Shown here: positions 1-64,000 of the stretch, piece after piece
Numbering within the stretch: position 1 is the stretch's first letter
Layout of the letters: every line of letters begins with the position of its first letter
IMG/VR virus record: IMGVR_UViG_3300025098_000001
DNA length: 64,000 nucleotides
Direction: 5' to 3' (one strand)
Origin: an uncultured virus (IMG/VR IMGVR_UViG_3300025098_000001)
Lineage: Duplodnaviria > Heunggongvirae > Uroviricota > Caudoviricetes
Made by a program: the position numbers and the translations under genes
Notes under the pieces: generated by a model
The model's input: only the letters and a program-made list of their open reading frames with translations
The model's database searches: none
What the model was told of the DNA's origin: nothing

Positions 1-3000
1 CCTACTACTTCTCCTACTGTATCTCTAAAGTAATCAAGAAGCGATGCACCGCTAATTGTGACAGTATTTCCATTAAAATTAGCATCTGTTTTCCACAAAA
101 ACATTTGATTTGTACCAAATGATGTAGTTTTATATGTTTCTATGTTATATGGATTAGGAAGTAAGATTGCATTTAAATTCTCTGTACTCATACTATCCAA
201 AGGTTTTTTATTTGAATTTGAAATATCCCCTGTTAAAGCATTACCGTCGCCATCTAAAACATCTGACCCAATATCATCATCTCCTAAACCATCACCATAT
301 GATGTAATAGCCAATGCTTTATTATAATTATAAGTGGTGTTATCATCTAAAGTTAAACCATTTGTCAAACTTTGTATAGTATGAGCAAGTTGATTATCAA
401 ACCCTGCGTTAATATAATAATTATTTGAATAAATACTTGGAGTGGTTAAATCAAGAGGACTGACGATAACATAAAGTTTTTCTCCACTTGAATAACCTTG
501 AACAGATGTAGAGTAATCTGTACCAAATGTGACAACATCTGTACTGGTATTAACACTTGCTACCTTTCCGATAAACTGAGGCATACCTCCTGTTTCTAAT
601 GCTTGTGTATCATTACTATGGGGGTCGGTATATAAATAATAATTATAACTTGCATTATAGAATCTTACATCATTAACAGTAATAGTTCTTCTATTGCCAT
701 CGGTTGCGGTTGGAATATCTGCTGCTAAGGTAATATGTATGGGGCTAAATCCACTTTCGGGAAATGATTTAACTAAATATGTTTTTTGTGTAGTTCCATC
801 ATGTCCCCTATGTATTAATTTTGTTTCTTCAGTTCCAAAATTATTCATCTTATAATTTTCAAAATCGACTTCATTAAATAAGTAATCATAAGTGACTTCC
901 GTTAATCTTAATAAATTTGCCCTTCTTAAATCTCCCGTTGTACTTTGTATAGTTCTGTAAAAATAATCATCATCAAGTCTATTCTTTATGGTAGTCTTAC
1001 CCTGCCAATTTTCATGCACAATAGTTTTTTCCGAACCCTTTTCTTCACCTTTAAAAACTACCGAATAGTCTTCTAAATTTCTGCTATATGTTTGCGAAAT
1101 GCCATTCACTGTTGCGGTTTCCGTGAACCCTATATTATTTACATTCTTTTTACTTTCGGGGTAAATATCTCCTACTGAAAATATATGAAGGGGTCCTGAA
1201 TAATTATCATACATACCCCAATTAAGTTCATATCTAAATGAAGGAGAACCAATTAGGAGTGCTGGACCCTTTGAAATTCTACCATAATTAAAAATACTGT
1301 TATGATAAAATTCGGGATAACGGGTCATTAAATACGACTTAGCACCAACTACGGGGTCTACCCCTGTTCCCTCAATAGGTAACTCTTTTCTATAAGAAAG
1401 TGTATCGTCTGCATGGTAATCGGCAAGCGGAATAGTAGTCGAGTTTGCTTTATAGCCCGAAGCATAAAAATTATAATTACTTGGTTTTTCGTAATGATTA
1501 TTATTACTATGAACTCCTGATGTTCCAGAAATACTTATTCCATGTGTCCTTCTTCTTAATAATTTAGATTTACTTAAATTAGAATATCTCCATATGGGTG
1601 TATTAAACCTTGTAGCATATTGACTCTTTTTAGTTGACCCAAATGCCGAATCATCTTGAAAAATATTATTAAATGTCTTTGGTGATTTATCTGCATTTAA
1701 TTCGTTATTTAATAGATGTAAATATCCACCGAGCCTCATTCCTTGTCCGTTAATTAAATGAATATTATGACCCTTTCTTAAATTTTGGGAAAGTAATTCC
1801 GTATCTATAAAATCATCATTAATATTTGTTGTTTCTATCCTACCCAAAACAATTGGGGAAACATACCCTATTTCATATTGTGTAAGCCCATTTTTTAAAT
1901 CCACTGAATTTAAAATAGGAAAATCTACCATAGAAGAAATAGTATGGTGTTCAAAATCAAAACCCACCGGTGAATCAAAATATATCGTAGAGGTATTTAC
2001 GGTATTTAATAAGTTATCAATATCAATACCATTTGTATTTCCTCCACTACCTAAAGCAGTTAATCTTTCTGTATCGGAATATTGACTTGAATCATCACTC
2101 GAATTAAGGAGTCCGTAATTAAAATATTTTCCATCTGTAAATACCGCACCTTTATCTGCGGTCCCAATTAATGTAGTAGCCCTTTGGTTTGTTCTTAAAG
2201 AGGTTTCTAAAGTTTTACCTGCCAAAAGAGTTCTGTTTGCTTTAAAAATAGTTGTTCCTACTACCGTATCTTCCCCAGTATAAAGACTATCGGGTGTAGT
2301 AAAATAGCAATCTTTGACTAATGTAATATTTGCACCAGAAACAGATTTTACCACTCCTAAAAGATAGTAATAATCACCGGTTGATTGTGAACTACCTCCG
2401 GATTTACAATAAAGAACATCACCAAAAACGAGACCTGTAACAGTATTAGTTGCAGTAATTACTGCACCCGAAATAGAAGAAACATCTTCCCCCGTGTCTG
2501 TGTAATTAGTATTATAAGGGTTAAAAGTTGAATAGATGTATTCTTGAGAGTAAGTATAATTGCGATTAACGGGCGTATTTAAAAGTGTCGCTATCTCATC
2601 TCTACCACTTATTGATAATTTAAAAGCACCTGTCGATTCCACACTTGTTTCCTTTGACTCCACCTTTCCTTCAAAAACAGTTTTAGATACTATTAAATTA
2701 CCACTTAAGGGACTGGTGTAAGTGCTAAAGTATGAAGAACTGGGTTCGCTCACTAAGGTAACATATCCATTATTTTTATCTCCCTTACTTACATTTAATA
2801 CTCTACCGTAATTTGTTCCCTGTATAGAATATTCTAAATTATAAATATCCGATTCCTTTTCAGTTAATGTAATCCCGTTTCTTGTAATTGTAGTGCCATC
2901 GTATTCTGTATCAATTTCATGTCCTATTAAAATCGTTCCGGTAACTCTTGAATAAAATTTACGGTAGGCTGTTTTATCCGAAAAGGTATGAACTGATGCA

Positions 3001-4421
3001 GAACCCGACCAAAAGTTTGAAGTTACGGCCCTTGAATTGGAAATAGTTATTGTTTGCACACCATCAACAGGTGCGCTAATTGCTGTGGCTACAGCATAAG
3101 CACATTCATAATAATAGTTATCCACAAAGAAAGGTTCAAAAACACCAGTAGAAGCATCGTATAATAATGTTCTTAAATCTTGTCCTACTAAAAGTCCTGT
3201 AACTTCTATCGTAGTGCTACTCTTTCTACTAAAAACTCCGGGCAATGCGCTTTCTGGAATAGTAGAAACATTTTGGGTATGGATAATTTCTTTAATTTTA
3301 ATATCTTCATAGTCACGAATTTTATGTTCAAGTATTCTTTCAGTATCATAATACTTTGCCTCAAATTGATTACCTCTCGTAGTGACAGTTTTAGAAGTAT
3401 TTAAATGGTATGGTGTCGAAAGTAATTGTGTTCTTTCAGGTGAATCAACAAACTGTAAATAAGTATTAAAACCTAAATCGGAATCATAGATATTTAGAGA
3501 AGATTGGGCGTATGTTTCTTTTGCGAAGGTGTAATTACTACCTACCGCTGTGTAAGAATTAATACCTTTAGGTTGCGAAACATCATCATCATTCGACTTG
3601 TTCACATCTACAATAACCGCAGTATGTGTAAAAAATGATTTGTCTAATAATTTATCCGAGGTAATAGGGGCTGTTTTAAAAACACTAACTTGTGGCCCCG
3701 TAGAATTAGTGCTTGTCTTTAAGACTGTATATTTTGTATTGGGTTCTAAACTATCTCCTTCATAAAAGTAAAAAGTAGGTCTGCTTACATTTACATATTT
3801 GTCATGTCTTTCATCAGTAGTATTTGTTCCACTACTTGGGTCAGGGTCATTTAACAGACCATAACCAACGGCTACAACATTATCTGTTTCAAGAGGGCCT
3901 TGATATATTGCTACTTTTGTTCCAGCAGAAATGTTTTCCTTCAAACTTGGAGTAAAATCAAACTTGTAAAAGTTCCCTTCATAAAGTGTCTGTTCTGTAA
4001 TTTTAGCAACATGATGTTTGTAAATATCGTCTGCGTAAATTACAATAAAATAATCTCTTGTGCAACTACTACTTCCTAATAAATGCGAACCTTCCTTTAA
4101 ACCGGTAGCAGAATCAGTGTCTATGATAACCCTATAATTAGTGCTATCAAATTTATTTTCAGCATAACTCTCTATTGTTGTATTTAGTGGATATAGTCTA
4201 TTTACTTTACTTGAACTTACAGTTCCACTTCCCATAGAAGATGCTGAATCCGAATGTATTTCATAACAATGTATTCCTAATGCGGTTGTATTTGTTCCGT
4301 CTTCTGTAATAATATTAGGGTTAACAGATGTATTACGATTAAATGTCCCTGCACTTGGAGTAGCAGTAAAATCCGTAGGGATTGCTTGACCCTCGTTAAA
4401 TACATAAACATCGTCAGCCAT
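1..4421 (-). CDS. Very large tail/baseplate/adhesin-type protein, partial (>1470 aa, runs off the left edge)
   Basis: ATG at 4421 (MADDVYVFNEGQAIPTDF...) overlaps the end of the upstream LamG gene. The same frame is open at the window edge (...TISGASLLDYFRDTVGEVV). It is absent from the ORF track, as expected if there is no stop in the window. T/S/N/Y-rich, distal tail position. Not every codon was checked. Confidence 0.75.
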   Translation of the reverse strand, partial: MADDVYVFNEGQAIPTDFTATPSAGTFNRNTSVNPNIITEDGTNTTALGIHCYEIHSDSASSMGSGTVSSSKVNRLYPLNTTIESYAENKFDSTNYRVIIDTDSATGLKEGSHLLGSSSCTRDYFIVIYADDIYKHHVAKITEQTLYEGNFYKFDFTPSLKENISAGTKVAIYQGPLETDNVVAVGYGLLNDPDPSSGTNTTDERHDKYVNVSRPTFYFYEGDSLEPNTKYTVLKTSTNSTGPQVSVFKTAPITSDKLLDKSFFTHTAVIVDVNKSNDDDVSQPKGINSYTAVGSNYTFAKETYAQSSLNIYDSDLGFNTYLQFVDSPERTQLLSTPYHLNTSKTVTTRGNQFEAKYYDTERILEHKIRDYEDIKIKEIIHTQNVSTIPESALPGVFSRKSSTTIEVTGLLVGQDLRTLLYDASTGVFEPFFVDNYYYECAYAVATAISAPVDGVQTITISNSRAVTSNFWSGSASVHTFSDKTAYRKFYSRVTGTILIGHEIDTEYDGTTITRNGITLTEKESDIYNLEYSIQGTNYGRVLNVSKGDKNNGYVTLVSEPSSSYFSTYTSPLSGNLIVSKTVFEGKVESKETSVESTGAFKLSISGRDEIATLLNTPVNRNYTYSQEYIYSTFNPYNTNYTDTGEDVSSISGAVITATNTVTGLVFGDVLYCKSGGSSQSTGDYYYLLGVVKSVSGANITLVKDCYFTTPDSLYTGEDTVVGTTIFKANRTLLAGKTLETSLRTNQRATTLIGTADKGAVFTDGKYFNYGLLNSSDDSSQYSDTERLTALGSGGNTNGIDIDNLLNTVNTSTIYFDSPVGFDFEHHTISSMVDFPILNSVDLKNGLTQYEIGYVSPIVLGRIETTNINDDFIDTELLSQNLRKGHNIHLINGQGMRLGGYLHLLNNELNADKSPKTFNNIFQDDSAFGSTKKSQYATRFNTPIWRYSNLSKSKLLRRRTHGISISGTSGVHSNNNHYEKPSNYNFYASGYKANSTTIPLADYHADDTLSYRKELPIEGTGVDPVVGAKSYLMTRYPEFYHNSIFNYGRISKGPALLIGSPSFRYELNWGMYDNYSGPLHIFSVGDIYPESKKNVNNIGFTETATVNGISQTYSRNLEDYSVVFKGEEKGSEKTIVHENWQGKTTIKNRLDDDYFYRTIQSTTGDLRRANLLRLTEVTYDYLFNEVDFENYKMNNFGTEETKLIHRGHDGTTQKTYLVKSFPESGFSPIHITLAADIPTATDGNRRTITVNDVRFYNASYNYYLYTDPHSNDTQALETGGMPQFIGKVASVNTSTDVVTFGTDYSTSVQGYSSGEKLYVIVSPLDLTTPSIYSNNYYINAGFDNQLAHTIQSLTNGLTLDDNTTYNYNKALAITSYGDGLGDDDIGSDVLDGDGNALTGDISNSNKKPLDSMSTENLNAILLPNPYNIETYKTTSFGTNQMFLWKTDANFNGNTVTISGASLLDYFRDTVGEVV

Positions 4422-5466
4422 CTAAATTAGCCTCCTCAAAATCAAGATATAAAAGTAAGTCTCTGTAATTTGGCATAAGACTATTGATACTTCTAAACGC
4501 CGATTTATATTTACTTACCATAGATATTTCGTGAAACTCGCCCATAAACTGTGATTTTCTAATAGTTTGAAAAGAACCAGCATTAGGGTTTTGACCTAAA
4601 TAAACATCGGAGGGGTCTAAAGCAAAATTACCACCTGCATCATGCACTCCGTCTTTAACCAAATTACCGTTATAAAAAACGCTCATTTTTCCAGAATTTC
4701 TGTATGAAACTGCTATATGGTGAGGAACTTCTACATATGCTGAATCTTTAGTAAGTTCTTGACAAACATATCCCGAAGGGGTATTAGAAATACTATCCAT
4801 TGTAATATCTGCCCCACTTACATTTGTAATAGTTCCCACTAATAGACCTGTACTTGTATAAATTGTTTGACCTATTCCGAAACCCGAAGCAGTTCCACTA
4901 AGAGTTATAACTCTTGTAGATGTATTAATAGAATTTACAGTTAATGAACTTATATGTGCCACTGGTGTATGTCCATCATAGACATAACCCGAAGACTGAG
5001 AATTTAAATAGTTATCATCTACCCTCGTAGCACTGATAACTGTATCACTTGTAATAGAAGTTGTAGTAGTTCCAATTGTCATAGAAAATTTGACCGCATA
5101 TTCAGCAGGTTGATTAAAAGCATCTGTTGTTGTATTAACCAAAGAAATACTTAAATTTGTGTTATGAAATAAAATCATTTCAACATCATGTCTATTAGCA
5201 GTGGGTAAATAAGTCGCCCCCTTTGTGTGTCTTGATAAAGATTTAATACTTGAATAAAAAACATTTCCGGCTGCATTACCATTTACATCATAAGGTGTTA
5301 CAAGCATTTCAATTGTAAAATCTCCACTATTTCCCCACATGCCAACTTCTTGTAAAGGCACATTGCCACTATCATCTTTATGTTGAATCTTAACATACCC
5401 ATCACACATTGCAGGGAACTGCAATGACTTCTTATCTTTCGAGTATATTGTCTGCATAGTAATCAA
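4414..5466 (-). CDS. Tail protein with concanavalin A/LamG-like domain
   Basis: LamG-type motifs GDFTIEM, HHIAVSY..GKMSVFYNG, VYLG, FMGEFHEI; downstream of the tape measure gene. Confidence 0.7.
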   Translation of the reverse strand: MITMQTIYSKDKKSLQFPAMCDGYVKIQHKDDSGNVPLQEVGMWGNSGDFTIEMLVTPYDVNGNAAGNVFYSSIKSLSRHTKGATYLPTANRHDVEMILFHNTNLSISLVNTTTDAFNQPAEYAVKFSMTIGTTTTSITSDTVISATRVDDNYLNSQSSGYVYDGHTPVAHISSLTVNSINTSTRVITLSGTASGFGIGQTIYTSTGLLVGTITNVSGADITMDSISNTPSGYVCQELTKDSAYVEVPHHIAVSYRNSGKMSVFYNGNLVKDGVHDAGGNFALDPSDVYLGQNPNAGSFQTIRKSQFMGEFHEISMVSKYKSAFRSINSLMPNYRDLLLYLDFEEANLDG

Positions 5467-6158
5467 CCGAGAGGAGTAAAGGCTTGTCTAAAGGAAAAGT
5501 TAAATGTAAGGAACGGAGAGCCGGGAATAAAGTCAGTAGAAAAGTTTTCAATAAATCCCGTAATACCTTCAAATTCAGTATTAGAAGGAGAAGGCATAGA
5601 ACCGCCACCGATAGTATTTGCTCTATCTAATTTTCTTGAATGATAGGAGAAGGGTAGTAAAGGTAGGTCTTCTAATTTCGTAGTTTCAGTCACACCTGTA
5701 TGATAAGCATAATCATCTCCTACACGGGAAGGGTAAAGAATTACAAGTTCTGTAAGATTTTGATGTTTCTGCACAAATGAAGAATCTACGGATGCGTGAA
5801 TTAATTGCGCTACTTCAGGTGCTGTCATAACTACGGATTTTTTTGTAGTGTTATCATACTGTTTTACAATATGTTGCTCGGTAATAATTCCCGATATATT
5901 GAATGTCTTATTAGCGATACCCATGTCAATTGCCATCGTAGTAGATTCCCCTGTAATTAAACCCGACAAGGGAATAGGAATTGGCGCTACATTTCTCGTA
6001 GTAGATATTCCCACTGTTTCTGCTTTTAACATAATACGGTTGGTAATTGAACCATCTCCGTTATCTCCACGGGAGGCAAAGTTTAGAAAAACTGCATGGT
6101 CGTAGCCATAACCTGTATTTCCTGCATTTGTCATTAAGTCCTTTGTGCTTACCGGCAT
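5463..6158 (-). CDS. Putative distal tail/baseplate hub protein
   Basis: Immediately after the tape measure gene; beta-rich (FNISGIITE, GFIENFSTDF..FTFNFSF); position-based inference. Confidence 0.5.
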   Translation of the reverse strand: MPVSTKDLMTNAGNTGYGYDHAVFLNFASRGDNGDGSITNRIMLKAETVGISTTRNVAPIPIPLSGLITGESTTMAIDMGIANKTFNISGIITEQHIVKQYDNTTKKSVVMTAPEVAQLIHASVDSSFVQKHQNLTELVILYPSRVGDDYAYHTGVTETTKLEDLPLLPFSYHSRKLDRANTIGGGSMPSPSNTEFEGITGFIENFSTDFIPGSPFLTFNFSFRQAFTPLG

Positions 6159-6162
6159 TTTA

Positions 6163-8070
6163 TCATCCTCTTAATCCTGTTGGTGAAAATCTATTCATAC
6201 GCATAGAAATCTTTTGTCCTATTTTATCCGCAAGTTGATTTAACTCTTGTTCGGAAGCACCTACTCTTCCATTAACATAAACATTTACTGTATTTCCCAT
6301 AGAACCACGGGTGTTTGTATTGTTTATAACTGAACTTCCACCGGGAAGTAAAACTGTTTCAGGCCCATTTTCTCCTACTAAATAAGCACCTCCTAATAAA
6401 TTAGTTCCCCCTGAAGCCATTCCTGCCATTCCAGAAAAACCACCAATAGTACTACCAATAACTCCACCGACAGTCGCACCTGCAACAGTTCCAGCACCCG
6501 GAATTACACTTCCCAATATACCTCCAGCAACTGCACCTAAAGCGCCACCACTTACTGAACCTTTTATACCTTTTTTAAAAGTTTTAAATGGGCTTTTAAT
6601 AGCATTTATAATTGCGTCTTTTATAGTTTCACCCACACCTAATAATAACCCTCCAAAAACTGTAAGATATGTTCCAGCAAGTCCAGCCAACACGAGTAAT
6701 CCACCGCTTACTAAAACTTTAGCATACGCTTTAACGGCCTTCCATAAACTTTTTAGTAATCTTTCACCGCCCTTCCAAATTTTTTCTCCATCTCCAGAAA
6801 ATAAACCTACAAAAATATCCTTTATAGCACCAAATACATTCATTATTTCGGTAATAAAAATTCCTATATTTTCTGTGAACATTTCCGTAAGGGGAATTAA
6901 TTTTTCTTTAATCTTTGAAAATATTTCTCCAGCCTTTTCAAAGAATCTTATTCTTCTTAACATATAGACGATAATACCCAATACTAAAATAAAACCAAGA
7001 GCATACATTAATATCTTCCCAAATTTCATAGCATTTTGCGCCATCAATTTCATATTACCTTTACTAAAAAAACCTTCAATTCCACCTTTTACTTTGTTAA
7101 ACTTAGTATTAACTTTTTCTTTCAACTTTTCATACTTTGCCATTTGCTTTTCAAAAGGTGTTAAGTCCTCAAATTTCCTATTACCTGCATTACCCTTAAC
7201 TCTAAATGAACCCGATTCTTTTTCTATTAAGTCATCTCTTTTTGAATAGGCAATTTTCATATCATCCTGTATAAGTTGCATAGAATCTTCTACGGCAGCA
7301 ATTAAATCCTGTACTATCTTTAAATCCCTTTCTGCTTGTTTTTTTCCAGAATCAGTCAAATATCCCGAATCTATATCATCCTTCAAAGTGAATTCTCGGT
7401 CTAATAAACTAACCATTTCATCGCCAAGTCCTCTTTTTCTTTGTCCTAAACCTTTTAATTCTTCATCAGCCATCAAAATTGAAGCCTTGCCTAATAAATT
7501 ACCACCAGTTAAATTACCACCGTAATTATCTCGAACATATCTTTTTCTTGCCGCTTTAAATATTTTATCATCAGCCTTTGCTATTTTATTTTTTATAAGT
7601 GACATTTTTTCTTGAGTTTTTAATAGTGCGTCGTTAAAAGACATACTCTTCATTAAATTTTTAATAGAAGCGTCATTGTAATACTGTTCTTTTTCAAGTG
7701 CAGTAAGATTTCCAGTTCTACGAACCTTTTCTAATTTATACAACCTTCGTTGTATGTCTTCTCTACGCCTAAGACTTTCTACAACCTTAGCCTCTTCTTT
7801 TAAACTTTCAGTTCTTGCAGTATCAACATACCTAAATATTAATAATAATGAAGAAACCTGTTGAGTTAATTTATATAACGAGGGAACTGCTACCGAAAAA
7901 CGGGTGACAATACTTCTTATAATACCGCCCTTTGAACCAATCCCAGAAAGTTCCTTCATCTTTCGGACTAAACCTTCGGAAGCATCATCTGTTTCTAATA
8001 GTAATTTATTTACATCTTCTAAATCTGTATTAAATGAATCGAGTTGTCTTCTCAATGCGTTCATATCCAT
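6163..8070 (-). CDS. Tail tape measure protein
   Basis: Coiled-coil N-terminal half, hydrophobic and Gly-rich segments, C-terminal MASGG...LVGENGPE motif typical of tape measure proteins; follows tube and chaperone; GGTGA SD. Confidence 0.85.
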   Translation of the reverse strand: MDMNALRRQLDSFNTDLEDVNKLLLETDDASEGLVRKMKELSGIGSKGGIIRSIVTRFSVAVPSLYKLTQQVSSLLLIFRYVDTARTESLKEEAKVVESLRRREDIQRRLYKLEKVRRTGNLTALEKEQYYNDASIKNLMKSMSFNDALLKTQEKMSLIKNKIAKADDKIFKAARKRYVRDNYGGNLTGGNLLGKASILMADEELKGLGQRKRGLGDEMVSLLDREFTLKDDIDSGYLTDSGKKQAERDLKIVQDLIAAVEDSMQLIQDDMKIAYSKRDDLIEKESGSFRVKGNAGNRKFEDLTPFEKQMAKYEKLKEKVNTKFNKVKGGIEGFFSKGNMKLMAQNAMKFGKILMYALGFILVLGIIVYMLRRIRFFEKAGEIFSKIKEKLIPLTEMFTENIGIFITEIMNVFGAIKDIFVGLFSGDGEKIWKGGERLLKSLWKAVKAYAKVLVSGGLLVLAGLAGTYLTVFGGLLLGVGETIKDAIINAIKSPFKTFKKGIKGSVSGGALGAVAGGILGSVIPGAGTVAGATVGGVIGSTIGGFSGMAGMASGGTNLLGGAYLVGENGPETVLLPGGSSVINNTNTRGSMGNTVNVYVNGRVGASEQELNQLADKIGQKISMRMNRFSPTGLRG

Positions 8071-8074
8071 TTAA

Positions 8075-8646
8075 TCACCTATTCATTTTATTCTTTGTAG
8101 CCTCTATTTGTTTCGCTTCTTCTTCTTTAGAGATAGAAAACATAACCATAAAATCCCGAACCATAGAATACGGCATTTGATATGCCTCGGCGGGACTAAT
8201 ATTAAGTTCCTTTGCCAAGATATATAAAGTTATCCGAGAAGAGATTACTGGAGAATCTATTTTCCCCCCACTTAAGGCTGTTCGGTAGGTTCTTTTAAAT
8301 CTTCATCCCCCTCATAATCAAACGGGTCTGGTAAGATTTCTTTAATTTGATTACCGACATAAGGGTTTAATCGTATAACTTCTACTGGTGAAAGTTGAGG
8401 TTCTGTTTTATCAACGAATGCTTCCCAAAGGTAACGAAATAGTGTATCCATTTCGAGAGAAATGTCCTGTGTGCGTGAGTTTAGATTAATAAGTTTAGCC
8501 TGTGCCTTCTCCAGTTGCAGGAAAGTAGGTTCTTTAATCCAAACCTTTAGGTATTCATCACTGTCAGGGGCTACACGAATGTAATGCAATACGCTTTCTG
8601 TTGTCGCAAATAGGGCTGATTTATTTTTTACTGTCTTTTTATCCAT
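8075..8646 (-). CDS. Tail assembly chaperone -1 frameshift product (gpGT-like, ~190 aa)
   Basis: T TTA AAA heptamer at 8299-8293. The -1 frame is open for 72 codons (RTYRTALSGGKIDSP...LAKELNISPAEAYQMP...KMNR) to TGA at 8077-8075, filling the gap to the tape measure gene. Confidence 0.75.
8272..8646 (-). CDS. Tail assembly chaperone (gpG-like)
   Basis: Lies between tail tube and tape measure; ends just after a slippery heptamer; GGTGA SD. Confidence 0.75.
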   Translation of the reverse strand: MDKKTVKNKSALFATTESVLHYIRVAPDSDEYLKVWIKEPTFLQLEKAQAKLINLNSRTQDISLEMDTLFRYLWEAFVDKTEPQLSPVEVIRLNPYVGNQIKEILPDPFDYEGDEDLKEPTEQP

Positions 8647-8691
8647 AGGTATTCACCTTGTTAATAACTACGCAAGGGTTGGTCTTTAAAC

Positions 8692-10968
8692 TTATCCTTG
8701 AATAATCCAATTTGTTGTATGAGTGCATGAGTGCAACTCAAGAGGTTGAATAGCCCAATTAACTGTAATCGGCCCTTTGTCATTTGTAAGTGGGAAGTCT
8801 GCACTTGTTACCATGTAGTCCTTGAAAACCATTGACAATGTTTCATCATTGGTTGTAGTGTCCTTAGTAAAGGTAAGTTTAATTTGATTGCCGTCAGTTC
8901 CTGATAGAGAAGTAGCAGCATTATTACGCAGTTCCTCAAAGAGAAGGTTGTCAGTAACTAAACCTGTAAAGGAGAGATTATATACTCTTTGACCCGGAAT
9001 ATGCGTTTGGCTGTTCTTATCATATCGACCAATAAATCTCTTTGGTTGTAGGCTGTTTGAAATGTCCAAAGTCATGTTCTCGATGCGTATATATTCTTGT
9101 CCAAACATTTCAATAGTGCCATCGGAGAAGAAAAAAGGTCGTAATTGTTCTTCGCTAATAGATGATTGCCCCCCTGCTGGAGAACCAAAGTTTACCCATT
9201 CTTGAAGGTCAGTAGTTTTGTTTGCTGTCACATAATTGTTTGGTGCAGTAAATGTATTCTTTGAGTTAAAATTAACTGTCATTTTCATTTCCTGTCCGGC
9301 ATCTGCTGTAAGATTAACACTTTCAACTTGACAACCGGGGTAAATCTTAGAATAAACTGTTTCCGAAATATCTCTTGCTACGCTGTTAACAGTAGTCGAA
9401 GTAATATCAACTTCTTCCGTAGCCATACTTGCTGGCTTTTTAAGTGTGTATTCAAGAGCAAATGAAGGTAGGTCTGCTGTATTATTTTCACTAAAAGTAT
9501 AAGTAATTTTATTTGTAATTGCCCCATTGGTTTGAGTAAGATTAACACTTTTAATATCTGTATCATCCATACCCTTTTGTTTATTTAATGGAGGGCATAC
9601 TACATTACCAATTGTTCGGTGAAAACCTGCTGTATTTACATTAGAATCATAGATAAAATTATTTCCAGTAAGACCGGTTGAAGTAAAGAAATCATCCGAA
9701 TCCATTGTCACCGAACCTTGATTAGATACTGTGGTAATTTCTTTTGAACCTAATGCGTAGTAAAGCCATGAAAAGTTATTTGCAGATAAGGAAAAAGAAC
9801 CACCGGAGGTAGTTTCTGCACCCTTAAATTGATAAGCCATATTTCGAGTTCCCGAAGAAAGTGCAATTTGTTTCATTTCAATTGCGGTAGAAGGAATTGT
9901 AACTTGGTCTGTAAGTCCAATCCAAGTATCGGAAAGAAGTCGGGGGTTGGAACTATCTTTAGGTGCTGGAACAGGTGCGCCAATATGTTGAATAACACCG
10001 TAGTAACTTGATGCCGAAGACATAATTGCCGAATCAATAGTATTTGCTACTGTAATTGTAGTAGCCGTATTTGAAATAATCATGGCCTTGTCAGTAAAAG
10101 TGTCGCCACTGTTTAAATAAAATTCTAAAATACACCCACGATACAGATTAGGAACAAGAAGAAGTTCTCCTGTAAAAGAAGGGTTAAGAGTAAAAACTGC
10201 GTTAGTAGAAGGAACTTCTACAAGAGCAATTTCAATAACAGGGTCTGTTCCCGATGAAGTAAATGTCACTTCATCTCCAACAGAAGTAATATTATAAGCA
10301 CTACCTCCGGCTACAACTGTGGCGGCTGTAACTGCGCCACCAACAGTATTTGAAGTTACGGTTACACCACCGTTAACATCTTCTGTTGTATCTGCAACAA
10401 AACCACCTACGGTATTTGTAATAGTAAGAACACCTAATGTTCTTGAAACTGAAACATCTTCACCACTTAGGGCTTGAAGAACCATTTCTGCAATTTGACT
10501 TCCAGAGGTTCCCGAAGCAATTGGGGAAGAAACTGTAATATCTCTATCTGCGCCTGTGGCTTTAGGCGATACATTGTCGTCATTTAAAATAACTGCAACT
10601 GTTTCTGTTCCATCAACACCTGCAATTGAAAGAGTAAAAAAACCATCTTGACCAGCAGGACCGACACCATCTTCGTAATTAGTGGCAGTAGCATCTATAA
10701 AAGTTAAAACTGTTGTATGCGCTGAAAGGGTTAAAAGTAATTCTCCACCTGTTCCTGTTGTAGGTTGTCCAGCAACAATACCAGCACTATCAATTGTTGT
10801 TTGACTTGCTAAAACTTGAGTTCCCGCCGTTTTAACAGTAGCAGAAGCAATTGCCCCAGTAGATGTATCAGAATTTACCCCACTCGCAAATGTTCCTAAA
10901 AATATATCTTGTTCAGGTATCATAGATACCATCGCCCCGCTGTCCATCCAAACTTCATTACTTACCAT
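8692..10968 (-). CDS. Major tail tube protein with a long T/G/V-rich insertion
   Basis: C-terminal tube-like motifs (LPSFALE, YPGCQVESVNL, FFFSDGTI, ISNSL, GQRVYNLSF); upstream of chaperone and tape measure; no separate sheath gene recognised. Confidence 0.7.
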   Translation of the reverse strand: MVSNEVWMDSGAMVSMIPEQDIFLGTFASGVNSDTSTGAIASATVKTAGTQVLASQTTIDSAGIVAGQPTTGTGGELLLTLSAHTTVLTFIDATATNYEDGVGPAGQDGFFTLSIAGVDGTETVAVILNDDNVSPKATGADRDITVSSPIASGTSGSQIAEMVLQALSGEDVSVSRTLGVLTITNTVGGFVADTTEDVNGGVTVTSNTVGGAVTAATVVAGGSAYNITSVGDEVTFTSSGTDPVIEIALVEVPSTNAVFTLNPSFTGELLLVPNLYRGCILEFYLNSGDTFTDKAMIISNTATTITVANTIDSAIMSSASSYYGVIQHIGAPVPAPKDSSNPRLLSDTWIGLTDQVTIPSTAIEMKQIALSSGTRNMAYQFKGAETTSGGSFSLSANNFSWLYYALGSKEITTVSNQGSVTMDSDDFFTSTGLTGNNFIYDSNVNTAGFHRTIGNVVCPPLNKQKGMDDTDIKSVNLTQTNGAITNKITYTFSENNTADLPSFALEYTLKKPASMATEEVDITSTTVNSVARDISETVYSKIYPGCQVESVNLTADAGQEMKMTVNFNSKNTFTAPNNYVTANKTTDLQEWVNFGSPAGGQSSISEEQLRPFFFSDGTIEMFGQEYIRIENMTLDISNSLQPKRFIGRYDKNSQTHIPGQRVYNLSFTGLVTDNLLFEELRNNAATSLSGTDGNQIKLTFTKDTTTNDETLSMVFKDYMVTSADFPLTNDKGPITVNWAIQPLELHSCTHTTNWIIQG

Positions 10969-10984
10969 TTTTAATCACCTTTTA

Positions 10985-11578
10985 TTACAAACTGTTGGCG
11001 AATCTTTTCATAGTCACATTTATTCTATATCCAAATATTCTTGATTTTTTGTCATTAGCGTCAGTTCGGCTTCCAAGTATAAGATGTTTAATGTTTTCTT
11101 CTAAACTTCCTGCACTTCGGAACCAGCCCCTCCGGTTTGTTTCAATGATGTATCGCACTATCTTATAAAGGTTTTCTATTCTATCTCTACCAAAAGTAGA
11201 ACCCGAAGGCGCAACTCTCGCATTATCATTAGTTCGTCTATCGTCTTGTTTTGTTCTAATCGTAATTGACATTTCGTGAGTTTCGTTTCTTACAGACCAA
11301 TCACGAGTAGGATATTCAATGGTTTGAGAGTTTTGCATTACTGCAATAACATCTAAAGAAGGTGTAGAATTATCTCCAGCAGTTTCTCGTGCGGCACTAA
11401 TTCTTACTCTATTACCACCTCTTCCCGGTTTTGAATCATTACGAGTAGAACTCATATCTCGTATATCCATAATCTGTGGTTTAACTCTATGAATTGCGGG
11501 GATAGCACTACCTAATGCGGCTAAAGCAGTTTCCCAATATTCATCAAGCAATGTGACTAAATATGTGACTTCATCCAC
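10985..11578 (-). CDS. Putative tail completion/terminator protein
   Basis: Directly upstream of the tube gene; size and position. Confidence 0.45.
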   Translation of the reverse strand: MDEVTYLVTLLDEYWETALAALGSAIPAIHRVKPQIMDIRDMSSTRNDSKPGRGGNRVRISAARETAGDNSTPSLDVIAVMQNSQTIEYPTRDWSVRNETHEMSITIRTKQDDRRTNDNARVAPSGSTFGRDRIENLYKIVRYIIETNRRGWFRSAGSLEENIKHLILGSRTDANDKKSRIFGYRINVTMKRFANSL

Positions 11579-12341
11579 GGTTTCTTCGCCTCCTTAATTC
11601 TTCTTCTGTTCTTAATTCTACATAGTCTTCAGGATTCATAAATATTCCTCTTGCCCCTTCATCGTCTTGTAGATTGTATAAATGGTCATAGTAAGTATCA
11701 ATATCCGTAATATATAACTCGGATAAAGTTTCCCAATCTATTTCTGTATTTCCTTCTTTTATATCATCTATGGTTTCTTGTATAACTATTTCTATTGGTT
11801 GCACTTTACCTTCAAATGATTCTAAAATTCTCATAGCCTCATCAACAGTTCCTTCAATAACTGATTTTTCACTTGTAGAACCCGCATATTCTATAACTAT
11901 AAAATTATAAATAGCAGTTGCATATGTCTTTATTGCCTCGGTTCTTTTTTGGTAATTAGAATCAATAGTCAAGAAAAATTCAAGTATGGCATCTAAAAAT
12001 AAATCTATATCTCCAACAGTTGATTTTAAATCATGTTCTTTAATTATTGATTCATCAAATTGAGTATTAAACGCTAAGGCAAAATACGAGTTATCATAAA
12101 TCCAATAATCGTTTTCTATTCTTAAAATATTATTATCATAGTCGCTTTTTCTTATTTCAAATAATTTTTTGGCAATAGGAAAGTTGTCTAATAATCTACG
12201 CGGTTTTATATTAGAATAGGAAGAAGAAATAAGTTTTGGGTGTAATTTTATTCTATCTATTGGTGGGATTTTCGGCGGTTCAAAATCATCCGATAGTGGA
12301 TTATCCTTCGGTTCTATTTTAAGAATATCCCACCACTTCAT
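11571..12341 (-). CDS. Acidic hypothetical protein with WxxILK leader
   Basis: Starts MKWWDILK. Confidence 0.7.
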   Translation of the reverse strand: MKWWDILKIEPKDNPLSDDFEPPKIPPIDRIKLHPKLISSSYSNIKPRRLLDNFPIAKKLFEIRKSDYDNNILRIENDYWIYDNSYFALAFNTQFDESIIKEHDLKSTVGDIDLFLDAILEFFLTIDSNYQKRTEAIKTYATAIYNFIVIEYAGSTSEKSVIEGTVDEAMRILESFEGKVQPIEIVIQETIDDIKEGNTEIDWETLSELYITDIDTYYDHLYNLQDDEGARGIFMNPEDYVELRTEEELRRRRNRG

Positions 12342-12544
12342 TCAAACGCCTCCTCAATTCTTCTTTGAATAACTTGAACAACTTCTTGCTCGATAACCTG
12401 TTCCATTATCTCGTCGCTCATTTTCTCACCCAAAGTTCTTTCAGTGTAATCCTGTATATCCTCATTTTGCTGAACAACAGTTTCTAAAATACTTTCCATA
12501 TCAAGTTGAACTAAACGCATTTTTTCTAAAATTTTACGGAACAT
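12338..12544 (-). CDS. Small helical hypothetical protein (68 aa)
   Basis: ATG at 12544 (MFRKILEKM) overlapping the upstream stop; preferred over the longer track start. Confidence 0.6.
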   Translation of the reverse strand: MFRKILEKMRLVQLDMESILETVVQQNEDIQDYTERTLGEKMSDEIMEQVIEQEVVQVIQRRIEEAFE

Positions 12545-13808
12545 CTTTACGACCCCGCTTTCCTCTTTGAGGTTTAATGTTTGACATAGAAGTTTTTTTT
12601 CTTTTTCTTTCAGCAAGTAAATCTTTTAATTTATCTGCCTTTTCTTTTGCCTTAGCACCTAATTTAGCCGCTTCTTCTAAATTTAAATTCCTCGATTCTT
12701 GTTCTTCAGGTGGTTTTTCTTTAGGAACCAACATCGCCCTTTCTCTATCCCAGTAAGAATCAGGATTAGCGGCTTCTAATTGACGAATATTTTCTTCTTC
12801 TGTAAGTTCGCCTTCTTCTTTTTCCCTTAAATCATATTCTCTTTTTTCTTCAACATAAAATTCTTCTACTAAGTCTATAACTCGTTCTCTTAATTGGGCT
12901 TCAGTTTGTATTACCTCATCGTCAAATATTTGAACATTACCTTCAATTGTGGTAAAGTAATAGTCTCCTTCTTCTTCTACAAAATTAATAAAGATATATC
13001 TTCTATCTGTTTGTAAAGACCTAAAAGAAACATTGAGAGTAGCCTTATTATCTACAAAATCCCCATCAACTATTCTTACTGATGATTTACGACCATAAAT
13101 ATCTCTTGGGACAATGGTATTAAGACCTGCTCTTAAATCCCTTTTAAATGTCTCCCAATCTTTAAGTTTTAATCTGTCTCCTCTTCGAGTGCGAATTTTC
13201 TCAATGTCTATATCATCAGAATTTAGATTTCTTTTAACCATTGTGTCTATATTTCTTATATATTGTTGTGGAAAATATCCTCTATTTATAAAAGAACGCA
13301 TAAGCCTTTTATGTTTATACGATTTTGGTGCAGGTCTATCCGGTTCTAAAATTTTATATTCTTTTATATATTCCTCATAAATACTTTCTATTACATCATC
13401 TATGTCATATACATCTTGGTAGCCCGTTTTTTCCACATGTTCAAGAAGCAATCTTCTAAAAATGTCTCCTTTAACCTTTGGCTTTGATTTTTCAAGATTA
13501 TTTCGTTGGTCTAATTTAATCATTTTTTTACTTTGTTTACCGTCTATTATTCTTTCATATCCTTCAGGAAAATATTTACCAAAAAACCTTGTTAATTTTC
13601 TTTTCATAATTCTTAAATTCGATAACCCGGCATCCGGAAATTGTGCTTTATGCCTTGTTCTATATTCACTATATATACTATCTACTACATCTTCAATTAT
13701 ATATTCATTTTGATAATCCGTTTCTTCTACATATTCAAGAAGTAAATTTCTAATAATACTTCCTTTAAGTTTGGCTGTCTGCGTAGATTTGAGAATATCC
13801 GACCACAT
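12534..13808 (-). CDS. Hypothetical protein with WxxILK leader and tandem internal domain duplication
   Basis: GGTGA SD then ATG 13808 (MWSDILKS); two similar units (KGSIIRNLLLEYVE..YFP / KGDIFRRLLLEHVE..YFP). Confidence 0.75.
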   Translation of the reverse strand: MWSDILKSTQTAKLKGSIIRNLLLEYVEETDYQNEYIIEDVVDSIYSEYRTRHKAQFPDAGLSNLRIMKRKLTRFFGKYFPEGYERIIDGKQSKKMIKLDQRNNLEKSKPKVKGDIFRRLLLEHVEKTGYQDVYDIDDVIESIYEEYIKEYKILEPDRPAPKSYKHKRLMRSFINRGYFPQQYIRNIDTMVKRNLNSDDIDIEKIRTRRGDRLKLKDWETFKRDLRAGLNTIVPRDIYGRKSSVRIVDGDFVDNKATLNVSFRSLQTDRRYIFINFVEEEGDYYFTTIEGNVQIFDDEVIQTEAQLRERVIDLVEEFYVEEKREYDLREKEEGELTEEENIRQLEAANPDSYWDRERAMLVPKEKPPEEQESRNLNLEEAAKLGAKAKEKADKLKDLLAERKRKKTSMSNIKPQRGKRGRKDVP

Positions 13809-13813
13809 TTTAA

Positions 13814-14089
13814 TCACCAATCCTTACAAGCCATACAACGGGCTGAATAATCCGAACCTGTGCAAGTGCTACATTTATGCCTTGCGTTAAAGGATTTTTT
13901 ACGCTTAGTATTTCCACTCTTTCCCGTGACCTTAACTCCTGCTTGACCCCAATGAACTCTCTTGTATTTTCCCTTTTTACCTGCGGGAACACAAGCCATC
14001 CATTTCTTGCCTTTTCGATTAGAAGATGTTTTGCCTGTTCTTTTAGTGCATCTACCAGACTTTCTTTTTAGAATATCTTCCCATCCCAT
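13814..14089 (-). CDS. Small basic Cys/His protein with WxxILK leader
   Basis: GGAGTGA SD, ATG 14089 (MGWEDILK); VHWGQ..RKKSFNARHKC..ARCMACKDW module. Confidence 0.75.
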   Translation of the reverse strand: MGWEDILKRKSGRCTKRTGKTSSNRKGKKWMACVPAGKKGKYKRVHWGQAGVKVTGKSGNTKRKKSFNARHKCSTCTGSDYSARCMACKDW

Positions 14090-14093
14090 AAAA

Positions 14094-14951
14094 TCACTCC
14101 GTTCCCTCGTATAAATAATAGTCACCAAACTCGTGTTCTGCCAACCAATTATCATGGTCTATTGCATCACTAATAACATACTTTAATGTTTTTTCTTTAA
14201 ACCCGTCTATTTTATTTCCTGCATCAATAAAGTTTTGCATTCCTGCCGCACCGCCTTCATCTTTCAATACCTTTTTAATAAATTTAACATAAGCATTATA
14301 TTGTGCGTTTCTTACAGCAGGAACTTTAGCCTTAGTGACTTCTTTACCATCGCAACCACAACCGCAACCAGAATCCATATCTTCTATATCATCATCATCT
14401 TCAATAACTATGTTTGTCTTAATACCGGGAAATCTTCTATTAAACTCTTTTATATCTTCTTTGTTTTTTGGCTGTTTTCCTTCAGGAGTTTGCATTAAAA
14501 TATGTTTAATTTTGTCCGAAAGAGTAGGGTTATTTTCAAACTCGTTATCGGCTACAACTTCTTCTATGTCTTCTTCCATTTGCGAACTTATTTTATTAGG
14601 TTTTACTTTACCGTAATCCTTTGCTTTGATAATTTCATATGTGGTTACTTTAGATACTCTACCAAGTTCTCCAAGTTTTCCATCTCTAACTAATTTATTA
14701 ATTACAGGTTTGATTTGACCTGTAAATTTATGACTAAGAAATTGAGCAAAACCCGCTAATCTTCCGTCTTCAACCTCGGACCACTCATTTCTCATGTATT
14801 GAATAATTTTTTTTCTATCTCCTTCAATATCACGAATAGTCACTCTTTCCAATGGGCTATTTTCTATATAATTACTAATACCCTCATATACTTTTTGTCT
14901 GTATATAGGGTAATTTACTCTACTACTTCCCTTTAATATTTCTTCCCACAT
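14094..14951 (-). CDS. Multi-domain hypothetical protein with WxxILK leader
   Basis: ATG 14951 (MWEEILKG); GCGCGC segment; IIKA and VTKA linkers. Confidence 0.7.
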   Translation of the reverse strand: MWEEILKGSSRVNYPIYRQKVYEGISNYIENSPLERVTIRDIEGDRKKIIQYMRNEWSEVEDGRLAGFAQFLSHKFTGQIKPVINKLVRDGKLGELGRVSKVTTYEIIKAKDYGKVKPNKISSQMEEDIEEVVADNEFENNPTLSDKIKHILMQTPEGKQPKNKEDIKEFNRRFPGIKTNIVIEDDDDIEDMDSGCGCGCDGKEVTKAKVPAVRNAQYNAYVKFIKKVLKDEGGAAGMQNFIDAGNKIDGFKEKTLKYVISDAIDHDNWLAEHEFGDYYLYEGTE

Positions 14952-14952
14952 A

Positions 14953-16041
14953 TCAATCACTATCCAAATAATAAACCACTCGGCGTTTCATGCGTAAAAT
15001 TTTGTCCACATCTGCTTTATAGGAATCGTATTTACTTTTTAAATCTATACCATTACTAGAATCATTTCCTAATAATACATAAGAATCATCACTTGTAATA
15101 AGTTCACAAGCAGTAAGTTTTGTAGCCGCATCTTCAATAATGGCAGGAATGCGAGTCTGCCCACATGTATATGTGATTTTTACTGAATGCTTATGGTGTG
15201 TAGGAAACTCGCTACGGAAAAAAATATCTCCCGTATCTTTCATATCCCACCATGCCGCATTACGGTCATAGTCTTCTTTATTTGTAAATTGAGTGCGAGA
15301 ATTAGTTCCCCCATTAACTGCGAGTGTGCAATTAGAACCATCCGAACCGGGGAGTAAAGAAACAATTGTAATCGTTTCGTCTTCTTCTAAATTAGCATAA
15401 AAGAAATCGGATATATTATATGTGTCGGTTCCATCTTGTAAAACCTTTTTACCAGTTCCACCTGTAAAAGGTGCGGTAATAGTAGGCACTTGTTCATTGA
15501 TAAGATAGCAAATTTCCTGTGCAGTAGTTCTTTGCCCGTAAGCCTTGTTAAACTTATCATTATCGGTTATTCCGGAACTGTCCGGAGATAGGGTCCAAGT
15601 TAATCCCCCACCTGTAAGAACGATAGATGTAAGATTGGTGTAATCATCTATTGTTAATGTTGCTACTACGGATGCTATGTCTGTATATGTCGAGCCATCC
15701 CAAATAGCAATTCGTAAAATTTTACGAGTATTTTCGTGATGAAGTCTAATCTTCCCGATGTAGTCTTCGTAAAAATAATTATAATTATTACTTCTCATAA
15801 AGTCGTGAAATTCGTTTTCCACTAAATTATCTCTCCATGAAGCATTTGTAAATTCGTCAATAAAATCTTCGGACCTTCTCATCAAATCTCCGACTTCGGA
15901 TAAAGTAGGAGAAGTAGAGGAGGAAAAATCTGCAATACCTAATAGTGCGGCTACCTTTACAGCAGTTGTATAAGCACCGTTACCTAATGTGTAATTAACT
16001 ACATTTAGACCGGAATCCGAAGGTGTCATCATCTTAACCAT
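14953..16041 (-). CDS. Head-tail adaptor/connector protein with insertion
   Basis: N-terminal YTT..VAALL..MRRSEDFID and C-terminal ITYTCG..IPAIIEDAATKL pattern of head-tail adaptors; between capsid and tail genes. Confidence 0.65.
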   Translation of the reverse strand: MVKMMTPSDSGLNVVNYTLGNGAYTTAVKVAALLGIADFSSSTSPTLSEVGDLMRRSEDFIDEFTNASWRDNLVENEFHDFMRSNNYNYFYEDYIGKIRLHHENTRKILRIAIWDGSTYTDIASVVATLTIDDYTNLTSIVLTGGGLTWTLSPDSSGITDNDKFNKAYGQRTTAQEICYLINEQVPTITAPFTGGTGKKVLQDGTDTYNISDFFYANLEEDETITIVSLLPGSDGSNCTLAVNGGTNSRTQFTNKEDYDRNAAWWDMKDTGDIFFRSEFPTHHKHSVKITYTCGQTRIPAIIEDAATKLTACELITSDDSYVLLGNDSSNGIDLKSKYDSYKADVDKILRMKRRVVYYLDSD

Positions 16042-18764
16042 TAAATCACCATCTCCAACTGTTGTAGTCTTTCTACTATCTTATCTATAAACTCTTTCCT
16101 GTTCCTGTCTATTCCGAACCCGTTTTCTTTAATTTCTCTTCCGAGTGCGGTCATACTTTTTTGCCCACCTCTTCTATCAATAGAAGCGGCGGCTTGTTGT
16201 TTTCGATTAGTAAATTGTATTCTTGAAGTGTCCGATAATACAGGTTTAATTTGAAATTCTTGATTATAAATTATTTCGGCTCGGTGGTCCGAATTACCGC
16301 TATCCGATACTGTAATAATAAATCTAAATTGTATTTTACCTGCCGAAGTATATTTTGCCATCTGTGTCCATCGCTTAGGGTTTGTTTCTTTATTTGTAAT
16401 TATGTTTGTAAATATATCGACTAATTTATGCGTCTGCATTATATCATCTTTAATAAATGATTCAACAAGTTTTTCTTTACCTTCTTCTAATTTAGATTCA
16501 CCGAGACTGTAATATTCTTCAAGTCTTTGTAGAACTGCTGGTCTGTTTAACTCGTTTAACTCTTTGCCATCTAAAACATTTACATATGTTTCTTTAAATG
16601 GTAGACCTGCGGGTGTAGCCAAAAATTCATCCATAGAGGTTTGTATATCTTCCATAGAATCTTCTACGGGTCTATAATTATTTAACTTTCTAAATGTTTT
16701 TTCATAAGCGTCTAAGAAATTTCTAAATGTTTTAATGGCAGTATTGGTTTGAATGTCTAATCTATTTTCCTGTGTTTCAGGTTCTACTTTAATTTCTTCT
16801 CCCCTTTTATCTGCTTCTTTATCGCTTCTAATTTGTTCTTCATCTGCCTCTCTCACATTTTCTGTGTGGTCGTTAAATGTGTTATTGACTGTTTTCATTA
16901 ATGTATTAAAAGGTCTTAATAATGTATTTAGGGTTTCCGATTCTTCACTATTATAAGTCTTTAATAAATTTAATAATTCATCTTCACTTAGTTCACCAAT
17001 GTAGTTTTCTAAATTACTAATAGTATCATCAATTTTTTCATCGTCAATATCACCCTCAGTCGAAACTAAATTATAATATCTTAAAATAACATCTTTATCA
17101 TCAAGTATAGAGTTTATAGAATCTTTAACATTGACAAATAATTTTTCATTAACTCCTGACGGCTTTAACATTTCTCTAATAACTTCAACAGAAAAACCTT
17201 CTTCTACTTCTTCAATATGTCTACCGGTATTTAAGTCTATTTTACCCCCAAAATTTCCGGGGCTTGAAATTTTTGCAACTGCTCTATCATTACCGGAAAC
17301 TCCTAAAAAGTCTTCATATAAGTTCCAATCTTGCTCTTCTGTAGTAACTGTGTAGACCTTACTTTTTTTATTAACTCTTACATCTATGGTAGAATTGTCA
17401 ATAAATTTATCCAATGTAGTAATAGGTGCTAATGCGTTTATAATATCATCCTTATCAACAGTTTCAATTATTTGAATATCTCTTTCAACTCTTGGATTGT
17501 CTGGGTCAAAGGTAGTTTTAGATTCAGGGTTCTGTTCAACCTTTCCATATTCCTCTACACTTTTAGGATTTTGTCTATTCCAAAATTTATCCGGTTCATC
17601 TCCTCTAAAATCTCTTTCAAAATTAGGCTTATCACCACTTAAATCTCCGGGTGTAACTCTTTCTCTTGTTCCTCTACGACCCGCAAGCATTTGTTTAGGC
17701 ATACCCGTTTCATCAACTTCATCAACTAAATCATTTAATTCTCGTGTTAATTCCTGTTCAATCTTAGCGGCTCCACCAAGAATTTTTTTCAATTCTTCTT
17801 CTGTAATACCTCTTACTTGAGGCTTTAAACCCTCTAATTTAACTAAACCATTTACAGCCTTTCTCATAAGGTTCTTCCATTTGCTTATACTTAATTCACG
17901 GATAACATCTAAAACTACTCCTACATCTTCCTCGGAAAGACTATCAATTCCTATGATATATTTTTTTCCGGGCTTTGGTAGTTGAAAATACACATTACCA
18001 CTTAGGTCGCTTTTTTCATCTACTGCAATTTCTGGCATATTGCTTTGAGACCAATTAGTAAATTCTCTACCAAAAGCATTATTTTCATTTTCAGTTAATT
18101 CTATTTTATTACCGATTAAATCTTTTATTCCCGTAGGATAATTCGCATTTAACATGCGTTCTGCTGCATCTCTATAATAGGTATTATAACCATCCTTTAT
18201 ACCAATGAGTAATTGTCTCATTTTCCAATTTTTTGCATCTTCGGTTTCAACAAGGTTTCCTATTTCATCCCTTAAGGGCCTACCCATTTCATCTTTCTTA
18301 CTAAATATTAAAGCCTTAACAGGCTTAACCATTCCCCCTGTTGAAATCGCTTGAGCAAAACCATATTGACCTATCGCTCTCATTACATTAGGATTTTCCA
18401 AATCCAGTGTTGTAAAGAAATTACGAGCCTTACCTTCTAAAGCATCTTGTAAAGTGAGGTCGCCTTCTGCACCCCTTAATGTTTTTCCAAGTGCTTCTTC
18501 TATTTGGTCTGCCTCAGTTTCATTATAGAAGTCAATAATTTTACTATTCTTTAATGATTCAAAGGCTTTACGATTAATACTATCAAAAGTATCATCGTCA
18601 TAACCTTGAAGACCTCTACTACCTGTATGGTCTGTTGATATAAAACCCGGAAGGTCTGCCTTACTTCTTAAGGTAATAAAATCTTCCATATACTCTTTAG
18701 CCAATTGAATATCCCATTGGCTGTTTAGTGTTAAATCTCGAAAGGCTGGAATATTTGTAGGAAT
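16041..18764 (-). CDS. Large acidic hypothetical (putative virion) protein
   Basis: 887-aa track ORF; the frame extends 20 codons upstream to an ATT 6 nt after a GAGGTG SD, so the start is uncertain (18764 ATT, 18704 TTG or a later ATG). Confidence 0.65.
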   Translation of the reverse strand: MPTNIPAFRDLTLNSQWDIQLAKEYMEDFITLRSKADLPGFISTDHTGSRGLQGYDDDTFDSINRKAFESLKNSKIIDFYNETEADQIEEALGKTLRGAEGDLTLQDALEGKARNFFTTLDLENPNVMRAIGQYGFAQAISTGGMVKPVKALIFSKKDEMGRPLRDEIGNLVETEDAKNWKMRQLLIGIKDGYNTYYRDAAERMLNANYPTGIKDLIGNKIELTENENNAFGREFTNWSQSNMPEIAVDEKSDLSGNVYFQLPKPGKKYIIGIDSLSEEDVGVVLDVIRELSISKWKNLMRKAVNGLVKLEGLKPQVRGITEEELKKILGGAAKIEQELTRELNDLVDEVDETGMPKQMLAGRRGTRERVTPGDLSGDKPNFERDFRGDEPDKFWNRQNPKSVEEYGKVEQNPESKTTFDPDNPRVERDIQIIETVDKDDIINALAPITTLDKFIDNSTIDVRVNKKSKVYTVTTEEQDWNLYEDFLGVSGNDRAVAKISSPGNFGGKIDLNTGRHIEEVEEGFSVEVIREMLKPSGVNEKLFVNVKDSINSILDDKDVILRYYNLVSTEGDIDDEKIDDTISNLENYIGELSEDELLNLLKTYNSEESETLNTLLRPFNTLMKTVNNTFNDHTENVREADEEQIRSDKEADKRGEEIKVEPETQENRLDIQTNTAIKTFRNFLDAYEKTFRKLNNYRPVEDSMEDIQTSMDEFLATPAGLPFKETYVNVLDGKELNELNRPAVLQRLEEYYSLGESKLEEGKEKLVESFIKDDIMQTHKLVDIFTNIITNKETNPKRWTQMAKYTSAGKIQFRFIITVSDSGNSDHRAEIIYNQEFQIKPVLSDTSRIQFTNRKQQAAASIDRRGGQKSMTALGREIKENGFGIDRNRKEFIDKIVERLQQLEMVI

Positions 18765-18774
18765 TTACACCACC

Positions 18775-19248
18775 TCAATTGTGTAGTGTAAAGACTTCTA
18801 AATTAGACCAATCAGTTGCTACAACTTTAATACCATTTCTACATACAAGGCCAAAACCTCGGTAAAAATATGTTGTATCTGCGGCTACATGAAATTTACA
18901 CAAAGTATTTTCTAATCGTTCAAATTCTAAATCCCCAGTTTTACTTCCACCCGTAGTGGCATTAGTAAGTTCGATAGTAGTATCATTGGTAATAGAAGCA
19001 ATTTTTGTATCTACTGGTATTCCATCCCCTGTAACTAAATCTCCAACTTTTAATAATGAAGAATCATCAACTGTAACTGTCGGGTCGTTATTATATGTGG
19101 CCGGAAATAATTCCGTTACTGCTATGTTGTCACAAATATAAACAACGGATGCCGTAGCACCATTAAAAATATTTACCCCTTCAAAACTACCTCCTGTGGA
19201 AGCAATTATTTGAGTTCTAGTATCGGTTTTGGTTGAATTATTTGGCAT
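18775..19248 (-). CDS. Putative minor structural protein
   Basis: T-rich beta protein (LKVGDLVTGDGIPVDTKIASI) in the capsid cluster; GAGGAG SD. Confidence 0.55.
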   Translation of the reverse strand: MPNNSTKTDTRTQIIASTGGSFEGVNIFNGATASVVYICDNIAVTELFPATYNNDPTVTVDDSSLLKVGDLVTGDGIPVDTKIASITNDTTIELTNATTGGSKTGDLEFERLENTLCKFHVAADTTYFYRGFGLVCRNGIKVVATDWSNLEVFTLHN

Positions 19249-19293
19249 AGTATCTCCTCTTATTTATCGTTAAGAAGCATTAGGTATTAAACC

Positions 19294-19614
19294 TTACTCT
19301 TCTTCTGTCACAGTTAAACTAAGTAAAGACGCTTTACTGTCGGATAATTTATAAGAAATACCTTGTTCCTTTAACCAAGCCTGTAATTCACGCTTAGTCA
19401 TAGAAGAGAAATCAAGGACTTCCGTTTCATCGACTTCTTCAACAACGGTTTCTTCAACCGGTGCTGATTCTGCCTCAACGGAGTCCAAGATTTCAAATTT
19501 ATTCTTAACAAAAAATTCCAACAAACGCTCATCAACTTCGTATGTGCAACCACCTAAGTATTGCACACCAAAGATTGTTTTAGTTCCGCCTGTGATATTT
19601 TTTACTCTTAACAT
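19294..19614 (-). CDS. Head-associated protein with C-terminal HeH/SAP/Rho-N-like motif
   Basis: DFSSMTKRELQAWLKEQGISY..KASLLSL after an acidic linker; this type of gene is common downstream of MCPs. Confidence 0.6.
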   Translation of the reverse strand: MLRVKNITGGTKTIFGVQYLGGCTYEVDERLLEFFVKNKFEILDSVEAESAPVEETVVEEVDETEVLDFSSMTKRELQAWLKEQGISYKLSDSKASLLSLTVTEEE

Positions 19615-19623
19615 GGGTTCACC

Positions 19624-19980
19624 TCAAAGTGTTCCCCAAACTCGTAGTCTTACCATTCCTAAATCAGTAAGTCCATCTACCCCTAATTCCATAGCATCGG
19701 TAGACCCGTTAGGGTTTATTACTAAAAGGGTAATACTACTACTACTTGTATATGTTCCGTCAGTATCAACTTTAATCTTAGGAACATATAGGTTTGATTC
19801 ATAGCCACAAATCATAGCCTGTGTAATACTACTTAATCCCAAAGATGCGGCTGTAATAACTTCTCCCGCAACTGCATAATCAGTAATATTTAGTGTAGCG
19901 TCAACGCAATAATGGTGTCCCATAACCGTAGGTGAACTTTGTCCATGATGGTCGTTTAATAGTGCTAATGTGCTTACCAT
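19624..19980 (-). CDS. Putative capsid decoration/minor capsid protein
   Basis: Immediately downstream of MCP; GAGGTGA SD; beta-rich. Confidence 0.45.
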   Translation of the reverse strand: MVSTLALLNDHHGQSSPTVMGHHYCVDATLNITDYAVAGEVITAASLGLSSITQAMICGYESNLYVPKIKVDTDGTYTSSSSITLLVINPNGSTDAMELGVDGLTDLGMVRLRVWGTL

Positions 19981-19991
19981 ACTAAATCACC

Positions 19992-21197
19992 TCATTGAAG
20001 GTCAATTAACTTGCCTTGTCCACGCACATAAGTACACATTGTTTCACCGATAGTTCGGTAAAGTCCACGGTGTCCTAATTTTCCATGACCGAAAACTTCC
20101 TTAGTGTTCATACCTGCTTCAAAGTATTCAGTAGGCTTCATAGTACACATAAACAAATGGTCGGTGTCAAGAAGTAGAATATCGGAAAGACCGCTTCCAC
20201 CTGTTGGCATATCCTTACAAGGAATGATAGGAATGTCGTGATAGGTAGCAACCTTAAATCCGACTTCTCTTCCCTTAACTCCCTTAATACCACTGTGAGA
20301 AGGAACAACTTCTGTTCGACCCATGAATCTTTCTTGGGCTTGGAGAAGTTCTCCTAATGCTTGAATGGTGTCGTATCCAGTAAGGAAAACCTTTGGTTGT
20401 CCACCACGAGCCATCAAATTTCGCAAAGCAGTATTAAGCATATTAACAGTCAAGTTACGAGCAGTTCCCGAATTTGAATCAACATATGCTTCAAGGAATT
20501 CTGTTCCCGACGAAGCACGAGTTTGTCCAAAAATAGTCAATGGGTTTGCAAGATTACTTACTCCATTCAATTCTGCGTAAGTTGAAATAATTTGGTAAAG
20601 TGAAGTCAAAGAATTACCCTCAGTAGTATAACCCGAAGCAGTAAGTCCTGATGAAGTTAGGTCAGTAAGAACCATCTTGTTCATTGCTTCTGCGTGTGAA
20701 ATACCAACTTCTTCTCGGTAAGTAGACATAATATCTCCAATACCGTCATCCATTCCGCCAAGAAGTTGAGCAACTTCCGAAAGTTCGAAAGTGTGTGCAA
20801 TAGTCTTAGGCGAAAGGTGAAGATTAGCAAAGGTTGGGTTAATTGCAGAAATACCTGAAATACTTGCGTTTTCTGCTGTGCCCCCAAGGTCGTCTAAATC
20901 CGAAACCACGAAAGTATCAAGATTACCACCAAGAGAACGACCCTTCAAAACTCTCCAACCACTTGACTTCCACGGCTTCTTAGGAAGCATTGAAAGTGCG
21001 TTAATTTCTCGGTTAATCATAGACCAAACTTTTTGTCCATAAACCAAGTTATACAAAGTAGCATCTCCACCGGAAAGTGCGCCATCGTGAGCCACATGAA
21101 TACCCGATGTGACTGCTTTCATTAAGTTATCACTTCCACCGGATAGTCCGTAAGTCGCTCGCTCTAAGTCTTCAATTGTTCTAAAATATCCTGTCAT
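19992..21197 (-). CDS. Major capsid protein (HK97 fold)
   Basis: Follows protease-scaffold; GAGGTG SD, ATG 21197 (MTGYFRTIEDLERATYG); YGQKVW..IN, LPKKPW..SGWRV, TYHDIPII, QGKLIDL resemble halo/magrovirus MCPs. Confidence 0.9.
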   Translation of the reverse strand: MTGYFRTIEDLERATYGLSGGSDNLMKAVTSGIHVAHDGALSGGDATLYNLVYGQKVWSMINREINALSMLPKKPWKSSGWRVLKGRSLGGNLDTFVVSDLDDLGGTAENASISGISAINPTFANLHLSPKTIAHTFELSEVAQLLGGMDDGIGDIMSTYREEVGISHAEAMNKMVLTDLTSSGLTASGYTTEGNSLTSLYQIISTYAELNGVSNLANPLTIFGQTRASSGTEFLEAYVDSNSGTARNLTVNMLNTALRNLMARGGQPKVFLTGYDTIQALGELLQAQERFMGRTEVVPSHSGIKGVKGREVGFKVATYHDIPIIPCKDMPTGGSGLSDILLLDTDHLFMCTMKPTEYFEAGMNTKEVFGHGKLGHRGLYRTIGETMCTYVRGQGKLIDLQ

Positions 21198-21198
21198 T

Positions 21199-22386
21199 TT
21201 AAGCACCTCTGTTGTATTTGTCCATTAGTTCGTGAACTTCATTCCAAGACATTTCGGAAATGTTGGAGAAGTCCTCGCTTAGTGTAGCCGAAGCATTTTG
21301 GACTTCTGCGGCCTTAGCGATTGTATTGTTCTCAAGAGATTTCTTGAGTTGTGAAAATTCTTCCTTAAGTGAAAGAACTGCGTCTGCGGCATTAAACTTT
21401 GACTTAGCAATTGCATCAGCCTCAACCTTAAGTTCGTTATTATATCGTGCTTCAAATTCAGCCTTAATAACTTCATAAGCACGAGCCTCTTCTCTTTCAG
21501 CCTTAAATTGTTCGTAAGCCTTTTCGATGTTTGCGTTTGAAAGGTCAAGAGTTTCAATATCCTCGGACTTGTGTTCTACAAATTCTCGGAAATCTTCGGA
21601 CTTCATTTCTTCATCCTTACTACCCATTTTATCTTTCATACCCATTTTTTCTTCATCGTCTTCATCATCTGCTTTCATTTCTTCGTCTTTATAGTCTCCC
21701 ATTTCGACGGACTCCTCTCCTTCATCCATCATCTCAAGTTCTTCCTCTTGGTCAAGAGTGTCCATTGTATTCTTGAGAACCGTGGATTCACGGAGTTCAG
21801 CCATTACTTCATTAAACTCGTTAAGAGCCTTTTCTATTTCTGTGTTCATTTTCTTATCCTCCTTTATTAGGTTAAATTTTGCTTCAGGGTTAATGCCCTC
21901 TTCGCATATGGTGATTTCATGCAATTCAAGTTTATCAATTTCTTTATAACTACCGGTATCGGAGTCATATCTATTTGTCTTGTTTATTGCCTGTCCACCT
22001 ATTGAAAAAGAGCGAAGGTTGCCTTTTCTTATATCTCGTGCAACCTCTTTAGCCTTTTCAATATCATTTCTTAATTTTATCACTACAAAAAACCCTGTAT
22101 CATCAACGCCTGTTTTTAGGACTTTACCATTGGAATCTGTATATTGGTCTACTACTTCACCGACTTGAACATTAGAATGAGTAATCATAACATTTCTATA
22201 TCGGTCTTGTTTCATAAACTTGTCAGCCGCTTCACGAATTGCACCCAAAGTAATCTTATCATTTTGCTTATCTACTACATCAACTGATGCGTAGCCCGCA
22301 ATAACGCATTCGTTATTTGCTTTAAGAATTACGAGTTCTCCGCCACTATTTGGTTCATTACCAAACATAGGTGTTTTCAACTGCAT
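21199..22386 (-). CDS. Prohead protease (HK97-type) fused to acidic/coiled-coil scaffold
   Basis: IAGYASVDVVDKQND, MITHSN, RSFSIGG, LHEITIC..GINPEA motifs; C-terminal E/D/K-rich helical domain. Confidence 0.9.
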   Translation of the reverse strand: MQLKTPMFGNEPNSGGELVILKANNECVIAGYASVDVVDKQNDKITLGAIREAADKFMKQDRYRNVMITHSNVQVGEVVDQYTDSNGKVLKTGVDDTGFFVVIKLRNDIEKAKEVARDIRKGNLRSFSIGGQAINKTNRYDSDTGSYKEIDKLELHEITICEEGINPEAKFNLIKEDKKMNTEIEKALNEFNEVMAELRESTVLKNTMDTLDQEEELEMMDEGEESVEMGDYKDEEMKADDEDDEEKMGMKDKMGSKDEEMKSEDFREFVEHKSEDIETLDLSNANIEKAYEQFKAEREEARAYEVIKAEFEARYNNELKVEADAIAKSKFNAADAVLSLKEEFSQLKKSLENNTIAKAAEVQNASATLSEDFSNISEMSWNEVHELMDKYNRGA

Positions 22387-22409
22387 AATAGGTCCTGTAT
22401 TCTATGAAC

Positions 22410-22419
22410 TATATAAAAG
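22410..22419 (-). promoter_or_regulatory. TATA box for protease/capsid operon (probably leaderless)
   Basis: Minus-strand CTTTTATATA about 24-33 nt upstream of ATG 22386; no SD. Confidence 0.45.
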
Positions 22420-22422
22420 TAT

Positions 22423-24519
22423 TTAATCCGAGGAATCATCTTCATATATGTTTATTAGGCCGGAGTCACTTGATTTTGGTGCAGGTTTTGTTTCATAACC
22501 AGTCCAAGCAAGCCACATCTCTTTACCTTTAACAGGTAAATATCTACAATGTAGTTTTGTTTTTACCTCTTCACCGTTTAAAATATACTCATGGTAGCCT
22601 TTTCTTTGTGCGCCTAAGACCATCGGGCCTCTTTCGAGAAGGTTGTCTGTTTGAGGCTTCGTTATTTGCTTACAAGGGTATTTTCCAGATTCTCCCAAAA
22701 AGTCGTAAATCTGTTCATCTCCACTTACTTTAATCTCCCAAGCCATTTTTCTACCTTGATAAAGTATAATAAAATGTAGATAACCACTATCAGTAATCCA
22801 AAGTTCAAATTCTGCATTCCTTGTTTCTGCTTTATTTAATACATCATCATCGTGTGTAAATTTTCCAGATGAATATAAAATACCATATGTGTCTCCGGCT
22901 TCCATTAGGCGATTTTTCATTTTACCTTCCGCCTTTGCGTCATTACCAAAAAGTCTATTTATCATTTTAGTATCATGTTTAACTGCTCTACTAAAAATAT
23001 CATTGGCTGACAAAGTTCCATAGTCTATAAGTAATTGCTTAACAAATACAAAAAATCTACCATTGTCTTTTCCGTAAGCATCTTTTAGTTCCTGCTTCCA
23101 AAAATCTATATCTAAGGAAGCATTTTTAGACATTAAATTATTGTCCTTAAAGCCGTGAAAAACAAACCCATTTAAATCGAGTTCTGTATTTAATTTAGCA
23201 ACACCGTGTATTCCATCTGTAATTTCATAAGACTTCGTAAGGGCTTCAATCTTGTAGTCGCCAAGACTTTTCTTTCCACCGGTTGTTAAAAATTCAAGAG
23301 TAATTAGTTTGTCCGGTAATTTTACTTCAGGTATTTCGTGAAATTTAGAATTAAATAATGAAAAACCTTTTTTAGGATTACCCATAATTTCGTCAGCCAT
23401 AACACGAATAATAGTTCCTACCTCAACATCTTTTTTAGTATTGGTAGTCTTACCAACATTCATGTAATAGTCTCCACTAATTTCTACAGCCTTAATAGAA
23501 TCTTCCTCAACTGGACCAATGCCCATAGTATAACCAAATGTTCCATTTTTATTTTCCTTTTTATCTAAAACCATAACATCTAAATCAACAAATTTTTTCC
23601 ACTTAATCCACTTAGGGTTTTTCTTCTTTCCTATAACATAGGAAGACTTAGCATCCTTGATTACGACTCCTTCGGATGCCGGATTTTTCATAATATCCAT
23701 AGCATATTCTTCGATTTCCGACAAAGAATCTGCATCTCTTGTATTATTTTTATTAGGGAATAAAACATACTCGTCGGCATTTGCTGAAAAGTTTTTCATA
23801 AGAATCATCAAGCGTTCTTCTAATTTATCCGAAGTGACCGCACTATCTTCAAAATACATAATATCAAAAACATGTGCTTTAATATCTGCCTCTTCTGTAA
23901 TTTTTTTATTTATATGTGCAAGTGTATCGGCACGAACTAATGCTTCACCGTCATTATACATTACGGCTTCTGCATCTAATATACAATTAGGAAAAACCCG
24001 GTCTTCTAATACCTTAACACATTGAGGCATTTTGTCTGTAATGTCTCTCGCATTAAATGTGTATATTTTAACTTTGTTATCAAATTTATGAATCTGTATT
24101 CGTAGGCCATCGTATTTTTCTTGAACAACATATTCCGAAGTAAGACCTTTAATTTCCTTCATATCGTCTATCTCAAATATACGATACATAGGTTTATTTG
24201 GCTCAACAAACTTTTCCGGTCTATCTTGTTTAACTAAAATAGCAGGTGAATTTTTATTATTAAAGTAGTTATATATGTTACCCGCCTTTTCATTATTAAC
24301 TGAAAAAGAATCATCCGAAAATAATACACTATCATCTATATTAGGAAACTGTTCCTTTAGTTTAGGGTCTTTTAATAATTGTCTAAGTTCTACAACTAAT
24401 TTTTGCCAATCCTTTTCGTATGCCTTTGGGTTATCTCTCGCACTTAAAAAAGTAGAGCGAACCATATTTCTTAGCGAAGAAACATTTTTTACCACGCTAT
24501 CGAATTGAGTAAAAAACAT
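22423..24519 (-). CDS. lig: ATP-dependent DNA ligase with N- and C-terminal extensions
   Basis: Motif I QEKYDGLR, III ILDAE, IIIa HVFDIM, IV EGVVIK, V WIKWK, then OB domain; likely ATG 24519. Confidence 0.9.
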   Translation of the reverse strand: MFFTQFDSVVKNVSSLRNMVRSTFLSARDNPKAYEKDWQKLVVELRQLLKDPKLKEQFPNIDDSVLFSDDSFSVNNEKAGNIYNYFNNKNSPAILVKQDRPEKFVEPNKPMYRIFEIDDMKEIKGLTSEYVVQEKYDGLRIQIHKFDNKVKIYTFNARDITDKMPQCVKVLEDRVFPNCILDAEAVMYNDGEALVRADTLAHINKKITEEADIKAHVFDIMYFEDSAVTSDKLEERLMILMKNFSANADEYVLFPNKNNTRDADSLSEIEEYAMDIMKNPASEGVVIKDAKSSYVIGKKKNPKWIKWKKFVDLDVMVLDKKENKNGTFGYTMGIGPVEEDSIKAVEISGDYYMNVGKTTNTKKDVEVGTIIRVMADEIMGNPKKGFSLFNSKFHEIPEVKLPDKLITLEFLTTGGKKSLGDYKIEALTKSYEITDGIHGVAKLNTELDLNGFVFHGFKDNNLMSKNASLDIDFWKQELKDAYGKDNGRFFVFVKQLLIDYGTLSANDIFSRAVKHDTKMINRLFGNDAKAEGKMKNRLMEAGDTYGILYSSGKFTHDDDVLNKAETRNAEFELWITDSGYLHFIILYQGRKMAWEIKVSGDEQIYDFLGESGKYPCKQITKPQTDNLLERGPMVLGAQRKGYHEYILNGEEVKTKLHCRYLPVKGKEMWLAWTGYETKPAPKSSDSGLINIYEDDSSD

Positions 24520-24524
24520 TACCC

Positions 24525-24950
24525 TCACACCATTTCATCACTTGGAGTCAAAGCAGCATCTTCATTAATTGTCAATGTGTGGCGAAGACGCTTAAGTTTT
24601 CCAAGTGCTGTTTCCAATGCGGCTTCAACATCTTTATCTTGTGAATCTTCTGCATTACCTTCGGATTCAATGCGTATCTCTTCTTGGTCCGGTTCTGCTT
24701 TGTATGTCATATTTTCCGGCATTAACTTACTTTCGTAATTTCTTTTAATCATTGTCTGTTCCTTCGTAATAGGTTTAGCCGCCAAGCGTTCAACATTGAC
24801 TTGCTTTCCTGCTTTTTCATTCTTTTGAGCATCTGCTGGTTCATAACCTAAAGCATTAGTCAATAAAACTGTAAGTTCTGTCAATTGTGTTAAAGCATCT
24901 ACTCCTCTAATATCTGCGTCGTCGGCTATCATTTCTTCTTTTTTACTCAT
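24525..24950 (-). CDS. Acidic hypothetical head-cluster protein
   Basis: 141-aa ORF with coupled start/stop overlaps. Confidence 0.65.
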   Translation of the reverse strand: MSKKEEMIADDADIRGVDALTQLTELTVLLTNALGYEPADAQKNEKAGKQVNVERLAAKPITKEQTMIKRNYESKLMPENMTYKAEPDQEEIRIESEGNAEDSQDKDVEAALETALGKLKRLRHTLTINEDAALTPSDEMV

Positions 24951-25183
24951 ATTGTTCCCTCCAAATTTTTAACAAGTGAATCTAAATCACTCCAATCCAT
25001 TTTTGAAATCACATCACCATTAGGCATACCTGATTGAGTTTTTGCACTCGGTCTTGGACTTCGGACAAATCCGGCCTTCATAATTGCCGTGTCCGAATCT
25101 GCTAATTTTTTTTCTAAATCCTTAACCTTGTCGGAAAGGGCCTTTAATATTTCTAAAATTTCAACTGTTGTTTCTTCTTCCAT
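24947..25183 (-). CDS. Small coiled-coil protein with scaffold-like C-terminus
   Basis: Coiled coil followed by ISKMDWSDLDSLVK, resembling the scaffold end ISEMSWNEVHELMD. Confidence 0.65.
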   Translation of the reverse strand: MEEETTVEILEILKALSDKVKDLEKKLADSDTAIMKAGFVRSPRPSAKTQSGMPNGDVISKMDWSDLDSLVKNLEGTI

Positions 25184-25185
25184 TT

Positions 25186-27675
25186 TTATTCCTCCTCATC
25201 ATATACCATGTCGTATAGTTTTTTGTATAGATTTTCATATTTCTTTCTTAGTGATGCGGCTGTCTTCACCATTTGTAGATTTTTAACTCCCAATTTCTCC
25301 AAGAGTTCTGCCTCTTCATCTTCCGCTAAACCGTCAATTATATTTATAACTTTGCCCAATCGGAGGTAATCTTCACCAAAATATTCTGTTGGATGGGCGT
25401 TTTGAAGCATGGTTTTAACCTTACGCCTTTCTTTAGTAGAAAGGCCCGATAGGTCTGCCTTTGAAACTGAACCCGATTTTAAATACAAACCTGCAAATGG
25501 TTCTCCACCCTGCTTAACATTTTCGAGTATTTTTTCCCTTAGTTCGGCTTGAGTATATAGTTCAAACTTTTTATTATTTTCTTCACCTACCATATGACCC
25601 AACGCTAAGGTTCTTTGTCTACCCGTATATGGTTCATAGTCGGTTTTACCTTTATTCTTCAAGGCAATTTCTACAAGTTCGTCTGTCCATTCTTGGAGAT
25701 TTTCCTCCTTTTCTTCAGGCGGCATTTCTTCGGCTTCGGCTCTTGTCTGTTCAAGTTTCTTTTTATTTTCTTCAATAGTCTTAGCAGAAGGGGGGTTATT
25801 AACCCTATATGTTTCCCTAATATCCTCTAATACCTCTTTTTGATTTTCTGTAAGTTCTCGACTATAATTTCCTCTCATAGGTTCATAATCTTTAGGATAA
25901 TCTAATTTAGTTCCAACTGGAACTTTATACTTAGATTCTTTAGGGTAAAGGTTTGGTTTTCTTTGTCTTGGTTTATTTTTTGGACCCGGTTTAGGTTGTC
26001 TTCGAGGTCCTTGAGAATCAGGTCCTTGAGTTCTACCTTCACCTGTTTTCTTTCTACCCGTAACACCTAATTTTGTCGCTAAATTACTTTTAGGTTTTTT
26101 CTGTAATTGGGCCGAAGGAACTTCTGCGAGAAAATATCTACCAAATTGCTTACTGCCCACTTGTTGTTGAAGTATTTTATTTGCTTTGTTCATTTGGTCT
26201 TGAGTAAGAAAACCCGACATTTGCTTTCCTCTATGTAGGAATGTGGCTACATTTTGTAGTAGTTTCATATTTTTTCTTTTTTCAGTGTTAATAAATTGTC
26301 TAAACTTTCGCTGTTCAGTATTTGAATCTAAATATCTTCCTGTGACTACGACTTCTCTTGAAAAAAGGTTTGCCAAATCTGAATTAATTAAATATTGAAT
26401 TGCATAAGCAATTGAATTATTACCACCCTTATCTGCTATTACATTATCAATACCTTCTACGAGATTTTTAATAAATAACCCTTCATCCTTAACATCTGGA
26501 ACTGGTTCATAATTTCTACCCAACCATTCGGAAATCTCACTAAACTTTCCTGTAAGGTCTTCATTTACGGGAAGAATTAGTCTGTTTAAATCTTTACTAT
26601 ATCTTGTTTTGTTATCATTCACGACTTGTAATGAAACTCTATTACCCCTTGAAGACCTATTAAATTCTATGGTCTTATTTTGCACCATCATTATTAATTT
26701 CTGTAAATATCTATCCTCGTCGGATGAACTATCCAATGATGTAGAATCTTCTATTAAAGCCATAATATCTGTAAAATCTCCGGGGTTATTTTCTCGGTAT
26801 TCCTCTATGAGAGGTGAAGAACCACTGTCTACAAATTTATCTAATGAGATAATAAAGTCATTAAAATCAGCATTTGAAATTGGTTGTAGAATAGTTCTTA
26901 TCTGTGATAGGGTTGCTTTTATAGGAGGATTTTGCATCTCTGCTTCAGTTTCTATTCTTCTCGATTCTTCGGCATTTTCAACCATTTGTGATTGTAATTC
27001 TTCTACTTCCATACGAAGATTTGCAAGCATTCTTTTATCAGCAGGAGTTCTTTTATCTTCAATTATATTTTCATAATAATTTAACCTATCTTTTGCTTCT
27101 TTATAATCTCGCTTAAGTTTTGAAGGGGTGGATGTAGGTTCCTTTCTTCTACCATAAGGTGCATCATAAGGTTTATCATCGGGTATAACCCTGTTAACAT
27201 TTTCTTTATCATAGTCAACAATATTTTCTTTATAATGTAAAGCCGCCGCTTCTACTGTAATAGGTAGTTCTGGATTAATTATTTTTTTACCGCTATCTGA
27301 ACCCATTCCCGGTCTTGTAATTGTTTTACCTTTTCCTGATTCTATAACATATATGGGGTAGAATTCATTTCTTCCATACCCGTCATCAATAATTTCTCCA
27401 GCATCATTAATTTGAATACTTTTTTTATTTCCAAAAGCAACAAAAGGATTTGATTTCTTATATGACTGTAAAGTTTCTTTATCCTGTTTAATTTTTTGTA
27501 GCAATTCTTGTCTTTCCTTTCTTTTATCCGTATTAACGAGTCGCTGTATTTTATCTTCATTTACAGAAATAACATCTTCTAAAGCAGAAATTTTTAATGC
27601 CTGTCTAATCTTAATCTCAACTTCACTAAGCGTAGCATTAGGCTTAATATTTCTCTTTAGAATTGTTTCCCACAT
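25186..27675 (-). CDS. Large hypothetical protein with WxxILK leader
   Basis: Starts MWETILKR; 829 aa, charged. Confidence 0.75.
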   Translation of the reverse strand: MWETILKRNIKPNATLSEVEIKIRQALKISALEDVISVNEDKIQRLVNTDKRKERQELLQKIKQDKETLQSYKKSNPFVAFGNKKSIQINDAGEIIDDGYGRNEFYPIYVIESGKGKTITRPGMGSDSGKKIINPELPITVEAAALHYKENIVDYDKENVNRVIPDDKPYDAPYGRRKEPTSTPSKLKRDYKEAKDRLNYYENIIEDKRTPADKRMLANLRMEVEELQSQMVENAEESRRIETEAEMQNPPIKATLSQIRTILQPISNADFNDFIISLDKFVDSGSSPLIEEYRENNPGDFTDIMALIEDSTSLDSSSDEDRYLQKLIMMVQNKTIEFNRSSRGNRVSLQVVNDNKTRYSKDLNRLILPVNEDLTGKFSEISEWLGRNYEPVPDVKDEGLFIKNLVEGIDNVIADKGGNNSIAYAIQYLINSDLANLFSREVVVTGRYLDSNTEQRKFRQFINTEKRKNMKLLQNVATFLHRGKQMSGFLTQDQMNKANKILQQQVGSKQFGRYFLAEVPSAQLQKKPKSNLATKLGVTGRKKTGEGRTQGPDSQGPRRQPKPGPKNKPRQRKPNLYPKESKYKVPVGTKLDYPKDYEPMRGNYSRELTENQKEVLEDIRETYRVNNPPSAKTIEENKKKLEQTRAEAEEMPPEEKEENLQEWTDELVEIALKNKGKTDYEPYTGRQRTLALGHMVGEENNKKFELYTQAELREKILENVKQGGEPFAGLYLKSGSVSKADLSGLSTKERRKVKTMLQNAHPTEYFGEDYLRLGKVINIIDGLAEDEEAELLEKLGVKNLQMVKTAASLRKKYENLYKKLYDMVYDEEE

Positions 27676-27677
27676 AC

Positions 27678-27893
27678 TTACACCTGTCTAAATTTTTTGG
27701 ACATTTTTGGGCCGGGTCGAATAACTCCGGGGATAACAGGGTCTGCCTCAAAGTTATCCGGAGGAACTTCCGGCACATTCATTGTTAAGTCCACAGTTTT
27801 CTTAGGCGTAGGTTCCGGTTTATTAGCCTTTCGCTCAAGGTCTGCCAGTTGTTTCTTTGCTTCATCTAATTTTCTTCTTATCATATTACTCAT
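27678..27893 (-). CDS. Small hypothetical protein
   Basis: GGAG SD; 71 aa; fits operon packing. Confidence 0.6.
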   Translation of the reverse strand: MSNMIRRKLDEAKKQLADLERKANKPEPTPKKTVDLTMNVPEVPPDNFEADPVIPGVIRPGPKMSKKFRQV

Positions 27894-27905
27894 ATTTATT
27901 TCTCC

Positions 27906-30740
27906 TTAATTTCTACTCATATTTCTTCTTGCTATATTTTTAAGTTGTATTGCTTCTGGATTCTTTTTAAGATATTCTTTTATTTCTTCTCTTACTGTTT
28001 CCCTTAATACTTTCCTTGCACCAATCGCGTCGGACATTTTAACATTTGAGATAAAATATTTATATAATTCTATTAAAAAATACATCGGGTATTTTTCATC
28101 TGTCGTAGAATTGGAAATCATTTCTTCAATTATTTTCTCGAAGCGACCTGTAACGCCCTCGTTTGCCCATAAAGTTTCTATCTTATTCTTAGTATTCTCG
28201 TCTAATCTTGGGTCTAAATCGGAAACATGGTCTCCTCCAAACATATACCAATTAAAAGGAAATGGTTCTGCCTCTCTTAGGCTCACACCCATTCTCATTC
28301 CCTCATCACCTGAAGAAAAAAATCCACCACCTTCCAATGGATTAACAAATACACAAGCGGCTTTTGAGCGTTCCGAATTTCTAAATACATGTCCTTCCAA
28401 TCTTTCTTTTACTGCTCTACGAAAAATACCTCCCCAAACTGTGGGTGTAATAATAGGGGTTGAATTCATAGTTATTTCGGGTAAACTGGCCCTTGTTTGT
28501 CTCATGGAACCTACCTTTTGTGTGATGAATACATCTTGATTTTCCTCAAGCCATTTATTAAATACTTCCATTATTTTTTTATTTAGTAAACTTAAAAGCA
28601 TTTTATCGTAAATATGAGGAACGGAGGTATAACATATATCAATGGTTCTATCACCTTGACCTTCTATATCATGGTAGAAGGTATCAAAAGGAAATACAAC
28701 CAATATGCCGTGTGTATTTTCAAAGAATAAATGTCCAGATTTCTGCCTTGTCACTCTATTAAACCTTAAAGGTTCATAGTGTAAAGTAAGCGGGTGGTCT
28801 ATCACACCTTGTCTTTTTAAATTTGGTTCTGATAAAAAATATAAAGATTTTTCACTAGGACTGGCAGGTTTAGATAGACCTACCCTTTCTTTATCTCCGA
28901 TTAATAAATCTTTAGGTTTAGAAATAAGATTATTAATTAAATTAGTTAAATCCATCCTAATATCCCAATCTTGAAAATTAATACTAAATTGTGTAGCATC
29001 ATCAACTAAAGACGGTCTAATTACTTTTATTTCCTGATTATTAATATCTATAAATATAAAATATTGGTATAAATTTCTTAAAATTGTATCAGTTACTTCA
29101 AAATCTGGTTCATTCTTGAGTTCAAAATAAGACTGTAAATATCTTATCATATCGTGCATATTCGTCGCATCGACTCCCTTAATAGATACTAAATACATGT
29201 CTGTCAATTGTTCTGGAACTGAAAAGCCTGAATATTTTAAAAGATTTCTAAAAAAATCACTCACATTACCTTGCCCAGTATTAGGTATATAATTGATAGC
29301 ATAATCTTCACTCGCATATACATCGTCTGCTTTTTCTTCCATAAAATGTTTTATAAATAAAGAATAGTCCTTTAAGACAGAAAAATCAGAAAATGGGTCA
29401 TCAGCCCTGTTAATATATCGAATAAGTTTTTTCTCATAATCTGTTAAAGGGGGAAATTGTTTAAGCATCTTTGTAGTATCACTTGAAGTAGTAGAGGGCG
29501 TGTATTTACGCTGTCCTGAAGAAGATATATAGCCCCCTAATGCCCTATCAACATAGGCATAAAGAATATTATAAAATAATTCTCTCACTCTAATTAAATT
29601 TTCTTGATTACCTCTAAAAAATTTTCTTGATAAGGGTTTATAACTTCCCCATATTTCCTGATACTGTTTGATAGAAGTTTCTATTGCGTTACCTAATTTC
29701 ATGTCTATGCGAGAATTTGAAAGTTGTAAAATATTATTTAATTTTTTTAATTCTGTTTTTATACTATCTTGTTCATCACTATCCATTCTTTTGCGATTAG
29801 GCATAAGTTGAATATTATTAATAGTGCTACTCGAAGGTTTAAAGAAATTTTTGTCAACGGATGAATGTATAAAGTATGTTTTCGCATCTGTAAAATAATA
29901 CCGAATGTCATCAATTTTTTCAACTCGACGATTTACATACCCTTTAACCTTTTTTAATAAAGATGATTGAGCGTCGGGGTCAACCAATTTATCAAAATTT
30001 GGAACTCTAAAATTTTCACTTAATTTAAAAATTGGTGTAAGACTTATAGAGCCAAAGCCAAAGCCACCCGGAGTTATATTAAAATTTTTTGATAACTGGT
30101 TTTTAGTATAACCAGTATTAATTAATAGCGTAGTAGTAATCCTTTCTTCTTGTATGTCAATAAGCAAAGTAGGGTTTAACCCTGCATCTTTATATTCATT
30201 ACAATAGTTTGCTGTTTCCCTAATTTTAGGAATACTGTCCATATCAAAACCACCTAAATTAAGTCTTGATGTTATATATTTCAAAGTGTATCTGGGGGTT
30301 TCTATATTGGAAATTTTTCCTCTTGATTGAATTGCCGTAATGACATTACCTGTTGATTCTACCCCTGTTGACAAAACTGATGTAGGTTTATCTAAACCAG
30401 TGAACACAACTATTGAATTAGATTCAATTAATTTAGAATATTCGGGGCGCTTAAATTCTTCGATTAGCATTTCTTGAATACTTTCAGATTGAAACAAAAT
30501 AAAATTTGTCACAATAGACATAGAAGAATTAGATGTAAGCACCAATATAGGTTTACTTGAGGTTGTTGGAGTATTAACTATTTCATTATAAATTTCTACT
30601 TCTATGTCTGTTTCCGCCAATTCTTCTTTAGTGTCAATAAGAATTAACTTTGAACCTCTTAACGCAAATCTATATATTTTACTAAACATGCCAAATAAGG
30701 TTAAAACTTCTTGTTCGCCCATAAGCCCCTTGTAAATCAT
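27906..30740 (-). CDS. Large hypothetical protein downstream of portal
   Basis: 944-aa ORF with ATGA overlap to portal; no family recognised. Confidence 0.7.
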   Translation of the reverse strand: MIYKGLMGEQEVLTLFGMFSKIYRFALRGSKLILIDTKEELAETDIEVEIYNEIVNTPTTSSKPILVLTSNSSMSIVTNFILFQSESIQEMLIEEFKRPEYSKLIESNSIVVFTGLDKPTSVLSTGVESTGNVITAIQSRGKISNIETPRYTLKYITSRLNLGGFDMDSIPKIRETANYCNEYKDAGLNPTLLIDIQEERITTTLLINTGYTKNQLSKNFNITPGGFGFGSISLTPIFKLSENFRVPNFDKLVDPDAQSSLLKKVKGYVNRRVEKIDDIRYYFTDAKTYFIHSSVDKNFFKPSSSTINNIQLMPNRKRMDSDEQDSIKTELKKLNNILQLSNSRIDMKLGNAIETSIKQYQEIWGSYKPLSRKFFRGNQENLIRVRELFYNILYAYVDRALGGYISSSGQRKYTPSTTSSDTTKMLKQFPPLTDYEKKLIRYINRADDPFSDFSVLKDYSLFIKHFMEEKADDVYASEDYAINYIPNTGQGNVSDFFRNLLKYSGFSVPEQLTDMYLVSIKGVDATNMHDMIRYLQSYFELKNEPDFEVTDTILRNLYQYFIFIDINNQEIKVIRPSLVDDATQFSINFQDWDIRMDLTNLINNLISKPKDLLIGDKERVGLSKPASPSEKSLYFLSEPNLKRQGVIDHPLTLHYEPLRFNRVTRQKSGHLFFENTHGILVVFPFDTFYHDIEGQGDRTIDICYTSVPHIYDKMLLSLLNKKIMEVFNKWLEENQDVFITQKVGSMRQTRASLPEITMNSTPIITPTVWGGIFRRAVKERLEGHVFRNSERSKAACVFVNPLEGGGFFSSGDEGMRMGVSLREAEPFPFNWYMFGGDHVSDLDPRLDENTKNKIETLWANEGVTGRFEKIIEEMISNSTTDEKYPMYFLIELYKYFISNVKMSDAIGARKVLRETVREEIKEYLKKNPEAIQLKNIARRNMSRN

Positions 30741-32395
30741 CCTACTCTCCTCTCCGTTCTTTTATCTACATTTTTATTTCCAGCATCTCCGGGCAATCCT
30801 GTGTATCTTTTATCCGGTGAAGGGGGCATTCTTTTCTTTGGGGTATAGTCAGCCTTATCTGCTACTTCCCCCGCTACTTGTCCTTTTGTTTGGCCGCTTA
30901 ATAAGGCTTGTTCTTGAAGTTGTCCTAATTGTGATGAATCTATATTAGTTCCCGCATACTTATCTGTTTCAATAGGTTTATCTTTCTTATCAACATCTAC
31001 TTCTGTAAGGCCTTCTGCTGGGTATTTCTTAAATATAAAATCACCATCTTCATTCATATCAACTTCAAAACCAAGATTTTTCATTTGAATCGCAAGTGCG
31101 ACTTCCATTTCTCTTCTACGAAGAACTGCAATTTCATCCTCTTCTTCCGAGCGAAGAAGTTGAACTCTCCAGTCAGTAATACCAAATTGGTCCATTACAA
31201 ACGGGAATAGATATTTATTATAAACCCCTTGAGCCATTTCAACTGCACGATTAGTGACAAGAATCTGCATTCCTTCCGAATTAAGACCACCGGAGGCAGT
31301 ATTATCTGCCATAAAAATATTACTCACACCATAGAAGGCCGAGATTCTTGTTCTCAAGTCTTCCTTTACAGCAGTATAATCCATCTCTTTTAATGAGTTC
31401 ATAAAAGGAATCCATTCAACAGAACCACGAGAACCTCCCTCGGATTCAATACCCATGATAGGGATATAGTGAGGGTCTTGTTCCAACTTTTCTTTAACAC
31501 CTTTCCAATACTTTACCAATGACTCCATGTTATTTGTTTGCACAGCAAGAATACCTTTTGGTGTTCTCATTTTTTGATATGAAGTGCTAATGTAAGACTC
31601 CATGGCCTGAAGAGTAAAAATATAATTAAACAATGTAATTACTGGGGGGTGTCCGTATAATCTCGTAGGTGAATATTTACTAAAATGAACTACCTCTCCT
31701 GTAATATAATGTTGTTCTGCTTGAGCAGTTTTATTTGTAAATTCGATGGGGTGTAGATTACTACCACACATACCACACTTTTCATACCTTTCTTCGGAAA
31801 TAAAATCTCTATGCGTGACGCAAGTATATCGCTGGTGTCCTCTATCACCATCTTCGTCAACTTCTATAAACATTGTAGTTGGGTCTCCTCTATAAATCTC
31901 GTTAATTTTAGACATGGCTATTTCACCATTTTCTTCTAAGAAGTAGTCCTTGACTAAGATTAAAAAAGCATCATCCATAACATTGAGGTCTGTCTCTAAT
32001 TCCTTCAAAATATCAATGAACAACTGGTGTGAATCATTTACATGATTCTTAAAAAAATTCTCAGCATAGACCTTTTGATTATAATTAGGCGTTCTTAAAT
32101 CTCTTGACCTACAATTCATACATTCATCTACATCTTTTTGATGTTCATAGCCGCAGGAATTACACTTCTTATCAAATGCCTTTTTCCATTCATAACCTCG
32201 ACGAAAAACCTCATTTTTAAGTTGAACCAAACAAGTGCGAACCACTGTTGAGTTTTTAGCGGTATCATATAAATATCTACCGGCGTAATGTTGAGGGTAT
32301 CTACGCTCTTGAATACCTAAGTTATATACTTCTTTTTCCGTAGGAATTGGTGTTCTTCTTCGTATCAATGTTCTAAATCTGTCTCTTAGTCCCAT
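30737..32395 (-). CDS. Portal protein with Zn-finger-like insertions
   Basis: VVRTCL, DDAFLIL, EVVHFSKYSP..LYGHPP, TPKGIL, ISAFYGVSNIF portal motifs; CNSC/CMNC and CVTH/CGMC inserts. Confidence 0.85.
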   Translation of the reverse strand: MGLRDRFRTLIRRRTPIPTEKEVYNLGIQERRYPQHYAGRYLYDTAKNSTVVRTCLVQLKNEVFRRGYEWKKAFDKKCNSCGYEHQKDVDECMNCRSRDLRTPNYNQKVYAENFFKNHVNDSHQLFIDILKELETDLNVMDDAFLILVKDYFLEENGEIAMSKINEIYRGDPTTMFIEVDEDGDRGHQRYTCVTHRDFISEERYEKCGMCGSNLHPIEFTNKTAQAEQHYITGEVVHFSKYSPTRLYGHPPVITLFNYIFTLQAMESYISTSYQKMRTPKGILAVQTNNMESLVKYWKGVKEKLEQDPHYIPIMGIESEGGSRGSVEWIPFMNSLKEMDYTAVKEDLRTRISAFYGVSNIFMADNTASGGLNSEGMQILVTNRAVEMAQGVYNKYLFPFVMDQFGITDWRVQLLRSEEEDEIAVLRRREMEVALAIQMKNLGFEVDMNEDGDFIFKKYPAEGLTEVDVDKKDKPIETDKYAGTNIDSSQLGQLQEQALLSGQTKGQVAGEVADKADYTPKKRMPPSPDKRYTGLPGDAGNKNVDKRTERRVG

Positions 32396-32397
32396 AC

Positions 32398-33780
32398 TTA
32401 TTCCTCCTTAACAATCGAATCTAATTCATTCATCAAATCCCATTTACAGTTATTTTTATATTTTGATATATTATCTTCTTGTATATCATATTTTTCAAAC
32501 TCAACAGCACCTTGATTGCGAGCATCCTTCCAATTTTCCCACTTAATAAGTTTAAAAATTTCAGTCATTCTACTTTTAGCCCAAGGCTCTTTCTTGTAAA
32601 ACTTCTTAATTTTAATTGCCTCTTGTAAAAGTCTACCCTGTTCTTGTTTCATGCGAAGGTGGGGTAAGCACTTTTCTAATAATTTTGTAATATCATTTTG
32701 ACTATAAAAATTTAGCCTATGTTGACTTCTACTATTCTCTCCCACCTTTTGGTCCAAGTGTAGGCGGCCAATTTTTAATTCCTTTTCCATTTCTTGAAAG
32801 AAGGCTCTTCCTCTATCTCCCGTGGCAATCATGCCAATACGGGGAGAATATGAAGAGTCCATAGTAATATAACCATCGGAGTCAATAAACCCTGCTACAT
32901 ACCCATAAAGGTCTTTTTTAATCGTATCACTAAGAATGTAGTAATCTCCATTAACATTTGTAGCGTTAATTCTTCTCAACATTTTAGAAATTGTCTGCGG
33001 TGTAGTAGAGCGATGATAACTTTTTGGCAACATTGAGTGAATACTATTACTTGAAATTCCGGGATTATTACAAATGGTTTTTGTGATAATATTATCCAAA
33101 ACATCTTGTCTTGATTTTCTAATAGACTGATGAGAAATTTCTTTGATTATAGAGCGTATGTTTTTCTTGCTTTCCTTGAACACCTTAGTGTAGTCAGTAT
33201 ATTCTTTACCGTAGTCTAATTCATTCTTAAAAATATTAGCCTCCCACATTTTTGTTAAATTGTCTAAAATTTGCGCTCTCATATCTCCATCCTTGATATG
33301 TTCTAATTTTCTTAGTGTGACTATATCAGGTGTAAGTAACTTGAGTGCAGGTTTATACGGGGAAACCCAATAGATAGAATCCATACACTTATTCAAATGT
33401 TCTCCGTATGCGTTAATTAAATGGTCTATTGTCTTACTCATTTTCATTCTTGAGTCGCCTTTTAGTTGTCTACGCATATTTCTTAAATCCTTAACAATAT
33501 CCGGTATAGGTTTGTTATCAATTAGTGGTTCTTCAGGGAAAGAAGATAACATATTTCTTGCATCGGTAAGATTAACTTGGTATATTTTAGAAATATCTTT
33601 GATAACCTCAGTCTCATCAATAGACTGATACGGTAGCCATTCGCTAAGTTTAATATCATCCACTAATTGTTTCTTGTTTTCTTTTACTTTATTCTGCGCT
33701 TCGTCAAGTTCCTGCAACTTTCTACGAAGTTCGTCTGTATTAATTTCATCTTCCTTACATATTAATTCCATATATTCCAC
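32398..33780 (-). CDS. LAGLIDADG endonuclease-domain protein with long helical/wHTH N-terminus
   Basis: YVAGFIDSDGYI motif followed by a typical LAGLIDADG body (LPHLRMKQEQ). Confidence 0.8.
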   Translation of the reverse strand: MEYMELICKEDEINTDELRRKLQELDEAQNKVKENKKQLVDDIKLSEWLPYQSIDETEVIKDISKIYQVNLTDARNMLSSFPEEPLIDNKPIPDIVKDLRNMRRQLKGDSRMKMSKTIDHLINAYGEHLNKCMDSIYWVSPYKPALKLLTPDIVTLRKLEHIKDGDMRAQILDNLTKMWEANIFKNELDYGKEYTDYTKVFKESKKNIRSIIKEISHQSIRKSRQDVLDNIITKTICNNPGISSNSIHSMLPKSYHRSTTPQTISKMLRRINATNVNGDYYILSDTIKKDLYGYVAGFIDSDGYITMDSSYSPRIGMIATGDRGRAFFQEMEKELKIGRLHLDQKVGENSRSQHRLNFYSQNDITKLLEKCLPHLRMKQEQGRLLQEAIKIKKFYKKEPWAKSRMTEIFKLIKWENWKDARNQGAVEFEKYDIQEDNISKYKNNCKWDLMNELDSIVKEE

Positions 33781-35170
33781 CTCCGAAATCTTGTCTTGTT
33801 GGTGTCCCGAATAACCCGCTACTATCTATGTCTATGAAAGCATCATTAAAAGACTTTGTGGCGTGATTAGCCAATGCGAGTGCGATAACAATATCATCGT
33901 GTGCGCCTAAACCTTCAATTTTTCCCGTACTGCTAATACCGAATGCTTCGAGTTCTTGTATAATTGCATCGGAAACAGCCTTTGCCTTTTCATCCGCATA
34001 GGGTAGTATAATTTTATTGTTCTCCAAATTCATCTGTAAGTTAAGAATAATTTCCTCCTTTTTCTTACGGTGCATTGTAAATTCTTTAACGGGAAAGTCG
34101 GATATGTCTCGCAGTTCCATAGCAAAGGACTTTGCGAATGTATTAGTTTCAATCATTACAACTTCGGGTTTGTATCTCTCGCAAAGGTCTGTAATGCGTG
34201 TAATGTGAGAACGGAAGTCCATATTTTTTTCTCTTACCATCCAAACCACTTTTTTATTCATATCTTCATCTACTTCAATAACCATCATTACTGTATAGTC
34301 GCCGTCTGCTGAAAGTGAGGGGTCGTAGCCAATGTAGTATTTGAATGCGTCAGTATTACCATGATACGATAACTTACTTGTTCGGTCTTTAGACTTGTCG
34401 ATAAATTCTTTTCCAAATAACATCGTGTTGGATGAAATTGGTATGCAGAGATATTCTCTTGTGAACTTAGAAGAGCCGATTTCTCTCCTTCTCTTTTCTA
34501 AAGAATCTATATCCCAACGGGAGGGCCAAAGAGCATCACCTGTTTGATTTATCGCTGGATAGCGTTGAACATCATATTCAGGGTTTTCCTCTAATGCGGC
34601 AAATATATCAGTGTATGTGAAAGGTGTGCCGACCATCCGTAAAGTAGCGGTGTGGTGAAGAGTAGGAATCATGTCTCCCCAAAACCAATCTGTAACTCGC
34701 TGTATGGCGGCAACAGAAAACTCCTTCATCGGGTCGTCAATAATAATCTCTTGAGGGTGAAGTCCACGAATCTGTGAACCAACGGAACGCTCAAGTATTT
34801 CATTTCCGTTTGTTAATCTCATTGAGCCGACAGCCCAACCGGACTTAGGTTTGAATTTTCTTAATGCTGGAATGTTTGTAAACATTCGGTCAATGTCTTT
34901 CATGTGAACCATTGTCTGTTTTTGGTTTGATGAAATGTAAATCATTTGATATGGTGGAGGTTGAAAAATTAATTGATAGATACACCAAGAGTGAAAAAAT
35001 ACGGACTTTCCGTGGTCTCGTGAACAAATGATTACAGTTCTTTGAGTGTCGTGAACTGATTGTAGCCAATCACGATGAAAAGGGGCCATTTCAAATCCGA
35101 GAATTTTCGTAAAGAAATATTCAAAATTACCATCGGAGGCTTTCATATCCATTTCTGTAAGTAAGTCCAT
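33755..35170 (-). CDS. terL: Terminase large subunit
   Basis: Walker A SRDHGKS, Walker B IIIDD, VGTP coupling motif, RNase H-like GYDPS..DYT and HDDIVIALALA. Confidence 0.95.
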   Translation of the reverse strand: MDLLTEMDMKASDGNFEYFFTKILGFEMAPFHRDWLQSVHDTQRTVIICSRDHGKSVFFHSWCIYQLIFQPPPYQMIYISSNQKQTMVHMKDIDRMFTNIPALRKFKPKSGWAVGSMRLTNGNEILERSVGSQIRGLHPQEIIIDDPMKEFSVAAIQRVTDWFWGDMIPTLHHTATLRMVGTPFTYTDIFAALEENPEYDVQRYPAINQTGDALWPSRWDIDSLEKRRREIGSSKFTREYLCIPISSNTMLFGKEFIDKSKDRTSKLSYHGNTDAFKYYIGYDPSLSADGDYTVMMVIEVDEDMNKKVVWMVREKNMDFRSHITRITDLCERYKPEVVMIETNTFAKSFAMELRDISDFPVKEFTMHRKKKEEIILNLQMNLENNKIILPYADEKAKAVSDAIIQELEAFGISSTGKIEGLGAHDDIVIALALANHATKSFNDAFIDIDSSGLFGTPTRQDFGGGIYGINM

Positions 35171-36042
35171 TAACCAATCACCCTTTCATAAAATGTAGTT
35201 GTTTTACCAGCACTTTTGACTCTTCTACTTACATATTCTTTATTTCTTGACAAATAAATTTTAAGTTCATTTCTCGTAGGAATTGTCTGTCTTCCTGTAA
35301 TATTAGAATCTCTACTAATTATTGCATACATTGAATCTATTATTTCTTTAACACTTCTTTCTTTACCGTCGACCATAATTTCATCAGTAAGTTTTTTTGC
35401 ATTTGAGGATATACCACGCTTTAATATTCCCCAAGCCTTTTTCATAGCAGGGTCATCTAAACTTTTAGGAACCCACACGCCATATGTTGTAGCATCTCTT
35501 TGAAAGCGTTGATAATATCTATCCGGCAACAGTGGGTGTTTTTTCGTGTGAGGTAAAATTTCAAATCCCAACTTTCTATAACTTTGTAATCTCCAAGGCG
35601 CGTCATTAGAAAGTGAAAAAGCAATTATCTTTTTTTCCGTTTCTGCTAAATTTTTAGCATACGGCATTCTAAATTCCTGTAATTTATTAAAGAACCCTCT
35701 TTGTAAAAATTGAATATTGCCATACTTTTCCGCATGACTTTCATAGCCCCCTACTGTGAAAGAACCTCCATCTCCGATAATATCATCCATTACAACAATG
35801 CCGGATTTAGAAACAGGATAACCAAATTCATCAAAAATAACCCAGTGTTTTGTATCTGGACTTGCAAAAAGAAAAGGACTATCCTTTCTATTTCTTAGCA
35901 ATCTATTTGCTTCCGGCCATCTATTTGCGTAGCCTACAAATTGTTCATCCGATATAGGCCCTACGATAGTAAAAGTTTCCTCACCTTCGGTGAATTGAGT
36001 CCCCGAAGGAACAGGGTATCTTTTACTACGCTTGCCTTTCAT
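35170..36042 (-). CDS. Putative GNAT-like domain fused to a C-terminal wHTH
   Basis: QRGFFNKL and SYRKLGFE (GNAT-like); internal AWGILK; C-terminal domain similar to ORF 61418-61648. Confidence 0.45.
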   Translation of the reverse strand: MKGKRSKRYPVPSGTQFTEGEETFTIVGPISDEQFVGYANRWPEANRLLRNRKDSPFLFASPDTKHWVIFDEFGYPVSKSGIVVMDDIIGDGGSFTVGGYESHAEKYGNIQFLQRGFFNKLQEFRMPYAKNLAETEKKIIAFSLSNDAPWRLQSYRKLGFEILPHTKKHPLLPDRYYQRFQRDATTYGVWVPKSLDDPAMKKAWGILKRGISSNAKKLTDEIMVDGKERSVKEIIDSMYAIISRDSNITGRQTIPTRNELKIYLSRNKEYVSRRVKSAGKTTTFYERVIG

Positions 36043-38714
36043 CTAAATAGCCCCTTGACTTTGTAAATTATATCGTCGCTAATTCCGTAGTAAGAAGATA
36101 GGGTATTAAAGGAATCGTATGATTTAATAATACCTTCAATATCACGAGCGTATAAGTCAATTTTATCTTCCTTGTGTATTAAGTCTAATACATATTCTAC
36201 ATCACCTACATCGTCAAAATTAAAATACGCCTTATAGATTTTTTCCCCCCTATTAGATTTAACCGTGTCGAGTGCTTCTACATATGCCTTATACATCGCA
36301 TCTTTATCCGTAAGTCTTCTGGAAATTTTCAACGGGTTTCTTCGTAGCGTTCTTTTAAGATTTCTAAGTTTTGTTCCTAAAGCGTTATCTTTAGCGTATT
36401 CTATAAACTCTTCATCTTCTAAAACATCAAATATTTTTAATTGGGAAATGTTTGTTTCAGCATCTTTATATTCGGTTATAGGTCTACCTCCGAATACAAT
36501 ATTGTTGGAATCATTAGCACCTATTGTTTGTGAAGAGAGAAGTATTTCATACAGTAACTTACCCATGTAATTTGTAAGATTTCTATTGACTCCTGTAATT
36601 TGTTTTCTTCTTGAATCACTCTTAGGTAAGTCCATTAGATATAGTTTTCTAAAAACTGGCATTGCTTTATCCATAATATTTAGTGCTTCGGGAACAGAGA
36701 GTTGACTATAACGCTTAAGACCTTCAAAGAATTCTATTAAATCGTCAAAATCTTCTTGGGTAATATTAATATTTGCCCTTTTAACCATAGCCCTTCTAAT
36801 ACCCGCTCTTACACTTGTGCCTGTTTTTGTAGATAGGGCGGCAATTTTTTTGTAAGAATCCGATAGTATAAAATTAGGTTTATCCATTTCAAATAAATAT
36901 CGAGTGTCTATAATGTCAAAGTAATATTGGTTAAATATGGAAACTAATTGTTCGAAGAATCCGTAAGTCAAATCACTTTCTTCTTGTAGGGTTTCTGCAA
37001 ATTCTCCCGGCTGTTCAATATAATTGCCACCTGATAGAGAAGCGGTTCTTGCAGAACCGGGTCTTGTAGCAAAAGGTTTTCTTGCCACATTTCTATTAAA
37101 ACGGGCTTCGGGTAATATATTTTTAATTTCAACTATGGTATCAAATAACTCATTTGCCATTTCATTTACAGAATTAATATAAGCCATGTATGAATTTTTT
37201 TCTACAGTTTTTAATATTAATTTAATATTGTTATCTTGAGTGACAGGTATATAATATTCTAAAGTAAATTTATACTTTTCTTTGCCAGACTTTAGTTTAG
37301 TAAGTATTGAACTATTTTTCTTATCATCTAAAATCATAAATGTGTAAGGGCCTTCTTTTACGAGGTCGCTTTTTATTTCTGTAATAAATTCTTTAATTTG
37401 GTCCAAATAACTTTCCTTTACCATTTCTAAAATATCCGGACTTTCTAAGTATTCGGATAATTCTGTCATTACTCTTTCCTCTACCTTCTGTGCTAAATCA
37501 CCCTCAACATATAATCGAGATTTATTTAATTTAGCGGCTAATAATGTAAGTGGGTCGGCCATTTTTTCGACCTCTTCTACTTCAACCAATAATTCTTCAC
37601 CGACTTGCTCATTATAATCAATAGAAGAAGAAACTGTATTGTCTCCGGGATTTTCATTGCGAGCGTATTTAGTCTCGTCTTGAATATCCACTTCGTCGCT
37701 AGAAATACCTCTTGAAAATATTTCTCTGTATTCTTCAATGTCAACTCCTGTAATTTGATTAACCAAATCACTTGCCAATTTAACAAGAGAAACTTCTTGA
37801 GAGTATTGTGTTATAGAAGGTGGGGTGGAATAGGTAATTGTATATTTAGGTATTCTTAATTTTTTAATTTTTTCTAAGGCCCTTTTATATTTTAAAACTG
37901 TGGCTGAATACCCTTCTTCCGCATCTATTGTTTCTAAAAATTCTCTCATTTCTTCATTAACCGTTGTTGTCAACTCCAGTGAACCTTCTCTTCTTTTTAG
38001 CGATTCACCTAATTCGTTTCCTGTAAGTTCCTGTATTTTTTGTAATAATGGTAATTCTATTACTATACCTTCAAACGATTTAAATGTGTTGTCTGTATCG
38101 GCCCAGTATTCGTAAATTTTCTTTCTATCTCCTGCGTCGGTCAATTGATATTTTCTAAAGCCGTCAAATATCTCATCAAGACTTTTTGTATCAGGTGTGA
38201 CAGTTTCTCTACCCCCTTGCTGTTCATCTAAAGCAAGGAAAATATTTCGTAAAAGGTCTTCTATTTCTGGAAATTTCGTAAAAACTCCATCTTCCAAAAA
38301 GGCAGAACAATTTTCTATAGTATCTTCCCAATCGTTCTCACTAAATGAACCTCCAGCAGAAATTCTATTTTCCCAAGACTCTTCGGTAATTGTAGTAAGT
38401 CCGTAGAATCTACCGGCTACTGGGTATGATTCGGAAAGAAACTTAGGTTTTTGTTTTGTAAATATTTTCTCGGAACCTAAAAATAAATCTAATTCAACAA
38501 TAGATGCTAAGTCGGAGAGGGCCGCTATTAATTTTAATCGCTCATCCATTTGTGGAACTCGTGACTCAATATTTTCTGTCTTTTCTGTCATTCCTAATCT
38601 TTTATCTAATATGACTTTATCTTCTTCAAAATTACCAGTCTTACCAGTAAATTCCCCTTCTCGTATAAATTCGTCTAATAGTTGTCCAAATTCTTGCTCA
38701 CTTATAATATTCAT
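36039..38714 (-). CDS. Large acidic hypothetical protein
   Basis: 891-aa ORF; GGTGA SD. Confidence 0.7.
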   Translation of the reverse strand: MNIISEQEFGQLLDEFIREGEFTGKTGNFEEDKVILDKRLGMTEKTENIESRVPQMDERLKLIAALSDLASIVELDLFLGSEKIFTKQKPKFLSESYPVAGRFYGLTTITEESWENRISAGGSFSENDWEDTIENCSAFLEDGVFTKFPEIEDLLRNIFLALDEQQGGRETVTPDTKSLDEIFDGFRKYQLTDAGDRKKIYEYWADTDNTFKSFEGIVIELPLLQKIQELTGNELGESLKRREGSLELTTTVNEEMREFLETIDAEEGYSATVLKYKRALEKIKKLRIPKYTITYSTPPSITQYSQEVSLVKLASDLVNQITGVDIEEYREIFSRGISSDEVDIQDETKYARNENPGDNTVSSSIDYNEQVGEELLVEVEEVEKMADPLTLLAAKLNKSRLYVEGDLAQKVEERVMTELSEYLESPDILEMVKESYLDQIKEFITEIKSDLVKEGPYTFMILDDKKNSSILTKLKSGKEKYKFTLEYYIPVTQDNNIKLILKTVEKNSYMAYINSVNEMANELFDTIVEIKNILPEARFNRNVARKPFATRPGSARTASLSGGNYIEQPGEFAETLQEESDLTYGFFEQLVSIFNQYYFDIIDTRYLFEMDKPNFILSDSYKKIAALSTKTGTSVRAGIRRAMVKRANINITQEDFDDLIEFFEGLKRYSQLSVPEALNIMDKAMPVFRKLYLMDLPKSDSRRKQITGVNRNLTNYMGKLLYEILLSSQTIGANDSNNIVFGGRPITEYKDAETNISQLKIFDVLEDEEFIEYAKDNALGTKLRNLKRTLRRNPLKISRRLTDKDAMYKAYVEALDTVKSNRGEKIYKAYFNFDDVGDVEYVLDLIHKEDKIDLYARDIEGIIKSYDSFNTLSSYYGISDDIIYKVKGLFR

Positions 38715-38719
38715 TCATT

Positions 38720-40387
38720 TCACCTTTTATAGTAGTCGGGGTCTTGCTCCAAATTTTCATCGTAGAGAGCATCTATCTCATGTAGATACTCGTAGGGATT
38801 TTTATTTTTAATTTTTATAAAGTTCTTAAGCGATTCTATCCTATTGGGATTTAGTGTAGAAAGCACTTCGGTTAATTCATTAATTATTATTGTAGGTATA
38901 GGTGTAAATAATTTATCTACGCCTGATTTTATTTGAGCCTCAAGTGCAGGTGCATTTTCGGCTACAATTCTAAAATAGTCTCTCGGCTCTTCTTCTTCTA
39001 AATCTTTTAATGTGTTGAAAACATTTTCTATACTTTCAAGAGAAATTGGATTAAAGGTTAATGCTAAGGCTATTGCGTTTTTAAATTGCTCGGCTTTCAT
39101 CTTAAAGGAATCCTCACCTTCTTGACTTAATGAAGCAAAATTATATGTTTTAGGAATATTGGTAAAATCACTCCCCCCTTCTTTATCTAATAAAAGTCTA
39201 TGGTAGACACTAAGCATAAGAACATATTCATTTTGTTCTAATTTGGTCCTATTTCTTCCCATGCGTCGAGAATACCCTCGTGGTAATTCTTCAACTTGAG
39301 GAACAATGTCATTTTTCCATTGTTCAAATTGAGTCTTAGTGTTGCCGTCTTGTTTTACATCTGCCCTTATTCTCTCTAATAATTCTTCAGGAGTTTCATC
39401 ACCGACACGGGCTAATACAGGATATTTTTGTTCCTTGCCCGTCTTAACCCAATCCGTCACATTTTTTCGACCAATTAAATCTCCCCCACCTACGGCAGAA
39501 CCAGTCTTTCCTCCCCTTGAAAATCTAAATATAAGATAATTACTGAAAAGAGTTTCTAATGCAGTAGGACCTCTCGCCCTTAGAAGTTTGCTTAATAGAG
39601 AAGTTTTGACTTCAAAATTACCGCCTTTGAAAAAGTCTACAAGAGGGCCGGTAAAATTAGAAGTTGTTCGATTTAACATGTGTCCATATATTCTCATTAT
39701 GTTTGTAAAACTTTCCTCGTTGTAATTTGAACTTCTCATCCATGTTCCTAAATTAATGGTAGCGTATTCTTTGTCTTGCACATGTAAGGCGTTGAGTCTT
39801 TTGACTATATTATAGCCTTGCGTTATTTCATTACCTTCGATAACTTCGCTTAACTGTTCTGTATCGACAGATTGCCAGCGTTCATCATCGGTTTGTATTT
39901 TAGAAATTAATTCTTTTAGTTTATCAAAAATACTTTGTCTCGGTGTACTGCTGGCTCTTGCTCTACTAATTAATATTGCCATGCCACTTAAAAAAGCAAC
40001 CGGATTACCATTGAGTAGTTGATTATACAATTCTTGAATATTTTCTTCTACCCACTTAACCGGATTGCCCGTGGTTTTATCACCAATTGTTTGACCGTCG
40101 CCATAGGGTAGTGAATAATATGCACCAAACCCTTCACTGGATTTTTCATCATACAGGGCTTGTAAGGTTTCAATAACTTTTTCAGGGTCTCTTTTATTAG
40201 AAACTATATCATCGTAAAACATACTTGTTTCATCTTTTGCCTCATCAATTAATTCTAAAATATCTTTCATATTATTAAAAGACAACTCACGATTTCTAAG
40301 TTTATCTAAATACTCAGTATCATTTCCCCTGCGCTCACGCACAGCACGAGCAAGTCTACCTTTTATTGGTTGAACCATACCTATCAC
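38720..40387 (-). CDS. Hypothetical protein
   Basis: 555-aa ORF; start may be ATG 40378. Confidence 0.7.
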   Translation of the reverse strand: MIGMVQPIKGRLARAVRERRGNDTEYLDKLRNRELSFNNMKDILELIDEAKDETSMFYDDIVSNKRDPEKVIETLQALYDEKSSEGFGAYYSLPYGDGQTIGDKTTGNPVKWVEENIQELYNQLLNGNPVAFLSGMAILISRARASSTPRQSIFDKLKELISKIQTDDERWQSVDTEQLSEVIEGNEITQGYNIVKRLNALHVQDKEYATINLGTWMRSSNYNEESFTNIMRIYGHMLNRTTSNFTGPLVDFFKGGNFEVKTSLLSKLLRARGPTALETLFSNYLIFRFSRGGKTGSAVGGGDLIGRKNVTDWVKTGKEQKYPVLARVGDETPEELLERIRADVKQDGNTKTQFEQWKNDIVPQVEELPRGYSRRMGRNRTKLEQNEYVLMLSVYHRLLLDKEGGSDFTNIPKTYNFASLSQEGEDSFKMKAEQFKNAIALALTFNPISLESIENVFNTLKDLEEEEPRDYFRIVAENAPALEAQIKSGVDKLFTPIPTIIINELTEVLSTLNPNRIESLKNFIKIKNKNPYEYLHEIDALYDENLEQDPDYYKR

Positions 40388-40569
40388 TTAAGCATCATGT
40401 AAATTCCCAAAACTCCACCCAAAACAATTATTACTTTCGGTAACGCCTTCTTAATCAAAGCCTTATACTTTGCCTCTTGGCCTTCGGAAATAAGCCCCAA
40501 GTCTTCTGCCAACTCTACAATATCTTCTGCAATATCAGCAGCATCTTCAATTTTATCTTCTGTACTCAT
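40384..40569 (-). CDS. Small membrane protein (one C-terminal TM helix)
   Basis: KVIIVLGGVLGIYMMLK; TATAAATA box upstream at about 40603-40610. Confidence 0.6.
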   Translation of the reverse strand: MSTEDKIEDAADIAEDIVELAEDLGLISEGQEAKYKALIKKALPKVIIVLGGVLGIYMMLK

Positions 40570-40619
40570 ATGAATCCCTAATTACCTCTTAGAGGAATGG
40601 GGTATTTATAGTTTTTTGA

Positions 40620-41042
40620 TTACTTGTCCTTCAATTGGTCTCGAAGACAAAATAAATCTTCAAATATTTCTTTATTAATTCCCATAAGACTATTGTATGC
40701 AGACACAATTTGAGGTTCAAAATCCGTGTCTGGAGAATTATCTGCCCTTTTAATTAACACTATTAAATCTTTACAAATCTGTATCATTTCCTCAAATCTA
40801 TCAATTCGTAAATCCGTATCAATAATACAATCATCTTCTTTTTCCAAAGTAGTTTGACCTTTACGCTGGGCAACCTTTAATCGTTTGTCTTCACGCTTTT
40901 TTCTTTCGGATAAAGATTTGTCAGCCTTCTCCTTCTGCCTCACCGCTTCTTCAATCGGGTCAAGATTAGCAATACTTTCACCGGCTAAAGTTCTTTGAAA
41001 ACCAAACTTGGTTTGCTTTTTCTTTAGACCGTCTTTCCACAT
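40620..41042 (-). CDS. Hypothetical protein with W-leader
   Basis: ATG 41042 (MWKDGLKK). Confidence 0.65.
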   Translation of the reverse strand: MWKDGLKKKQTKFGFQRTLAGESIANLDPIEEAVRQKEKADKSLSERKKREDKRLKVAQRKGQTTLEKEDDCIIDTDLRIDRFEEMIQICKDLIVLIKRADNSPDTDFEPQIVSAYNSLMGINKEIFEDLFCLRDQLKDK

Positions 41043-41046
41043 ATTC

Positions 41047-41811
41047 TCACTTCCTCTTACCTTGATACATCTTGTCAGCATTACGGGGTTCTATATTTTT
41101 TATACCCTTATGTAGTGAAGCCCCTCGAACATTACAGCGAACTAATGTGACATTTCTTACTACTGCAAGTTTAGATAAATCTACACCCCTAAAATCACAA
41201 TCCTCAAATGTTACATTTGTCATCTTAGCCCCATTAAAATTAGCACGACTAAAGTTGCACAGTTTAATTACACCTGAAGGGTCTTCTTTTCGATAAAAAC
41301 CAAACTGTGCTTGTCTAAAACTAGAGTTCTTAAAAGAAACCTTCTTTAATCTAATAGGAGTTCTTTTCTTACCAGTTTTCATTGTAAATTTACCTTTACC
41401 ACTTGGTTTAGGTGTAGGTTTAGTTAAGTCTAATTCATATTCATCTTTCTTTCTTTGCCCCGCTTGGGCTACACCTTCAAATTTAGAACGACCAGTTCGA
41501 CCATATTTATTACTCTCCCTTGCTTCTTTGGGTGTGACTCTTTGTTCTACTAAACGACCTCTATCATCTCTCTTAGGAGGATATTCCATCTCGGTATATT
41601 TTGTTTCTTTTTGATTACTCATATCTTTACCGTTAAATATTTCTTTATCAAAACTTTTATTATCCATTATTAAATATTCACCTGCGGGTAGTGTGCCGCT
41701 AAACTTTTCCTTTCTGTTAACGAAACCTTCAACATGGCCGTCGTCGGAAACCTTACGCTTTTTGGCCTCAATTTTATCCCACTTTCTTTTTAATATATCT
41801 TGCCAACTCAT
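41047..41811 (-). CDS. Basic protein with WxxILK leader and C-terminal pentapeptide repeats
   Basis: MSWQDILK; VSFKNSSFRQAQF, CNFSRANFNGAKMTNVTFEDCDFRGVDLS. Confidence 0.75.
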   Translation of the reverse strand: MSWQDILKRKWDKIEAKKRKVSDDGHVEGFVNRKEKFSGTLPAGEYLIMDNKSFDKEIFNGKDMSNQKETKYTEMEYPPKRDDRGRLVEQRVTPKEARESNKYGRTGRSKFEGVAQAGQRKKDEYELDLTKPTPKPSGKGKFTMKTGKKRTPIRLKKVSFKNSSFRQAQFGFYRKEDPSGVIKLCNFSRANFNGAKMTNVTFEDCDFRGVDLSKLAVVRNVTLVRCNVRGASLHKGIKNIEPRNADKMYQGKRK

Positions 41812-42647
41812 TTTCCTTTCCTCCTTTTGTAAGTTTTACAGGCCGCACAGGTAGGGCGGCATCTTCTCTTTCTACCCTTTGAAGCATCTTTTCTTCCACA
41901 AGGCTTAGGTCCGTTTTTCTTTCCACATGAAGAACAGTCAATCCATCCTCCCTGTGTTTTCTTTCCTTTACCTTCTTTTCCGCCTCGTCGAGAAAACCAC
42001 CCATGTAAGCCTTCGGACTTCTCTCTCTTAAAGTTATCGCCACTTTGTAGAATATCTTCCCAAGATTTAGAAATATCTAAATACGCATCAGCAAGCATAA
42101 GTCCTACCTTTTTACCTGCTTCTATATCACTTGGATAATGATTTCCCATTTGAACACGGGAGAGAGAAATTGAATCTGCCATAGTATTAAGTTCCTTTTT
42201 CTTATCGGGGTATTTCTCACCGAGAACTTTAGCCAACGCATATGCTTCAATAGCGTGGCCGCTTGGAAAAGAAGGTGTGTCATCCGTATTTGTAATAGAC
42301 TTAATTTTATCCGAGATTTCATAGGGTCGCTTTCTACCGTATTTCATTTTAAGTCGTATGGTATGAATATCCACATCATCTATAAAATCCCCCCATTCGG
42401 ACATTTTCTCTCCAACAATGTCGAGCATCATTTTATGATTATTTTTATCTAAGTCGTTAATAGTTTTTTTATCTAAGTCTTGACCTTCCATAATTTTTAG
42501 AACCTTTGGTAGTTCTTCTTCGTTATCGGGAAATGAAAGTTTAGGAATGTCTACTTCAAAAGAAGGTTCGGAATCAAGAAGTTTTTGCTTACTCGCAGAA
42601 AGACTATTCATCCATTTGGATTCTTCCTTGAGTATTTCCCGCCACAT
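41808..42647 (-). CDS. PAP2/class A acid phosphatase fused to a basic Cys-rich domain, with WxxILK leader
   Basis: ATG 42647 (MWREILKE); K-x6-RP (KMKYGRKRP), PSFPSGH, SRVQMGNHYPSD catalytic motifs. Confidence 0.85.
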   Translation of the reverse strand: MWREILKEESKWMNSLSASKQKLLDSEPSFEVDIPKLSFPDNEEELPKVLKIMEGQDLDKKTINDLDKNNHKMMLDIVGEKMSEWGDFIDDVDIHTIRLKMKYGRKRPYEISDKIKSITNTDDTPSFPSGHAIEAYALAKVLGEKYPDKKKELNTMADSISLSRVQMGNHYPSDIEAGKKVGLMLADAYLDISKSWEDILQSGDNFKREKSEGLHGWFSRRGGKEGKGKKTQGGWIDCSSCGKKNGPKPCGRKDASKGRKRRCRPTCAACKTYKRRKGK

Positions 42648-42651
42648 GTTA

Positions 42652-42864
42652 TCACTTCTTTTTTGAATTGCCCCAATTAGCCGCACCCTTTTTACGACAT
42701 TGAACTAAAGCACCGGAAGCATAAGCGGAAGGCCATTTTTTATAACGACTTCTTACCTTGCGATAACAAGCGTCTTTTTTTGCCTTAGATTTCTTTTTCT
42801 TATATTGCTTACTACCCTTTTTTCGTCGGGCTTTACTTTTTTTACGCAATGTATCGAACCACAT
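42652..42864 (-). CDS. Small very basic protein with W-leader
   Basis: GGGGTG SD, ATG 42864 (MWFDTLRK); KDACYRKV..WPSAYASGALVQCRK..NWG module. Confidence 0.75.
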   Translation of the reverse strand: MWFDTLRKKSKARRKKGSKQYKKKKSKAKKDACYRKVRSRYKKWPSAYASGALVQCRKKGAANWGNSKKK

Positions 42865-42865
42865 G

Positions 42866-43069
42866 TTATACACCCCTAATATTATATTTTCTAATAACAT
42901 TTCTTAACGCAATTCGTTTTTTAGAATTACTATCTGCTCGTGAAATAAGAGGGTTATTATATTCTTTTTTATATTCTTTAACTTGTTCAGGATTAAAGTG
43001 GTAGGTCTTACCATCAACGGAAAATTTTTTACCGATAATTTTAATCTTTAAAATCTGAAACCATTGCAA
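42866..43069 (-). CDS. Small basic protein with WxxILK leader
   Basis: TTG start, (M)QWFQILK. Confidence 0.6.
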   Translation of the reverse strand: MQWFQILKIKIIGKKFSVDGKTYHFNPEQVKEYKKEYNNPLISRADSNSKKRIALRNVIRKYNIRGV

Positions 43070-43070
43070 G

Positions 43071-43292
43071 TTAATCCCTCGCAGTAAATGGACCTCTACG
43101 ATTTGAGTCCTTATATTCAGTCTTCATTGGACAATTAGGTTTTATCGGTAAGGCTGGTAAGTTCATAGGACATGGTTGCCAAGTTTTAACACTTCTATTA
43201 CATCTACGACAAACGCCTGTTTTTTTAACACCGTTTTCCATAGTTCTTACTTGTTCAGGTGTAAGGTTTTTAGTAATGTCTGTCCATGTCAT
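43071..43292 (-). CDS. Small Cys protein with W-leader
   Basis: ATG 43292 (MTWTDITK); CRRC..CP..CP. Confidence 0.65.
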   Translation of the reverse strand: MTWTDITKNLTPEQVRTMENGVKKTGVCRRCNRSVKTWQPCPMNLPALPIKPNCPMKTEYKDSNRRGPFTARD

Positions 43293-43297
43293 AATAA

Positions 43298-43510
43298 TCA
43301 CATCAAATTGTCTGCTGCTTTAAGCGCCAATTCTTCTGCTTGTGATAAAATAGCGATAATTTCTTTCAATTCGCCTCTTTCATTTCCTTTTAACTTTTCA
43401 GCATATTCTATTGCATATTGAATCCTGTTCTGTAATATGCCTAATTTATTAAAAAGGTCTTCATCATCAGGCATTCCGTATTCTTTCTTAATTGTATTTT
43501 TCCATGTCAT
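43298..43510 (-). CDS. Small helical protein with W-leader
   Basis: GGAGTGA SD, ATG 43510 (MTWKNTIKKE). Confidence 0.65.
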   Translation of the reverse strand: MTWKNTIKKEYGMPDDEDLFNKLGILQNRIQYAIEYAEKLKGNERGELKEIIAILSQAEELALKAADNLM

Positions 43511-43712
43511 TTTTCTCACTCCATAAGTTTTTCCATAATTTATGTCTCTCGTAATTTTCTTCTAAGTAGTCGATAACCTCGTCTTTCGACGGCGCGTTAT
43601 AACCAAGACTGTCTGTAAGGTGTTTATAAATGTTTTCAAATAAACTGTCCTCGGTTATATAAGAATCCAGCATTTCACGCCAATCGAGTTTAAGAATATT
43701 TTCCCAACTCAT
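43488..43712 (-). CDS. Small protein with WxxILK leader
   Basis: MSWENILK. Confidence 0.7.
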   Translation of the reverse strand: MSWENILKLDWREMLDSYITEDSLFENIYKHLTDSLGYNAPSKDEVIDYLEENYERHKLWKNLWSEKNDMEKYN

Positions 43713-44068
43713 GTGTTTTCCCCCCTAAATTTCAATGCTTCACTAATCGCATCAATTATCCCTGCAACTGTGTTATAGAAAAGTGTATTGCCGTCTTCAA
43801 ATGCTTCATCATGCCCTTCGTCTTCCATAAATTCTTCCTGCTTTGCGCCAATTTTTCTTAACAAAGTAATTAATACACCTTGAGTTCGTTCTTCCGAATA
43901 CATAGGACTTTCTAAATAATCTATTAAATGAAATATAATACCTATAATTGAGTTCGGTTGGTTTGCATCACCAATATAACGAGGTGGAAAGTATTCTACA
44001 ATTTCTCTACGAAGGTCTTCAAATAGGGCCGTTGGGTCGTCAAATTTTAAAATGTCTTGCCACTTCAT
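43709..44068 (-). CDS. Acidic protein with WxxILK leader
   Basis: MKWQDILK; GGGGTGA SD. Confidence 0.7.
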   Translation of the reverse strand: MKWQDILKFDDPTALFEDLRREIVEYFPPRYIGDANQPNSIIGIIFHLIDYLESPMYSEERTQGVLITLLRKIGAKQEEFMEDEGHDEAFEDGNTLFYNTVAGIIDAISEALKFRGENT

Positions 44069-44697
44069 CGCCTCTCACCCCTTTTTAACTTTATTACAAA
44101 GGATTCAAAAATTCTTCTAACGGTAGGTTCTATAACTTGAATAAGTGCTTCCATAACCATAGGGATTTTTTCTGGCTGCATATTTGCCGCTCCCATTGTT
44201 CCTATAATTCTTGCCTCAAAAGAAGATAAAATAAATTGAGCAAATCTATTTCTACCTTCTCGTGTTTCAAAATTTCTCTCTAATGAGTAGGCCTGTGTTT
44301 CTATTGCCATTTCTTGTTCTAAATATGTTTTTATAGCATTTCCTATGTTAAATTCTACATCATCTAATGCTCTTACCAACATATTTATAGATAAGTTTTG
44401 GATAGGTGTTTCTCTCACACTTAATACAAAGGAAATAATAGCATCTCCAGAGGTATCAACAATTTCCCTCATTATTGGTTCCGTATTAAATTGGGCTTCA
44501 TGTGTTGATTCATGTGCTAATACTAAGGCAAGTTTCTCCGGTGTCACATTAGGATTAGGAGAAATAACAGTTTCTCCGGTCGCTGTGTTATAACTGGCAG
44601 TTTCTCCCATAAGACTTTCACCCATTCTAATTCTCGGTGCAGGTCTATCACGGTCTACCGGCTTGAAAGAAATTTTTAAAATATCAAACCAATTCAT
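44065..44697 (-). CDS. Putative zincin metallopeptidase with WxxILK leader
   Basis: MNWFDILK; ASYN..GETVI, VLAHESTHEAQ (HExxH), downstream ETQAY. Confidence 0.65.
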   Translation of the reverse strand: MNWFDILKISFKPVDRDRPAPRIRMGESLMGETASYNTATGETVISPNPNVTPEKLALVLAHESTHEAQFNTEPIMREIVDTSGDAIISFVLSVRETPIQNLSINMLVRALDDVEFNIGNAIKTYLEQEMAIETQAYSLERNFETREGRNRFAQFILSSFEARIIGTMGAANMQPEKIPMVMEALIQVIEPTVRRIFESFVIKLKRGERR

Positions 44698-45356
44698 GCT
44701 AATCTCTCTGCAATATCATCTCGTATCTCAGTCCATACTTCGGGGTATCTTTCAATAAGAACCTTTTGTATAACTTCAATCTGTTGAATCACCACTGTTT
44801 CTTCTCGCTTATGTACTAATTTGCCCTTAAATTCGAGCGCATACTTTAGCGACTCACGAATTTCTTTACTAAGTTTTACTAAAGAATCCACTGTCTTGAA
44901 ATCTAAATCTTCATTGTCTAAAATAAATTGTTGAATCTTACCCTGCAACATTGAAACATTTTGCGAAAGTAGGTCAATTTCATTTAGTTCTACACGGGCT
45001 ACATCTAATGCCGCCGATTGTTGAACGATAGGTTTGAGATGTTTTTTCATATGTAGGTTAATTGAATCGACTCCGACTTCTAAATATTCTGCAACCCTGC
45101 TCGGTTTCATATGTCCATCTACAATTGCCGCTTCTAAATCCTTTCTATTTGGCGCAACACATAAAGCACACTTATCATTTGAATCATCGTGATACGCATT
45201 CAAATGTTCCTGCATATGTTTTCTTGTAGTTCCGGCTCTCCAACCTTCTTCTCTATCAAGAGCATTGGCATCCATGCGCCCTTCAAGAATTTCTATTTCT
45301 AAGTTATCCCTATCAGGATGATTACAAAGAGGACAAGACTTACGAATTTTACGCAT
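44694..45356 (-). CDS. Putative terminase small subunit (tandem Zn-finger/HTH repeats plus coiled coil)
   Basis: CPLCNHPDR..RKHMQEH and CALCVAPNR..LHMKKH repeats, then a helical region; resembles TerS-like proteins of archaeal viruses (inference). Confidence 0.5.
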   Translation of the reverse strand: MRKIRKSCPLCNHPDRDNLEIEILEGRMDANALDREEGWRAGTTRKHMQEHLNAYHDDSNDKCALCVAPNRKDLEAAIVDGHMKPSRVAEYLEVGVDSINLHMKKHLKPIVQQSAALDVARVELNEIDLLSQNVSMLQGKIQQFILDNEDLDFKTVDSLVKLSKEIRESLKYALEFKGKLVHKREETVVIQQIEVIQKVLIERYPEVWTEIRDDIAERLA

Positions 45357-45894
45357 TGTCAATAGCCTCTCTTAATTGTCTCTTAAATAAATTACCACTT
45401 TGCATACCATAAGTAGTGGTATCACCAAATGCTATCGTAACTGGTCCTGCTAATATTTTAAAACCGGGATATTGAGTTAAGGTGAACATAATATAATCAT
45501 CACCTAATGAGGCGTTATCCTGCATAACTTGACCGGAGTTATCTAATAAATCCTGCTGTCGCTTTCTTTCTTCTTCTGTAAGGTTTTCTCCAGCCGCCGT
45601 TCTTTCGGTAAATTCATTTAATTCTAATATTTCTTCATTAGATAGTGGAGTTTCTTCTGTCATACCAACGCCCTGCGAACCACCACTGGTAAATCCGGGG
45701 GTTAAATGTAGATGGAATTTATCTTCAGTAAAAATTTCAATAAACCCTTCAATGAGTTCAACGAGTTCTTCATCATCCGATTCATTAATTATTCTTTCCA
45801 ATAAGGGTAAATGATATGACAATATATCTTTATACGCTTTAATAATCGACCACCAATTTCCACTACTATTTAACGGGCCTCTACTGTTGTTCAC
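45349..45894 (-). CDS. Hypothetical protein with near-N-terminal WWSIIK motif
   Basis: GGTGA SD; NWWSIIKA at residues 13-20. Confidence 0.65.
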   Translation of the reverse strand: MNNSRGPLNSSGNWWSIIKAYKDILSYHLPLLERIINESDDEELVELIEGFIEIFTEDKFHLHLTPGFTSGGSQGVGMTEETPLSNEEILELNEFTERTAAGENLTEEERKRQQDLLDNSGQVMQDNASLGDDYIMFTLTQYPGFKILAGPVTIAFGDTTTYGMQSGNLFKRQLREAIDNA

Positions 45895-47012
45895 TTTATC
45901 ACCTTCATTAAATTGCTAAATGCTTCCATGGCATCGAGTTGCTTGAGAGTAATTCCATCTCCCTCGGTGCTTCCGGGAACTTTGAATGTTTCCATTTGTT
46001 CACCCATAACGGCACGAACAACCGCATTAAGAGTTTTATTACTCTTAGGAAAACGCATTGTAATATTATTTATTTTTTCGTAATTAACCACTTCGTCAAT
46101 CTCAACACGCTCACCTTCAATTTTGACAGTGCAGGTATCTACAAGTATTGCGAGGTCTGAAGAACTAATGTTAAATGTTTTATTTCTCACCGCATCGTTA
46201 AGTCTACTTTTTACGGGGAATCTTCTACCTTTTGTGTAAATAGTTCCATCAGCCATAACTTCTCGTATTGCTTTATTTAATCCGGCTACCGTAGCCAATC
46301 TTTCTGCTGTTCTTGAGCCTAAATTAGCATTAACATCAATTTTTATAGGTGCTGAACCCGGCCCCATACTCTTTTCAACTATTTCTTTAATATCAGCAAC
46401 CAAACTTTTTAGGCTATTTTTTTCACCTAAGATTGCTTGCCAAAGTGGAGGCTTTGCTTTGTTTTGAGGTGGCTCGCCACCTTCTTTAGAAAAAGCATAC
46501 CATTCGGGTTTAGGCTTTTCACTTGCGAAGGCTTCGTTAATTTTCTCCGCTTTCCATTGGCGGTATTCCCAATACGGGACTGTCAAAAAATGACCCGCTA
46601 CCACACCTCTTTCTATTTCAGGTTCATCATCTTCACCTGCCGGAGGTTTAAAAGAAATCATAGTTCTAAATTTAATATTTGCGGGATTACGACCCGGCCT
46701 TGTTTCTATTCTCGCTAAATCTCTTTCCATGTCATCAAAATCAAGAAGGTCTTCTTCGAGGAAGGTTTCTCTCTCCAAGAAAGATTTGAGTTTTTCTAAA
46801 ATTGCTCCGCCACCTGAAAAGTCTATATTTTTTCTTGACATTCCTACACGGCCATGATTTTCTACCGAAAGATAAACAGACTTAGCATTAACCTTTCCAG
46901 TGTTGGCATCCGGCCTACCTGTAATGCCGAATTGAGAATTTTTACTTGGTCCCCAAAAAGCCTTATATTCTTCAAGTAATGCTAATGCACCTTCTCTATC
47001 CCATTCAAACAT
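45891..47012 (-). CDS. Hypothetical protein
   Basis: Likely ATG 47012 (MFEWDREG) overlapping the upstream stop. Confidence 0.65.
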   Translation of the reverse strand: MFEWDREGALALLEEYKAFWGPSKNSQFGITGRPDANTGKVNAKSVYLSVENHGRVGMSRKNIDFSGGGAILEKLKSFLERETFLEEDLLDFDDMERDLARIETRPGRNPANIKFRTMISFKPPAGEDDEPEIERGVVAGHFLTVPYWEYRQWKAEKINEAFASEKPKPEWYAFSKEGGEPPQNKAKPPLWQAILGEKNSLKSLVADIKEIVEKSMGPGSAPIKIDVNANLGSRTAERLATVAGLNKAIREVMADGTIYTKGRRFPVKSRLNDAVRNKTFNISSSDLAILVDTCTVKIEGERVEIDEVVNYEKINNITMRFPKSNKTLNAVVRAVMGEQMETFKVPGSTEGDGITLKQLDAMEAFSNLMKVIK

Positions 47013-48603
47013 CTTCCTCTTCCTCCTCACTGAAGGTGGGTCGATGTAGAGTTTCAAAACCTTCGCTTTGCGAAGTCGTTGCTTCCTTTGCCAATTTTAA
47101 TAATTCCATTACAGACAAGGGTATTCCTAATTTTTTACCATCGGAAATAAAACTCTTTAAGGCAGATTCCCAATCCTCGGACTTTGTATTAGAGGTTTTT
47201 CTAAGATAGTCTGTCCACTTCATATTAATAGGGAGAACGGATTTACTACTTAAGTTCTTTGTAATTCCGCCTTCATCCTGTTCGACCATTTCCCCGTTAA
47301 CAAGTTCGTATTTTTTTCCATTCCATTTAATCCAATATTCCCCGTCTTTCTTATAATCAAATAAACCTAAAACATTATCTTCAGGTAATTCCCATTCTTC
47401 TATTGCGTTCATAATAAATTCTTCTTCGGACATTTCACTAAGATTATAAATTTCTTCTATATTATCAGTAAAATTACCATCATCGCCTAAATATCCACCT
47501 TTACGGTCGGACCATAAATCTCCCCCTAAATTTACATATTCTAAATAGTCGTAAACTTCATACATATCCTCTTCTAAATATTTAACTATAAATTTAATAA
47601 AATCAACATCTTCCGATAATATCTCTCTCACCTCATACAAACCCATCTCATCACCGTCTTCGTCATATAACATATTATTGGAAATAAATATTTTGTCGTT
47701 ATCTGTATCTTCTAAAATTGATTCAGGGTCTCCTCTTACGGTTAAATCATATTCATTAGGGAATTTAAGCCTAAATAATTTATTTTCCTGTAAAAACATG
47801 TCACCCACGACATGCCTAAAATGGGGGTTAAACACACCATTAGGACCTTCTTCATCTTGAACTTCTTCGTCTGCTTGAAACCTTGGTTCAAATCTTATAT
47901 CCGTAAGTTGTGTTGTTGCAGTACAATTTTCACACTGATACCCCTCATCCGATATAGAAAATTCATTAAAATGCCCACAAACTTGACATTGGAGTTCTTG
48001 CCAATCGGACATATAATCCGTAAGACCTTCAACACTTTCGCTCGTTGATTCATCGTTAAGTAGACCTAATGCTAAACCCAATAGATTATCTCCAGCAGGT
48101 TTTCGTTCATCTATTTCTATACAAATAGAATAACCCTCATAAGTTCTTACCTCATAACAACCACTGGATTTTAAACTCGAAGAAAGAATTGTATATTGGT
48201 TTGTCGAATCTCCAATAATTTCAAAACCCGCCCCTATGTCTATTATTTCGTCTATAGGTTCTATAACTTCATAAAACCAATTTAAAGAACGAAAGGTGGG
48301 CTTTACACTTTCAACAACCCTTTTTTTGTAGGCATCTAAATTTTCGGAGCGACCAAATTCACCTTTCACTTTGTCGAGAATACTGTCTAATCTTATATCT
48401 TCACTCTCTACTAAACATGCTATATCTGACCCACCATCTCTTTTTTTAACCCTAAGAGATACCATACCCCTACCCAGAGAAGAATATAGATATGAGAAAT
48501 GTGTTACTTCCCATTCTCTATGTTCCCCTTCTATCGCTTCCTTCGCTGCTTTTATAACATCTTCACGCTTAATAACTCCCTTTAATATATTTTGCCAATC
48601 CAT
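47005..48603 (-). CDS. Acidic multi-domain protein with WxxILK leader and Zn ribbon
   Basis: MDWQNILK; ICIE..GD..LALGLLND motif; CQVC..CENC; second MKWTDYLRK near the C-terminus. Confidence 0.75.
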   Translation of the reverse strand: MDWQNILKGVIKREDVIKAAKEAIEGEHREWEVTHFSYLYSSLGRGMVSLRVKKRDGGSDIACLVESEDIRLDSILDKVKGEFGRSENLDAYKKRVVESVKPTFRSLNWFYEVIEPIDEIIDIGAGFEIIGDSTNQYTILSSSLKSSGCYEVRTYEGYSICIEIDERKPAGDNLLGLALGLLNDESTSESVEGLTDYMSDWQELQCQVCGHFNEFSISDEGYQCENCTATTQLTDIRFEPRFQADEEVQDEEGPNGVFNPHFRHVVGDMFLQENKLFRLKFPNEYDLTVRGDPESILEDTDNDKIFISNNMLYDEDGDEMGLYEVREILSEDVDFIKFIVKYLEEDMYEVYDYLEYVNLGGDLWSDRKGGYLGDDGNFTDNIEEIYNLSEMSEEEFIMNAIEEWELPEDNVLGLFDYKKDGEYWIKWNGKKYELVNGEMVEQDEGGITKNLSSKSVLPINMKWTDYLRKTSNTKSEDWESALKSFISDGKKLGIPLSVMELLKLAKEATTSQSEGFETLHRPTFSEEEEEDV

Positions 48604-48604
48604 A

Positions 48605-49270
48605 TTACCACCTTCCTAATATTTCTTTAGGTTCTATTGCTTTAGCAAGCCAGAAATTGAGACCATTTATATCAAGTTCCTTGATTCTGTATATAGGCAA
48701 TTCTTCATAAAATGAATCAGGTAATCTCCGTTCCTTGTAAAGTTGAATAAGAAAAGACCTTTTATACTTTTTTTCACTGGTATCATAAACATATGAGTCC
48801 ACGGAATATTCATGTCCTGTATATGTCGCAAAGGCGACGAATTTTATAATGTCAGGGACAACATTATTTTTTACCGCATACACTAAGGTAGTTAAAAAAT
48901 CACCATTTGTCATATCACTGGTAGCCTTCACACATACATTTTTATCCCCTACTTGAATATAATTATCATCAGAAATATCACCTAAACCATTTAATCTTTG
49001 AGAAATAGTACACCTTTCCCCAAATACTTCAAAAGAATATAAGACAGTTCTTTTGCCTAATCCTATGAAATCTATATCATCTTTAATGGGTCTCATAAAT
49101 TCTAAAGTCCTTACTAAAGGTTTTAAGCGTTCAGGTGTTATTACTCTAAATTTTTCAGCAATATGATTTATTTTTATATTAGGGTCAAAAAAATGAACAT
49201 TATTTACATATTCGTCTACAAGTTTATCTCGCCCTTCCTCTTCCGACTTTAAAATATCTTGCCAACCCAT
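48605..49270 (-). CDS. Hypothetical protein with WxxILK leader (paralog of 49272-49958)
   Basis: MGWQDILK; RTLEFMRP, CVKA..MTNGDF, ends EILGRW. Confidence 0.8.
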   Translation of the reverse strand: MGWQDILKSEEEGRDKLVDEYVNNVHFFDPNIKINHIAEKFRVITPERLKPLVRTLEFMRPIKDDIDFIGLGKRTVLYSFEVFGERCTISQRLNGLGDISDDNYIQVGDKNVCVKATSDMTNGDFLTTLVYAVKNNVVPDIIKFVAFATYTGHEYSVDSYVYDTSEKKYKRSFLIQLYKERRLPDSFYEELPIYRIKELDINGLNFWLAKAIEPKEILGRW

Positions 49271-49271
49271 A

Positions 49272-49958
49272 TTACCATCCCTCTAATAATTCTTCAGGTA
49301 TGTATTCCTTTAACCATTCGTTTAAAATATTCAATGGTATTTCGCCATCATTATTATTATTTAAAACGGGCCAGTCTATTTCATCAAGACCTAATACATG
49401 TTCCCATATTCTTTCTAAAAGTGTGTCCTTGTATGAGTGTTCATTTATATCATAAATATGTGTATCGTTGTGCATTTTAGTTTCCGGCATGTGTCTTTCT
49501 ACATATGCTGGAAGAGTAAGAATTGTAGGTAATTGGTTATTTTTACTTGCGAGAAGAAGTGTAACCATAAAATCCCCATTTGTCATCACCCTATTAGCCT
49601 TTACGCAAAAACTCATTTGAGTTGAGTCCATTACCGGGAAAGTATCTTCAGCCCTTTCACCAATACCTTTTACAGTCAACCCAGCCGGTAAAACCGGCAT
49701 TTTAAATGTAAAAGGCACTCCATATATATCGAATTTAAAAACAAAATCTAAACCATCTCTCTCAATTTCATCAAAGGGTTTCATAAATTCTAAAGTTCTT
49801 TTATAAACAAGGGGTTTAGTGCTGTAATACATAGATGAAAGAAACATGTCTTCTTCTTCTTTAGTTATTTCTCTTATTGGTGTAAATTCTCGAAATGAAA
49901 TTAGTAACTCTTGGGCCAAATCATGGTCTTTATTCTTTAATATATCTCGCCAACCCAT
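49272..49958 (-). CDS. Hypothetical protein with WxxILK leader (paralog of 48605-49270)
   Basis: MGWRDILK; RTLEFMKP, CVKA..MTNGDF, ends ELLEGW. Confidence 0.8.
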   Translation of the reverse strand: MGWRDILKNKDHDLAQELLISFREFTPIREITKEEEDMFLSSMYYSTKPLVYKRTLEFMKPFDEIERDGLDFVFKFDIYGVPFTFKMPVLPAGLTVKGIGERAEDTFPVMDSTQMSFCVKANRVMTNGDFMVTLLLASKNNQLPTILTLPAYVERHMPETKMHNDTHIYDINEHSYKDTLLERIWEHVLGLDEIDWPVLNNNNDGEIPLNILNEWLKEYIPEELLEGW

Positions 49959-50125
49959 TATTACACCGCCTTATTGAAAAATTGGCCGGTAATTTTTTTG
50001 GGACTAGCGAAAAAATTTTTTTCTTTTTTAATCCATTCCCAGCGAAAGTTTATTCCCGACATTATTTATTTCTCCTTTGTTTTCTTTGATAGTTTGGTTT
50101 ATTTGGCCTTAACTTTTCTGTTTTT

Positions 50126-50494
50126 TTACTGGGGTCCCCTTTCTTTCGCCGTATCTTTTTGTTTATTTGAGTCTTTTTTGTCAAGTGTATTCCCCTTTTG
50201 GCGAATTACGAGACTTTCCAAAGGTAAATCTTGTAATGCACTCCAACTATTAATGTCTAATTCGCAATGTCTATATAAAGTTTTACAGTTTTGCCGAGTT
50301 TTGCGTATCTCCGCAAGTATTAAGCCCAATTCTTCTTGATTTTTTGCTGGAGGGGGGTATGAATTGCGCCAAAGTGTGTCAAAATGGTCCCAGAGCCATA
50401 AAATTTTATCTATTTCTTCCATCATGGCCCACATTGAGGGCAAATATAAGGTATTTCTATGTTGGCGCATGGCCGGTTTCATAAAATCTCGCAT
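50126..50494 (-). CDS. Hypothetical protein, first gene of the late block
   Basis: 122 aa; TATTAAATA box about 25 nt upstream (leaderless-type spacing). Confidence 0.55.
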   Translation of the reverse strand: MRDFMKPAMRQHRNTLYLPSMWAMMEEIDKILWLWDHFDTLWRNSYPPPAKNQEELGLILAEIRKTRQNCKTLYRHCELDINSWSALQDLPLESLVIRQKGNTLDKKDSNKQKDTAKERGPQ

Positions 50495-50554
50495 GATTAT
50501 TATGAAGGGCTTTGCGTATTTAATATTTTTTAATTAAAAAAATTCCCAAAGTGA

Positions 50555-50590
50555 ACCATATGGTAAGGTAAATTTGTGGACTACCTTATG
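50555..50590 (+). promoter_or_regulatory. 36-bp promoter-like element (palindrome-AATTTG-ACCTTAT)
   Basis: ACCATATGGTAAGG-TA-AATTTG-TGGA-CTACCTTATG, upstream of ORF 50631. Confidence 0.7.
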
Positions 50591-50630
50591 AGATAAAAAG
50601 TATTGATAATAACATGAAAGGTGATTACTA

Positions 50631-50852
50631 ATGTATTCTATGATAGGCAATAATGCACACGGCCAACCCAGTAAGGTGTATGGAATGGTTTGGTATTCTC
50701 AAGAGGATTATTGGGCTTTGCTTTTTACTGAACATTCAAGGGGTAGCGAAAAAATATGGATTTCTCAAGATTGGATTATTGATGGAGTTGCATGGCATCC
50801 TGCAATTGATATTTTTGATTGGGTAATTGATGTGGGGGATAGCATTGTTTGA
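50631..50852 (+). CDS. Small Trp-rich hypothetical protein
   Basis: GGTGA SD; flanked by the promoter element and a UUCG hairpin. Confidence 0.65.
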   Translation: MYSMIGNNAHGQPSKVYGMVWYSQEDYWALLFTEHSRGSEKIWISQDWIIDGVAWHPAIDIFDWVIDVGDSIV

Positions 50853-50869
50853 TGATGAATGAAAAAAAC

Positions 50870-50899
50870 GAGAAGGGGGGCTTCGGCCCTCTTTCTTTT
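50870..50899 (+). terminator. Hairpin with cUUCGg loop plus T-tract
   Basis: GAGAAGGGGGGC-TTCG-GCCCTCTTTC-TTTT after ORF 50631-50852. Confidence 0.6.
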
Positions 50900-51786
50900 G
50901 GTTGGGGTCGCCCAACAAATTATATACTTACCATATGGTTCGTAGATAATGAAAGTATAGGGTTGGTATGTGGGTGGGAAGATAGTTTCACTTACTAACG
51001 AAAACGAAAAGTGTCCTTTTCTTATTTGAGGATATATACTCCTCAGTCGTGACAGTATTATCTTGTGAATACTCCTTCCTCATTATTACCATATGGTTCT
51101 ACATAGTAGAAATTAGGTTAAAGAATTTTAACACAGATAGAGACGAACATAGGGTGTGCTTGTGGGCGGGAGAAAGGAACGGTTGTGTTAAAGTTCTTTA
51201 AGATTGTCCTTATATATAGGTGAGGTGTGCATTTTTGGCTATACACTTACATGTCACGCCAAGCACAACCATATGGTTCAAAATTTTGGAAACAAAAAGT
51301 TTCAGGCAAAGCGTAACTTGTTTAAGGGTGGCTTGAGGGTGGAGAAAAAAACAAGTCTGAAAATTTGCAGGTTCCAAAACAACGAAGTGTTTTTAATCTT
51401 AGGCTCGATACCTTACCATATGGTAATGAATAATTTGTAGTCAAGCCTTATCATAAAAAAAGAAAAAAAGATAGCAGGAAAATACCTAAGACCGACCTTT
51501 CACAGCCGCCATCTTATGTTCTGTTAAAAACCTCGAATAAACGAGGCACAAAAACGAAAACAAGCCCAAATGCTTTTAGTATTTTTATCGAACAAACCTG
51601 CATATCTCTTTTTAGGGAGTAGGAAAGGGCCTTGCACCCTATCGGTAATTAATTTTCGGCTAAGAGACATTACTACTCTTGTTTATATTTTGACATTTAA
51701 ATCACCAAGATTAAGGTTGACACGGGCGTAGATAACTTACCATCCTTATCATACCCAACCCTTTGCCACCCTCCACCGCTAAGGAA

Positions 51787-51951
51787 TTATTCTTCGCTTG
51801 CTTCCTTTGTCTGCTTATCCATCTCGCTGACAACCTTCAAGGCCATATCAACCCTTCTCCAATCTTCCCAAAGAGCATCGGATAATGCTCTAAGTTCATC
51901 TAAATCCATTTTGATTAATTCGGCTACAATAAATTTTTCTGGGTATTTCAT
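51787..51951 (-). CDS. Small helical hypothetical protein (54 aa, not in track)
   Basis: MKYPEKFIVAELIKMDLDEL...EASEE*; ATGA overlap with the upstream ORF. Confidence 0.6.
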   Translation of the reverse strand: MKYPEKFIVAELIKMDLDELRALSDALWEDWRRVDMALKVVSEMDKQTKEASEE

Positions 51952-52130
51952 TCTTCTTCCTCCACTGGTGGTGCATAATGGGTTTGAATTAAACCTCCGG
52001 TTTTATTTTGAGATTTGAAACAAGCCGTATCGCAATAATACATCATGTGTTGGTTTGGGTCAAGTTCATTTTGACACCACTTACAATTAGTGTAAGGCTT
52101 CTCAACAAATCCATTCCCAACATGAATCAT
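51948..52130 (-). CDS. Small Zn-finger protein
   Basis: CKWC..YCDTAC; ATGA coupling at both ends. Confidence 0.65.
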   Translation of the reverse strand: MIHVGNGFVEKPYTNCKWCQNELDPNQHMMYYCDTACFKSQNKTGGLIQTHYAPPVEEEE

Positions 52131-52300
52131 GCGTTCATCTCCTGTAATTGCTGAGAGATTTGTTTAAGTGCAAGAATTAGTTCTGTTTCTAATTCTTCTT
52201 GACTATCTGCACTTACACGCAATTCATCAATAATGAACTTCTCATAGCGATTCTGTTTAACTTTGATTACAAACTTCGGTTCTCGTTTCTTCCAAAACAT
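52127..52300 (-). CDS. Small hypothetical protein (57 aa, not in track)
   Basis: MFWKKREPKFVIKV...LQEMNA*; ATG 24 nt downstream of the promoter element. Confidence 0.65.
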   Translation of the reverse strand: MFWKKREPKFVIKVKQNRYEKFIIDELRVSADSQEELETELILALKQISQQLQEMNA

Positions 52301-52323
52301 AGTTAATTAACTCTCCTATCCCA

Positions 52324-52359
52324 TATAAGGTATGCTACAAATTATCCTTACCATATGGT
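52324..52359 (-). promoter_or_regulatory. 36-bp promoter-like element
   Basis: ACCATATGGTAAGG-AT-AATTTG-TAGC-ATACCTTATA (minus strand). Confidence 0.7.
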
Positions 52360-52535
52360 ATCAAAGTAATTTGTATGATAGACCTTGCCTTAAAAAAGGT
52401 GGATTTTTGGGGAGAATCCATAACTCCGATTTGTTTTGCCCTGCATTGTTTACTCAACACAGCGAGTTCTTTTCTTTAACCCGTCAATTCCCCGAATAAT
52501 TAAAAATCATTCTTCGTCGTCTTCAAAGAAGGACT

Positions 52536-53186
52536 TCAAGCCGATTCCTCAGTTGAAGGTTCTTCGACCTTAACCTTTGAAGGGTCAAATGGTCGTTGAA
52601 GAGGTTGAGACAAGTCGAACTTTTTCTCATTGTCGGCATTTGTCCAAAGACCGTTGCGAATGTCTCCTTTAAGACCTGCAATCTTTGAAGTCAAACGAGC
52701 CTTAACGAATGCTTGAACATTTTCATAAGGTGCGCCGTTTGTAGCATTTGCATTTGAAGCCCGACTCATCTCAAGGTGAGATGCGTTGTTTTCTTCAAGA
52801 ACATTCCAATAAGCCGTAAAAGCCATGTTGTAAATTGCATCCGCTTGATTAAGAACGGCTTGTTGATATTGAGGCATTTGAGAACCGCCACCTTGACGCT
52901 TAGGCCAAAGAGACATTTTTCGACCACGGGAAAGAATATCTTTCTTGTAAATCTCTCGCATAGCAATTCGAGTTGCACCACGCTTCAAGAAGTTCTCAAT
53001 GTCTTCAAAGTCATCTTCAAAGTTATCGGCATTAAAAGCCTCGCCATTCCGCAACGATTCGTCGTTTTCTGCTTGAGATGTAAGTCGCATAACCTCATCT
53101 TTGTTGGCTACAAATGTTTTCACATCTGCGGTCCAAGCATTCCATTCATCATCACTCATCATTTTTTTGTCTGTTTTTTTTGACAT
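52536..53186 (-). CDS. Hypothetical early protein (216 aa)
   Basis: GGGGGT SD; has its own copy of the promoter element. Confidence 0.75.
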   Translation of the reverse strand: MSKKTDKKMMSDDEWNAWTADVKTFVANKDEVMRLTSQAENDESLRNGEAFNADNFEDDFEDIENFLKRGATRIAMREIYKKDILSRGRKMSLWPKRQGGGSQMPQYQQAVLNQADAIYNMAFTAYWNVLEENNASHLEMSRASNANATNGAPYENVQAFVKARLTSKIAGLKGDIRNGLWTNADNEKKFDLSQPLQRPFDPSKVKVEEPSTEESA

Positions 53187-53230
53187 AATACTTAACCCCC
53201 TTTGGGTATGTTAAACCATGGGCTAATGGA

Positions 53231-53266
53231 TATAAGGTGTTCAACAAATTCTCCTTACCATATGGT
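53231..53266 (-). promoter_or_regulatory. 36-bp promoter-like element
   Basis: ACCATATGGTAAGG-AG-AATTTG-TTGA-ACACCTTATA (minus strand). Confidence 0.7.
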
Positions 53267-53444
53267 TCCGATAGTGGTAAAATAGGGCGGTAAGAGGGTG
53301 GGCAATATTTTAGCGCCGGGAGTTTACTCCTTCGGAAAATGGAATGTCCACGCTTATTATAAGGATAAATCGGCTTATTTCATTGCGTCGTAGCAGTATT
53401 GTTCATTGAATACTGCTTACTCCTTTTCATTCGCTGTCATTATT

Positions 53445-53480
53445 ACCATATGGTAAGGTTGATTTGCTTACTACCTTATA
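53445..53480 (+). promoter_or_regulatory. 36-bp promoter-like element
   Basis: ACCATATGGTAAGG-TT-GATTTG-CTTA-CTACCTTATA, upstream of ORF 53529. Confidence 0.7.
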
Positions 53481-53528
53481 CCTATGTTGATATGGCATAT
53501 AATACCCGAAAGGGAAGGAGTGATATGA

Positions 53529-53879
53529 ATGCTTGACACCGATAAGATAGTAGCGAAGGCCAACAAATGGCTTGAAACAGCAGAAGACCCAATGGACATT
53601 GAAGATGTTCAAATGTATTTGGGGCGTATTGACAAAAGACCCGACTCACCAAGAGTCGAAACATGGTCCAAGGCAATACACCAAATTGTCAAGGGAACAC
53701 GCTTGACAATCACATTGACAGAAGAGCAAAATCAAGACATTCATGTTTTTGCCAACATGCTCAATGATGTTTTTACGGCTTTCCCGGATTTGACTATCCC
53801 TCGGACTCGGACTTTTGAAGCAATTGAAGAAAAAGTCAAGGAAGCCATGATTGCCAGCATTAAGGCGGGTTCTCAATGA
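53529..53879 (+). CDS. Hypothetical early protein (116 aa)
   Basis: GGAGTGA SD; lies between the promoter element and a UUCG hairpin. Confidence 0.7.
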   Translation: MLDTDKIVAKANKWLETAEDPMDIEDVQMYLGRIDKRPDSPRVETWSKAIHQIVKGTRLTITLTEEQNQDIHVFANMLNDVFTAFPDLTIPRTRTFEAIEEKVKEAMIASIKAGSQ

Positions 53880-53948
53880 ACTTCAATGATGATGACGAAT
53901 GATTGAATCAAAACCAGTCGTTTTCACCTGTTATTTAGCAGGAGTGCC

Positions 53949-53989
53949 GCTTCTCACCCTTCTTCGGAGGGGTGGGAAGCCCTTTTTTT
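53949..53989 (+). terminator. Hairpin with cUUCGg loop plus T7 tract
   Basis: GCTTCTCACCCTTC-TTCG-GAGGGGTGGGAAGC-CC-TTTTTTT. Confidence 0.7.
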
Positions 53990-54209
53990 AGGGTTTGCTA
54001 AGAAACAAATTAAAATGCCGCAACCATATGGTAGTTAAAACAGATAATCATTATTGATGAATAATAGTGGTGTTATGCGCTACACCTAGTGTAGAGTGCT
54101 ACACTTACTTTCATTCGCTGCAATCCTTGTCGCACCACCTTATAGCCATTTGACCCCCTCATTGACTATCTCAAGTCATTTGAACGCATTGAACCAATTA
54201 TTTCAAATG

Positions 54210-54585
54210 TTCACATGAGAAACCAAACCTAAAAAACACTTTGTATTATTTACCTTATTATGTTTTATTTAATTTATACTTTCTATTACAATCCGTTGGA
54301 CATTCTCATATGAGACACGCATGAGAAAACAGTTTGTCCTATATAATTGGATTATAGAAAACAAAGTGTTTCACATTCTCATATTCTCAATATTCTCATA
54401 TACTCTTAACTCTATTTTCTTATTCTTATTATTATATGTATCAGTATGTATTATGTATCTATATATGTGTAAGGCATAGTGAGTGAGAAACATGAGAAAG
54501 TGAGAATGTCATGCGAAATGTATGAGGTATGCGGATTATCTCCTACACTTTGACATTCTCATATGTCTCATGGTGAGAATGTCGG
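54210..54585. repeat. Iteron-like TGAGA/TCTCA repeat cluster with AT-rich tracts (candidate replication origin)
   Basis: Palindrome TCTCATATGAGA 54304-54315; GACATTCTCA/TGAGAATGTC inverted pair 54552-54583; AAACACTTTGT/ACAAAGTGTTT at 54234/54361; tandem ATTCTCA and TGAGAA copies. Confidence 0.6.
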
Positions 54586-54668
54586 TCAATATGACCTATA
54601 TCTTAGGCACTCGTATAGAAATCAAAGTTTCAGAAGGAAAAATCAAATTTTAAAAAAAGGTGACAATT

Positions 54669-55154
54669 ATGAACATATTTTATTTAGGAAACCCGCAGAC
54701 TTCTGCACAAGAATTATGCGACAAACATGTTGTAAAAATGATAACAGAATCGGCTCAAATGTTATGCGCCGCTTATTGGTGTAAGGCAGACACTTTGGAA
54801 AAAATCGAAAAAAACACATCTTACCATTTATTCAAGCCAGCACACATCAATCACCCCTCGACCATATGGACAAGGGAAACGAATGAGCAATATCTATGGC
54901 ATTATGAACTATATGTTGAGATGTGCAAAGAATATACTCGCCGTTATGGAAAAATACACGGCAGTTCAAAATTCATCGGTGTGATAAATAATCCACCCGA
55001 AGATTTAGGCACAGGTTGGAGAGAACCTCCACAGTGTATGCCCGAACAATACAAATGCGAAGATACAATACAAGCGTATCGCAACTACTACATTGCAGAA
55101 AAGAAACATTTTGCAAAGTATAAATTAGGAGGAAGACCAGAATGGCTAAAATAA
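54669..55154 (+). CDS. Pyrimidine-dimer DNA glycosylase / T4 endonuclease V-like protein
   Basis: MNIFYL..DKHVVKMITESAQML, HINHPSTIW, EYTRRYGKIH, PPQCMP..YRNYY family motifs; GGTGA SD. Confidence 0.85.
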   Translation: MNIFYLGNPQTSAQELCDKHVVKMITESAQMLCAAYWCKADTLEKIEKNTSYHLFKPAHINHPSTIWTRETNEQYLWHYELYVEMCKEYTRRYGKIHGSSKFIGVINNPPEDLGTGWREPPQCMPEQYKCEDTIQAYRNYYIAEKKHFAKYKLGGRPEWLK

Positions 55155-55294
55155 AAAATGTGAATTGTAAAAATAATTGTGATGTTGGATGGAAGGTTGC
55201 TTTCATACGATACGAAAGAGTTCGAAATGTTTGGTCCTTTAGATGTCCCAAATGTGGAGAGCATTTTAAAATTGCGGCAGGTGCTGAAAAATGA
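55142..55294 (+). CDS. Zn-ribbon microprotein (50 aa, not in track)
   Basis: MAKIKNVNCKNNC...CPKCG; GGAGG SD; ATGA overlap downstream. Confidence 0.55.
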   Translation: MAKIKNVNCKNNCDVGWKVAFIRYERVRNVWSFRCPKCGEHFKIAAGAEK

Positions 55295-55569
55295 TTATCA
55301 AAACATACGAAGTGACTTCAAATGTAGCACCTACTCAAATTGAGGGAACGCTGGAAGACGGTAGAGATTTTTACCTTCGATACAGGAACTGTATGTATTA
55401 TGCTGAGATTCAGAATGGGTCCATTAAGAATATTTTTTTTAGTGAAAGGCAAGGAGATTATGAGGCAGAAGTTCACATGAAGGTGAGCGAAATGTTCGAG
55501 ATTGCTGGGTTTAAATTGCCCGGATATGACAAATTTTTATTGGAAAAAATAGAAGAAGAGGAGGAATAA
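55291..55569 (+). CDS. Hypothetical protein
   Basis: PTQIEGTLEDGRDFYLRYR; GGTG SD. Confidence 0.65.
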   Translation: MIIKTYEVTSNVAPTQIEGTLEDGRDFYLRYRNCMYYAEIQNGSIKNIFFSERQGDYEAEVHMKVSEMFEIAGFKLPGYDKFLLEKIEEEEE

Positions 55570-55571
55570 TT

Positions 55572-55700
55572 ATGAAAAGAATAATAAAATGTGATTGTGA
55601 ACAACAGACATGGTATGATGACAAGTCGACCGTTGCGATGGTAGATGCTTGGCGAACCTTACAAATAAAATGTAAATGTGGTGAAAGCAATGTTGATTGA
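55572..55700 (+). CDS. Cys microprotein (42 aa, not in track)
   Basis: GAGGAGG SD; CDC...CKC. Confidence 0.5.
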   Translation: MKRIIKCDCEQQTWYDDKSTVAMVDAWRTLQIKCKCGESNVD

Positions 55701-55941
55701 AGAAGAAATGGAAGATTATCTAAGAGACCTTTTGGAAAATAAAATGTCCATGCAAGATGCAATGAAGATTGCACTTATGCTTGATGTTGAAATGGATGAA
55801 GCATATGATATAGCAGTAAAGGCGTTAATTAACGCAGTTGTCGATAAGACAAATGATTTGACAGTAGAAGAGATTAAAACAGCACATGAAATGGCTAAGA
55901 AAGTAGATATTACTTGGTGGGGGAATAGACTTGAAGTGTAG
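55690..55941 (+). CDS. Small acidic helical protein
   Basis: GGTGA SD, ATG 55690. Confidence 0.6.
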   Translation: MLIEEEMEDYLRDLLENKMSMQDAMKIALMLDVEMDEAYDIAVKALINAVVDKTNDLTVEEIKTAHEMAKKVDITWWGNRLEV

Positions 55942-55948
55942 GCTACCC

Positions 55949-56098
55949 ATGAAGCACCGACCTAAAATGGAAGGAGTTATTTCATGCAAACAATGTGAAC
56001 GCATGAGATGTAAAATGTGCGGAGGCGGTGGAATGTTTATTCACATGGCTTGCCCGCACTGTAAAGGACTCGGAATAAGGAGTGATGATAATGAGTAG
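55949..56098 (+). CDS. DnaJ-type Zn-finger microprotein (49 aa, not in track)
   Basis: CKMCGGGG...CPHCKGLG. Confidence 0.5.
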   Translation: MKHRPKMEGVISCKQCERMRCKMCGGGGMFIHMACPHCKGLGIRSDDNE

Positions 56099-56522
56099 AA
56101 AAAGAATAACAGTAGAAATAGATGGTAGAACAATTGAAGAACAGGACCTTTGGGACTTAGTAGTAACAGCCTTTGAAGGTGGTAGTAATTATTGGATAGG
56201 TAGTGTTGGTGTCGAAGATAAGGTAAGAACGCTTCACAGTCTTTTTGCCAGCGAATTTTCGGACACGACAACAGGTTGGAGATGGTATCATCAAGTTCCT
56301 TTTGTATTGGCCGGAACTTCAGGTTACAAAGGACATGAATTAGTAATGGACACTCCATCTGGCAAGACCCACCTTACTATTAATAAAATGTTTGAGGGTT
56401 TAGAAAAAATGCACGAAAAAAGTCCAAGACATTACAATGATTTTATTGATGAAAACTGGGATGCAATTACAGCAGATGTTTTCCTACAGTATACTTTATT
56501 TGGTGAGGTGATTTACGGGTGA
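56091..56522 (+). CDS. Hypothetical viral protein
   Basis: AFEGGSNYW and DAITADVFLQY.LFGEVIYG; GGAGTGA SD. Confidence 0.7.
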   Translation: MSRKRITVEIDGRTIEEQDLWDLVVTAFEGGSNYWIGSVGVEDKVRTLHSLFASEFSDTTTGWRWYHQVPFVLAGTSGYKGHELVMDTPSGKTHLTINKMFEGLEKMHEKSPRHYNDFIDENWDAITADVFLQYTLFGEVIYG

Positions 56523-56651
56523 TTTTTACAATAATTGGAGTGACAATATACACACTTTTTGTGATGTTTCTGTCTGAAATATTTTACAAAAATTTGAAGA
56601 ACTTTGAATTCCCTGAAAATCAGGAAGTCACTGTCCACTGGAGTGAGGAAG

Positions 56652-56885
56652 ATGAATAATCTACCCAAATGTCACATATGTGATAGTTTTGCGGAAGTCG
56701 TTCTTACCGAAGGTAGACTTAATATACTTGAAGTTCACTCATTGAAAGGTAAGGTTATCTACGATTGGACCGGTGGAGGAAGCCTTGCTACACACTTTTG
56801 CAAGTCTTGTTTTTCAGGCTTGGCAAAACAAATACACCGTGAAGGCTACTATGCCGACCACACATTAAGGAGAGATGAAGAATGA
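56652..56885 (+). CDS. Zn-finger protein
   Basis: CHIC...CKSC; GAGG SD. Confidence 0.6.
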   Translation: MNNLPKCHICDSFAEVVLTEGRLNILEVHSLKGKVIYDWTGGGSLATHFCKSCFSGLAKQIHREGYYADHTLRRDEE

Positions 56886-57013
56886 AATATGCAATTAAAA
56901 CAAACTGTGAAATTTGTGGTGGGTCTTTATTACACCCAGATGAAATTAAACTCGGCTTTCACGAAAAGTGTGCAGAACAACAGTCGAAAAGAGTTCACTC
57001 AATGAGGGGATAA
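56882..57013 (+). CDS. Zn-finger microprotein (43 aa, not in track)
   Basis: CEICG...HEKC; ATGA overlap. Confidence 0.55.
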   Translation: MKYAIKTNCEICGGSLLHPDEIKLGFHEKCAEQQSKRVHSMRG

Positions 57014-57014
57014 A

Positions 57015-57269
57015 ATGGCACAGGTTCGTATGAGACAATGGGCGAGAAAATACCTTGAGGAAAATGGTCCTGCGACCACTCAAGAAATTCTCGAACATAT
57101 TGAAAAAAAGTCATCGGCAAATGCTGGTGCAAAATCAGCAAGAAGTTTAGGAATGGTCTTGAAAGCAGACCCTAAAATTCGCAAAGTTGATAAGGTTACA
57201 CTCACAGGAGAAACTGGAGTCAAATACTCCGTTAACCTATGGGAAATAAGGAGAGATAATAATGAATGA
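57015..57269 (+). CDS. Winged HTH DNA-binding protein
   Basis: YLEENGPATTQEILEHI..SLGMVL..wing ending LWEI. Confidence 0.65.
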   Translation: MAQVRMRQWARKYLEENGPATTQEILEHIEKKSSANAGAKSARSLGMVLKADPKIRKVDKVTLTGETGVKYSVNLWEIRRDNNE

Positions 57270-57561
57270 AGAAGGATATATGAAGCAACTTGAAGGACTA
57301 ATGAACATGGGCCTAATAGGACAAGAAGAAATTGAAAAGATGTTGAAGAAAGCAACGGGTGGTCTTTGGCTCGATGAAGAACAACAGGCGCAATTGGAAA
57401 CGGCTATGACTACCTACATGGGGATGATTGATTCACTCCATGCAATCGGTATCATTTCCGATGCAAGAATAGAAAGCACAAAGAGAAAAACTCGTAAGGC
57501 TGTCAGCGAGAAGATAAAAGACGGCGCAACGGTAACAGAAAAAGGAACATTGGAGGAATAA
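57262..57561 (+). CDS. Hypothetical protein
   Basis: 99-aa ORF in tight operon packing. Confidence 0.65.
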   Translation: MNEEGYMKQLEGLMNMGLIGQEEIEKMLKKATGGLWLDEEQQAQLETAMTTYMGMIDSLHAIGIISDARIESTKRKTRKAVSEKIKDGATVTEKGTLEE

Positions 57562-57563
57562 AT

Positions 57564-57770
57564 ATGGTAAAAGTAACAATTTTAAATCAGACAGGACACA
57601 CAGAATTAGACCTATCAGCAGACGAAGCAATTCAGCAGATTTTGGACCACCCTACACATTGGGCTTACATTAATGGTGAATTGATTTCTCACGACGAGAT
57701 AGCAAATATGAACGCAGAAGATATTACAGATGTAGTGCTAACACAAGCAATTGTTGGAGGTTGCTACTAA
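57564..57770 (+). CDS. Ubiquitin-like (ThiS/MoaD/SAMP beta-grasp) protein ending VGG-CY
   Basis: 68 aa; MVKVTIL, YINGELI, DVVLTQAIVGG pattern; GGAGG SD. Confidence 0.7.
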   Translation: MVKVTILNQTGHTELDLSADEAIQQILDHPTHWAYINGELISHDEIANMNAEDITDVVLTQAIVGGCY

Positions 57771-57871
57771 ATTAGGTAATTTTCCTGTTGCCAACCCAAC
57801 TTGCGGGTATAGCAAGTCCAGTTTCGGGTCTGGTTAAAAACCCGGTTTTTTAATTTTAATGAGGAGTTATT

Positions 57872-58243
57872 ATGATAAATAAACCATGGAAGGCCGAATA
57901 CTGGCCGCAGATTGTAGAAGAACTAGAGAGACAGAATGAAATAAGTAAGGAAGATAGGAAATCTTATCAAAACCATATATATATTTATGATTATGCTAAT
58001 AATATTTATAAAATACTTGGTCGAAAAACCGATGACAGAAATAGTAAAAACGGTCGCTATTTTTATATCACTAAGGCTGAAACAATGGAAAAGATTTTAG
58101 ATAATTGGGTCCTACTTGGACCTAATACCCAAAGTAGTTTAAAAAGAGCAATGAAGGGGTATGAACCTAAATATCTACACAGGGTTATATATAAGAAAAG
58201 AAAGGAGGAATTCGATGCACTGGTCGCTAAGACTAATTCTTGA
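57872..58243 (+). CDS. Hypothetical protein
   Basis: GAGGAG SD; 123 aa. Confidence 0.65.
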   Translation: MINKPWKAEYWPQIVEELERQNEISKEDRKSYQNHIYIYDYANNIYKILGRKTDDRNSKNGRYFYITKAETMEKILDNWVLLGPNTQSSLKRAMKGYEPKYLHRVIYKKRKEEFDALVAKTNS

Positions 58244-58547
58244 TTTGCCCAAATCTATCGTGCTCTTTCGCAGAAATCACATTAGATTCGCAAAACTGCA
58301 AAAAATTGAGGATAAATATGGCTCAATTGCAGGATTTAAAGCCATGCTTGAAGACCCAGAATTATCTGTGGCCGAGGTAGAAATTTATATGGATTTATTA
58401 CCAGAAGTTATGGAAAATAGAGAACAATATTCTACTGAAGACATGGAATTTTTTCTCGGAAAAGGGGAAGAGTATGGAATCCTACGAAGAGTAGAAGAGC
58501 GTCATCCTGAACCCGACGATAGTTGGAGGAAGTGGGAAGAAGAATAA
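58215..58547 (+). CDS. Hypothetical protein
   Basis: GGAGG SD, ATG 58215. Confidence 0.6.
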   Translation: MHWSLRLILDLPKSIVLFRRNHIRFAKLQKIEDKYGSIAGFKAMLEDPELSVAEVEIYMDLLPEVMENREQYSTEDMEFFLGKGEEYGILRRVEERHPEPDDSWRKWEEE

Positions 58548-58554
58548 ACAAAAT

Positions 58555-58626
58555 GGGCATATGGTGTAATGGATAGCATTTTGGCCTTCTAAGCCGAAGA
58601 TACGGGTTCGATTCCTGTTATGCCCA
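58555..58626 (+). tRNA. tRNA-Arg(TCT)
   Basis: Acceptor GGGCATA/TATGCCC; anticodon arm TTGGC-CT TCT AA-GCCGA; T arm ACGGG-TTCGATT-CCTGT; no encoded CCA. Confidence 0.9.
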
Positions 58627-58644
58627 CCTATTCGAGATGATAAA

Positions 58645-58827
58645 ATGATGATGAAATGTATGAAATGCGATACTGTATTAATGTTTAAAATAACATTATT
58701 TGGATACAGAATGTGCAAATGTGGAAACTTAGAGATTGATAATACAATAAGTGAAGCATGGGCGCAACAGTGGGAGTTCATTGCCGCTAAAACCAATGAA
58801 CAAAAATTTTGGAGGAAAATAATATGA
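58645..58827 (+). CDS. Zn-ribbon microprotein
   Basis: CMKC...CKCG. Confidence 0.5.
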   Translation: MMMKCMKCDTVLMFKITLFGYRMCKCGNLEIDNTISEAWAQQWEFIAAKTNEQKFWRKII

Positions 58828-59120
58828 TGAAATATGAAAAATTTGTAAGTAAAGATAAGAAAAATATTCTGGAAGTTTTTGCAACCAGACTGGAATTGAA
58901 GAAACCGTGGGCAGATTGTGAAAAACAATTATGTGCTTGTTCAAAGCCCGATGCACCAGTTTTCCGTTATCAATGTGAAAATGGTAAAGGATGCGGTAAT
59001 TTTCAAAGAATGACATTTGGTTGTTATCAACTCTCTGTTGGTAAAGCACCTGTTAAGACTTGTATTAAAGGGTGCAATTGCTCTTGTCATGGAAAACCTG
59101 AAAAGGGAGAAGAAGAATAA
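58824..59120 (+). CDS. Cys-rich protein
   Basis: GGAGG SD; multiple Cys, C-terminal CNCSCH. Confidence 0.6.
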   Translation: MMKYEKFVSKDKKNILEVFATRLELKKPWADCEKQLCACSKPDAPVFRYQCENGKGCGNFQRMTFGCYQLSVGKAPVKTCIKGCNCSCHGKPEKGEEE

Positions 59121-59131
59121 TTAAAAATAAG

Positions 59132-59215
59132 GGCGGGGTTCCCAAGTAAGGTCAAAGGGGCCGGGCTTAAATTCCGGTGCGTATTGCTTCGTGGGTTCGA
59201 ATCCCACCCCCGCCA
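59132..59215 (+). tRNA. tRNA-Leu(TAA)
   Basis: Acceptor GGCGGGG/CCCCGCC; anticodon arm CCGGG-CT TAA AT-TCCGG; long variable arm; T arm GTGGG-TTCGAAT-CCCAC; no CCA. Confidence 0.9.
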
Positions 59216-59236
59216 CTTATTTTTGAGGTGATTAAT

Positions 59237-59554
59237 ATGAATAATAGAAGATTAAAATTACATGAAAGACCAGCACAGGCTGTTGGTAATAATAAACATA
59301 AAAAGTTTATCCAGCGAATTGCTGAGTATTTGTCTATGTCCGGAGGGCAAGCAAACACTCTCGATATTTATTACTGGTTAAACGATAATACTAAACACGG
59401 ATTGCAGATTAACGCACTCGTAAATGTATTATCAAAAGGTCCCTTTGAAATCATTGGAGAAGAATCAGCACTCAATGGTTTAGGGGTAAAAAGAATTGTC
59501 AAAATCTGGCAAGTAAAGGTTGATAAAGTAGAAGAAAGGAGTGAAAAAGCATGA
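59237..59554 (+). CDS. Winged HTH protein
   Basis: GAGGTGA SD, ATG 59237; IAEYL..GGQANTLDIY..LVNVL..KIWQV, similar architecture to 57015. Confidence 0.65.
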   Translation: MNNRRLKLHERPAQAVGNNKHKKFIQRIAEYLSMSGGQANTLDIYYWLNDNTKHGLQINALVNVLSKGPFEIIGEESALNGLGVKRIVKIWQVKVDKVEERSEKA

Positions 59555-61428
59555 ACAAAGAAACAGACATATTGAGCGACATTACAGTGCATATGAAGTA
59601 TGCCAAGTATCAAAAGGACAAATTGCGTAGAGAAACATGGGAAGAACTGTGTGAACGCAACATGAATATGCACATTCAGCATTACCCTCAACTTGAGGGA
59701 GATATACGAAAACTATATGATAACTATGTGCTAAAGAAGAAGGTTCTACCTTCAATGCGTAGCCTACAATTCGGTGGAAAGTCAATTGAAATTTCACCAA
59801 ATCGTATCTACAATTGTGCATATATGCCAGTGGATTCTTTGGAATGTTTTTCCGAAGCCATGTTCTTACTTCTTGGTGGAACTGGTGTGGGTTATTCAGT
59901 CCAAAGACACCATGTTGAAAAGTTGCCTGAGATTCGCAAGCCAAACCCTGATAAGAAACGCCGGTATTTAATTAGCGATTCTATTGAAGGTTGGGCGGAT
60001 GCAATTAAAATTCTTTTGAAGGCTTACATGGGGCAAAATCTAAGCACCCCTGTATTCGATTACTCGGATATTAGAGCAAAGGGTTCTTTGTTGATAACTT
60101 CGGGAGGTAAAGCCCCCGGACCTGCACCTTTGCGTGAATGTTTAGTAAAGGTTGAGAACCTTCTACTAAGTAAAACTGATGGGTATTCTCTTAGACCTAT
60201 CGAAGTTCACGACATGATGTGCCATATTGCAGACTCAGTTCTTGCAGGTGGTATTCGTCGAGCCGCACTAATTTCATTATTTAGTGCAGATGATATGGAT
60301 ATGATAACTTGTAAGTCTGGCAATTGGTGGGAACTAAACCCACAAAGAGGGCGAGCAAATAATTCAGCAGTTTTGATTAGAAATCGTGTAACAAAACCGT
60401 TCTTTTTAGAACTATGGAAAAGAATTCAAGAATCTGGTGCAGGAGAACCGGGGATTTATTTTAGTAATGACAAAGACTGGGGAACTAATCCCTGCTGTGA
60501 GATTGCTTTGCGACCTTATCAGTTCTGCAACCTTACAGAAATTAACGCTTCATCTATCGAAAGTGAATTAGATTTCTATGGGCGATGTGAAGCCGCCTCT
60601 TTATTAGGGACCTTACAAGCCGGGTATTCTGACTTTCATTATCTTAGAGAATGTTGGAGAAAGGCTACAGAAAAGGATGCACTTTTAGGAGTAAGTATGA
60701 CAGGAATTGCCTCAAATACTTACGAAAAACTTGGTGTAAATCCTTCAACTTTGTTGGAATATGGTAGTCAAATTGTGCGGAAAACAAATGAAATTTATGC
60801 CGAAAAGATAGGAATAAAACCTGCTTCAAGGTTAACCTGTATCAAACCTGCTGGAACTACTTCCTTAGTTTTAGGAACTTCGTCAGGCATTCACGCATGG
60901 CACGATGATTTTTACATTCGTCGTATTCGTGTTGGGAAGAATGAGGCAATATATTCTTATCTTGCTAATGAACACCCTCAACTTGTTGAAGACGAATACT
61001 TCTCGCCACATGATACGGCAGTAATTAGTATTCCTCAAAAAGCACCCGAAGGTTCTACTACTCGTAGTGAATCTGCTTTATCATTGTTGGAAAGAATCCG
61101 CTTGTTCTCAAGACTTTGGGTTCGTAACGGTCATGTTGATGGTATCAATACACATAATGTTTCAGCAACTGTTTCTCTTAGAGAAGGTGAATGGGATTTC
61201 GTAGGTGAATGGATGTGGAATAACCGTGAATATTATAATGGTCTTTCAGTTCTACCTTATGATGGTGGAACATATAAGCAAGCACCGTTTGAAACAATAA
61301 CAGAAGACCAATACAACTTTTTAGTGGCAACCTTGAATAAGGTAGACCTTACACAAATAACTGAACTTGAGGACAATACAGACCTTAAGGGAGAAATTGC
61401 TTGTGCTGGTGGAGTCTGTGAAATTTAA
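59551..61428 (+). CDS. nrdJ: Class II (adenosylcobalamin-dependent) ribonucleotide reductase
   Basis: PSMRSLQFGG, YNCAY, GTGVGYS, TNPCCEI, FCNL, KPAGT, C-terminal CAGGVC; no NrdB gene adjacent. Confidence 0.92.
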   Translation: MNKETDILSDITVHMKYAKYQKDKLRRETWEELCERNMNMHIQHYPQLEGDIRKLYDNYVLKKKVLPSMRSLQFGGKSIEISPNRIYNCAYMPVDSLECFSEAMFLLLGGTGVGYSVQRHHVEKLPEIRKPNPDKKRRYLISDSIEGWADAIKILLKAYMGQNLSTPVFDYSDIRAKGSLLITSGGKAPGPAPLRECLVKVENLLLSKTDGYSLRPIEVHDMMCHIADSVLAGGIRRAALISLFSADDMDMITCKSGNWWELNPQRGRANNSAVLIRNRVTKPFFLELWKRIQESGAGEPGIYFSNDKDWGTNPCCEIALRPYQFCNLTEINASSIESELDFYGRCEAASLLGTLQAGYSDFHYLRECWRKATEKDALLGVSMTGIASNTYEKLGVNPSTLLEYGSQIVRKTNEIYAEKIGIKPASRLTCIKPAGTTSLVLGTSSGIHAWHDDFYIRRIRVGKNEAIYSYLANEHPQLVEDEYFSPHDTAVISIPQKAPEGSTTRSESALSLLERIRLFSRLWVRNGHVDGINTHNVSATVSLREGEWDFVGEWMWNNREYYNGLSVLPYDGGTYKQAPFETITEDQYNFLVATLNKVDLTQITELEDNTDLKGEIACAGGVCEI

Positions 61429-61648
61429 GAAGAAATACGCACTGATACCAATTGATACTGTTATGGAGGATGGGGAACCTCGTAGCAATAAACAAATAAT
61501 ATCAGCAGTAATAGATTTGCCTACGCATGGCGGGCGAATACGAAGAGTAATACCTACTACTATGCAGGTAGCCATGTATTTAAAAAATAACCCAAAATAT
61601 GAATGTATAAATAATGGAGATGAAAAAATATGGATAATGAAAATATAA
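61418..61648 (+). CDS. Small wHTH-like protein
   Basis: Probable GTG at 61418 after GGTGGAG; MEDGEPRSNKQII..IPTTMQVAMYL. Confidence 0.55.
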   Translation: MKFKKKYALIPIDTVMEDGEPRSNKQIISAVIDLPTHGGRIRRVIPTTMQVAMYLKNNPKYECINNGDEKIWIMKI

Positions 61649-61830
61649 TTTTTAGAGTGACGAGTTTTAAATCGAATGGTTCGGTTTGGACTAAGACTTA
61701 TGAAGACGAAAATAAATTGCTTGAGGTTCTGCCGGTTTTGTATAACCAGTTTCCTCATGTAATGGTGAGTAAGCAAACATTGAAGAAGCCGCACTTGGAA
61801 TACTTGAAAGACTTGGGGGACAAACAATGA
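61630..61830 (+). CDS. Small hypothetical protein
   Basis: 66 aa; operon packing. Confidence 0.5.
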   Translation: MDNENIIFRVTSFKSNGSVWTKTYEDENKLLEVLPVLYNQFPHVMVSKQTLKKPHLEYLKDLGDKQ

Positions 61831-62069
61831 GAATCGAATTTCACATTGTAAATGATGAGGAACTACCGCCATTGACAATAGCGTATAGCGACGGACTTCA
61901 CCCTATTGTTTATCTAAATCAGCACCACCGACTATGGCTTGGGTTGATGAGAAATGCAATTCCGGGTGTTGCACAGCAATTACAGGAAAAACTTACAGAA
62001 CTGTGTGATGGGTTCTTGAGAGAACAGATTGCATTTATGGCTATGGAGGCCGAAATATATGACGAATGA
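61827..62069 (+). CDS. Small hypothetical protein
   Basis: 80 aa; ATGA overlap. Confidence 0.6.
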   Translation: MRIEFHIVNDEELPPLTIAYSDGLHPIVYLNQHHRLWLGLMRNAIPGVAQQLQEKLTELCDGFLREQIAFMAMEAEIYDE

Positions 62070-63363
62070 TTGGATAAAAAAAATTAAGGTTAAAGCAAAT
62101 CATAATGGACACACCATAGTTAATGTCTCTGTAACCAATAGACAGCGAAGACTGGTAAGTTTTTATTCTACCGTTTCAACACATACCGAATATCAAGGTT
62201 ATAGATATTATAGAAATCGTGCTAATAACGACCATCAGGTAAGAGAAGGATACGACCAAAGCGTAAATTATTTTGGTAAAATGTGCGTTAAAATTTTAAA
62301 CAATAGTTTTGCTAGACTTTCCAATAATGATAACACTAATTCTAAGCCTTTTGCTTTCTTTACCGAACACTGCACTGTAATTTTCCAGAAGTTTGATAAA
62401 AAATACTATATTAATGGAAACAAATGCACTAAGTCAAGGTTAAATGCTATAATACCAAGTATTATGATGAGAATGAATGTAGAAAAAAATAGTAAATCCT
62501 TTAAAAACTTCGTAGATATGATTGTAGATAGTGACCCTGTAATTTCAGCAGCAATTGTTAATAAAATTGAATACACCTTTTATGACAACACTTATACTAA
62601 AGTAGAAACACTTTTAAATATTGAAAAAACTGGTAAAGAATATTCGGCTATCGAATTATATGAAGGTGTTTGGGTAGAGTTTAAAGATACCCAGATGAAA
62701 TCTTTCATAAATGCTTGTAGGGGGAATAAAAATAAGTTCACAGGGGTAAGTCCCGAAGAACTGTATTATTTATCAAGAGGAGAATTTTTGAGTAAATCGG
62801 AAATCCAAGTTGTTTATGCTTTCTTGGAACAAAACCGTAAGTCTGCACTTGTTGAACAAAGAAGTTTGGAACTATTTAAAGACCTCACAGAAAGATTCAA
62901 GGGTAAAATATTTGAACGAGAAATGTTGGTTGAAGGAAATAAAAAGCAAAGTATGGGTGTTCGTGGAAAGCAGTTGGACTGGCTTGTTGTAGATAGAGGG
63001 TATAAAGCGGGTAGACAAGATGTTTCTACTTATGCTGTTATATCATTGGCAAATTACTCTCGCACAACAGATAGAAGCGGGTATAGTCCCAAAGATTCTA
63101 GTGTAGGTCTAAATACAGTTCATAATGAATCTGTATATTATAATAAGGGTGGAAATGAAAAATATGTTCTTTTAGGACCGATTTGTATAGACCAAGCCCA
63201 TACAGATATTTCTATCGGGGACCAATTTGCTGCTAGGTCTATGGCATTATTAAACGATATTCATAGTTTTAAACATGTTTCTACTCTTAGAAATTATGAT
63301 AGAATAAAACCCGAAATAAGAGTTGATTGGGATGCCTTGTCTATATTGTATGGGAAAGAATAA
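62059..63363 (+). CDS. Hypothetical protein with C-terminal ICI..GD..ALLND motif
   Basis: GGAGG SD, ATG 62059; GPICIDQ..GDQFAARSMALLND. Confidence 0.7.
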   Translation: MTNDWIKKIKVKANHNGHTIVNVSVTNRQRRLVSFYSTVSTHTEYQGYRYYRNRANNDHQVREGYDQSVNYFGKMCVKILNNSFARLSNNDNTNSKPFAFFTEHCTVIFQKFDKKYYINGNKCTKSRLNAIIPSIMMRMNVEKNSKSFKNFVDMIVDSDPVISAAIVNKIEYTFYDNTYTKVETLLNIEKTGKEYSAIELYEGVWVEFKDTQMKSFINACRGNKNKFTGVSPEELYYLSRGEFLSKSEIQVVYAFLEQNRKSALVEQRSLELFKDLTERFKGKIFEREMLVEGNKKQSMGVRGKQLDWLVVDRGYKAGRQDVSTYAVISLANYSRTTDRSGYSPKDSSVGLNTVHNESVYYNKGGNEKYVLLGPICIDQAHTDISIGDQFAARSMALLNDIHSFKHVSTLRNYDRIKPEIRVDWDALSILYGKE

Positions 63364-63934
63364 ATTCAATAAAGAGATAAACCTTTATGTCTGTGAAGAT
63401 TGTAGACTAATTAATGTTTCGAGAATTATGGAGGTAAAAGGACCTGTAAAGGTTGATAGAACCTTAGTAGAATTATCTCTACTATGTAGTGAATTTGGGA
63501 TAGAAAAAACAGAAGAATTAAAAAAAATGTTTCGCTCATCGTATGTTTCCCTTCTCAGGGGTAATTATACTATGTCGGAACTTGCCGTTGCCGTCGTGTT
63601 TCTAAATAATAAATGGCTCAACTTGTCAAGGTTGGGCCGATTCATGGGGATTAAAACGCGAAGGGCTAAGACGGTAGTATCAAGATTGCAGGAAGTTTTT
63701 CATATAGATTTAGTTTATTCTATTGAGGAAGCGCATGATTTCTGCGATACACAAAACATCAATGCGAAGGAAAAAATTACGAATGTATCTAAAGACATGG
63801 AACTTACGAAAGAAGTTCTAATGTCTTGTATATATTTGGCTACCGACTTGTCATACGGTAAGGTAGCAAGAATGTTTCATGTAAGTGAAAATACCGTATG
63901 GCGACATGTAAAAAAATTGGAGGAATATGAATGA
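63332..63934 (+). CDS. tfb: Transcription factor B (TFB/TFIIB)-like protein
   Basis: Zn ribbon CLYC..YVCEDC; cyclin-like repeat 1 (LLRG..LAVAVVFL) and repeat 2 (SCIYLA..VARMFHVSENTVWRHVKKL, HTH). Confidence 0.7.
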   Translation: MPCLYCMGKNKFNKEINLYVCEDCRLINVSRIMEVKGPVKVDRTLVELSLLCSEFGIEKTEELKKMFRSSYVSLLRGNYTMSELAVAVVFLNNKWLNLSRLGRFMGIKTRRAKTVVSRLQEVFHIDLVYSIEEAHDFCDTQNINAKEKITNVSKDMELTKEVLMSCIYLATDLSYGKVARMFHVSENTVWRHVKKLEEYE

Positions 63935-64000
63935 AAAAAACAGTCAAAGATATGAAATGTGGGTATTGTGGTGTCATTGGACATACCGCAAGAACCTGTG
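63931..64000 (+). CDS. Zinc-knuckle protein, partial
   Basis: MKKTVKDMKCGYCGVIGHTARTC (CCHC); runs off the right edge. Confidence 0.55.
   Translation, partial: MKKTVKDMKCGYCGVIGHTARTC

Follow-up and report, generated by a model that had tools for sequence, protein, structure and literature searches.

A short N-terminal peptide on mostly unrelated proteins of a magrovirus resembles the C-terminus of the viral scaffold and probably labels proteins for the head

Why would a virus open so many different proteins with the same few residues? The question is raised by a 64,000-nucleotide stretch of viral DNA (the window), in which 19 mostly unrelated genes share an eight-residue opening peptide, or tag, with the consensus M-x(0-1)-W-x-[DEN]-I-L-K. 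The virus is uncultured and known here from sequence alone. The window comes from a head-tailed magrovirus of the group-B type, with ocean archaea of marine group II as hosts, and has TerL, portal, protease and tail genes recognised by Pfam and phrog matches. Its major capsid protein (MCP) shares about 29% identity with the MCPs of the haloarchaeal viruses HCTV-1 and HVTV-1, which bears out the archaeal assignment made in the initial annotation. A description of the tag was not found in the literature searched.

All 19 coordinates claimed for the tag yield the expected peptide on the minus strand, 18 of them directly at a start codon (ATG in 17, TTG in the gene starting at 43069) and one at residue 13 of a gene with a GTG start (45894). 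The tagged set, 4,403 residues in total, is as follows:

49272..49958 (-): 228 aa, MGWRDILK; paralog of 48605..49270
48605..49270 (-): 221 aa, MGWQDILK; paralog of 49272..49958
47005..48603 (-): 532 aa, MDWQNILK; tag-like internal sites near the C-terminus, with MKWTDYLR at residue 461
45349..45894 (-): 181 aa, NWWSIIK at residue 13 (nt 45838-45858), after a conserved 12-residue extension
44065..44697 (-): 210 aa, MNWFDILK; weak, sub-threshold DUF6782 (putative metallopeptidase)
43709..44068 (-): 119 aa, MKWQDILK
43488..43712 (-): 74 aa, MSWENILK; orthologs in 3 of the 4 complete relatives, all keeping the tag
43298..43510 (-): 70 aa, degenerate MTWKNTIK
43071..43292 (-): 73 aa, degenerate MTWTDITK; basic, pI 9.9
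42866..43069 (-): 67 aa, TTG start, (M)QWFQILK; basic, pI 10.3
42652..42864 (-): 70 aa, degenerate MWFDTLRK; very basic, pI 10.9; phrog_727, sub-threshold DUF5872
41808..42647 (-): 279 aa, MWREILK; PAP2 phosphatase domain fused to a basic Cys-rich domain
42045..42068 (-): degenerate internal tag KSWEDILQ at the PAP2/Cys-rich junction of the preceding gene
41047..41811 (-): 254 aa, MSWQDILK; pentapeptide repeats
40620..41042 (-): 140 aa, degenerate MWKDGLK
25186..27675 (-): 829 aa, MWETILK; between portal and protease, with tagged orthologs in two relatives (G002 and G003)
14094..14951 (-): 285 aa, MWEEILK
13814..14089 (-): 91 aa, MGWEDILK; basic, pI 10.5; sub-threshold DUF5754
12534..13808 (-): 424 aa, MWSDILK
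11571..12341 (-): 256 aa, MKWWDILK

The core W-x-x-I-[LI]-K is present in 14 of the window's N-termini, and four tags are degenerate (WKDGLK at 41042, WFDTLR at 42864, WTDITK at 43292 and WKNTIK at 43510). The frequency of the tag after start codons is far above chance. In a six-frame scan of the window, the core pattern gave 17 matches, 15 of them one or two codons past a start codon, and a looser pattern gave 38, with 20 after a start codon. Two hundred shuffles gave means of 10.7 and 1.04, the latter for loose matches after a start codon, with an after-start maximum of 5. Across 79 related loci, 78 of 91 strict matches lie after a start codon. In an alignment of 90 tagged proteins over their first 36 residues, W was invariant and K present in at least 90%, against a background of 17% mean column identity. 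Codon usage within 18 tags varies synonymously, as had been claimed (Ile: ATT 10, ATA 5; Leu: TTA 8, CTA 3, CTT 2, CTC 2, TTG 1; Lys: AAG 9, AAA 8), so that the RNA sequence of the tag is not conserved.

The tag is found on 19 of the 48 minus-strand genes listed for the window. Comparing the MCP strand with the other strand, tagged genes number 15/51 vs 0/31 in the window and 22/71 vs 0/54, 18/66 vs 0/67, 18/66 vs 0/56 and 15/73 vs 0/47 in four relatives (Fisher p from 6e-4 to 9e-7). These complete relatives carry 15 to 22 tagged genes apiece and none in the replication arm, which in one of them (G002) encodes PolB, GroEL, RNR and nucleases. Orthologs of tagged genes keep the tag, which is retained in relatives down to about 47% MCP identity. 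The 88 tagged proteins of the five genomes fall into 52 unrelated families, among 310 BLAST families, and represent about 1 gene in 7; the relatives and the family counts support a tag that is modular and conserved as a peptide. In HVTV-1, the closest cultured relative by MCP, 3 of 69 CDS in the 50-100 kb region have a W at residues 2-5, none of them tag-like. The initial annotation had confined the tag to the morphogenesis block. Its exclusions hold: within the window TerL, portal, protease, MCP, the tube-like and the tape-measure-like proteins lack the tag, as does the other strand. The location does not, as 14 of the 19 genes belong to the block 40620-49958, located upstream of the terminase and without a recognised morphogenesis gene; 'structural-arm strand' is hence the more accurate description. 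The tagged set also includes genes among the neck and tail genes.

The proteins behind the tags are indeed unrelated, and the one paralog pair reported before (48605-49270 and 49272-49958) was confirmed, but a second relation had been missed: the basic Cys-rich domain is common to the 70-aa protein at 42652-42864 and the C-terminus of the PAP2 protein. Regarding predicted functions, only 2 of the 19 proteins pass the Pfam cut-off, namely PAP2 and pentapeptide as previously labelled, while the 'peptidase' corresponds to the sub-threshold DUF6782 match (E 5e-4). Among 51 tagged proteins scanned in relatives, two have a Pfam match at E<=0.001, neither above the Pfam cut-off. To call the set 'effectors' is a guess. 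No membrane helix was predicted in any of the 19. The tag travels with each gene module. In the PAP2 fusion the tag of the downstream module persists internally as KSWEDILQ. Among the best 150 homologs of the PAP2 protein, 12 carry the tag, all within the 48 best-scoring, and the distant ones whose N-termini were inspected lack it. The 12-residue extension preceding the tag of the 45894 gene is kept in two relatives; since the tag need not be terminal in this family, its position fits a docking peptide.

What the tag might dock on is suggested by the head-assembly genes of the window, where five sites are relevant:

21199..22386 (-): prohead protease, 395 aa; Peptidase_S78 at residues 23-177 plus an acidic helical scaffold region
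21229..21252 (-): scaffold C-terminal motif MSWNEVHE, residues 379-386; begins the last predicted helix
21862..21873 (-): NLIK at the protease/scaffold junction, residues 172-175; K175 invariant; candidate cleavage site
19992..21197 (-): MCP, ATG at 21197; HK97 fold family, SU10_MCP, phrog_24667
21117..21128 (-): NLMK at MCP residues 24-27, followed by Ala; candidate maturation cleavage site

The scaffold motif is conserved as M-S-W-x-[DE]-[VIA]-H, and [ML]-x-W-x-[DE]-[VIAL]-[HN] occurs in 41 of 42 distinct protease-scaffold C-termini, with W381 invariant in 42/42 aligned relatives. In protease-scaffolds about 50% identical to that of the window, the motif reads MEWSDIHK, MDWSEIHK or MDWSDIHK, the last being almost the tag itself. 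Scored with a matrix built from the tags, these forms would rank 2-5 among 129,715 internal 8-mers and MSWDDIHK would rank 1. The window's own MSWNEVHE ranks 169, not first; it shares just the first half of the tag, without L-K, and the Lys is missing at the matching position in most clades.

In tailed viruses, the scaffold docks through its C-terminal end on the inward-facing side of the capsid protein. We therefore lean, on the basis of these sequences, towards reading the tag as an address label that copies the capsid-docking helix of the scaffold and is probably clipped after its Lys; proteins that carry the tag would probably be marked for entry into the virus head. Through its first half, M-x-W-x-[DE]-I, the tag would mimic the C-terminal motif of the virus's own protease-scaffold, and label-bearing proteins would be co-assembled into the procapsid beside the scaffold. 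With less confidence, the S78 head protease may then clip the label after the Lys, freeing the cargo inside the head. This cargo would comprise a small conserved set of large proteins within the structural module and a fast-changing group of small soluble proteins, several very basic, whose genes lie upstream of the terminase. Some of the tagged proteins may not be cargo at all but structural components. We infer every step of this route, from binding through packaging and cleavage to delivery of the cargo into the host.

One could argue that tag and scaffold C-terminus bind a common partner other than the capsid protein (portal, protease domain, the scaffold itself, the viral GroEL-type chaperonin or a host factor), in which case the label would still organise late proteins, though not necessarily by shell docking, and packaging might not be its purpose. 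What the sequences reveal is a shared motif and not its receptor, and relatives do encode Cpn60 and Cpn10. Nevertheless, the chaperonin genes belong to the replication arm, and we know of no chaperonin that picks its clients by a terminal tag. The extreme C-terminus of the P22 scaffold binds capsid protein. That of 80alpha is likewise described as its capsid-protein-binding element (PMC6893505), and the magrovirus report describes the chaperonin genes as linked to replication proteins (PMC5434244). On the other side, the T4 capsid targeting sequence (CTS) is described as sending proteins to the scaffolding core, not the shell (PMC3012670). Overall, a partner other than the capsid protein seems unlikely to us.

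The second half of the tag leads to the question of cleavage. Its [DN]-I-L-K end recurs at an invariant Lys of the MCP N-terminus and at the protease/scaffold junction: [ILV]-[LM]-K-[AS] is found in 47 of 48 distinct MCP N-termini, and K27 is invariant in 32/32 aligned MCPs. Across the alignments of 41 families (12,657 residues), only 4 [DENQ][ILVM][ILVM]K sites are strictly conserved, and each belongs to the protease-scaffold, the portal or a 460-aa protein encoded between TerL and portal; the count was made post hoc, however, and its strict P4 rule excluded the MCP site. The window protease matches Pfam Peptidase_S78, of which the HK97 protease is the archetype. That the HK97 enzyme cuts after Lys, as the initial annotation had stated, agrees with its site K103/S104 as given in PMC10275583. 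The analysis supports taking the likenesses of the tag to the scaffold and to these candidate cut sites as two independent sequence links to head assembly. A common cut site is not established, because the residue after the tag Lys varies (K13, I11, N11, S9, R9, E8, G6, A6 and others; n=88) and the other two sites differ, with Ala or Ser following in the MCP and Glu or Gln at the junction. The tripeptide [ILV][ILVM]K alone is not diagnostic, since it also occurs inside the folded protease domain (FVVIKL, K104 invariant). Alternatively, the Lys of the tag could serve in binding, like that of the RIIK motif considered below.

These sites would also suit a tag that is only a propeptide, removed after the Lys by the viral S78 or a host protease to activate or time late proteins, with no packaging; this would resemble the action of Prp protease, which strips an N-terminal leader off the ribosomal protein L27 as well as off the capsid and scaffold proteins of 80alpha. 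The near-invariance of the final residue (84 K and 4 R of 88) and the similar [DN]-[IL]-[ILVM]-K sites in MCP and junction speak for it. However, it leaves unexplained why conservation is strongest in the half that contains W and why the scaffold C-terminus shares that half, mostly without Lys. Moreover, S78 prohead proteases act inside the procapsid, so the substrates would need to be there anyway. We consider a pure propeptide quite unlikely. Finally, an expression device for late genes, whose first codons or nascent peptide would tune initiation or block N-end degradation with no role in assembly, would match the position at gene starts and the restriction to one transcription arm, but is very improbable given the synonymous codon variation, the same motif near the scaffold C-terminus, the residue-13 and fusion-junction tags, and the absence of tags from MCP, portal and tube-like protein, the late genes with the highest expression.

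The address-label reading can be set beside four known systems. Encapsulin cargo-loading peptides are also short terminal peptides that dock diverse cargo on the inside of a shell with the HK97 fold, but they are usually C-terminal and uncleaved, and encapsulins are cellular compartments without portal, terminase or DNA, whereas the magrovirus locus has TerL, portal, protease and tail genes. The C-terminal tail of the HK97 maturation protease, an enzyme of the same Pfam family, was reportedly found by Duda, Oh and Hendrix in 2013 to direct it into the procapsid, making a terminal peptide the encapsidation signal; HK97, however, has neither a separate scaffold nor a family of tagged cargo. Both the 80alpha scaffold and the SaPI1 protein CpmB are described as carrying RIIK as a C-terminal motif, by which they bind one and the same site on the capsid protein (PMC6893505). 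There, too, the motif is copied from the scaffold end and finishes hydrophobic-hydrophobic-Lys, but CpmB is a single hijacker that changes capsid size, while the magrovirus motif is N-terminal, has an invariant Trp, sits on dozens of the virus's own proteins and is a putative binder.

The T4 CTS, carried by IPI-III and Alt, is described as loading diverse internal proteins, and even foreign ones, into the prohead (PMC3012670). For the magrovirus tag, loading is a putative function. Both are short N-terminal peptides on otherwise unrelated, fast-evolving proteins, and both belong to heads matured with a prohead protease; T4 cargo includes anti-restriction proteins. They differ in sequence, in protease (Peptidase_S78 of HK97 type here, not the gp21 type of T4), in the archaeal host, in the likeness of the magrovirus tag to its own scaffold C-terminus, and in the far larger tagged share. 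Our best reading is that the tag works like the T4 CTS, but as a separate signal and not as a member of the T4 CTS family.

The tag under study is an N-terminal peptide of the form M-x(0-1)-W-x-[DEN]-I-L-K, which the initial annotation had placed on 19 genes of the window. All 19 peptides were found in position, on minus-strand genes of the structural arm. Seventeen of these genes start with ATG and one (43069) with TTG; in the gene starting at 45894 the motif lies at residue 13. The core W-x-x-I-[LI]-K is present in 14 tagged genes and a degenerate tag in four. A six-frame scan of the window gave 17 occurrences of the core pattern, 15 of them one or two codons past a start codon. With a looser pattern we obtained 38 occurrences, 20 of them past a start codon, against means of 10.7 overall and 1.04 past a start codon (maximum 5) in 200 shuffles, which rules out a chance origin of the tag. 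We rejected one plus-strand ORF (50680-50826, 48 codons), which opens with MEWFGILK and is otherwise hydrophobic, as a probable chance match; the same ORF is also found in a near-identical contig (L180/L181).

Counting codons within the window tags confirmed the synonymous variation that had been claimed for them. Aligned over their N-terminal 36 residues, 90 tagged proteins showed conservation confined to the tag (W invariant, K at least 90% conserved), with a mean column identity of 17%. The protein bodies had been described as unrelated except for one paralog pair. That pair is present, and the description has to be amended by a second relation, a basic Cys-rich domain that a tagged 70-aa protein has in common with the PAP2 protein, where it is C-terminal. 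The gene with the motif at residue 13 (45349-45894, minus strand) carries it behind a 12-residue extension, MNNSxGP.N.SG, conserved at the protein level in two complete relatives, and hence the tag does not require a free N-terminus. Separately, the 532-aa tagged protein (47005-48603, minus strand) has internal tag-like sites near its C-terminus, MKWTDYLR (residue 461) and EDWESALK (residue 476), both kept in the orthologs of two relatives, G002 and G003.

Minus-strand genes occupy the window from position 1 up to about 50.5 kb, and plus-strand genes the stretch between about 50.6 and 64 kb. The landmarks were assigned by domain or family matches, apart from the tRNAs:

Landmark genes of the window
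33755-35170, minus: large terminase
30737-32395, minus: portal
22423-24528, minus: ATP-dependent DNA ligase, 701 aa
21199-22386, minus: Peptidase_S78 prohead protease fused to an acidic helical region
19992-21206, minus: HK97-type major capsid protein (MCP)
8692-10968, minus: tail-tube-like protein
6163-8070, minus: tape-measure-like protein
58555-58628, plus: tRNA-Arg(TCT)
59132-59216, plus: tRNA-Leu(TAA)

The DNA ligase lies inside the head module, flanked by a tagged 829-aa gene and the protease, an odd site for a replication or repair enzyme. Adjoining the tube-like gene, a 124-aa protein (8272-8646, minus strand) gave a sub-threshold Pfam match to APOBEC2 (cytidine-deaminase-like, E 0.0034). 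The haloarchaeal siphoviruses HCTV-1, HVTV-1 and HCTV-5 have MCPs that share 28-30% identity with that of the window. In the complete 92-kb relative G002, the non-structural arm encodes PolB, Cpn60 and Cpn10, RNR and nucleases. Group B magroviruses, as Philosof et al. describe them, have a haloarchaeal-siphovirus-like MCP, a GroEL-type chaperonin, RNR and the tRNA-Leu and tRNA-Arg pair, and are there assigned to marine group II archaea as hosts (PMC5434244). By its MCP and its matching tRNA pair, plus the chaperonin and RNR seen in G002, the window is a group B magrovirus.

We then considered the distribution of the tag, taking the replication arm as the internal control for its frequency. As had been stated, every recognisable structural protein of the window lacks it, and it is not equally common on early genes: the 31 genes called on the window's other strand are all untagged. 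The comparison genomes were four complete or near-complete relatives (88-93 kb, MCP 49-83% identical to that of the window), in which 22/125, 18/133, 18/122 and 15/120 called genes were tagged. The same crude caller gave 15/82 for the window, missing four small tagged genes. On the other strand, the window's 0/31 was matched by 0/54, 0/67, 0/56 and 0/47 in the relatives (Fisher p 6e-4 to 9e-7). The 88 tagged proteins of the five genomes fall into 52 of 310 BLAST families (first ten residues removed), a spread that, with the tag-only conservation of the alignment, rules out the expansion of one gene family. The tag is retained among orthologs, and the few 'untagged' family members carry decayed versions of it.

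An MCP search of IMG/VR returned 183 related stretches, of which 79 loci were retained. Their open frames hold 91 strict tag matches, 78 of them past a start codon, and all of the 60 matches listed lie on the capsid-gene strand. Scanning IMG/VR with a DNA pattern for the tag gave at least 134 stretches; among the 80 loci examined, 51 have at least one tag-led ORF and 38 at least two, with up to nine per 5 kb, and the lone matches in the remaining 29, which lead no ORF, are probably due to chance. The arrays at loci L177 and L202 carry cargo with no BLAST relation to the five genomes. At locus L095 (11931-14546 of relative G005), four paralogs in tandem, each about 205-225 aa long, have the tag and a longer opening, MWF.I[IL]K..LL.KPKTQLR, in common and look like a locally amplified tagged family; L202 holds a similar array. 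A profile search for distant MCP relatives did not widen the range, as its best 80 loci were all at least 54% identical. In HVTV-1, the closest cultured relative, we detected no tag in the 50-100 kb region; three of 69 CDS have W at residues 2-5, none of them tag-like.

Regarding the tagged proteins themselves, the 19 in the window are 67-829 residues long and several are very basic (pI 9.9-10.9). None has a predicted membrane helix, and the lack of any hydrophobic stretch rules out a membrane or secretion signal. Above the Pfam cut-off there were matches only to PAP2 and pentapeptide repeats, those to DUF5754, DUF5872 and DUF6782 being sub-threshold; among 51 tagged proteins from relatives, two had any Pfam match at E<=0.001 and none exceeded Pfam's cut-off. 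The 829-aa cargo gave no match in a PDB sequence search and no usable one in the ESM Atlas. Searching 1.84 billion representatives with the PAP2 protein yielded 5,477 matches at E<=0.001. The tag is present in 12 of the 150 best, all within the 48 best-scoring, and more distant homologs, among the N-termini listed, have a different opening. This search also resolved the PAP2 protein as a fusion:

Features of the PAP2 fusion
41808-42647, minus: 279-aa fusion protein, PAP2 phosphatase joined to a basic Cys-rich domain (about 85 residues)
42045-42068, minus: decayed internal tag, K-S-W-E-D-I-L-Q, at the fusion junction

Elsewhere the Cys-rich module occurs as stand-alone tagged small proteins. 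The internal tag kept at the junction thus indicates that the tag belongs to each gene module and moves with it.

The protease gene runs on into an acidic, helix-rich region, like protease-scaffold fusions, and near the end of this product we found a motif akin to the tag. The pattern [ML]-x-W-x-[DE]-[VIAL]-[HN] occurs in 41 of 42 distinct protease-scaffold C-termini, about 12-15 residues before the end and between divergent flanks; all 42 aligned sequences keep W381, and at least 90% of them keep E383 and H385. Four distant viruses recovered by the tag scan, with a protease-scaffold about 50% identical to that of the window, read MEWSDIHK, MDWSEIHK, MDWSDIHK and MDWNEIHL. In order to score these motifs, we built a position matrix from the 88 tags and ranked them among 129,715 internal 8-mers of the five genomes. 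MSWDDIHK, from the scaffold of another clade, would rank first, MDWSDIHK, MEWSDIHK and MDWSEIHK second, third and fifth, and MDWNEIHL 166th; the window's own MSWNEVHE ranks 169th. According to these ranks, tag and scaffold tail represent one kind of motif, sharing M-x-W-x-[DE]-[IV].

AlphaFold2 modelled the protease-scaffold with a mean pLDDT of 46.5, only residues 281-350 and 381-390 reaching about 72-81; as a weak hint, the last predicted helix begins at W381 (pLDDT about 72), behind two long helices. With their i, i+3, i+4 spacing, W, I and L of the tag would share one helix face. For the MCP, a PDB sequence search gave no matches and the AlphaFold2 model (32 rows, mean pLDDT 39) was unusable. 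A complex prediction of the MCP (32 rows) with the tag region (36 residues, 90 rows) scored 0.00 and, run without controls, is uninformative either way, and the positions common to tag and scaffold motif vary too little for co-variation analysis. One could argue that tag and scaffold tail share a receptor other than the MCP, which we consider unlikely.

The L-K end of the tag, absent from most scaffolds, has its counterpart at other sites. The tag Lys is near-invariant (84 K and 4 R of 88). In the MCP, where the candidate site of the window reads NLMK, residues 25-28 are [ILV]-[LM]-K-[AS] in 47 of 48 distinct N-terminal variants and all 32 aligned sequences keep K27; in one distant virus the site reads N-D-I-L-K-S. 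The protease/scaffold junction reads F-[ND]-[LI]-[IVL]-K-[EQ], with K175 invariant. Across 41 families found in four or all five of the genomes (12,657 residues), a count made post hoc gives only four strictly conserved [DENQ][ILVM][ILVM]K sites, confined to the protease-scaffold and two other proteins:

Conserved [DENQ][ILVM][ILVM]K sites outside the protease-scaffold
30737-32395, minus: portal, residues 128-131
32398-33780, minus: 460-aa protein between terminase and portal, residues 58-61 and 94-97

The sites in these two proteins could be additional places of protease action or could have a structural role only. [DN]-[IL]-[ILVM]-K recurs at MCP residues 24-27 and at the junction, but the residue after the tag Lys varies, and a similar tripeptide is also found inside the protease fold (invariant K104). 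HK97 is the model virus for the Peptidase_S78 protease family. Its MCP is cut at K103/S104 (PMC10275583). The site pattern fits cutting after Lys, short of proof; by analogy with the RIIK motif of the 80alpha scaffold, the tag Lys could instead be a binding residue. That the tag is a propeptide serving cleavage only seems decidedly unlikely to us.

The capsid-targeting interpretation is supported in part: the sequence evidence is strong, and we think the tag is probably an address label for the head. Through the tag, cargo would bind at the docking place of the scaffold tail, most probably the inner MCP surface, and would thereby be built into the procapsid. The S78 protease would then probably cut the cargo after the tag Lys, and the same enzyme would remove the N-terminal 27 residues of the MCP and part protease from scaffold. 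Address, cleavage and delivery taken jointly are a tentative proposal. Likewise possible, and put forward with reserve, is that the tag has two parts and acts as a 'dock and cut' signal, joining the scaffold docking helix (M-x-W-x-D-I) to the MCP maturation site (D-I-L-K), by which more than 50 unrelated families (about one gene in seven) would be head-loaded and, together with the DNA, delivered to marine group II archaea. An expression-level device is highly improbable, because synonymous codons vary within the tag and non-terminal copies of the motif exist.

If the dock-and-cut reading holds, no other known tailed virus would carry so large a protein repertoire in its virion for its genome size, and fused cargo with an internal tag would be split inside the head, like a small polyprotein. 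Neither magroviruses nor their hosts have been cultured. If the tag marks head contents, the proteins that an entire uncultured virus order delivers in its virions, which are the likely first-strike tools against host defences, would be listed by one simple sequence rule. In the surface ocean, magroviruses are described as ranking with the most abundant archaeal viruses (PMC5434244). With the tag, a short natural peptide would also be available to load proteins into an HK97-fold shell, and archaeal tailed viruses would have independently evolved T4-like cargo loading from the docking peptide of the scaffold.

We found no description of the tag in term searches of the two principal magrovirus genome papers, and no paper on capsid targeting in archaeal viruses in the literature searched. 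Among known systems, the T4 capsid targeting sequence (CTS) loads internal proteins into the head (PMC3012670). The magrovirus tag resembles it as a short N-terminal peptide common to otherwise unrelated proteins of one virus, and may work like it. However, the magrovirus protease matches Peptidase_S78 and XkdF-type models and head-maturation-protease PHROGs, not the gp21 type, and the T4 CTS sequence and the Glu-directed cutting rule of T4 differ from W-x-x-I-L-K; since both protease family and sequence differ, the tag falls outside the T4 system. Unlike in encapsulins, the magrovirus capsid gene is flanked by TerL, portal, prohead protease, tube-like and tape-measure-like genes. In 80alpha, the C-terminal end of the scaffold is reported to bind the capsid protein, and CpmB of SaPI1 to copy the scaffold RIIK motif and bind the same capsid-protein site (PMC6893505). 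The magrovirus tag is alike, at the level of sequence, in sharing its motif with the C-terminus of the virus's own scaffold.

Follow-up and report, generated by a model that had tools for sequence, protein, structure and literature searches.

A tryptophan-containing C-terminal module on the protease-scaffold and a small scaffold-like protein of a magrovirus-type archaeal virus

Few archaeal viruses of the surface ocean are as abundant as the magroviruses, of which no member has been cultured (PMC5434244). The assembly of their heads has so far been known from gene names alone. The DNA analysed here (the window, 64,000 nucleotides, IMG/VR IMGVR_UViG_3300025098_000001) comes from an oceanic, magrovirus-type archaeal tailed virus. 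The preliminary description of this locus held that the protease-scaffold and a 78-aa ORF end in the same M-x-W-x-[DE] helix that opens the MxWxDILK leaders of a set of cargo proteins, that the leaders copy the coat-binding helix of the scaffold, and that the 78-aa protein is an auxiliary scaffold. In the head module, the 78-aa gene was found between the genes for the portal and the protease, and the protease gene abuts the capsid gene, the ATG of which lies 2 nt past the protease stop (DNA read). The coordinates of all features are collected in Table 1.

The 395-aa protein matched Pfam Peptidase_S78 at residues 23-177 (E 8.8e-12, 45.9 bits in comparison to a cut-off of 21) and the PHROG head maturation protease (E 3.1e-18). 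In its AF2 model, the protease fold (28-175) is followed by a disordered acidic stretch (202-262), long helices (284-329 and 333-352), a low-confidence linker (354-369) and two terminal helices (365-373 and 381-392). Invariance was determined over 20 protease-scaffold homologues with 30-89% identity, and the invariant residues included H70 and S128, the putative catalytic pair by analogy with the S78 family, and K175. This Lys stands at the end of a beta-strand predicted within the protease domain (170-175), and its conservation may reflect the fold. Past the protease domain, K358 and W381 were the sole invariant residues in this set; that is, one Lys and one Trp stay fixed while the remaining scaffold drifts. 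Reading of the DNA confirmed both of the C-terminal sequences described previously, which are ..EDFSNISEMSWNEVHELMDKYNRGA for the 395-aa ORF and ..GDVISKMDWSDLDSLVKNLEGTI for the 78-aa ORF, with the ATG codons of M-S-W and M-D-W at 21252-21250 and 25000-24998, respectively. The Trp was present in 71 of 71 scaffold tails of the window's clade; in the sister clade, 77 of 80 loci had it and contig ends truncate the remaining 3. Absence of this Trp from scaffold homologues had been named beforehand as an outcome that would speak against the proposal; among the best 150 protease-family representatives, 15 carried the strict motif at the C-terminus, down to 31% identity, 5 more carried W-x-[DEQ]-[ILV] with a different residue at position -2, and Tyr replaced Trp in 2. 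Conservation of the motif in scaffold homologues was borne out.

Table 1. Positions of the features discussed, numbered from the first letter of the window
Feature	Position	Strand	Basis
Four ORFs with leaders, lying downstream of the head genes (W at 12335, 13805, 14083, 14948)	11571..14960	-	
Major capsid protein	19992..21197	-	Pfam SU10_MCP, PHROG major head protein
Prohead protease-scaffold fusion, 395 aa	21199..22386	-	Pfam Peptidase_S78, PHROG, AF2 model
Last 110 residues of the scaffold (tail), with coiled coil, I-A-K358, linker and Trp helices at the end	21202..21531	-	Alignment
Trp motif of scaffold tail, M-S-W-N-E-V-H-E-L-M, residues 379-388	21223..21252	-	DNA read
K358 codon in T-I-A-K-A, candidate protease cut site	21313..21315	-	Invariance, alignment
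S78 protease domain, residues 23-177	21856..22320	-	Pfam, AF2 model
Small scaffold-like protein, 78 aa, paralogue of scaffold tail	24947..25183	-	Synteny, hhalign, AF2 model
Trp motif of 78-aa protein, M-D-W-S-D-L-D-S-L-V, residues 62-71	24971..25000	-	DNA read
K36 codon in A-I-M-K-A-G, counterpart of K358, candidate cut site	25076..25078	-	Invariance
Protein of 829 aa with leader M-W-E-T-I-L-K, encoded immediately upstream of the 78-aa gene	25186..27675	-	
Array with ten more ORFs that have leaders (W at 41039, 41805, 42644, 43504, 43706, 44062, 44691, 48597, 49264, 49952)	40620..49958	-	

The 78-aa ORF is a real and tightly packed gene. GGAGGA lies a few bases 5' of its ATG, within the end of the preceding 829-aa ORF, and its stop overlaps the ATG of the next ORF (ATGA). 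The gene was syntenic in related loci (47 matches, 34 distinct sequences), and all 34 distinct homologues had the Trp. Ten residues of the protein were invariant and the alignment gaps were in frame; M62, W64 and V71 were invariant in 21 sequences, and K36, G38 and V40 were likewise invariant. The AF2 model showed helices at 2-36, 56-61 and 64-75, with a mean pLDDT of 75. No match was obtained in Pfam or PHROGs, or among Protein Data Bank sequences (best E-value 0.31), and the three Atlas clusters nearest by features, with 300, 60 and 50 viral proteins, are unnamed, so that within these collections the protein falls in no described scaffold family. Because no known scaffold family was matched, its label as a scaffold rests on its homology to the scaffold tail and on analogy, and its length of 78 residues is short for a scaffold, which counts against that label.

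The scaffold tail aligned with the entire 78-aa protein, the 59 aligned columns making up the whole small protein (hhalign 93%, E 3.5e-7), and K358 of the scaffold fell opposite K36. The same comparison was made in a sister clade, the protease-scaffold of which is about 38% identical to the window's and the capsid protein 39-43%; its own small protein of 106-128 aa matched its own tail at 95.6% (E 1.1e-8), and the small-protein families of the two clades matched each other at 96.7% (hhalign, E 3.6e-10). A 10-residue tail profile, built from relatives only and with the window's own rows excluded, was scanned over the 81 window genes (19,599 positions) and gave 30.7 bits for the scaffold tail and 26.3 bits for the 78-aa protein in comparison to 8.6 bits for the next best site, so that, by this profile measure, the two C-termini resemble each other far more than expected by chance; their own 10-residue motifs have 3 identical positions. 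Profile scores might be raised by the coiled-coil character of the two proteins, but I-x-K and M-x-W, the invariant residues that align, are specific, and the second clade gives the same result. The assignment of the 78-aa protein as a paralogue of the last 60 or so residues of the S78 protease-scaffold is solid. Both tails were predicted by AF2 as linker, short helix, Trp and terminal helix, and in both models the conserved Lys lies at or just past the end of the long helix (K36 ends helix 2-36). The analysis establishes the homology, conservation, gene order and predicted helices; we read the two C-termini as copies, related by descent, of a single assembly module, which runs from a conserved hydrophobic-x-Lys through a flexible linker of about 20 residues and a short helix to the invariant Trp and a terminal amphipathic helix with the consensus M-x-W-x-[DE]-[ILV]-[HDN]-x-[LM]. 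The earlier suggestion that the 78-aa protein is an auxiliary scaffold gained support from this homology in two clades, from its place in the head module, and from the prediction of a long helix followed by a linker and, at the end, two short helices.

A conserved Lys motif was found in the capsid protein, the true start of which is the ATG at 21197. Its N-terminus is a conserved segment of about 27 residues ending N-L-M-K; this segment and K27 were invariant in 34 sequences from both clades, and [IL]-[LM]-K-[AS] is conserved there in both clades. From the conservation of K358 and K36, we infer that the Lys of the scaffold tail and of the 78-aa protein may be sites of cleavage.

The arrangement can be compared with several known systems. 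In lambda gpC/Nu3 and herpesvirus UL26/UL26.5, a protease-scaffold is accompanied by a shorter scaffold with an identical C-terminus, nested in frame. As in those pairs, the head module encodes a maturation protease whose C-terminal part is scaffold-like, along with a smaller protein that has a common C-terminal segment, here homologous rather than identical. Unlike the nested arrangement, the small protein has a paralogous gene of its own, which lies about 2.5 kb upstream with two genes between, and the two ends have diverged to the few identical positions given above; no sequence similarity to the lambda C/Nu3 or UL26/UL26.5 proteins was seen in the Pfam, PHROG and Protein Data Bank searches. 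Phage P22 gp8 binds coat through a C-terminal helix-turn-helix (bioRxiv 10.1101/2022.12.13.520362). Like gp8, the 78-aa protein is small and predicted to be mostly helical, and its last two short helices would make the contact, whereas homology to gp8 was not detectable and the motif here is acidic with an invariant Trp. In phage HK97, the C-terminal tail of the prohead protease gp4 takes the protease into the procapsid. The protease described here shares with gp4 the Peptidase_S78 family and a C-terminal segment outside the catalytic fold, and differs from it in a tail of about 220 residues with acidic linker and coiled coil, a putative scaffold; the capsid protein differs from that of HK97 in having its N-terminal segment of about 27 residues and no delta domain.

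As for the cargo proteins, a leader was defined by a Met one or two residues before the W and at least 60 codons after it, and 15 of the 19 minus-strand sites of the pattern W-x-x-[ILVMTG]-[ILVM]-K fitted this definition in comparison to 0 of 4 on the plus strand, giving 15 leader-bearing ORFs in the window. Five related genomes had 8-24 leader sites each on the gene strand, in comparison to 0-4 for a reversed-pattern control. In the sister clade, W-x-x-I-L-K occurred 0-2 times per genome, which is background in comparison to the 8-24 of the window's clade, and the leader takes the form M-x-x-[FLM]-[ED]-x-A-W-x-[ILV]-L-K, with 2-8 per genome. The capsid protein and the protease have similar [IL]-[LM]-K sites, an indirect hint that the leaders may load proteins into the prohead and be removed by the protease. 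The internal proteins of phage T4 carry an N-terminal capsid targeting sequence that is not known to copy the end of the T4 scaffold. The leaders resemble this tag in being short N-terminal peptides on unrelated proteins encoded near the head genes, with a likely protease site at their end, and here too a copy relation to the scaffold end was unsupported. The cargo-loading peptides of encapsulins are C-terminal, occur on enzymes of a cellular compartment and involve no protease. What the leaders have in common with them, with no sequence likeness, is a short terminal peptide and the inside of an HK97-fold shell, where such a peptide docks encapsulin cargo (PMC8229669).

We hold, with moderate confidence and by analogy, that the protease-scaffold and the small scaffold-like protein carry a duplicated capsid-anchor module. 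The C-terminal helices of the P22 and herpesvirus scaffolds bind coat protein, and C-terminal contact with the capsid protein is likewise made by 80alpha, lambda C/Nu3 and the HK97 protease. On the precedent of scaffold C-termini in P22 and herpesviruses, the Trp end-piece would tether the protease-scaffold and the 78-aa protein inside the procapsid, at its inner face, with the capsid protein as the most likely partner; the 78-aa protein would be a small scaffold or scaffold helper sharing a docking site with the protease-scaffold, and the protease would later cut at the conserved Lys and free the bodies from their anchors. The wider claim made at the outset, that the N-terminal leaders copy the Trp helix so that some 15 cargo proteins would use the same capsid-protein pocket as the tail and the 78-aa protein, seems rather unlikely. 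Its literal basis stood: M-x-W-x-[DE]-[ILV] occurs 9 times in the proteins of the 81 genes (7 N-termini, the scaffold tail and the 78-aa protein) in comparison to 0.21 expected by shuffling, and both signals share an invariant Trp and, three residues later, an aliphatic one. When 60 leaders from the window's clade were combined in a profile, it also matched best at the Trp motif in each of the four tail and small-protein alignments, with scores of 14.7-18.4 that 0, 0, 0 and 1 of 150 column permutations reached, and again in two full-length alignments. However, the match covers six columns, one of which is the obligatory start Met of the leaders, and with the Met columns removed the score was reached by 7, 18, 1 and 14 of 100 permutations and the best match shifted to F-x-I-L-K, where the protease domain ends. 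With the full 10-residue tail profile, leaders came just 5th and 17th (6.7 and 2.1 bits), and the short helix that precedes the Trp in the AF2 models of the tails is absent from the leaders. The sister clade retains the tail motif unchanged, yet its leaders differ, and their profile missed the Trp motif, with 10, 7, 27 and 3 of 100 permutations reaching the score. The link between the tail motif and the leaders is weak, and the W-x-D-I-L-K leaders are probably a separate signal; their I-L-K is nearer to the conserved [IL]-[LM]-K of the capsid N-terminus and protease than the whole leader is to the tail helix.

An extended form of that idea, in which a single Trp-centred address label is carried by all proteins that have to enter the procapsid of these viruses, namely the protease-scaffold, a second small scaffold and 15-25 fast-changing cargo proteins, all using a common site on the capsid protein and released by a cut at a neighbouring Lys, is in our judgement improbable; the cut would fall on the side that separates body from anchor, after the tag in N-terminal leaders and before it in C-terminal tails. 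It is equally doubtful that the end-piece binds some other head-assembly partner, such as the portal, the protease domain or its own other copy, rather than the capsid protein; in such a role it might, for example, bring the small protein to the protease-scaffold or promote oligomers of the scaffold. Two paralogous proteins sharing an end-piece could indeed pair together, the small gene lies closer than the capsid gene to the portal side of the module, and a sister-clade protein of 380-435 aa encoded in the terminase-portal interval ends in ..[VA]-[MK]-[SG]-W-x-E-x-L in 4 of 5 genomes, which hints at further users of the end-piece. The precedents, however, put the capsid-protein contact at the C-terminus of scaffold or protease, the Trp of a 460-aa protein was not retained in 2 of 5 genomes examined in the window's clade, and the data favour no single alternative partner. 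That the 78-aa ORF is a non-functional leftover of a partial duplication, as its shortness and want of a match to a known family might suggest, is close to refuted and highly improbable: it keeps the same place in two clades with capsid proteins about 40% identical, its ten invariant residues and in-frame gaps speak for conservation, the GGAGGA resembles a ribosome-binding site and accompanies the start-stop overlap with its neighbour, and its feature-nearest Atlas clusters contain hundreds of viral proteins.

If the address-label reading were true, the two virus clades would represent two dialects of one label. Because the likeness of leader and tail fails with the start Met removed and across the sister clade, the two are better treated as two signals when loading tags of HK97-fold shells are considered. 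The small partner protein belongs to a previously unnamed family, and together with the protease-scaffold fusion and the fixed Lys and Trp it provides a testable picture of magrovirus head assembly.

Both C-termini, as they had been spelled in the preliminary description, were confirmed in the ORF translations and in the DNA: the 395-aa protease-scaffold ends in M-S-W-N-E-V-H-E-L-M, with the Trp at W381, and the 78-aa protein in M-D-W-S-D-L-D-S-L-V, with the Trp at W64. The results also showed that the Trp motif is kept in scaffold homologues. The tail set for the window's clade came from 80 related loci with protease-scaffolds 55-100% identical to that of the window; BLAST matched 72 ORFs with a stop codon, one of which covers only the front half of a gene that is split, and the C-termini of the remaining 71 without exception read [ML]-[STN]-W-x-[EQ]-[VIAL]-[HNE]-x-[LMF]. 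In a sister clade, 80 loci of which were recruited by an alignment of distant tails, 77 protease-scaffolds end in P-S-T-x-[DE]-[LM]-x-x-M-[SDT]-W-x-[DE]-V-H-x-L-A, and contig ends cut the remaining three. The representative of this clade, P0126, shares 38% identity with the window's protein, and the capsid proteins share 39-43%. A search of 1.84 billion representatives returned 980 protease relatives, and among the best 150, whose tails were inspected, 15 carry [ML]-x-W-x-[DEQ]-[ILVA] within the last 40 residues, at identities down to 31%, in a further five W-x-[DEQ]-[ILV] is preceded by another residue at position -2, and two have Tyr replacing Trp; other tail types are present too, and fragments and different architectures make up many of these rows. 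A word-index protein search with the protease-scaffold gave 3,533 matches, the best 120 of which were close relatives only; the distant tails came from the representatives search.

When 20 full-length proteins with 30-89% identity to that of the window were aligned, only K358 (within I-A-K) and W381 were invariant past the protease domain; in the same alignment, K175 at the domain's end is likewise invariant, and K22 nearly so. In the AF2 model of the protease-scaffold (mean pLDDT 63.9), residues 28-175 form the protease fold and 202-262 are disordered; long helices span 284-329 and 333-352, K358 falls in a low-confidence linker (354-369), and two more helices lie at 365-373 and 381-392, the last of which is opened by W381. 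Comparison of this protein by sequence with solved structures found none.

GGAGGA stands a few bases 5' of the ATG of the 78-aa ORF, whose stop overlaps the start of the next gene. No family match was found for its product in Pfam or PHROG, and nothing meaningful among solved structures searched by sequence; all its matches in the Atlas were viral clusters without a name. Homologues stand at the same position in related loci (47 matches, 34 distinct sequences), with M-[DE]-W in all of them, and across 21 sequences the invariant residues are K14, L16, E24, K36, G38, V40, P45, M62, W64 and V71. When related loci were searched by BLAST with the 78-aa protein, the next matches after its own family were the C-termini of protease-scaffolds (E 0.001-0.009, in a small database). 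Profile-profile comparison aligned the entire protein to the last ~60 residues of the scaffold with a probability of 93% (E 3.5e-7, 59 columns), pairing A-I-M-K-A-G with T-I-A-K-A of the tail and M-D-W-S-D-L with M-S-W-N-E-V. Its AF2 model (mean pLDDT 75) opens with a long helix at 2-36, the last residue of which is K36; a linker and helices at 56-61 and 64-75 follow, so that the predicted shape of this end-piece is that of the protease-scaffold. The protease-scaffold P0125 shares 44% identity with that of the window, and its C-terminus, G-D-E-I-A-K-M-D-W-N-D-I-N-A-L-V-E-R-L, is nearer to the end of the 78-aa protein than to the window's own scaffold tail, which may point to exchange between the two end-pieces or to their recent common origin.

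The sister clade repeats this arrangement. About 6-7 kb upstream of its protease-scaffold lies a small protein of 106-128 aa that is built like the 78-aa protein: it has a helix at the N-terminus, the motif L-L-R-K-A-G-F-V, [IL]-[LIV]-K within its linker, and H-x-M-[SDE]-W-x-[DE]-I-H-x-[LM]-A. It aligned to the tail of its own clade from the Lys site through the Trp helix (95.6%, E 1.1e-8) and to the window's 78-aa family (96.7%, E 3.6e-10). These alignments firmly identify the scaffold tail and the 78-aa protein as paralogues that carry one conserved Lys-linker-Trp-helix module in two clades, and the repeat in the sister clade indicates that the pairing of tail and small paralogue is old and maintained.

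The gene order of the window is given in the table. In the text passages of PMC5434244, magrovirus groups A and B are described as marked by a ligase within the structural module, and the capsid proteins of the haloarchaeal siphoviruses HCTV-1, HVTV-1 and HCTV-5 share 27.6-29.7% identity with the window's; on these two grounds we assign the window to the magrovirus-type viruses of marine archaea. HCTV-1, a halovirus, is a cultured relative.

Coordinates of genes and sites in the window (listed in gene order) and in related viruses
Feature	Position	Strand	Remark
290-aa ORF	35170-36042	-	internal leader-like site at 35433
Terminase	33755-35170	-	followed by 460-aa ORF
460-aa ORF	32398-33780	-	between terminase and portal; weak HNH endonuclease match
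Portal	30737-32395	-	after 460-aa ORF
944-aa ORF, then 829-aa ORF		-	between portal and 78-aa ORF
78-aa ORF	24947-25183	-	after 829-aa ORF
141-aa ORF	24525-24950	-	between 78-aa gene and ligase; start overlaps 78-aa stop; no Pfam or PHROG family match
ATP-dependent DNA ligase	22423-24528	-	between 141-aa ORF and protease
S78 prohead protease with long C-terminal extension	21199-22386	-	followed by major capsid protein
Protease N-terminus with L-V-I-L-K-A	22321-22386	-	disordered N-terminus of protease
F-N-L-I-K-E	21859-21873	-	end of protease fold
Capsid protein N-terminal segment	21117-21197	-	~27 residues; ATG at 21197
HCTV-1 (L081) protease and capsid protein genes	6680-8677 and 8689-10071
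Sister-clade leaders (L168-L172, record G003)	14402, 93189, 94357, 94785, 95231, 96984, 98454		also L183-L188
446-aa leader-bearing sister-clade protein (L172, record G003)	~95691	-	leader-like end

According to the preliminary description, the N-terminal leaders of the cargo proteins (MxWxDILK) copy the Trp anchor of the scaffold and share its pocket. The leaders themselves are evident in the window, the gene strand of which holds 19 W-x-x-[ILVMTG]-[ILVM]-K sites, 15 of them with a Met 1-2 residues ahead of a Trp that is followed by 60 codons or more, compared with none of four sites on the other strand. Copying is favored by the literal core M-x-W-x-[DE]-[ILV], which occurs nine times in the 81 window genes (seven leaders, the scaffold tail and the 78-aa protein) in comparison to 0.21 in shuffles, while W-x-[DE]-[ILV] occurs 18 times in comparison to 7.0 +/- 2.6. 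In addition, when a profile of 60 distinct leaders was compared with the four alignments of tails and small proteins, it matched the Trp motif best in every one, with scores of 14.7-18.4 that were reached by 0, 0, 0 and 1 of 150 column permutations. The Met of a leader is, however, its start codon and is present whatever the peptide does; once the Met columns were removed, the score was reached by 7, 18, 1 and 14 of 100 permutations, and in full-length alignments the best match shifted to the F-x-I-L-K that closes the protease domain. In the reverse direction, a 10-residue tail profile placed leaders only fifth (6.7 bits) and seventeenth (2.1 bits), in comparison to 30.7 and 26.3 for the two true sites.

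The sister clade also argues against copying. On the gene strand, W-x-x-I-L-K is found at 8-24 sites in each of five near-complete genomes from the window's clade (0-4 for the reversed-pattern control), in comparison to 0-2 in five sister-clade genomes, while A-W-x-[LIMF]-[LIMF]-K is found at 2-8 sites per genome in the sister clade (controls 0-1) and once per genome in the window's clade, the two leader forms being nearly exclusive between the clades. Twenty distinct sister-clade leaders read M-x-x-[FLM]-[ED]-x-A-W-x-[ILV]-L-K in place of W-x-D-I-L-K, yet the tails are unchanged; the profile of these leaders misses the tail Trp motif, its best alignments fall elsewhere, and its scores were reached by 10, 7, 27 and 3 of 100 permutations. 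What both leader forms and the tails have in common, judged from their sequences, is a Trp with nearby aliphatic residues and no more. The proposed mimicry was thus not borne out, its likeness being lost without the start Met and in the sister clade; we regard it as possible but rather improbable, and on these tests a copy relation between leaders and tails should not be taken as established. A protease relative with a different tail type, P0176 (PLEELYKIPFSKI), belongs to six loci of a smaller virus without a W-x-x-I-L-K leader, and scans with two further relatives, P0129 and P0142, for co-variation of leader and tail found no loci. A literature search for the leader and Trp-tail motifs (W-x-D-I-L-K, DILK) found nothing in print; the text passages of the magrovirus papers PMC5434244 and PMC11706807 mention no N-terminal or leader sequence, those of the former use "scaffold" once, for assembly scaffolds, without mention of tryptophan, and those of the latter do not use "scaffolding".

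Several other leader-like or Trp-bearing sites were observed. The 290-aa ORF contains M-K-K-A-W-G-I-L-K-R-G about 200 residues in, which may be an internal site that is conserved or the place where a nested leader-bearing protein starts; A-W-[EG]-I-L-K occurs once each in four of five related genomes searched, and the fifth, G010, has A-W-D-I-I-K. The 446-aa sister-clade protein, which bears a leader, also ends in M-N-M-A-W-R-L-L-K-K-P right before its stop. The 460-aa ORF, which ends in CKWDLMNELDSIVKEE (C-K-W-D-L-M-N-E-L-D-S-I-V-K-E-E), was dropped as a third Trp-ended protein because the Trp is absent in two of five window-clade genomes examined; its sister-clade homologues (L178-L181) end in T-V-M-S-W-A-E-G-L or similar in four of five genomes. 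In HCTV-1, the 665-aa protease gp111 ends in VRKSWEEEDDPATDG (V-R-K-S-W-E-E-E-D-D) and the capsid protein has QLRKADGRIHTV (Q-L-R-K-A-D-G-R-I-H-T-V) about 80 residues from its start, suggestive but faint echoes of the Trp and Lys sites that are too weak to use.

The capsid gene starts at an ATG two bases past the protease stop, which fits the conserved N-terminus M-[ST]-G-Y-F in relatives. The ~27 N-terminal residues (M-T-G-Y-F-R-T-I-E-D-L-E-R-A-T-Y-G...N-L-M-K) are conserved and end in [LI]-[LM]-K-[AS], in which K27 is invariant in 34 sequences of both clades and is followed by Ala or Ser; this segment resembles a short propeptide whose cut site would be similar to the I-L-K of the leaders. 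The two Lys places of the protease itself, for which the consensus in relatives is F-x-I-L-K, are possible self-processing sites. Together with I-A-K358 in the tail, I-M-K36 in the 78-aa protein and I-L-K in the leaders, a conserved hydrophobic-hydrophobic-Lys motif recurs where a cut by the head protease would be expected, which we treat as a pattern and not as a result. If these were cut sites, the Lys would follow the Trp in N-terminal leaders and precede it in C-terminal tails, and in either orientation the candidate cut would part the Trp peptide from the body of the protein.

The preliminary description had taken the 78-aa protein for an auxiliary scaffold. A predicted complex of the capsid protein with it, run without controls, gave ipSAE values of 0.02 and 0.04, for which the mark is 0.32, and weighs neither way on binding. 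By analogy with the C-termini of known scaffolds and proteases, we lean slightly toward the view that the Lys-linker-Trp-helix module would be a procapsid anchor and that the small protein may be a second small scaffold of these viruses.
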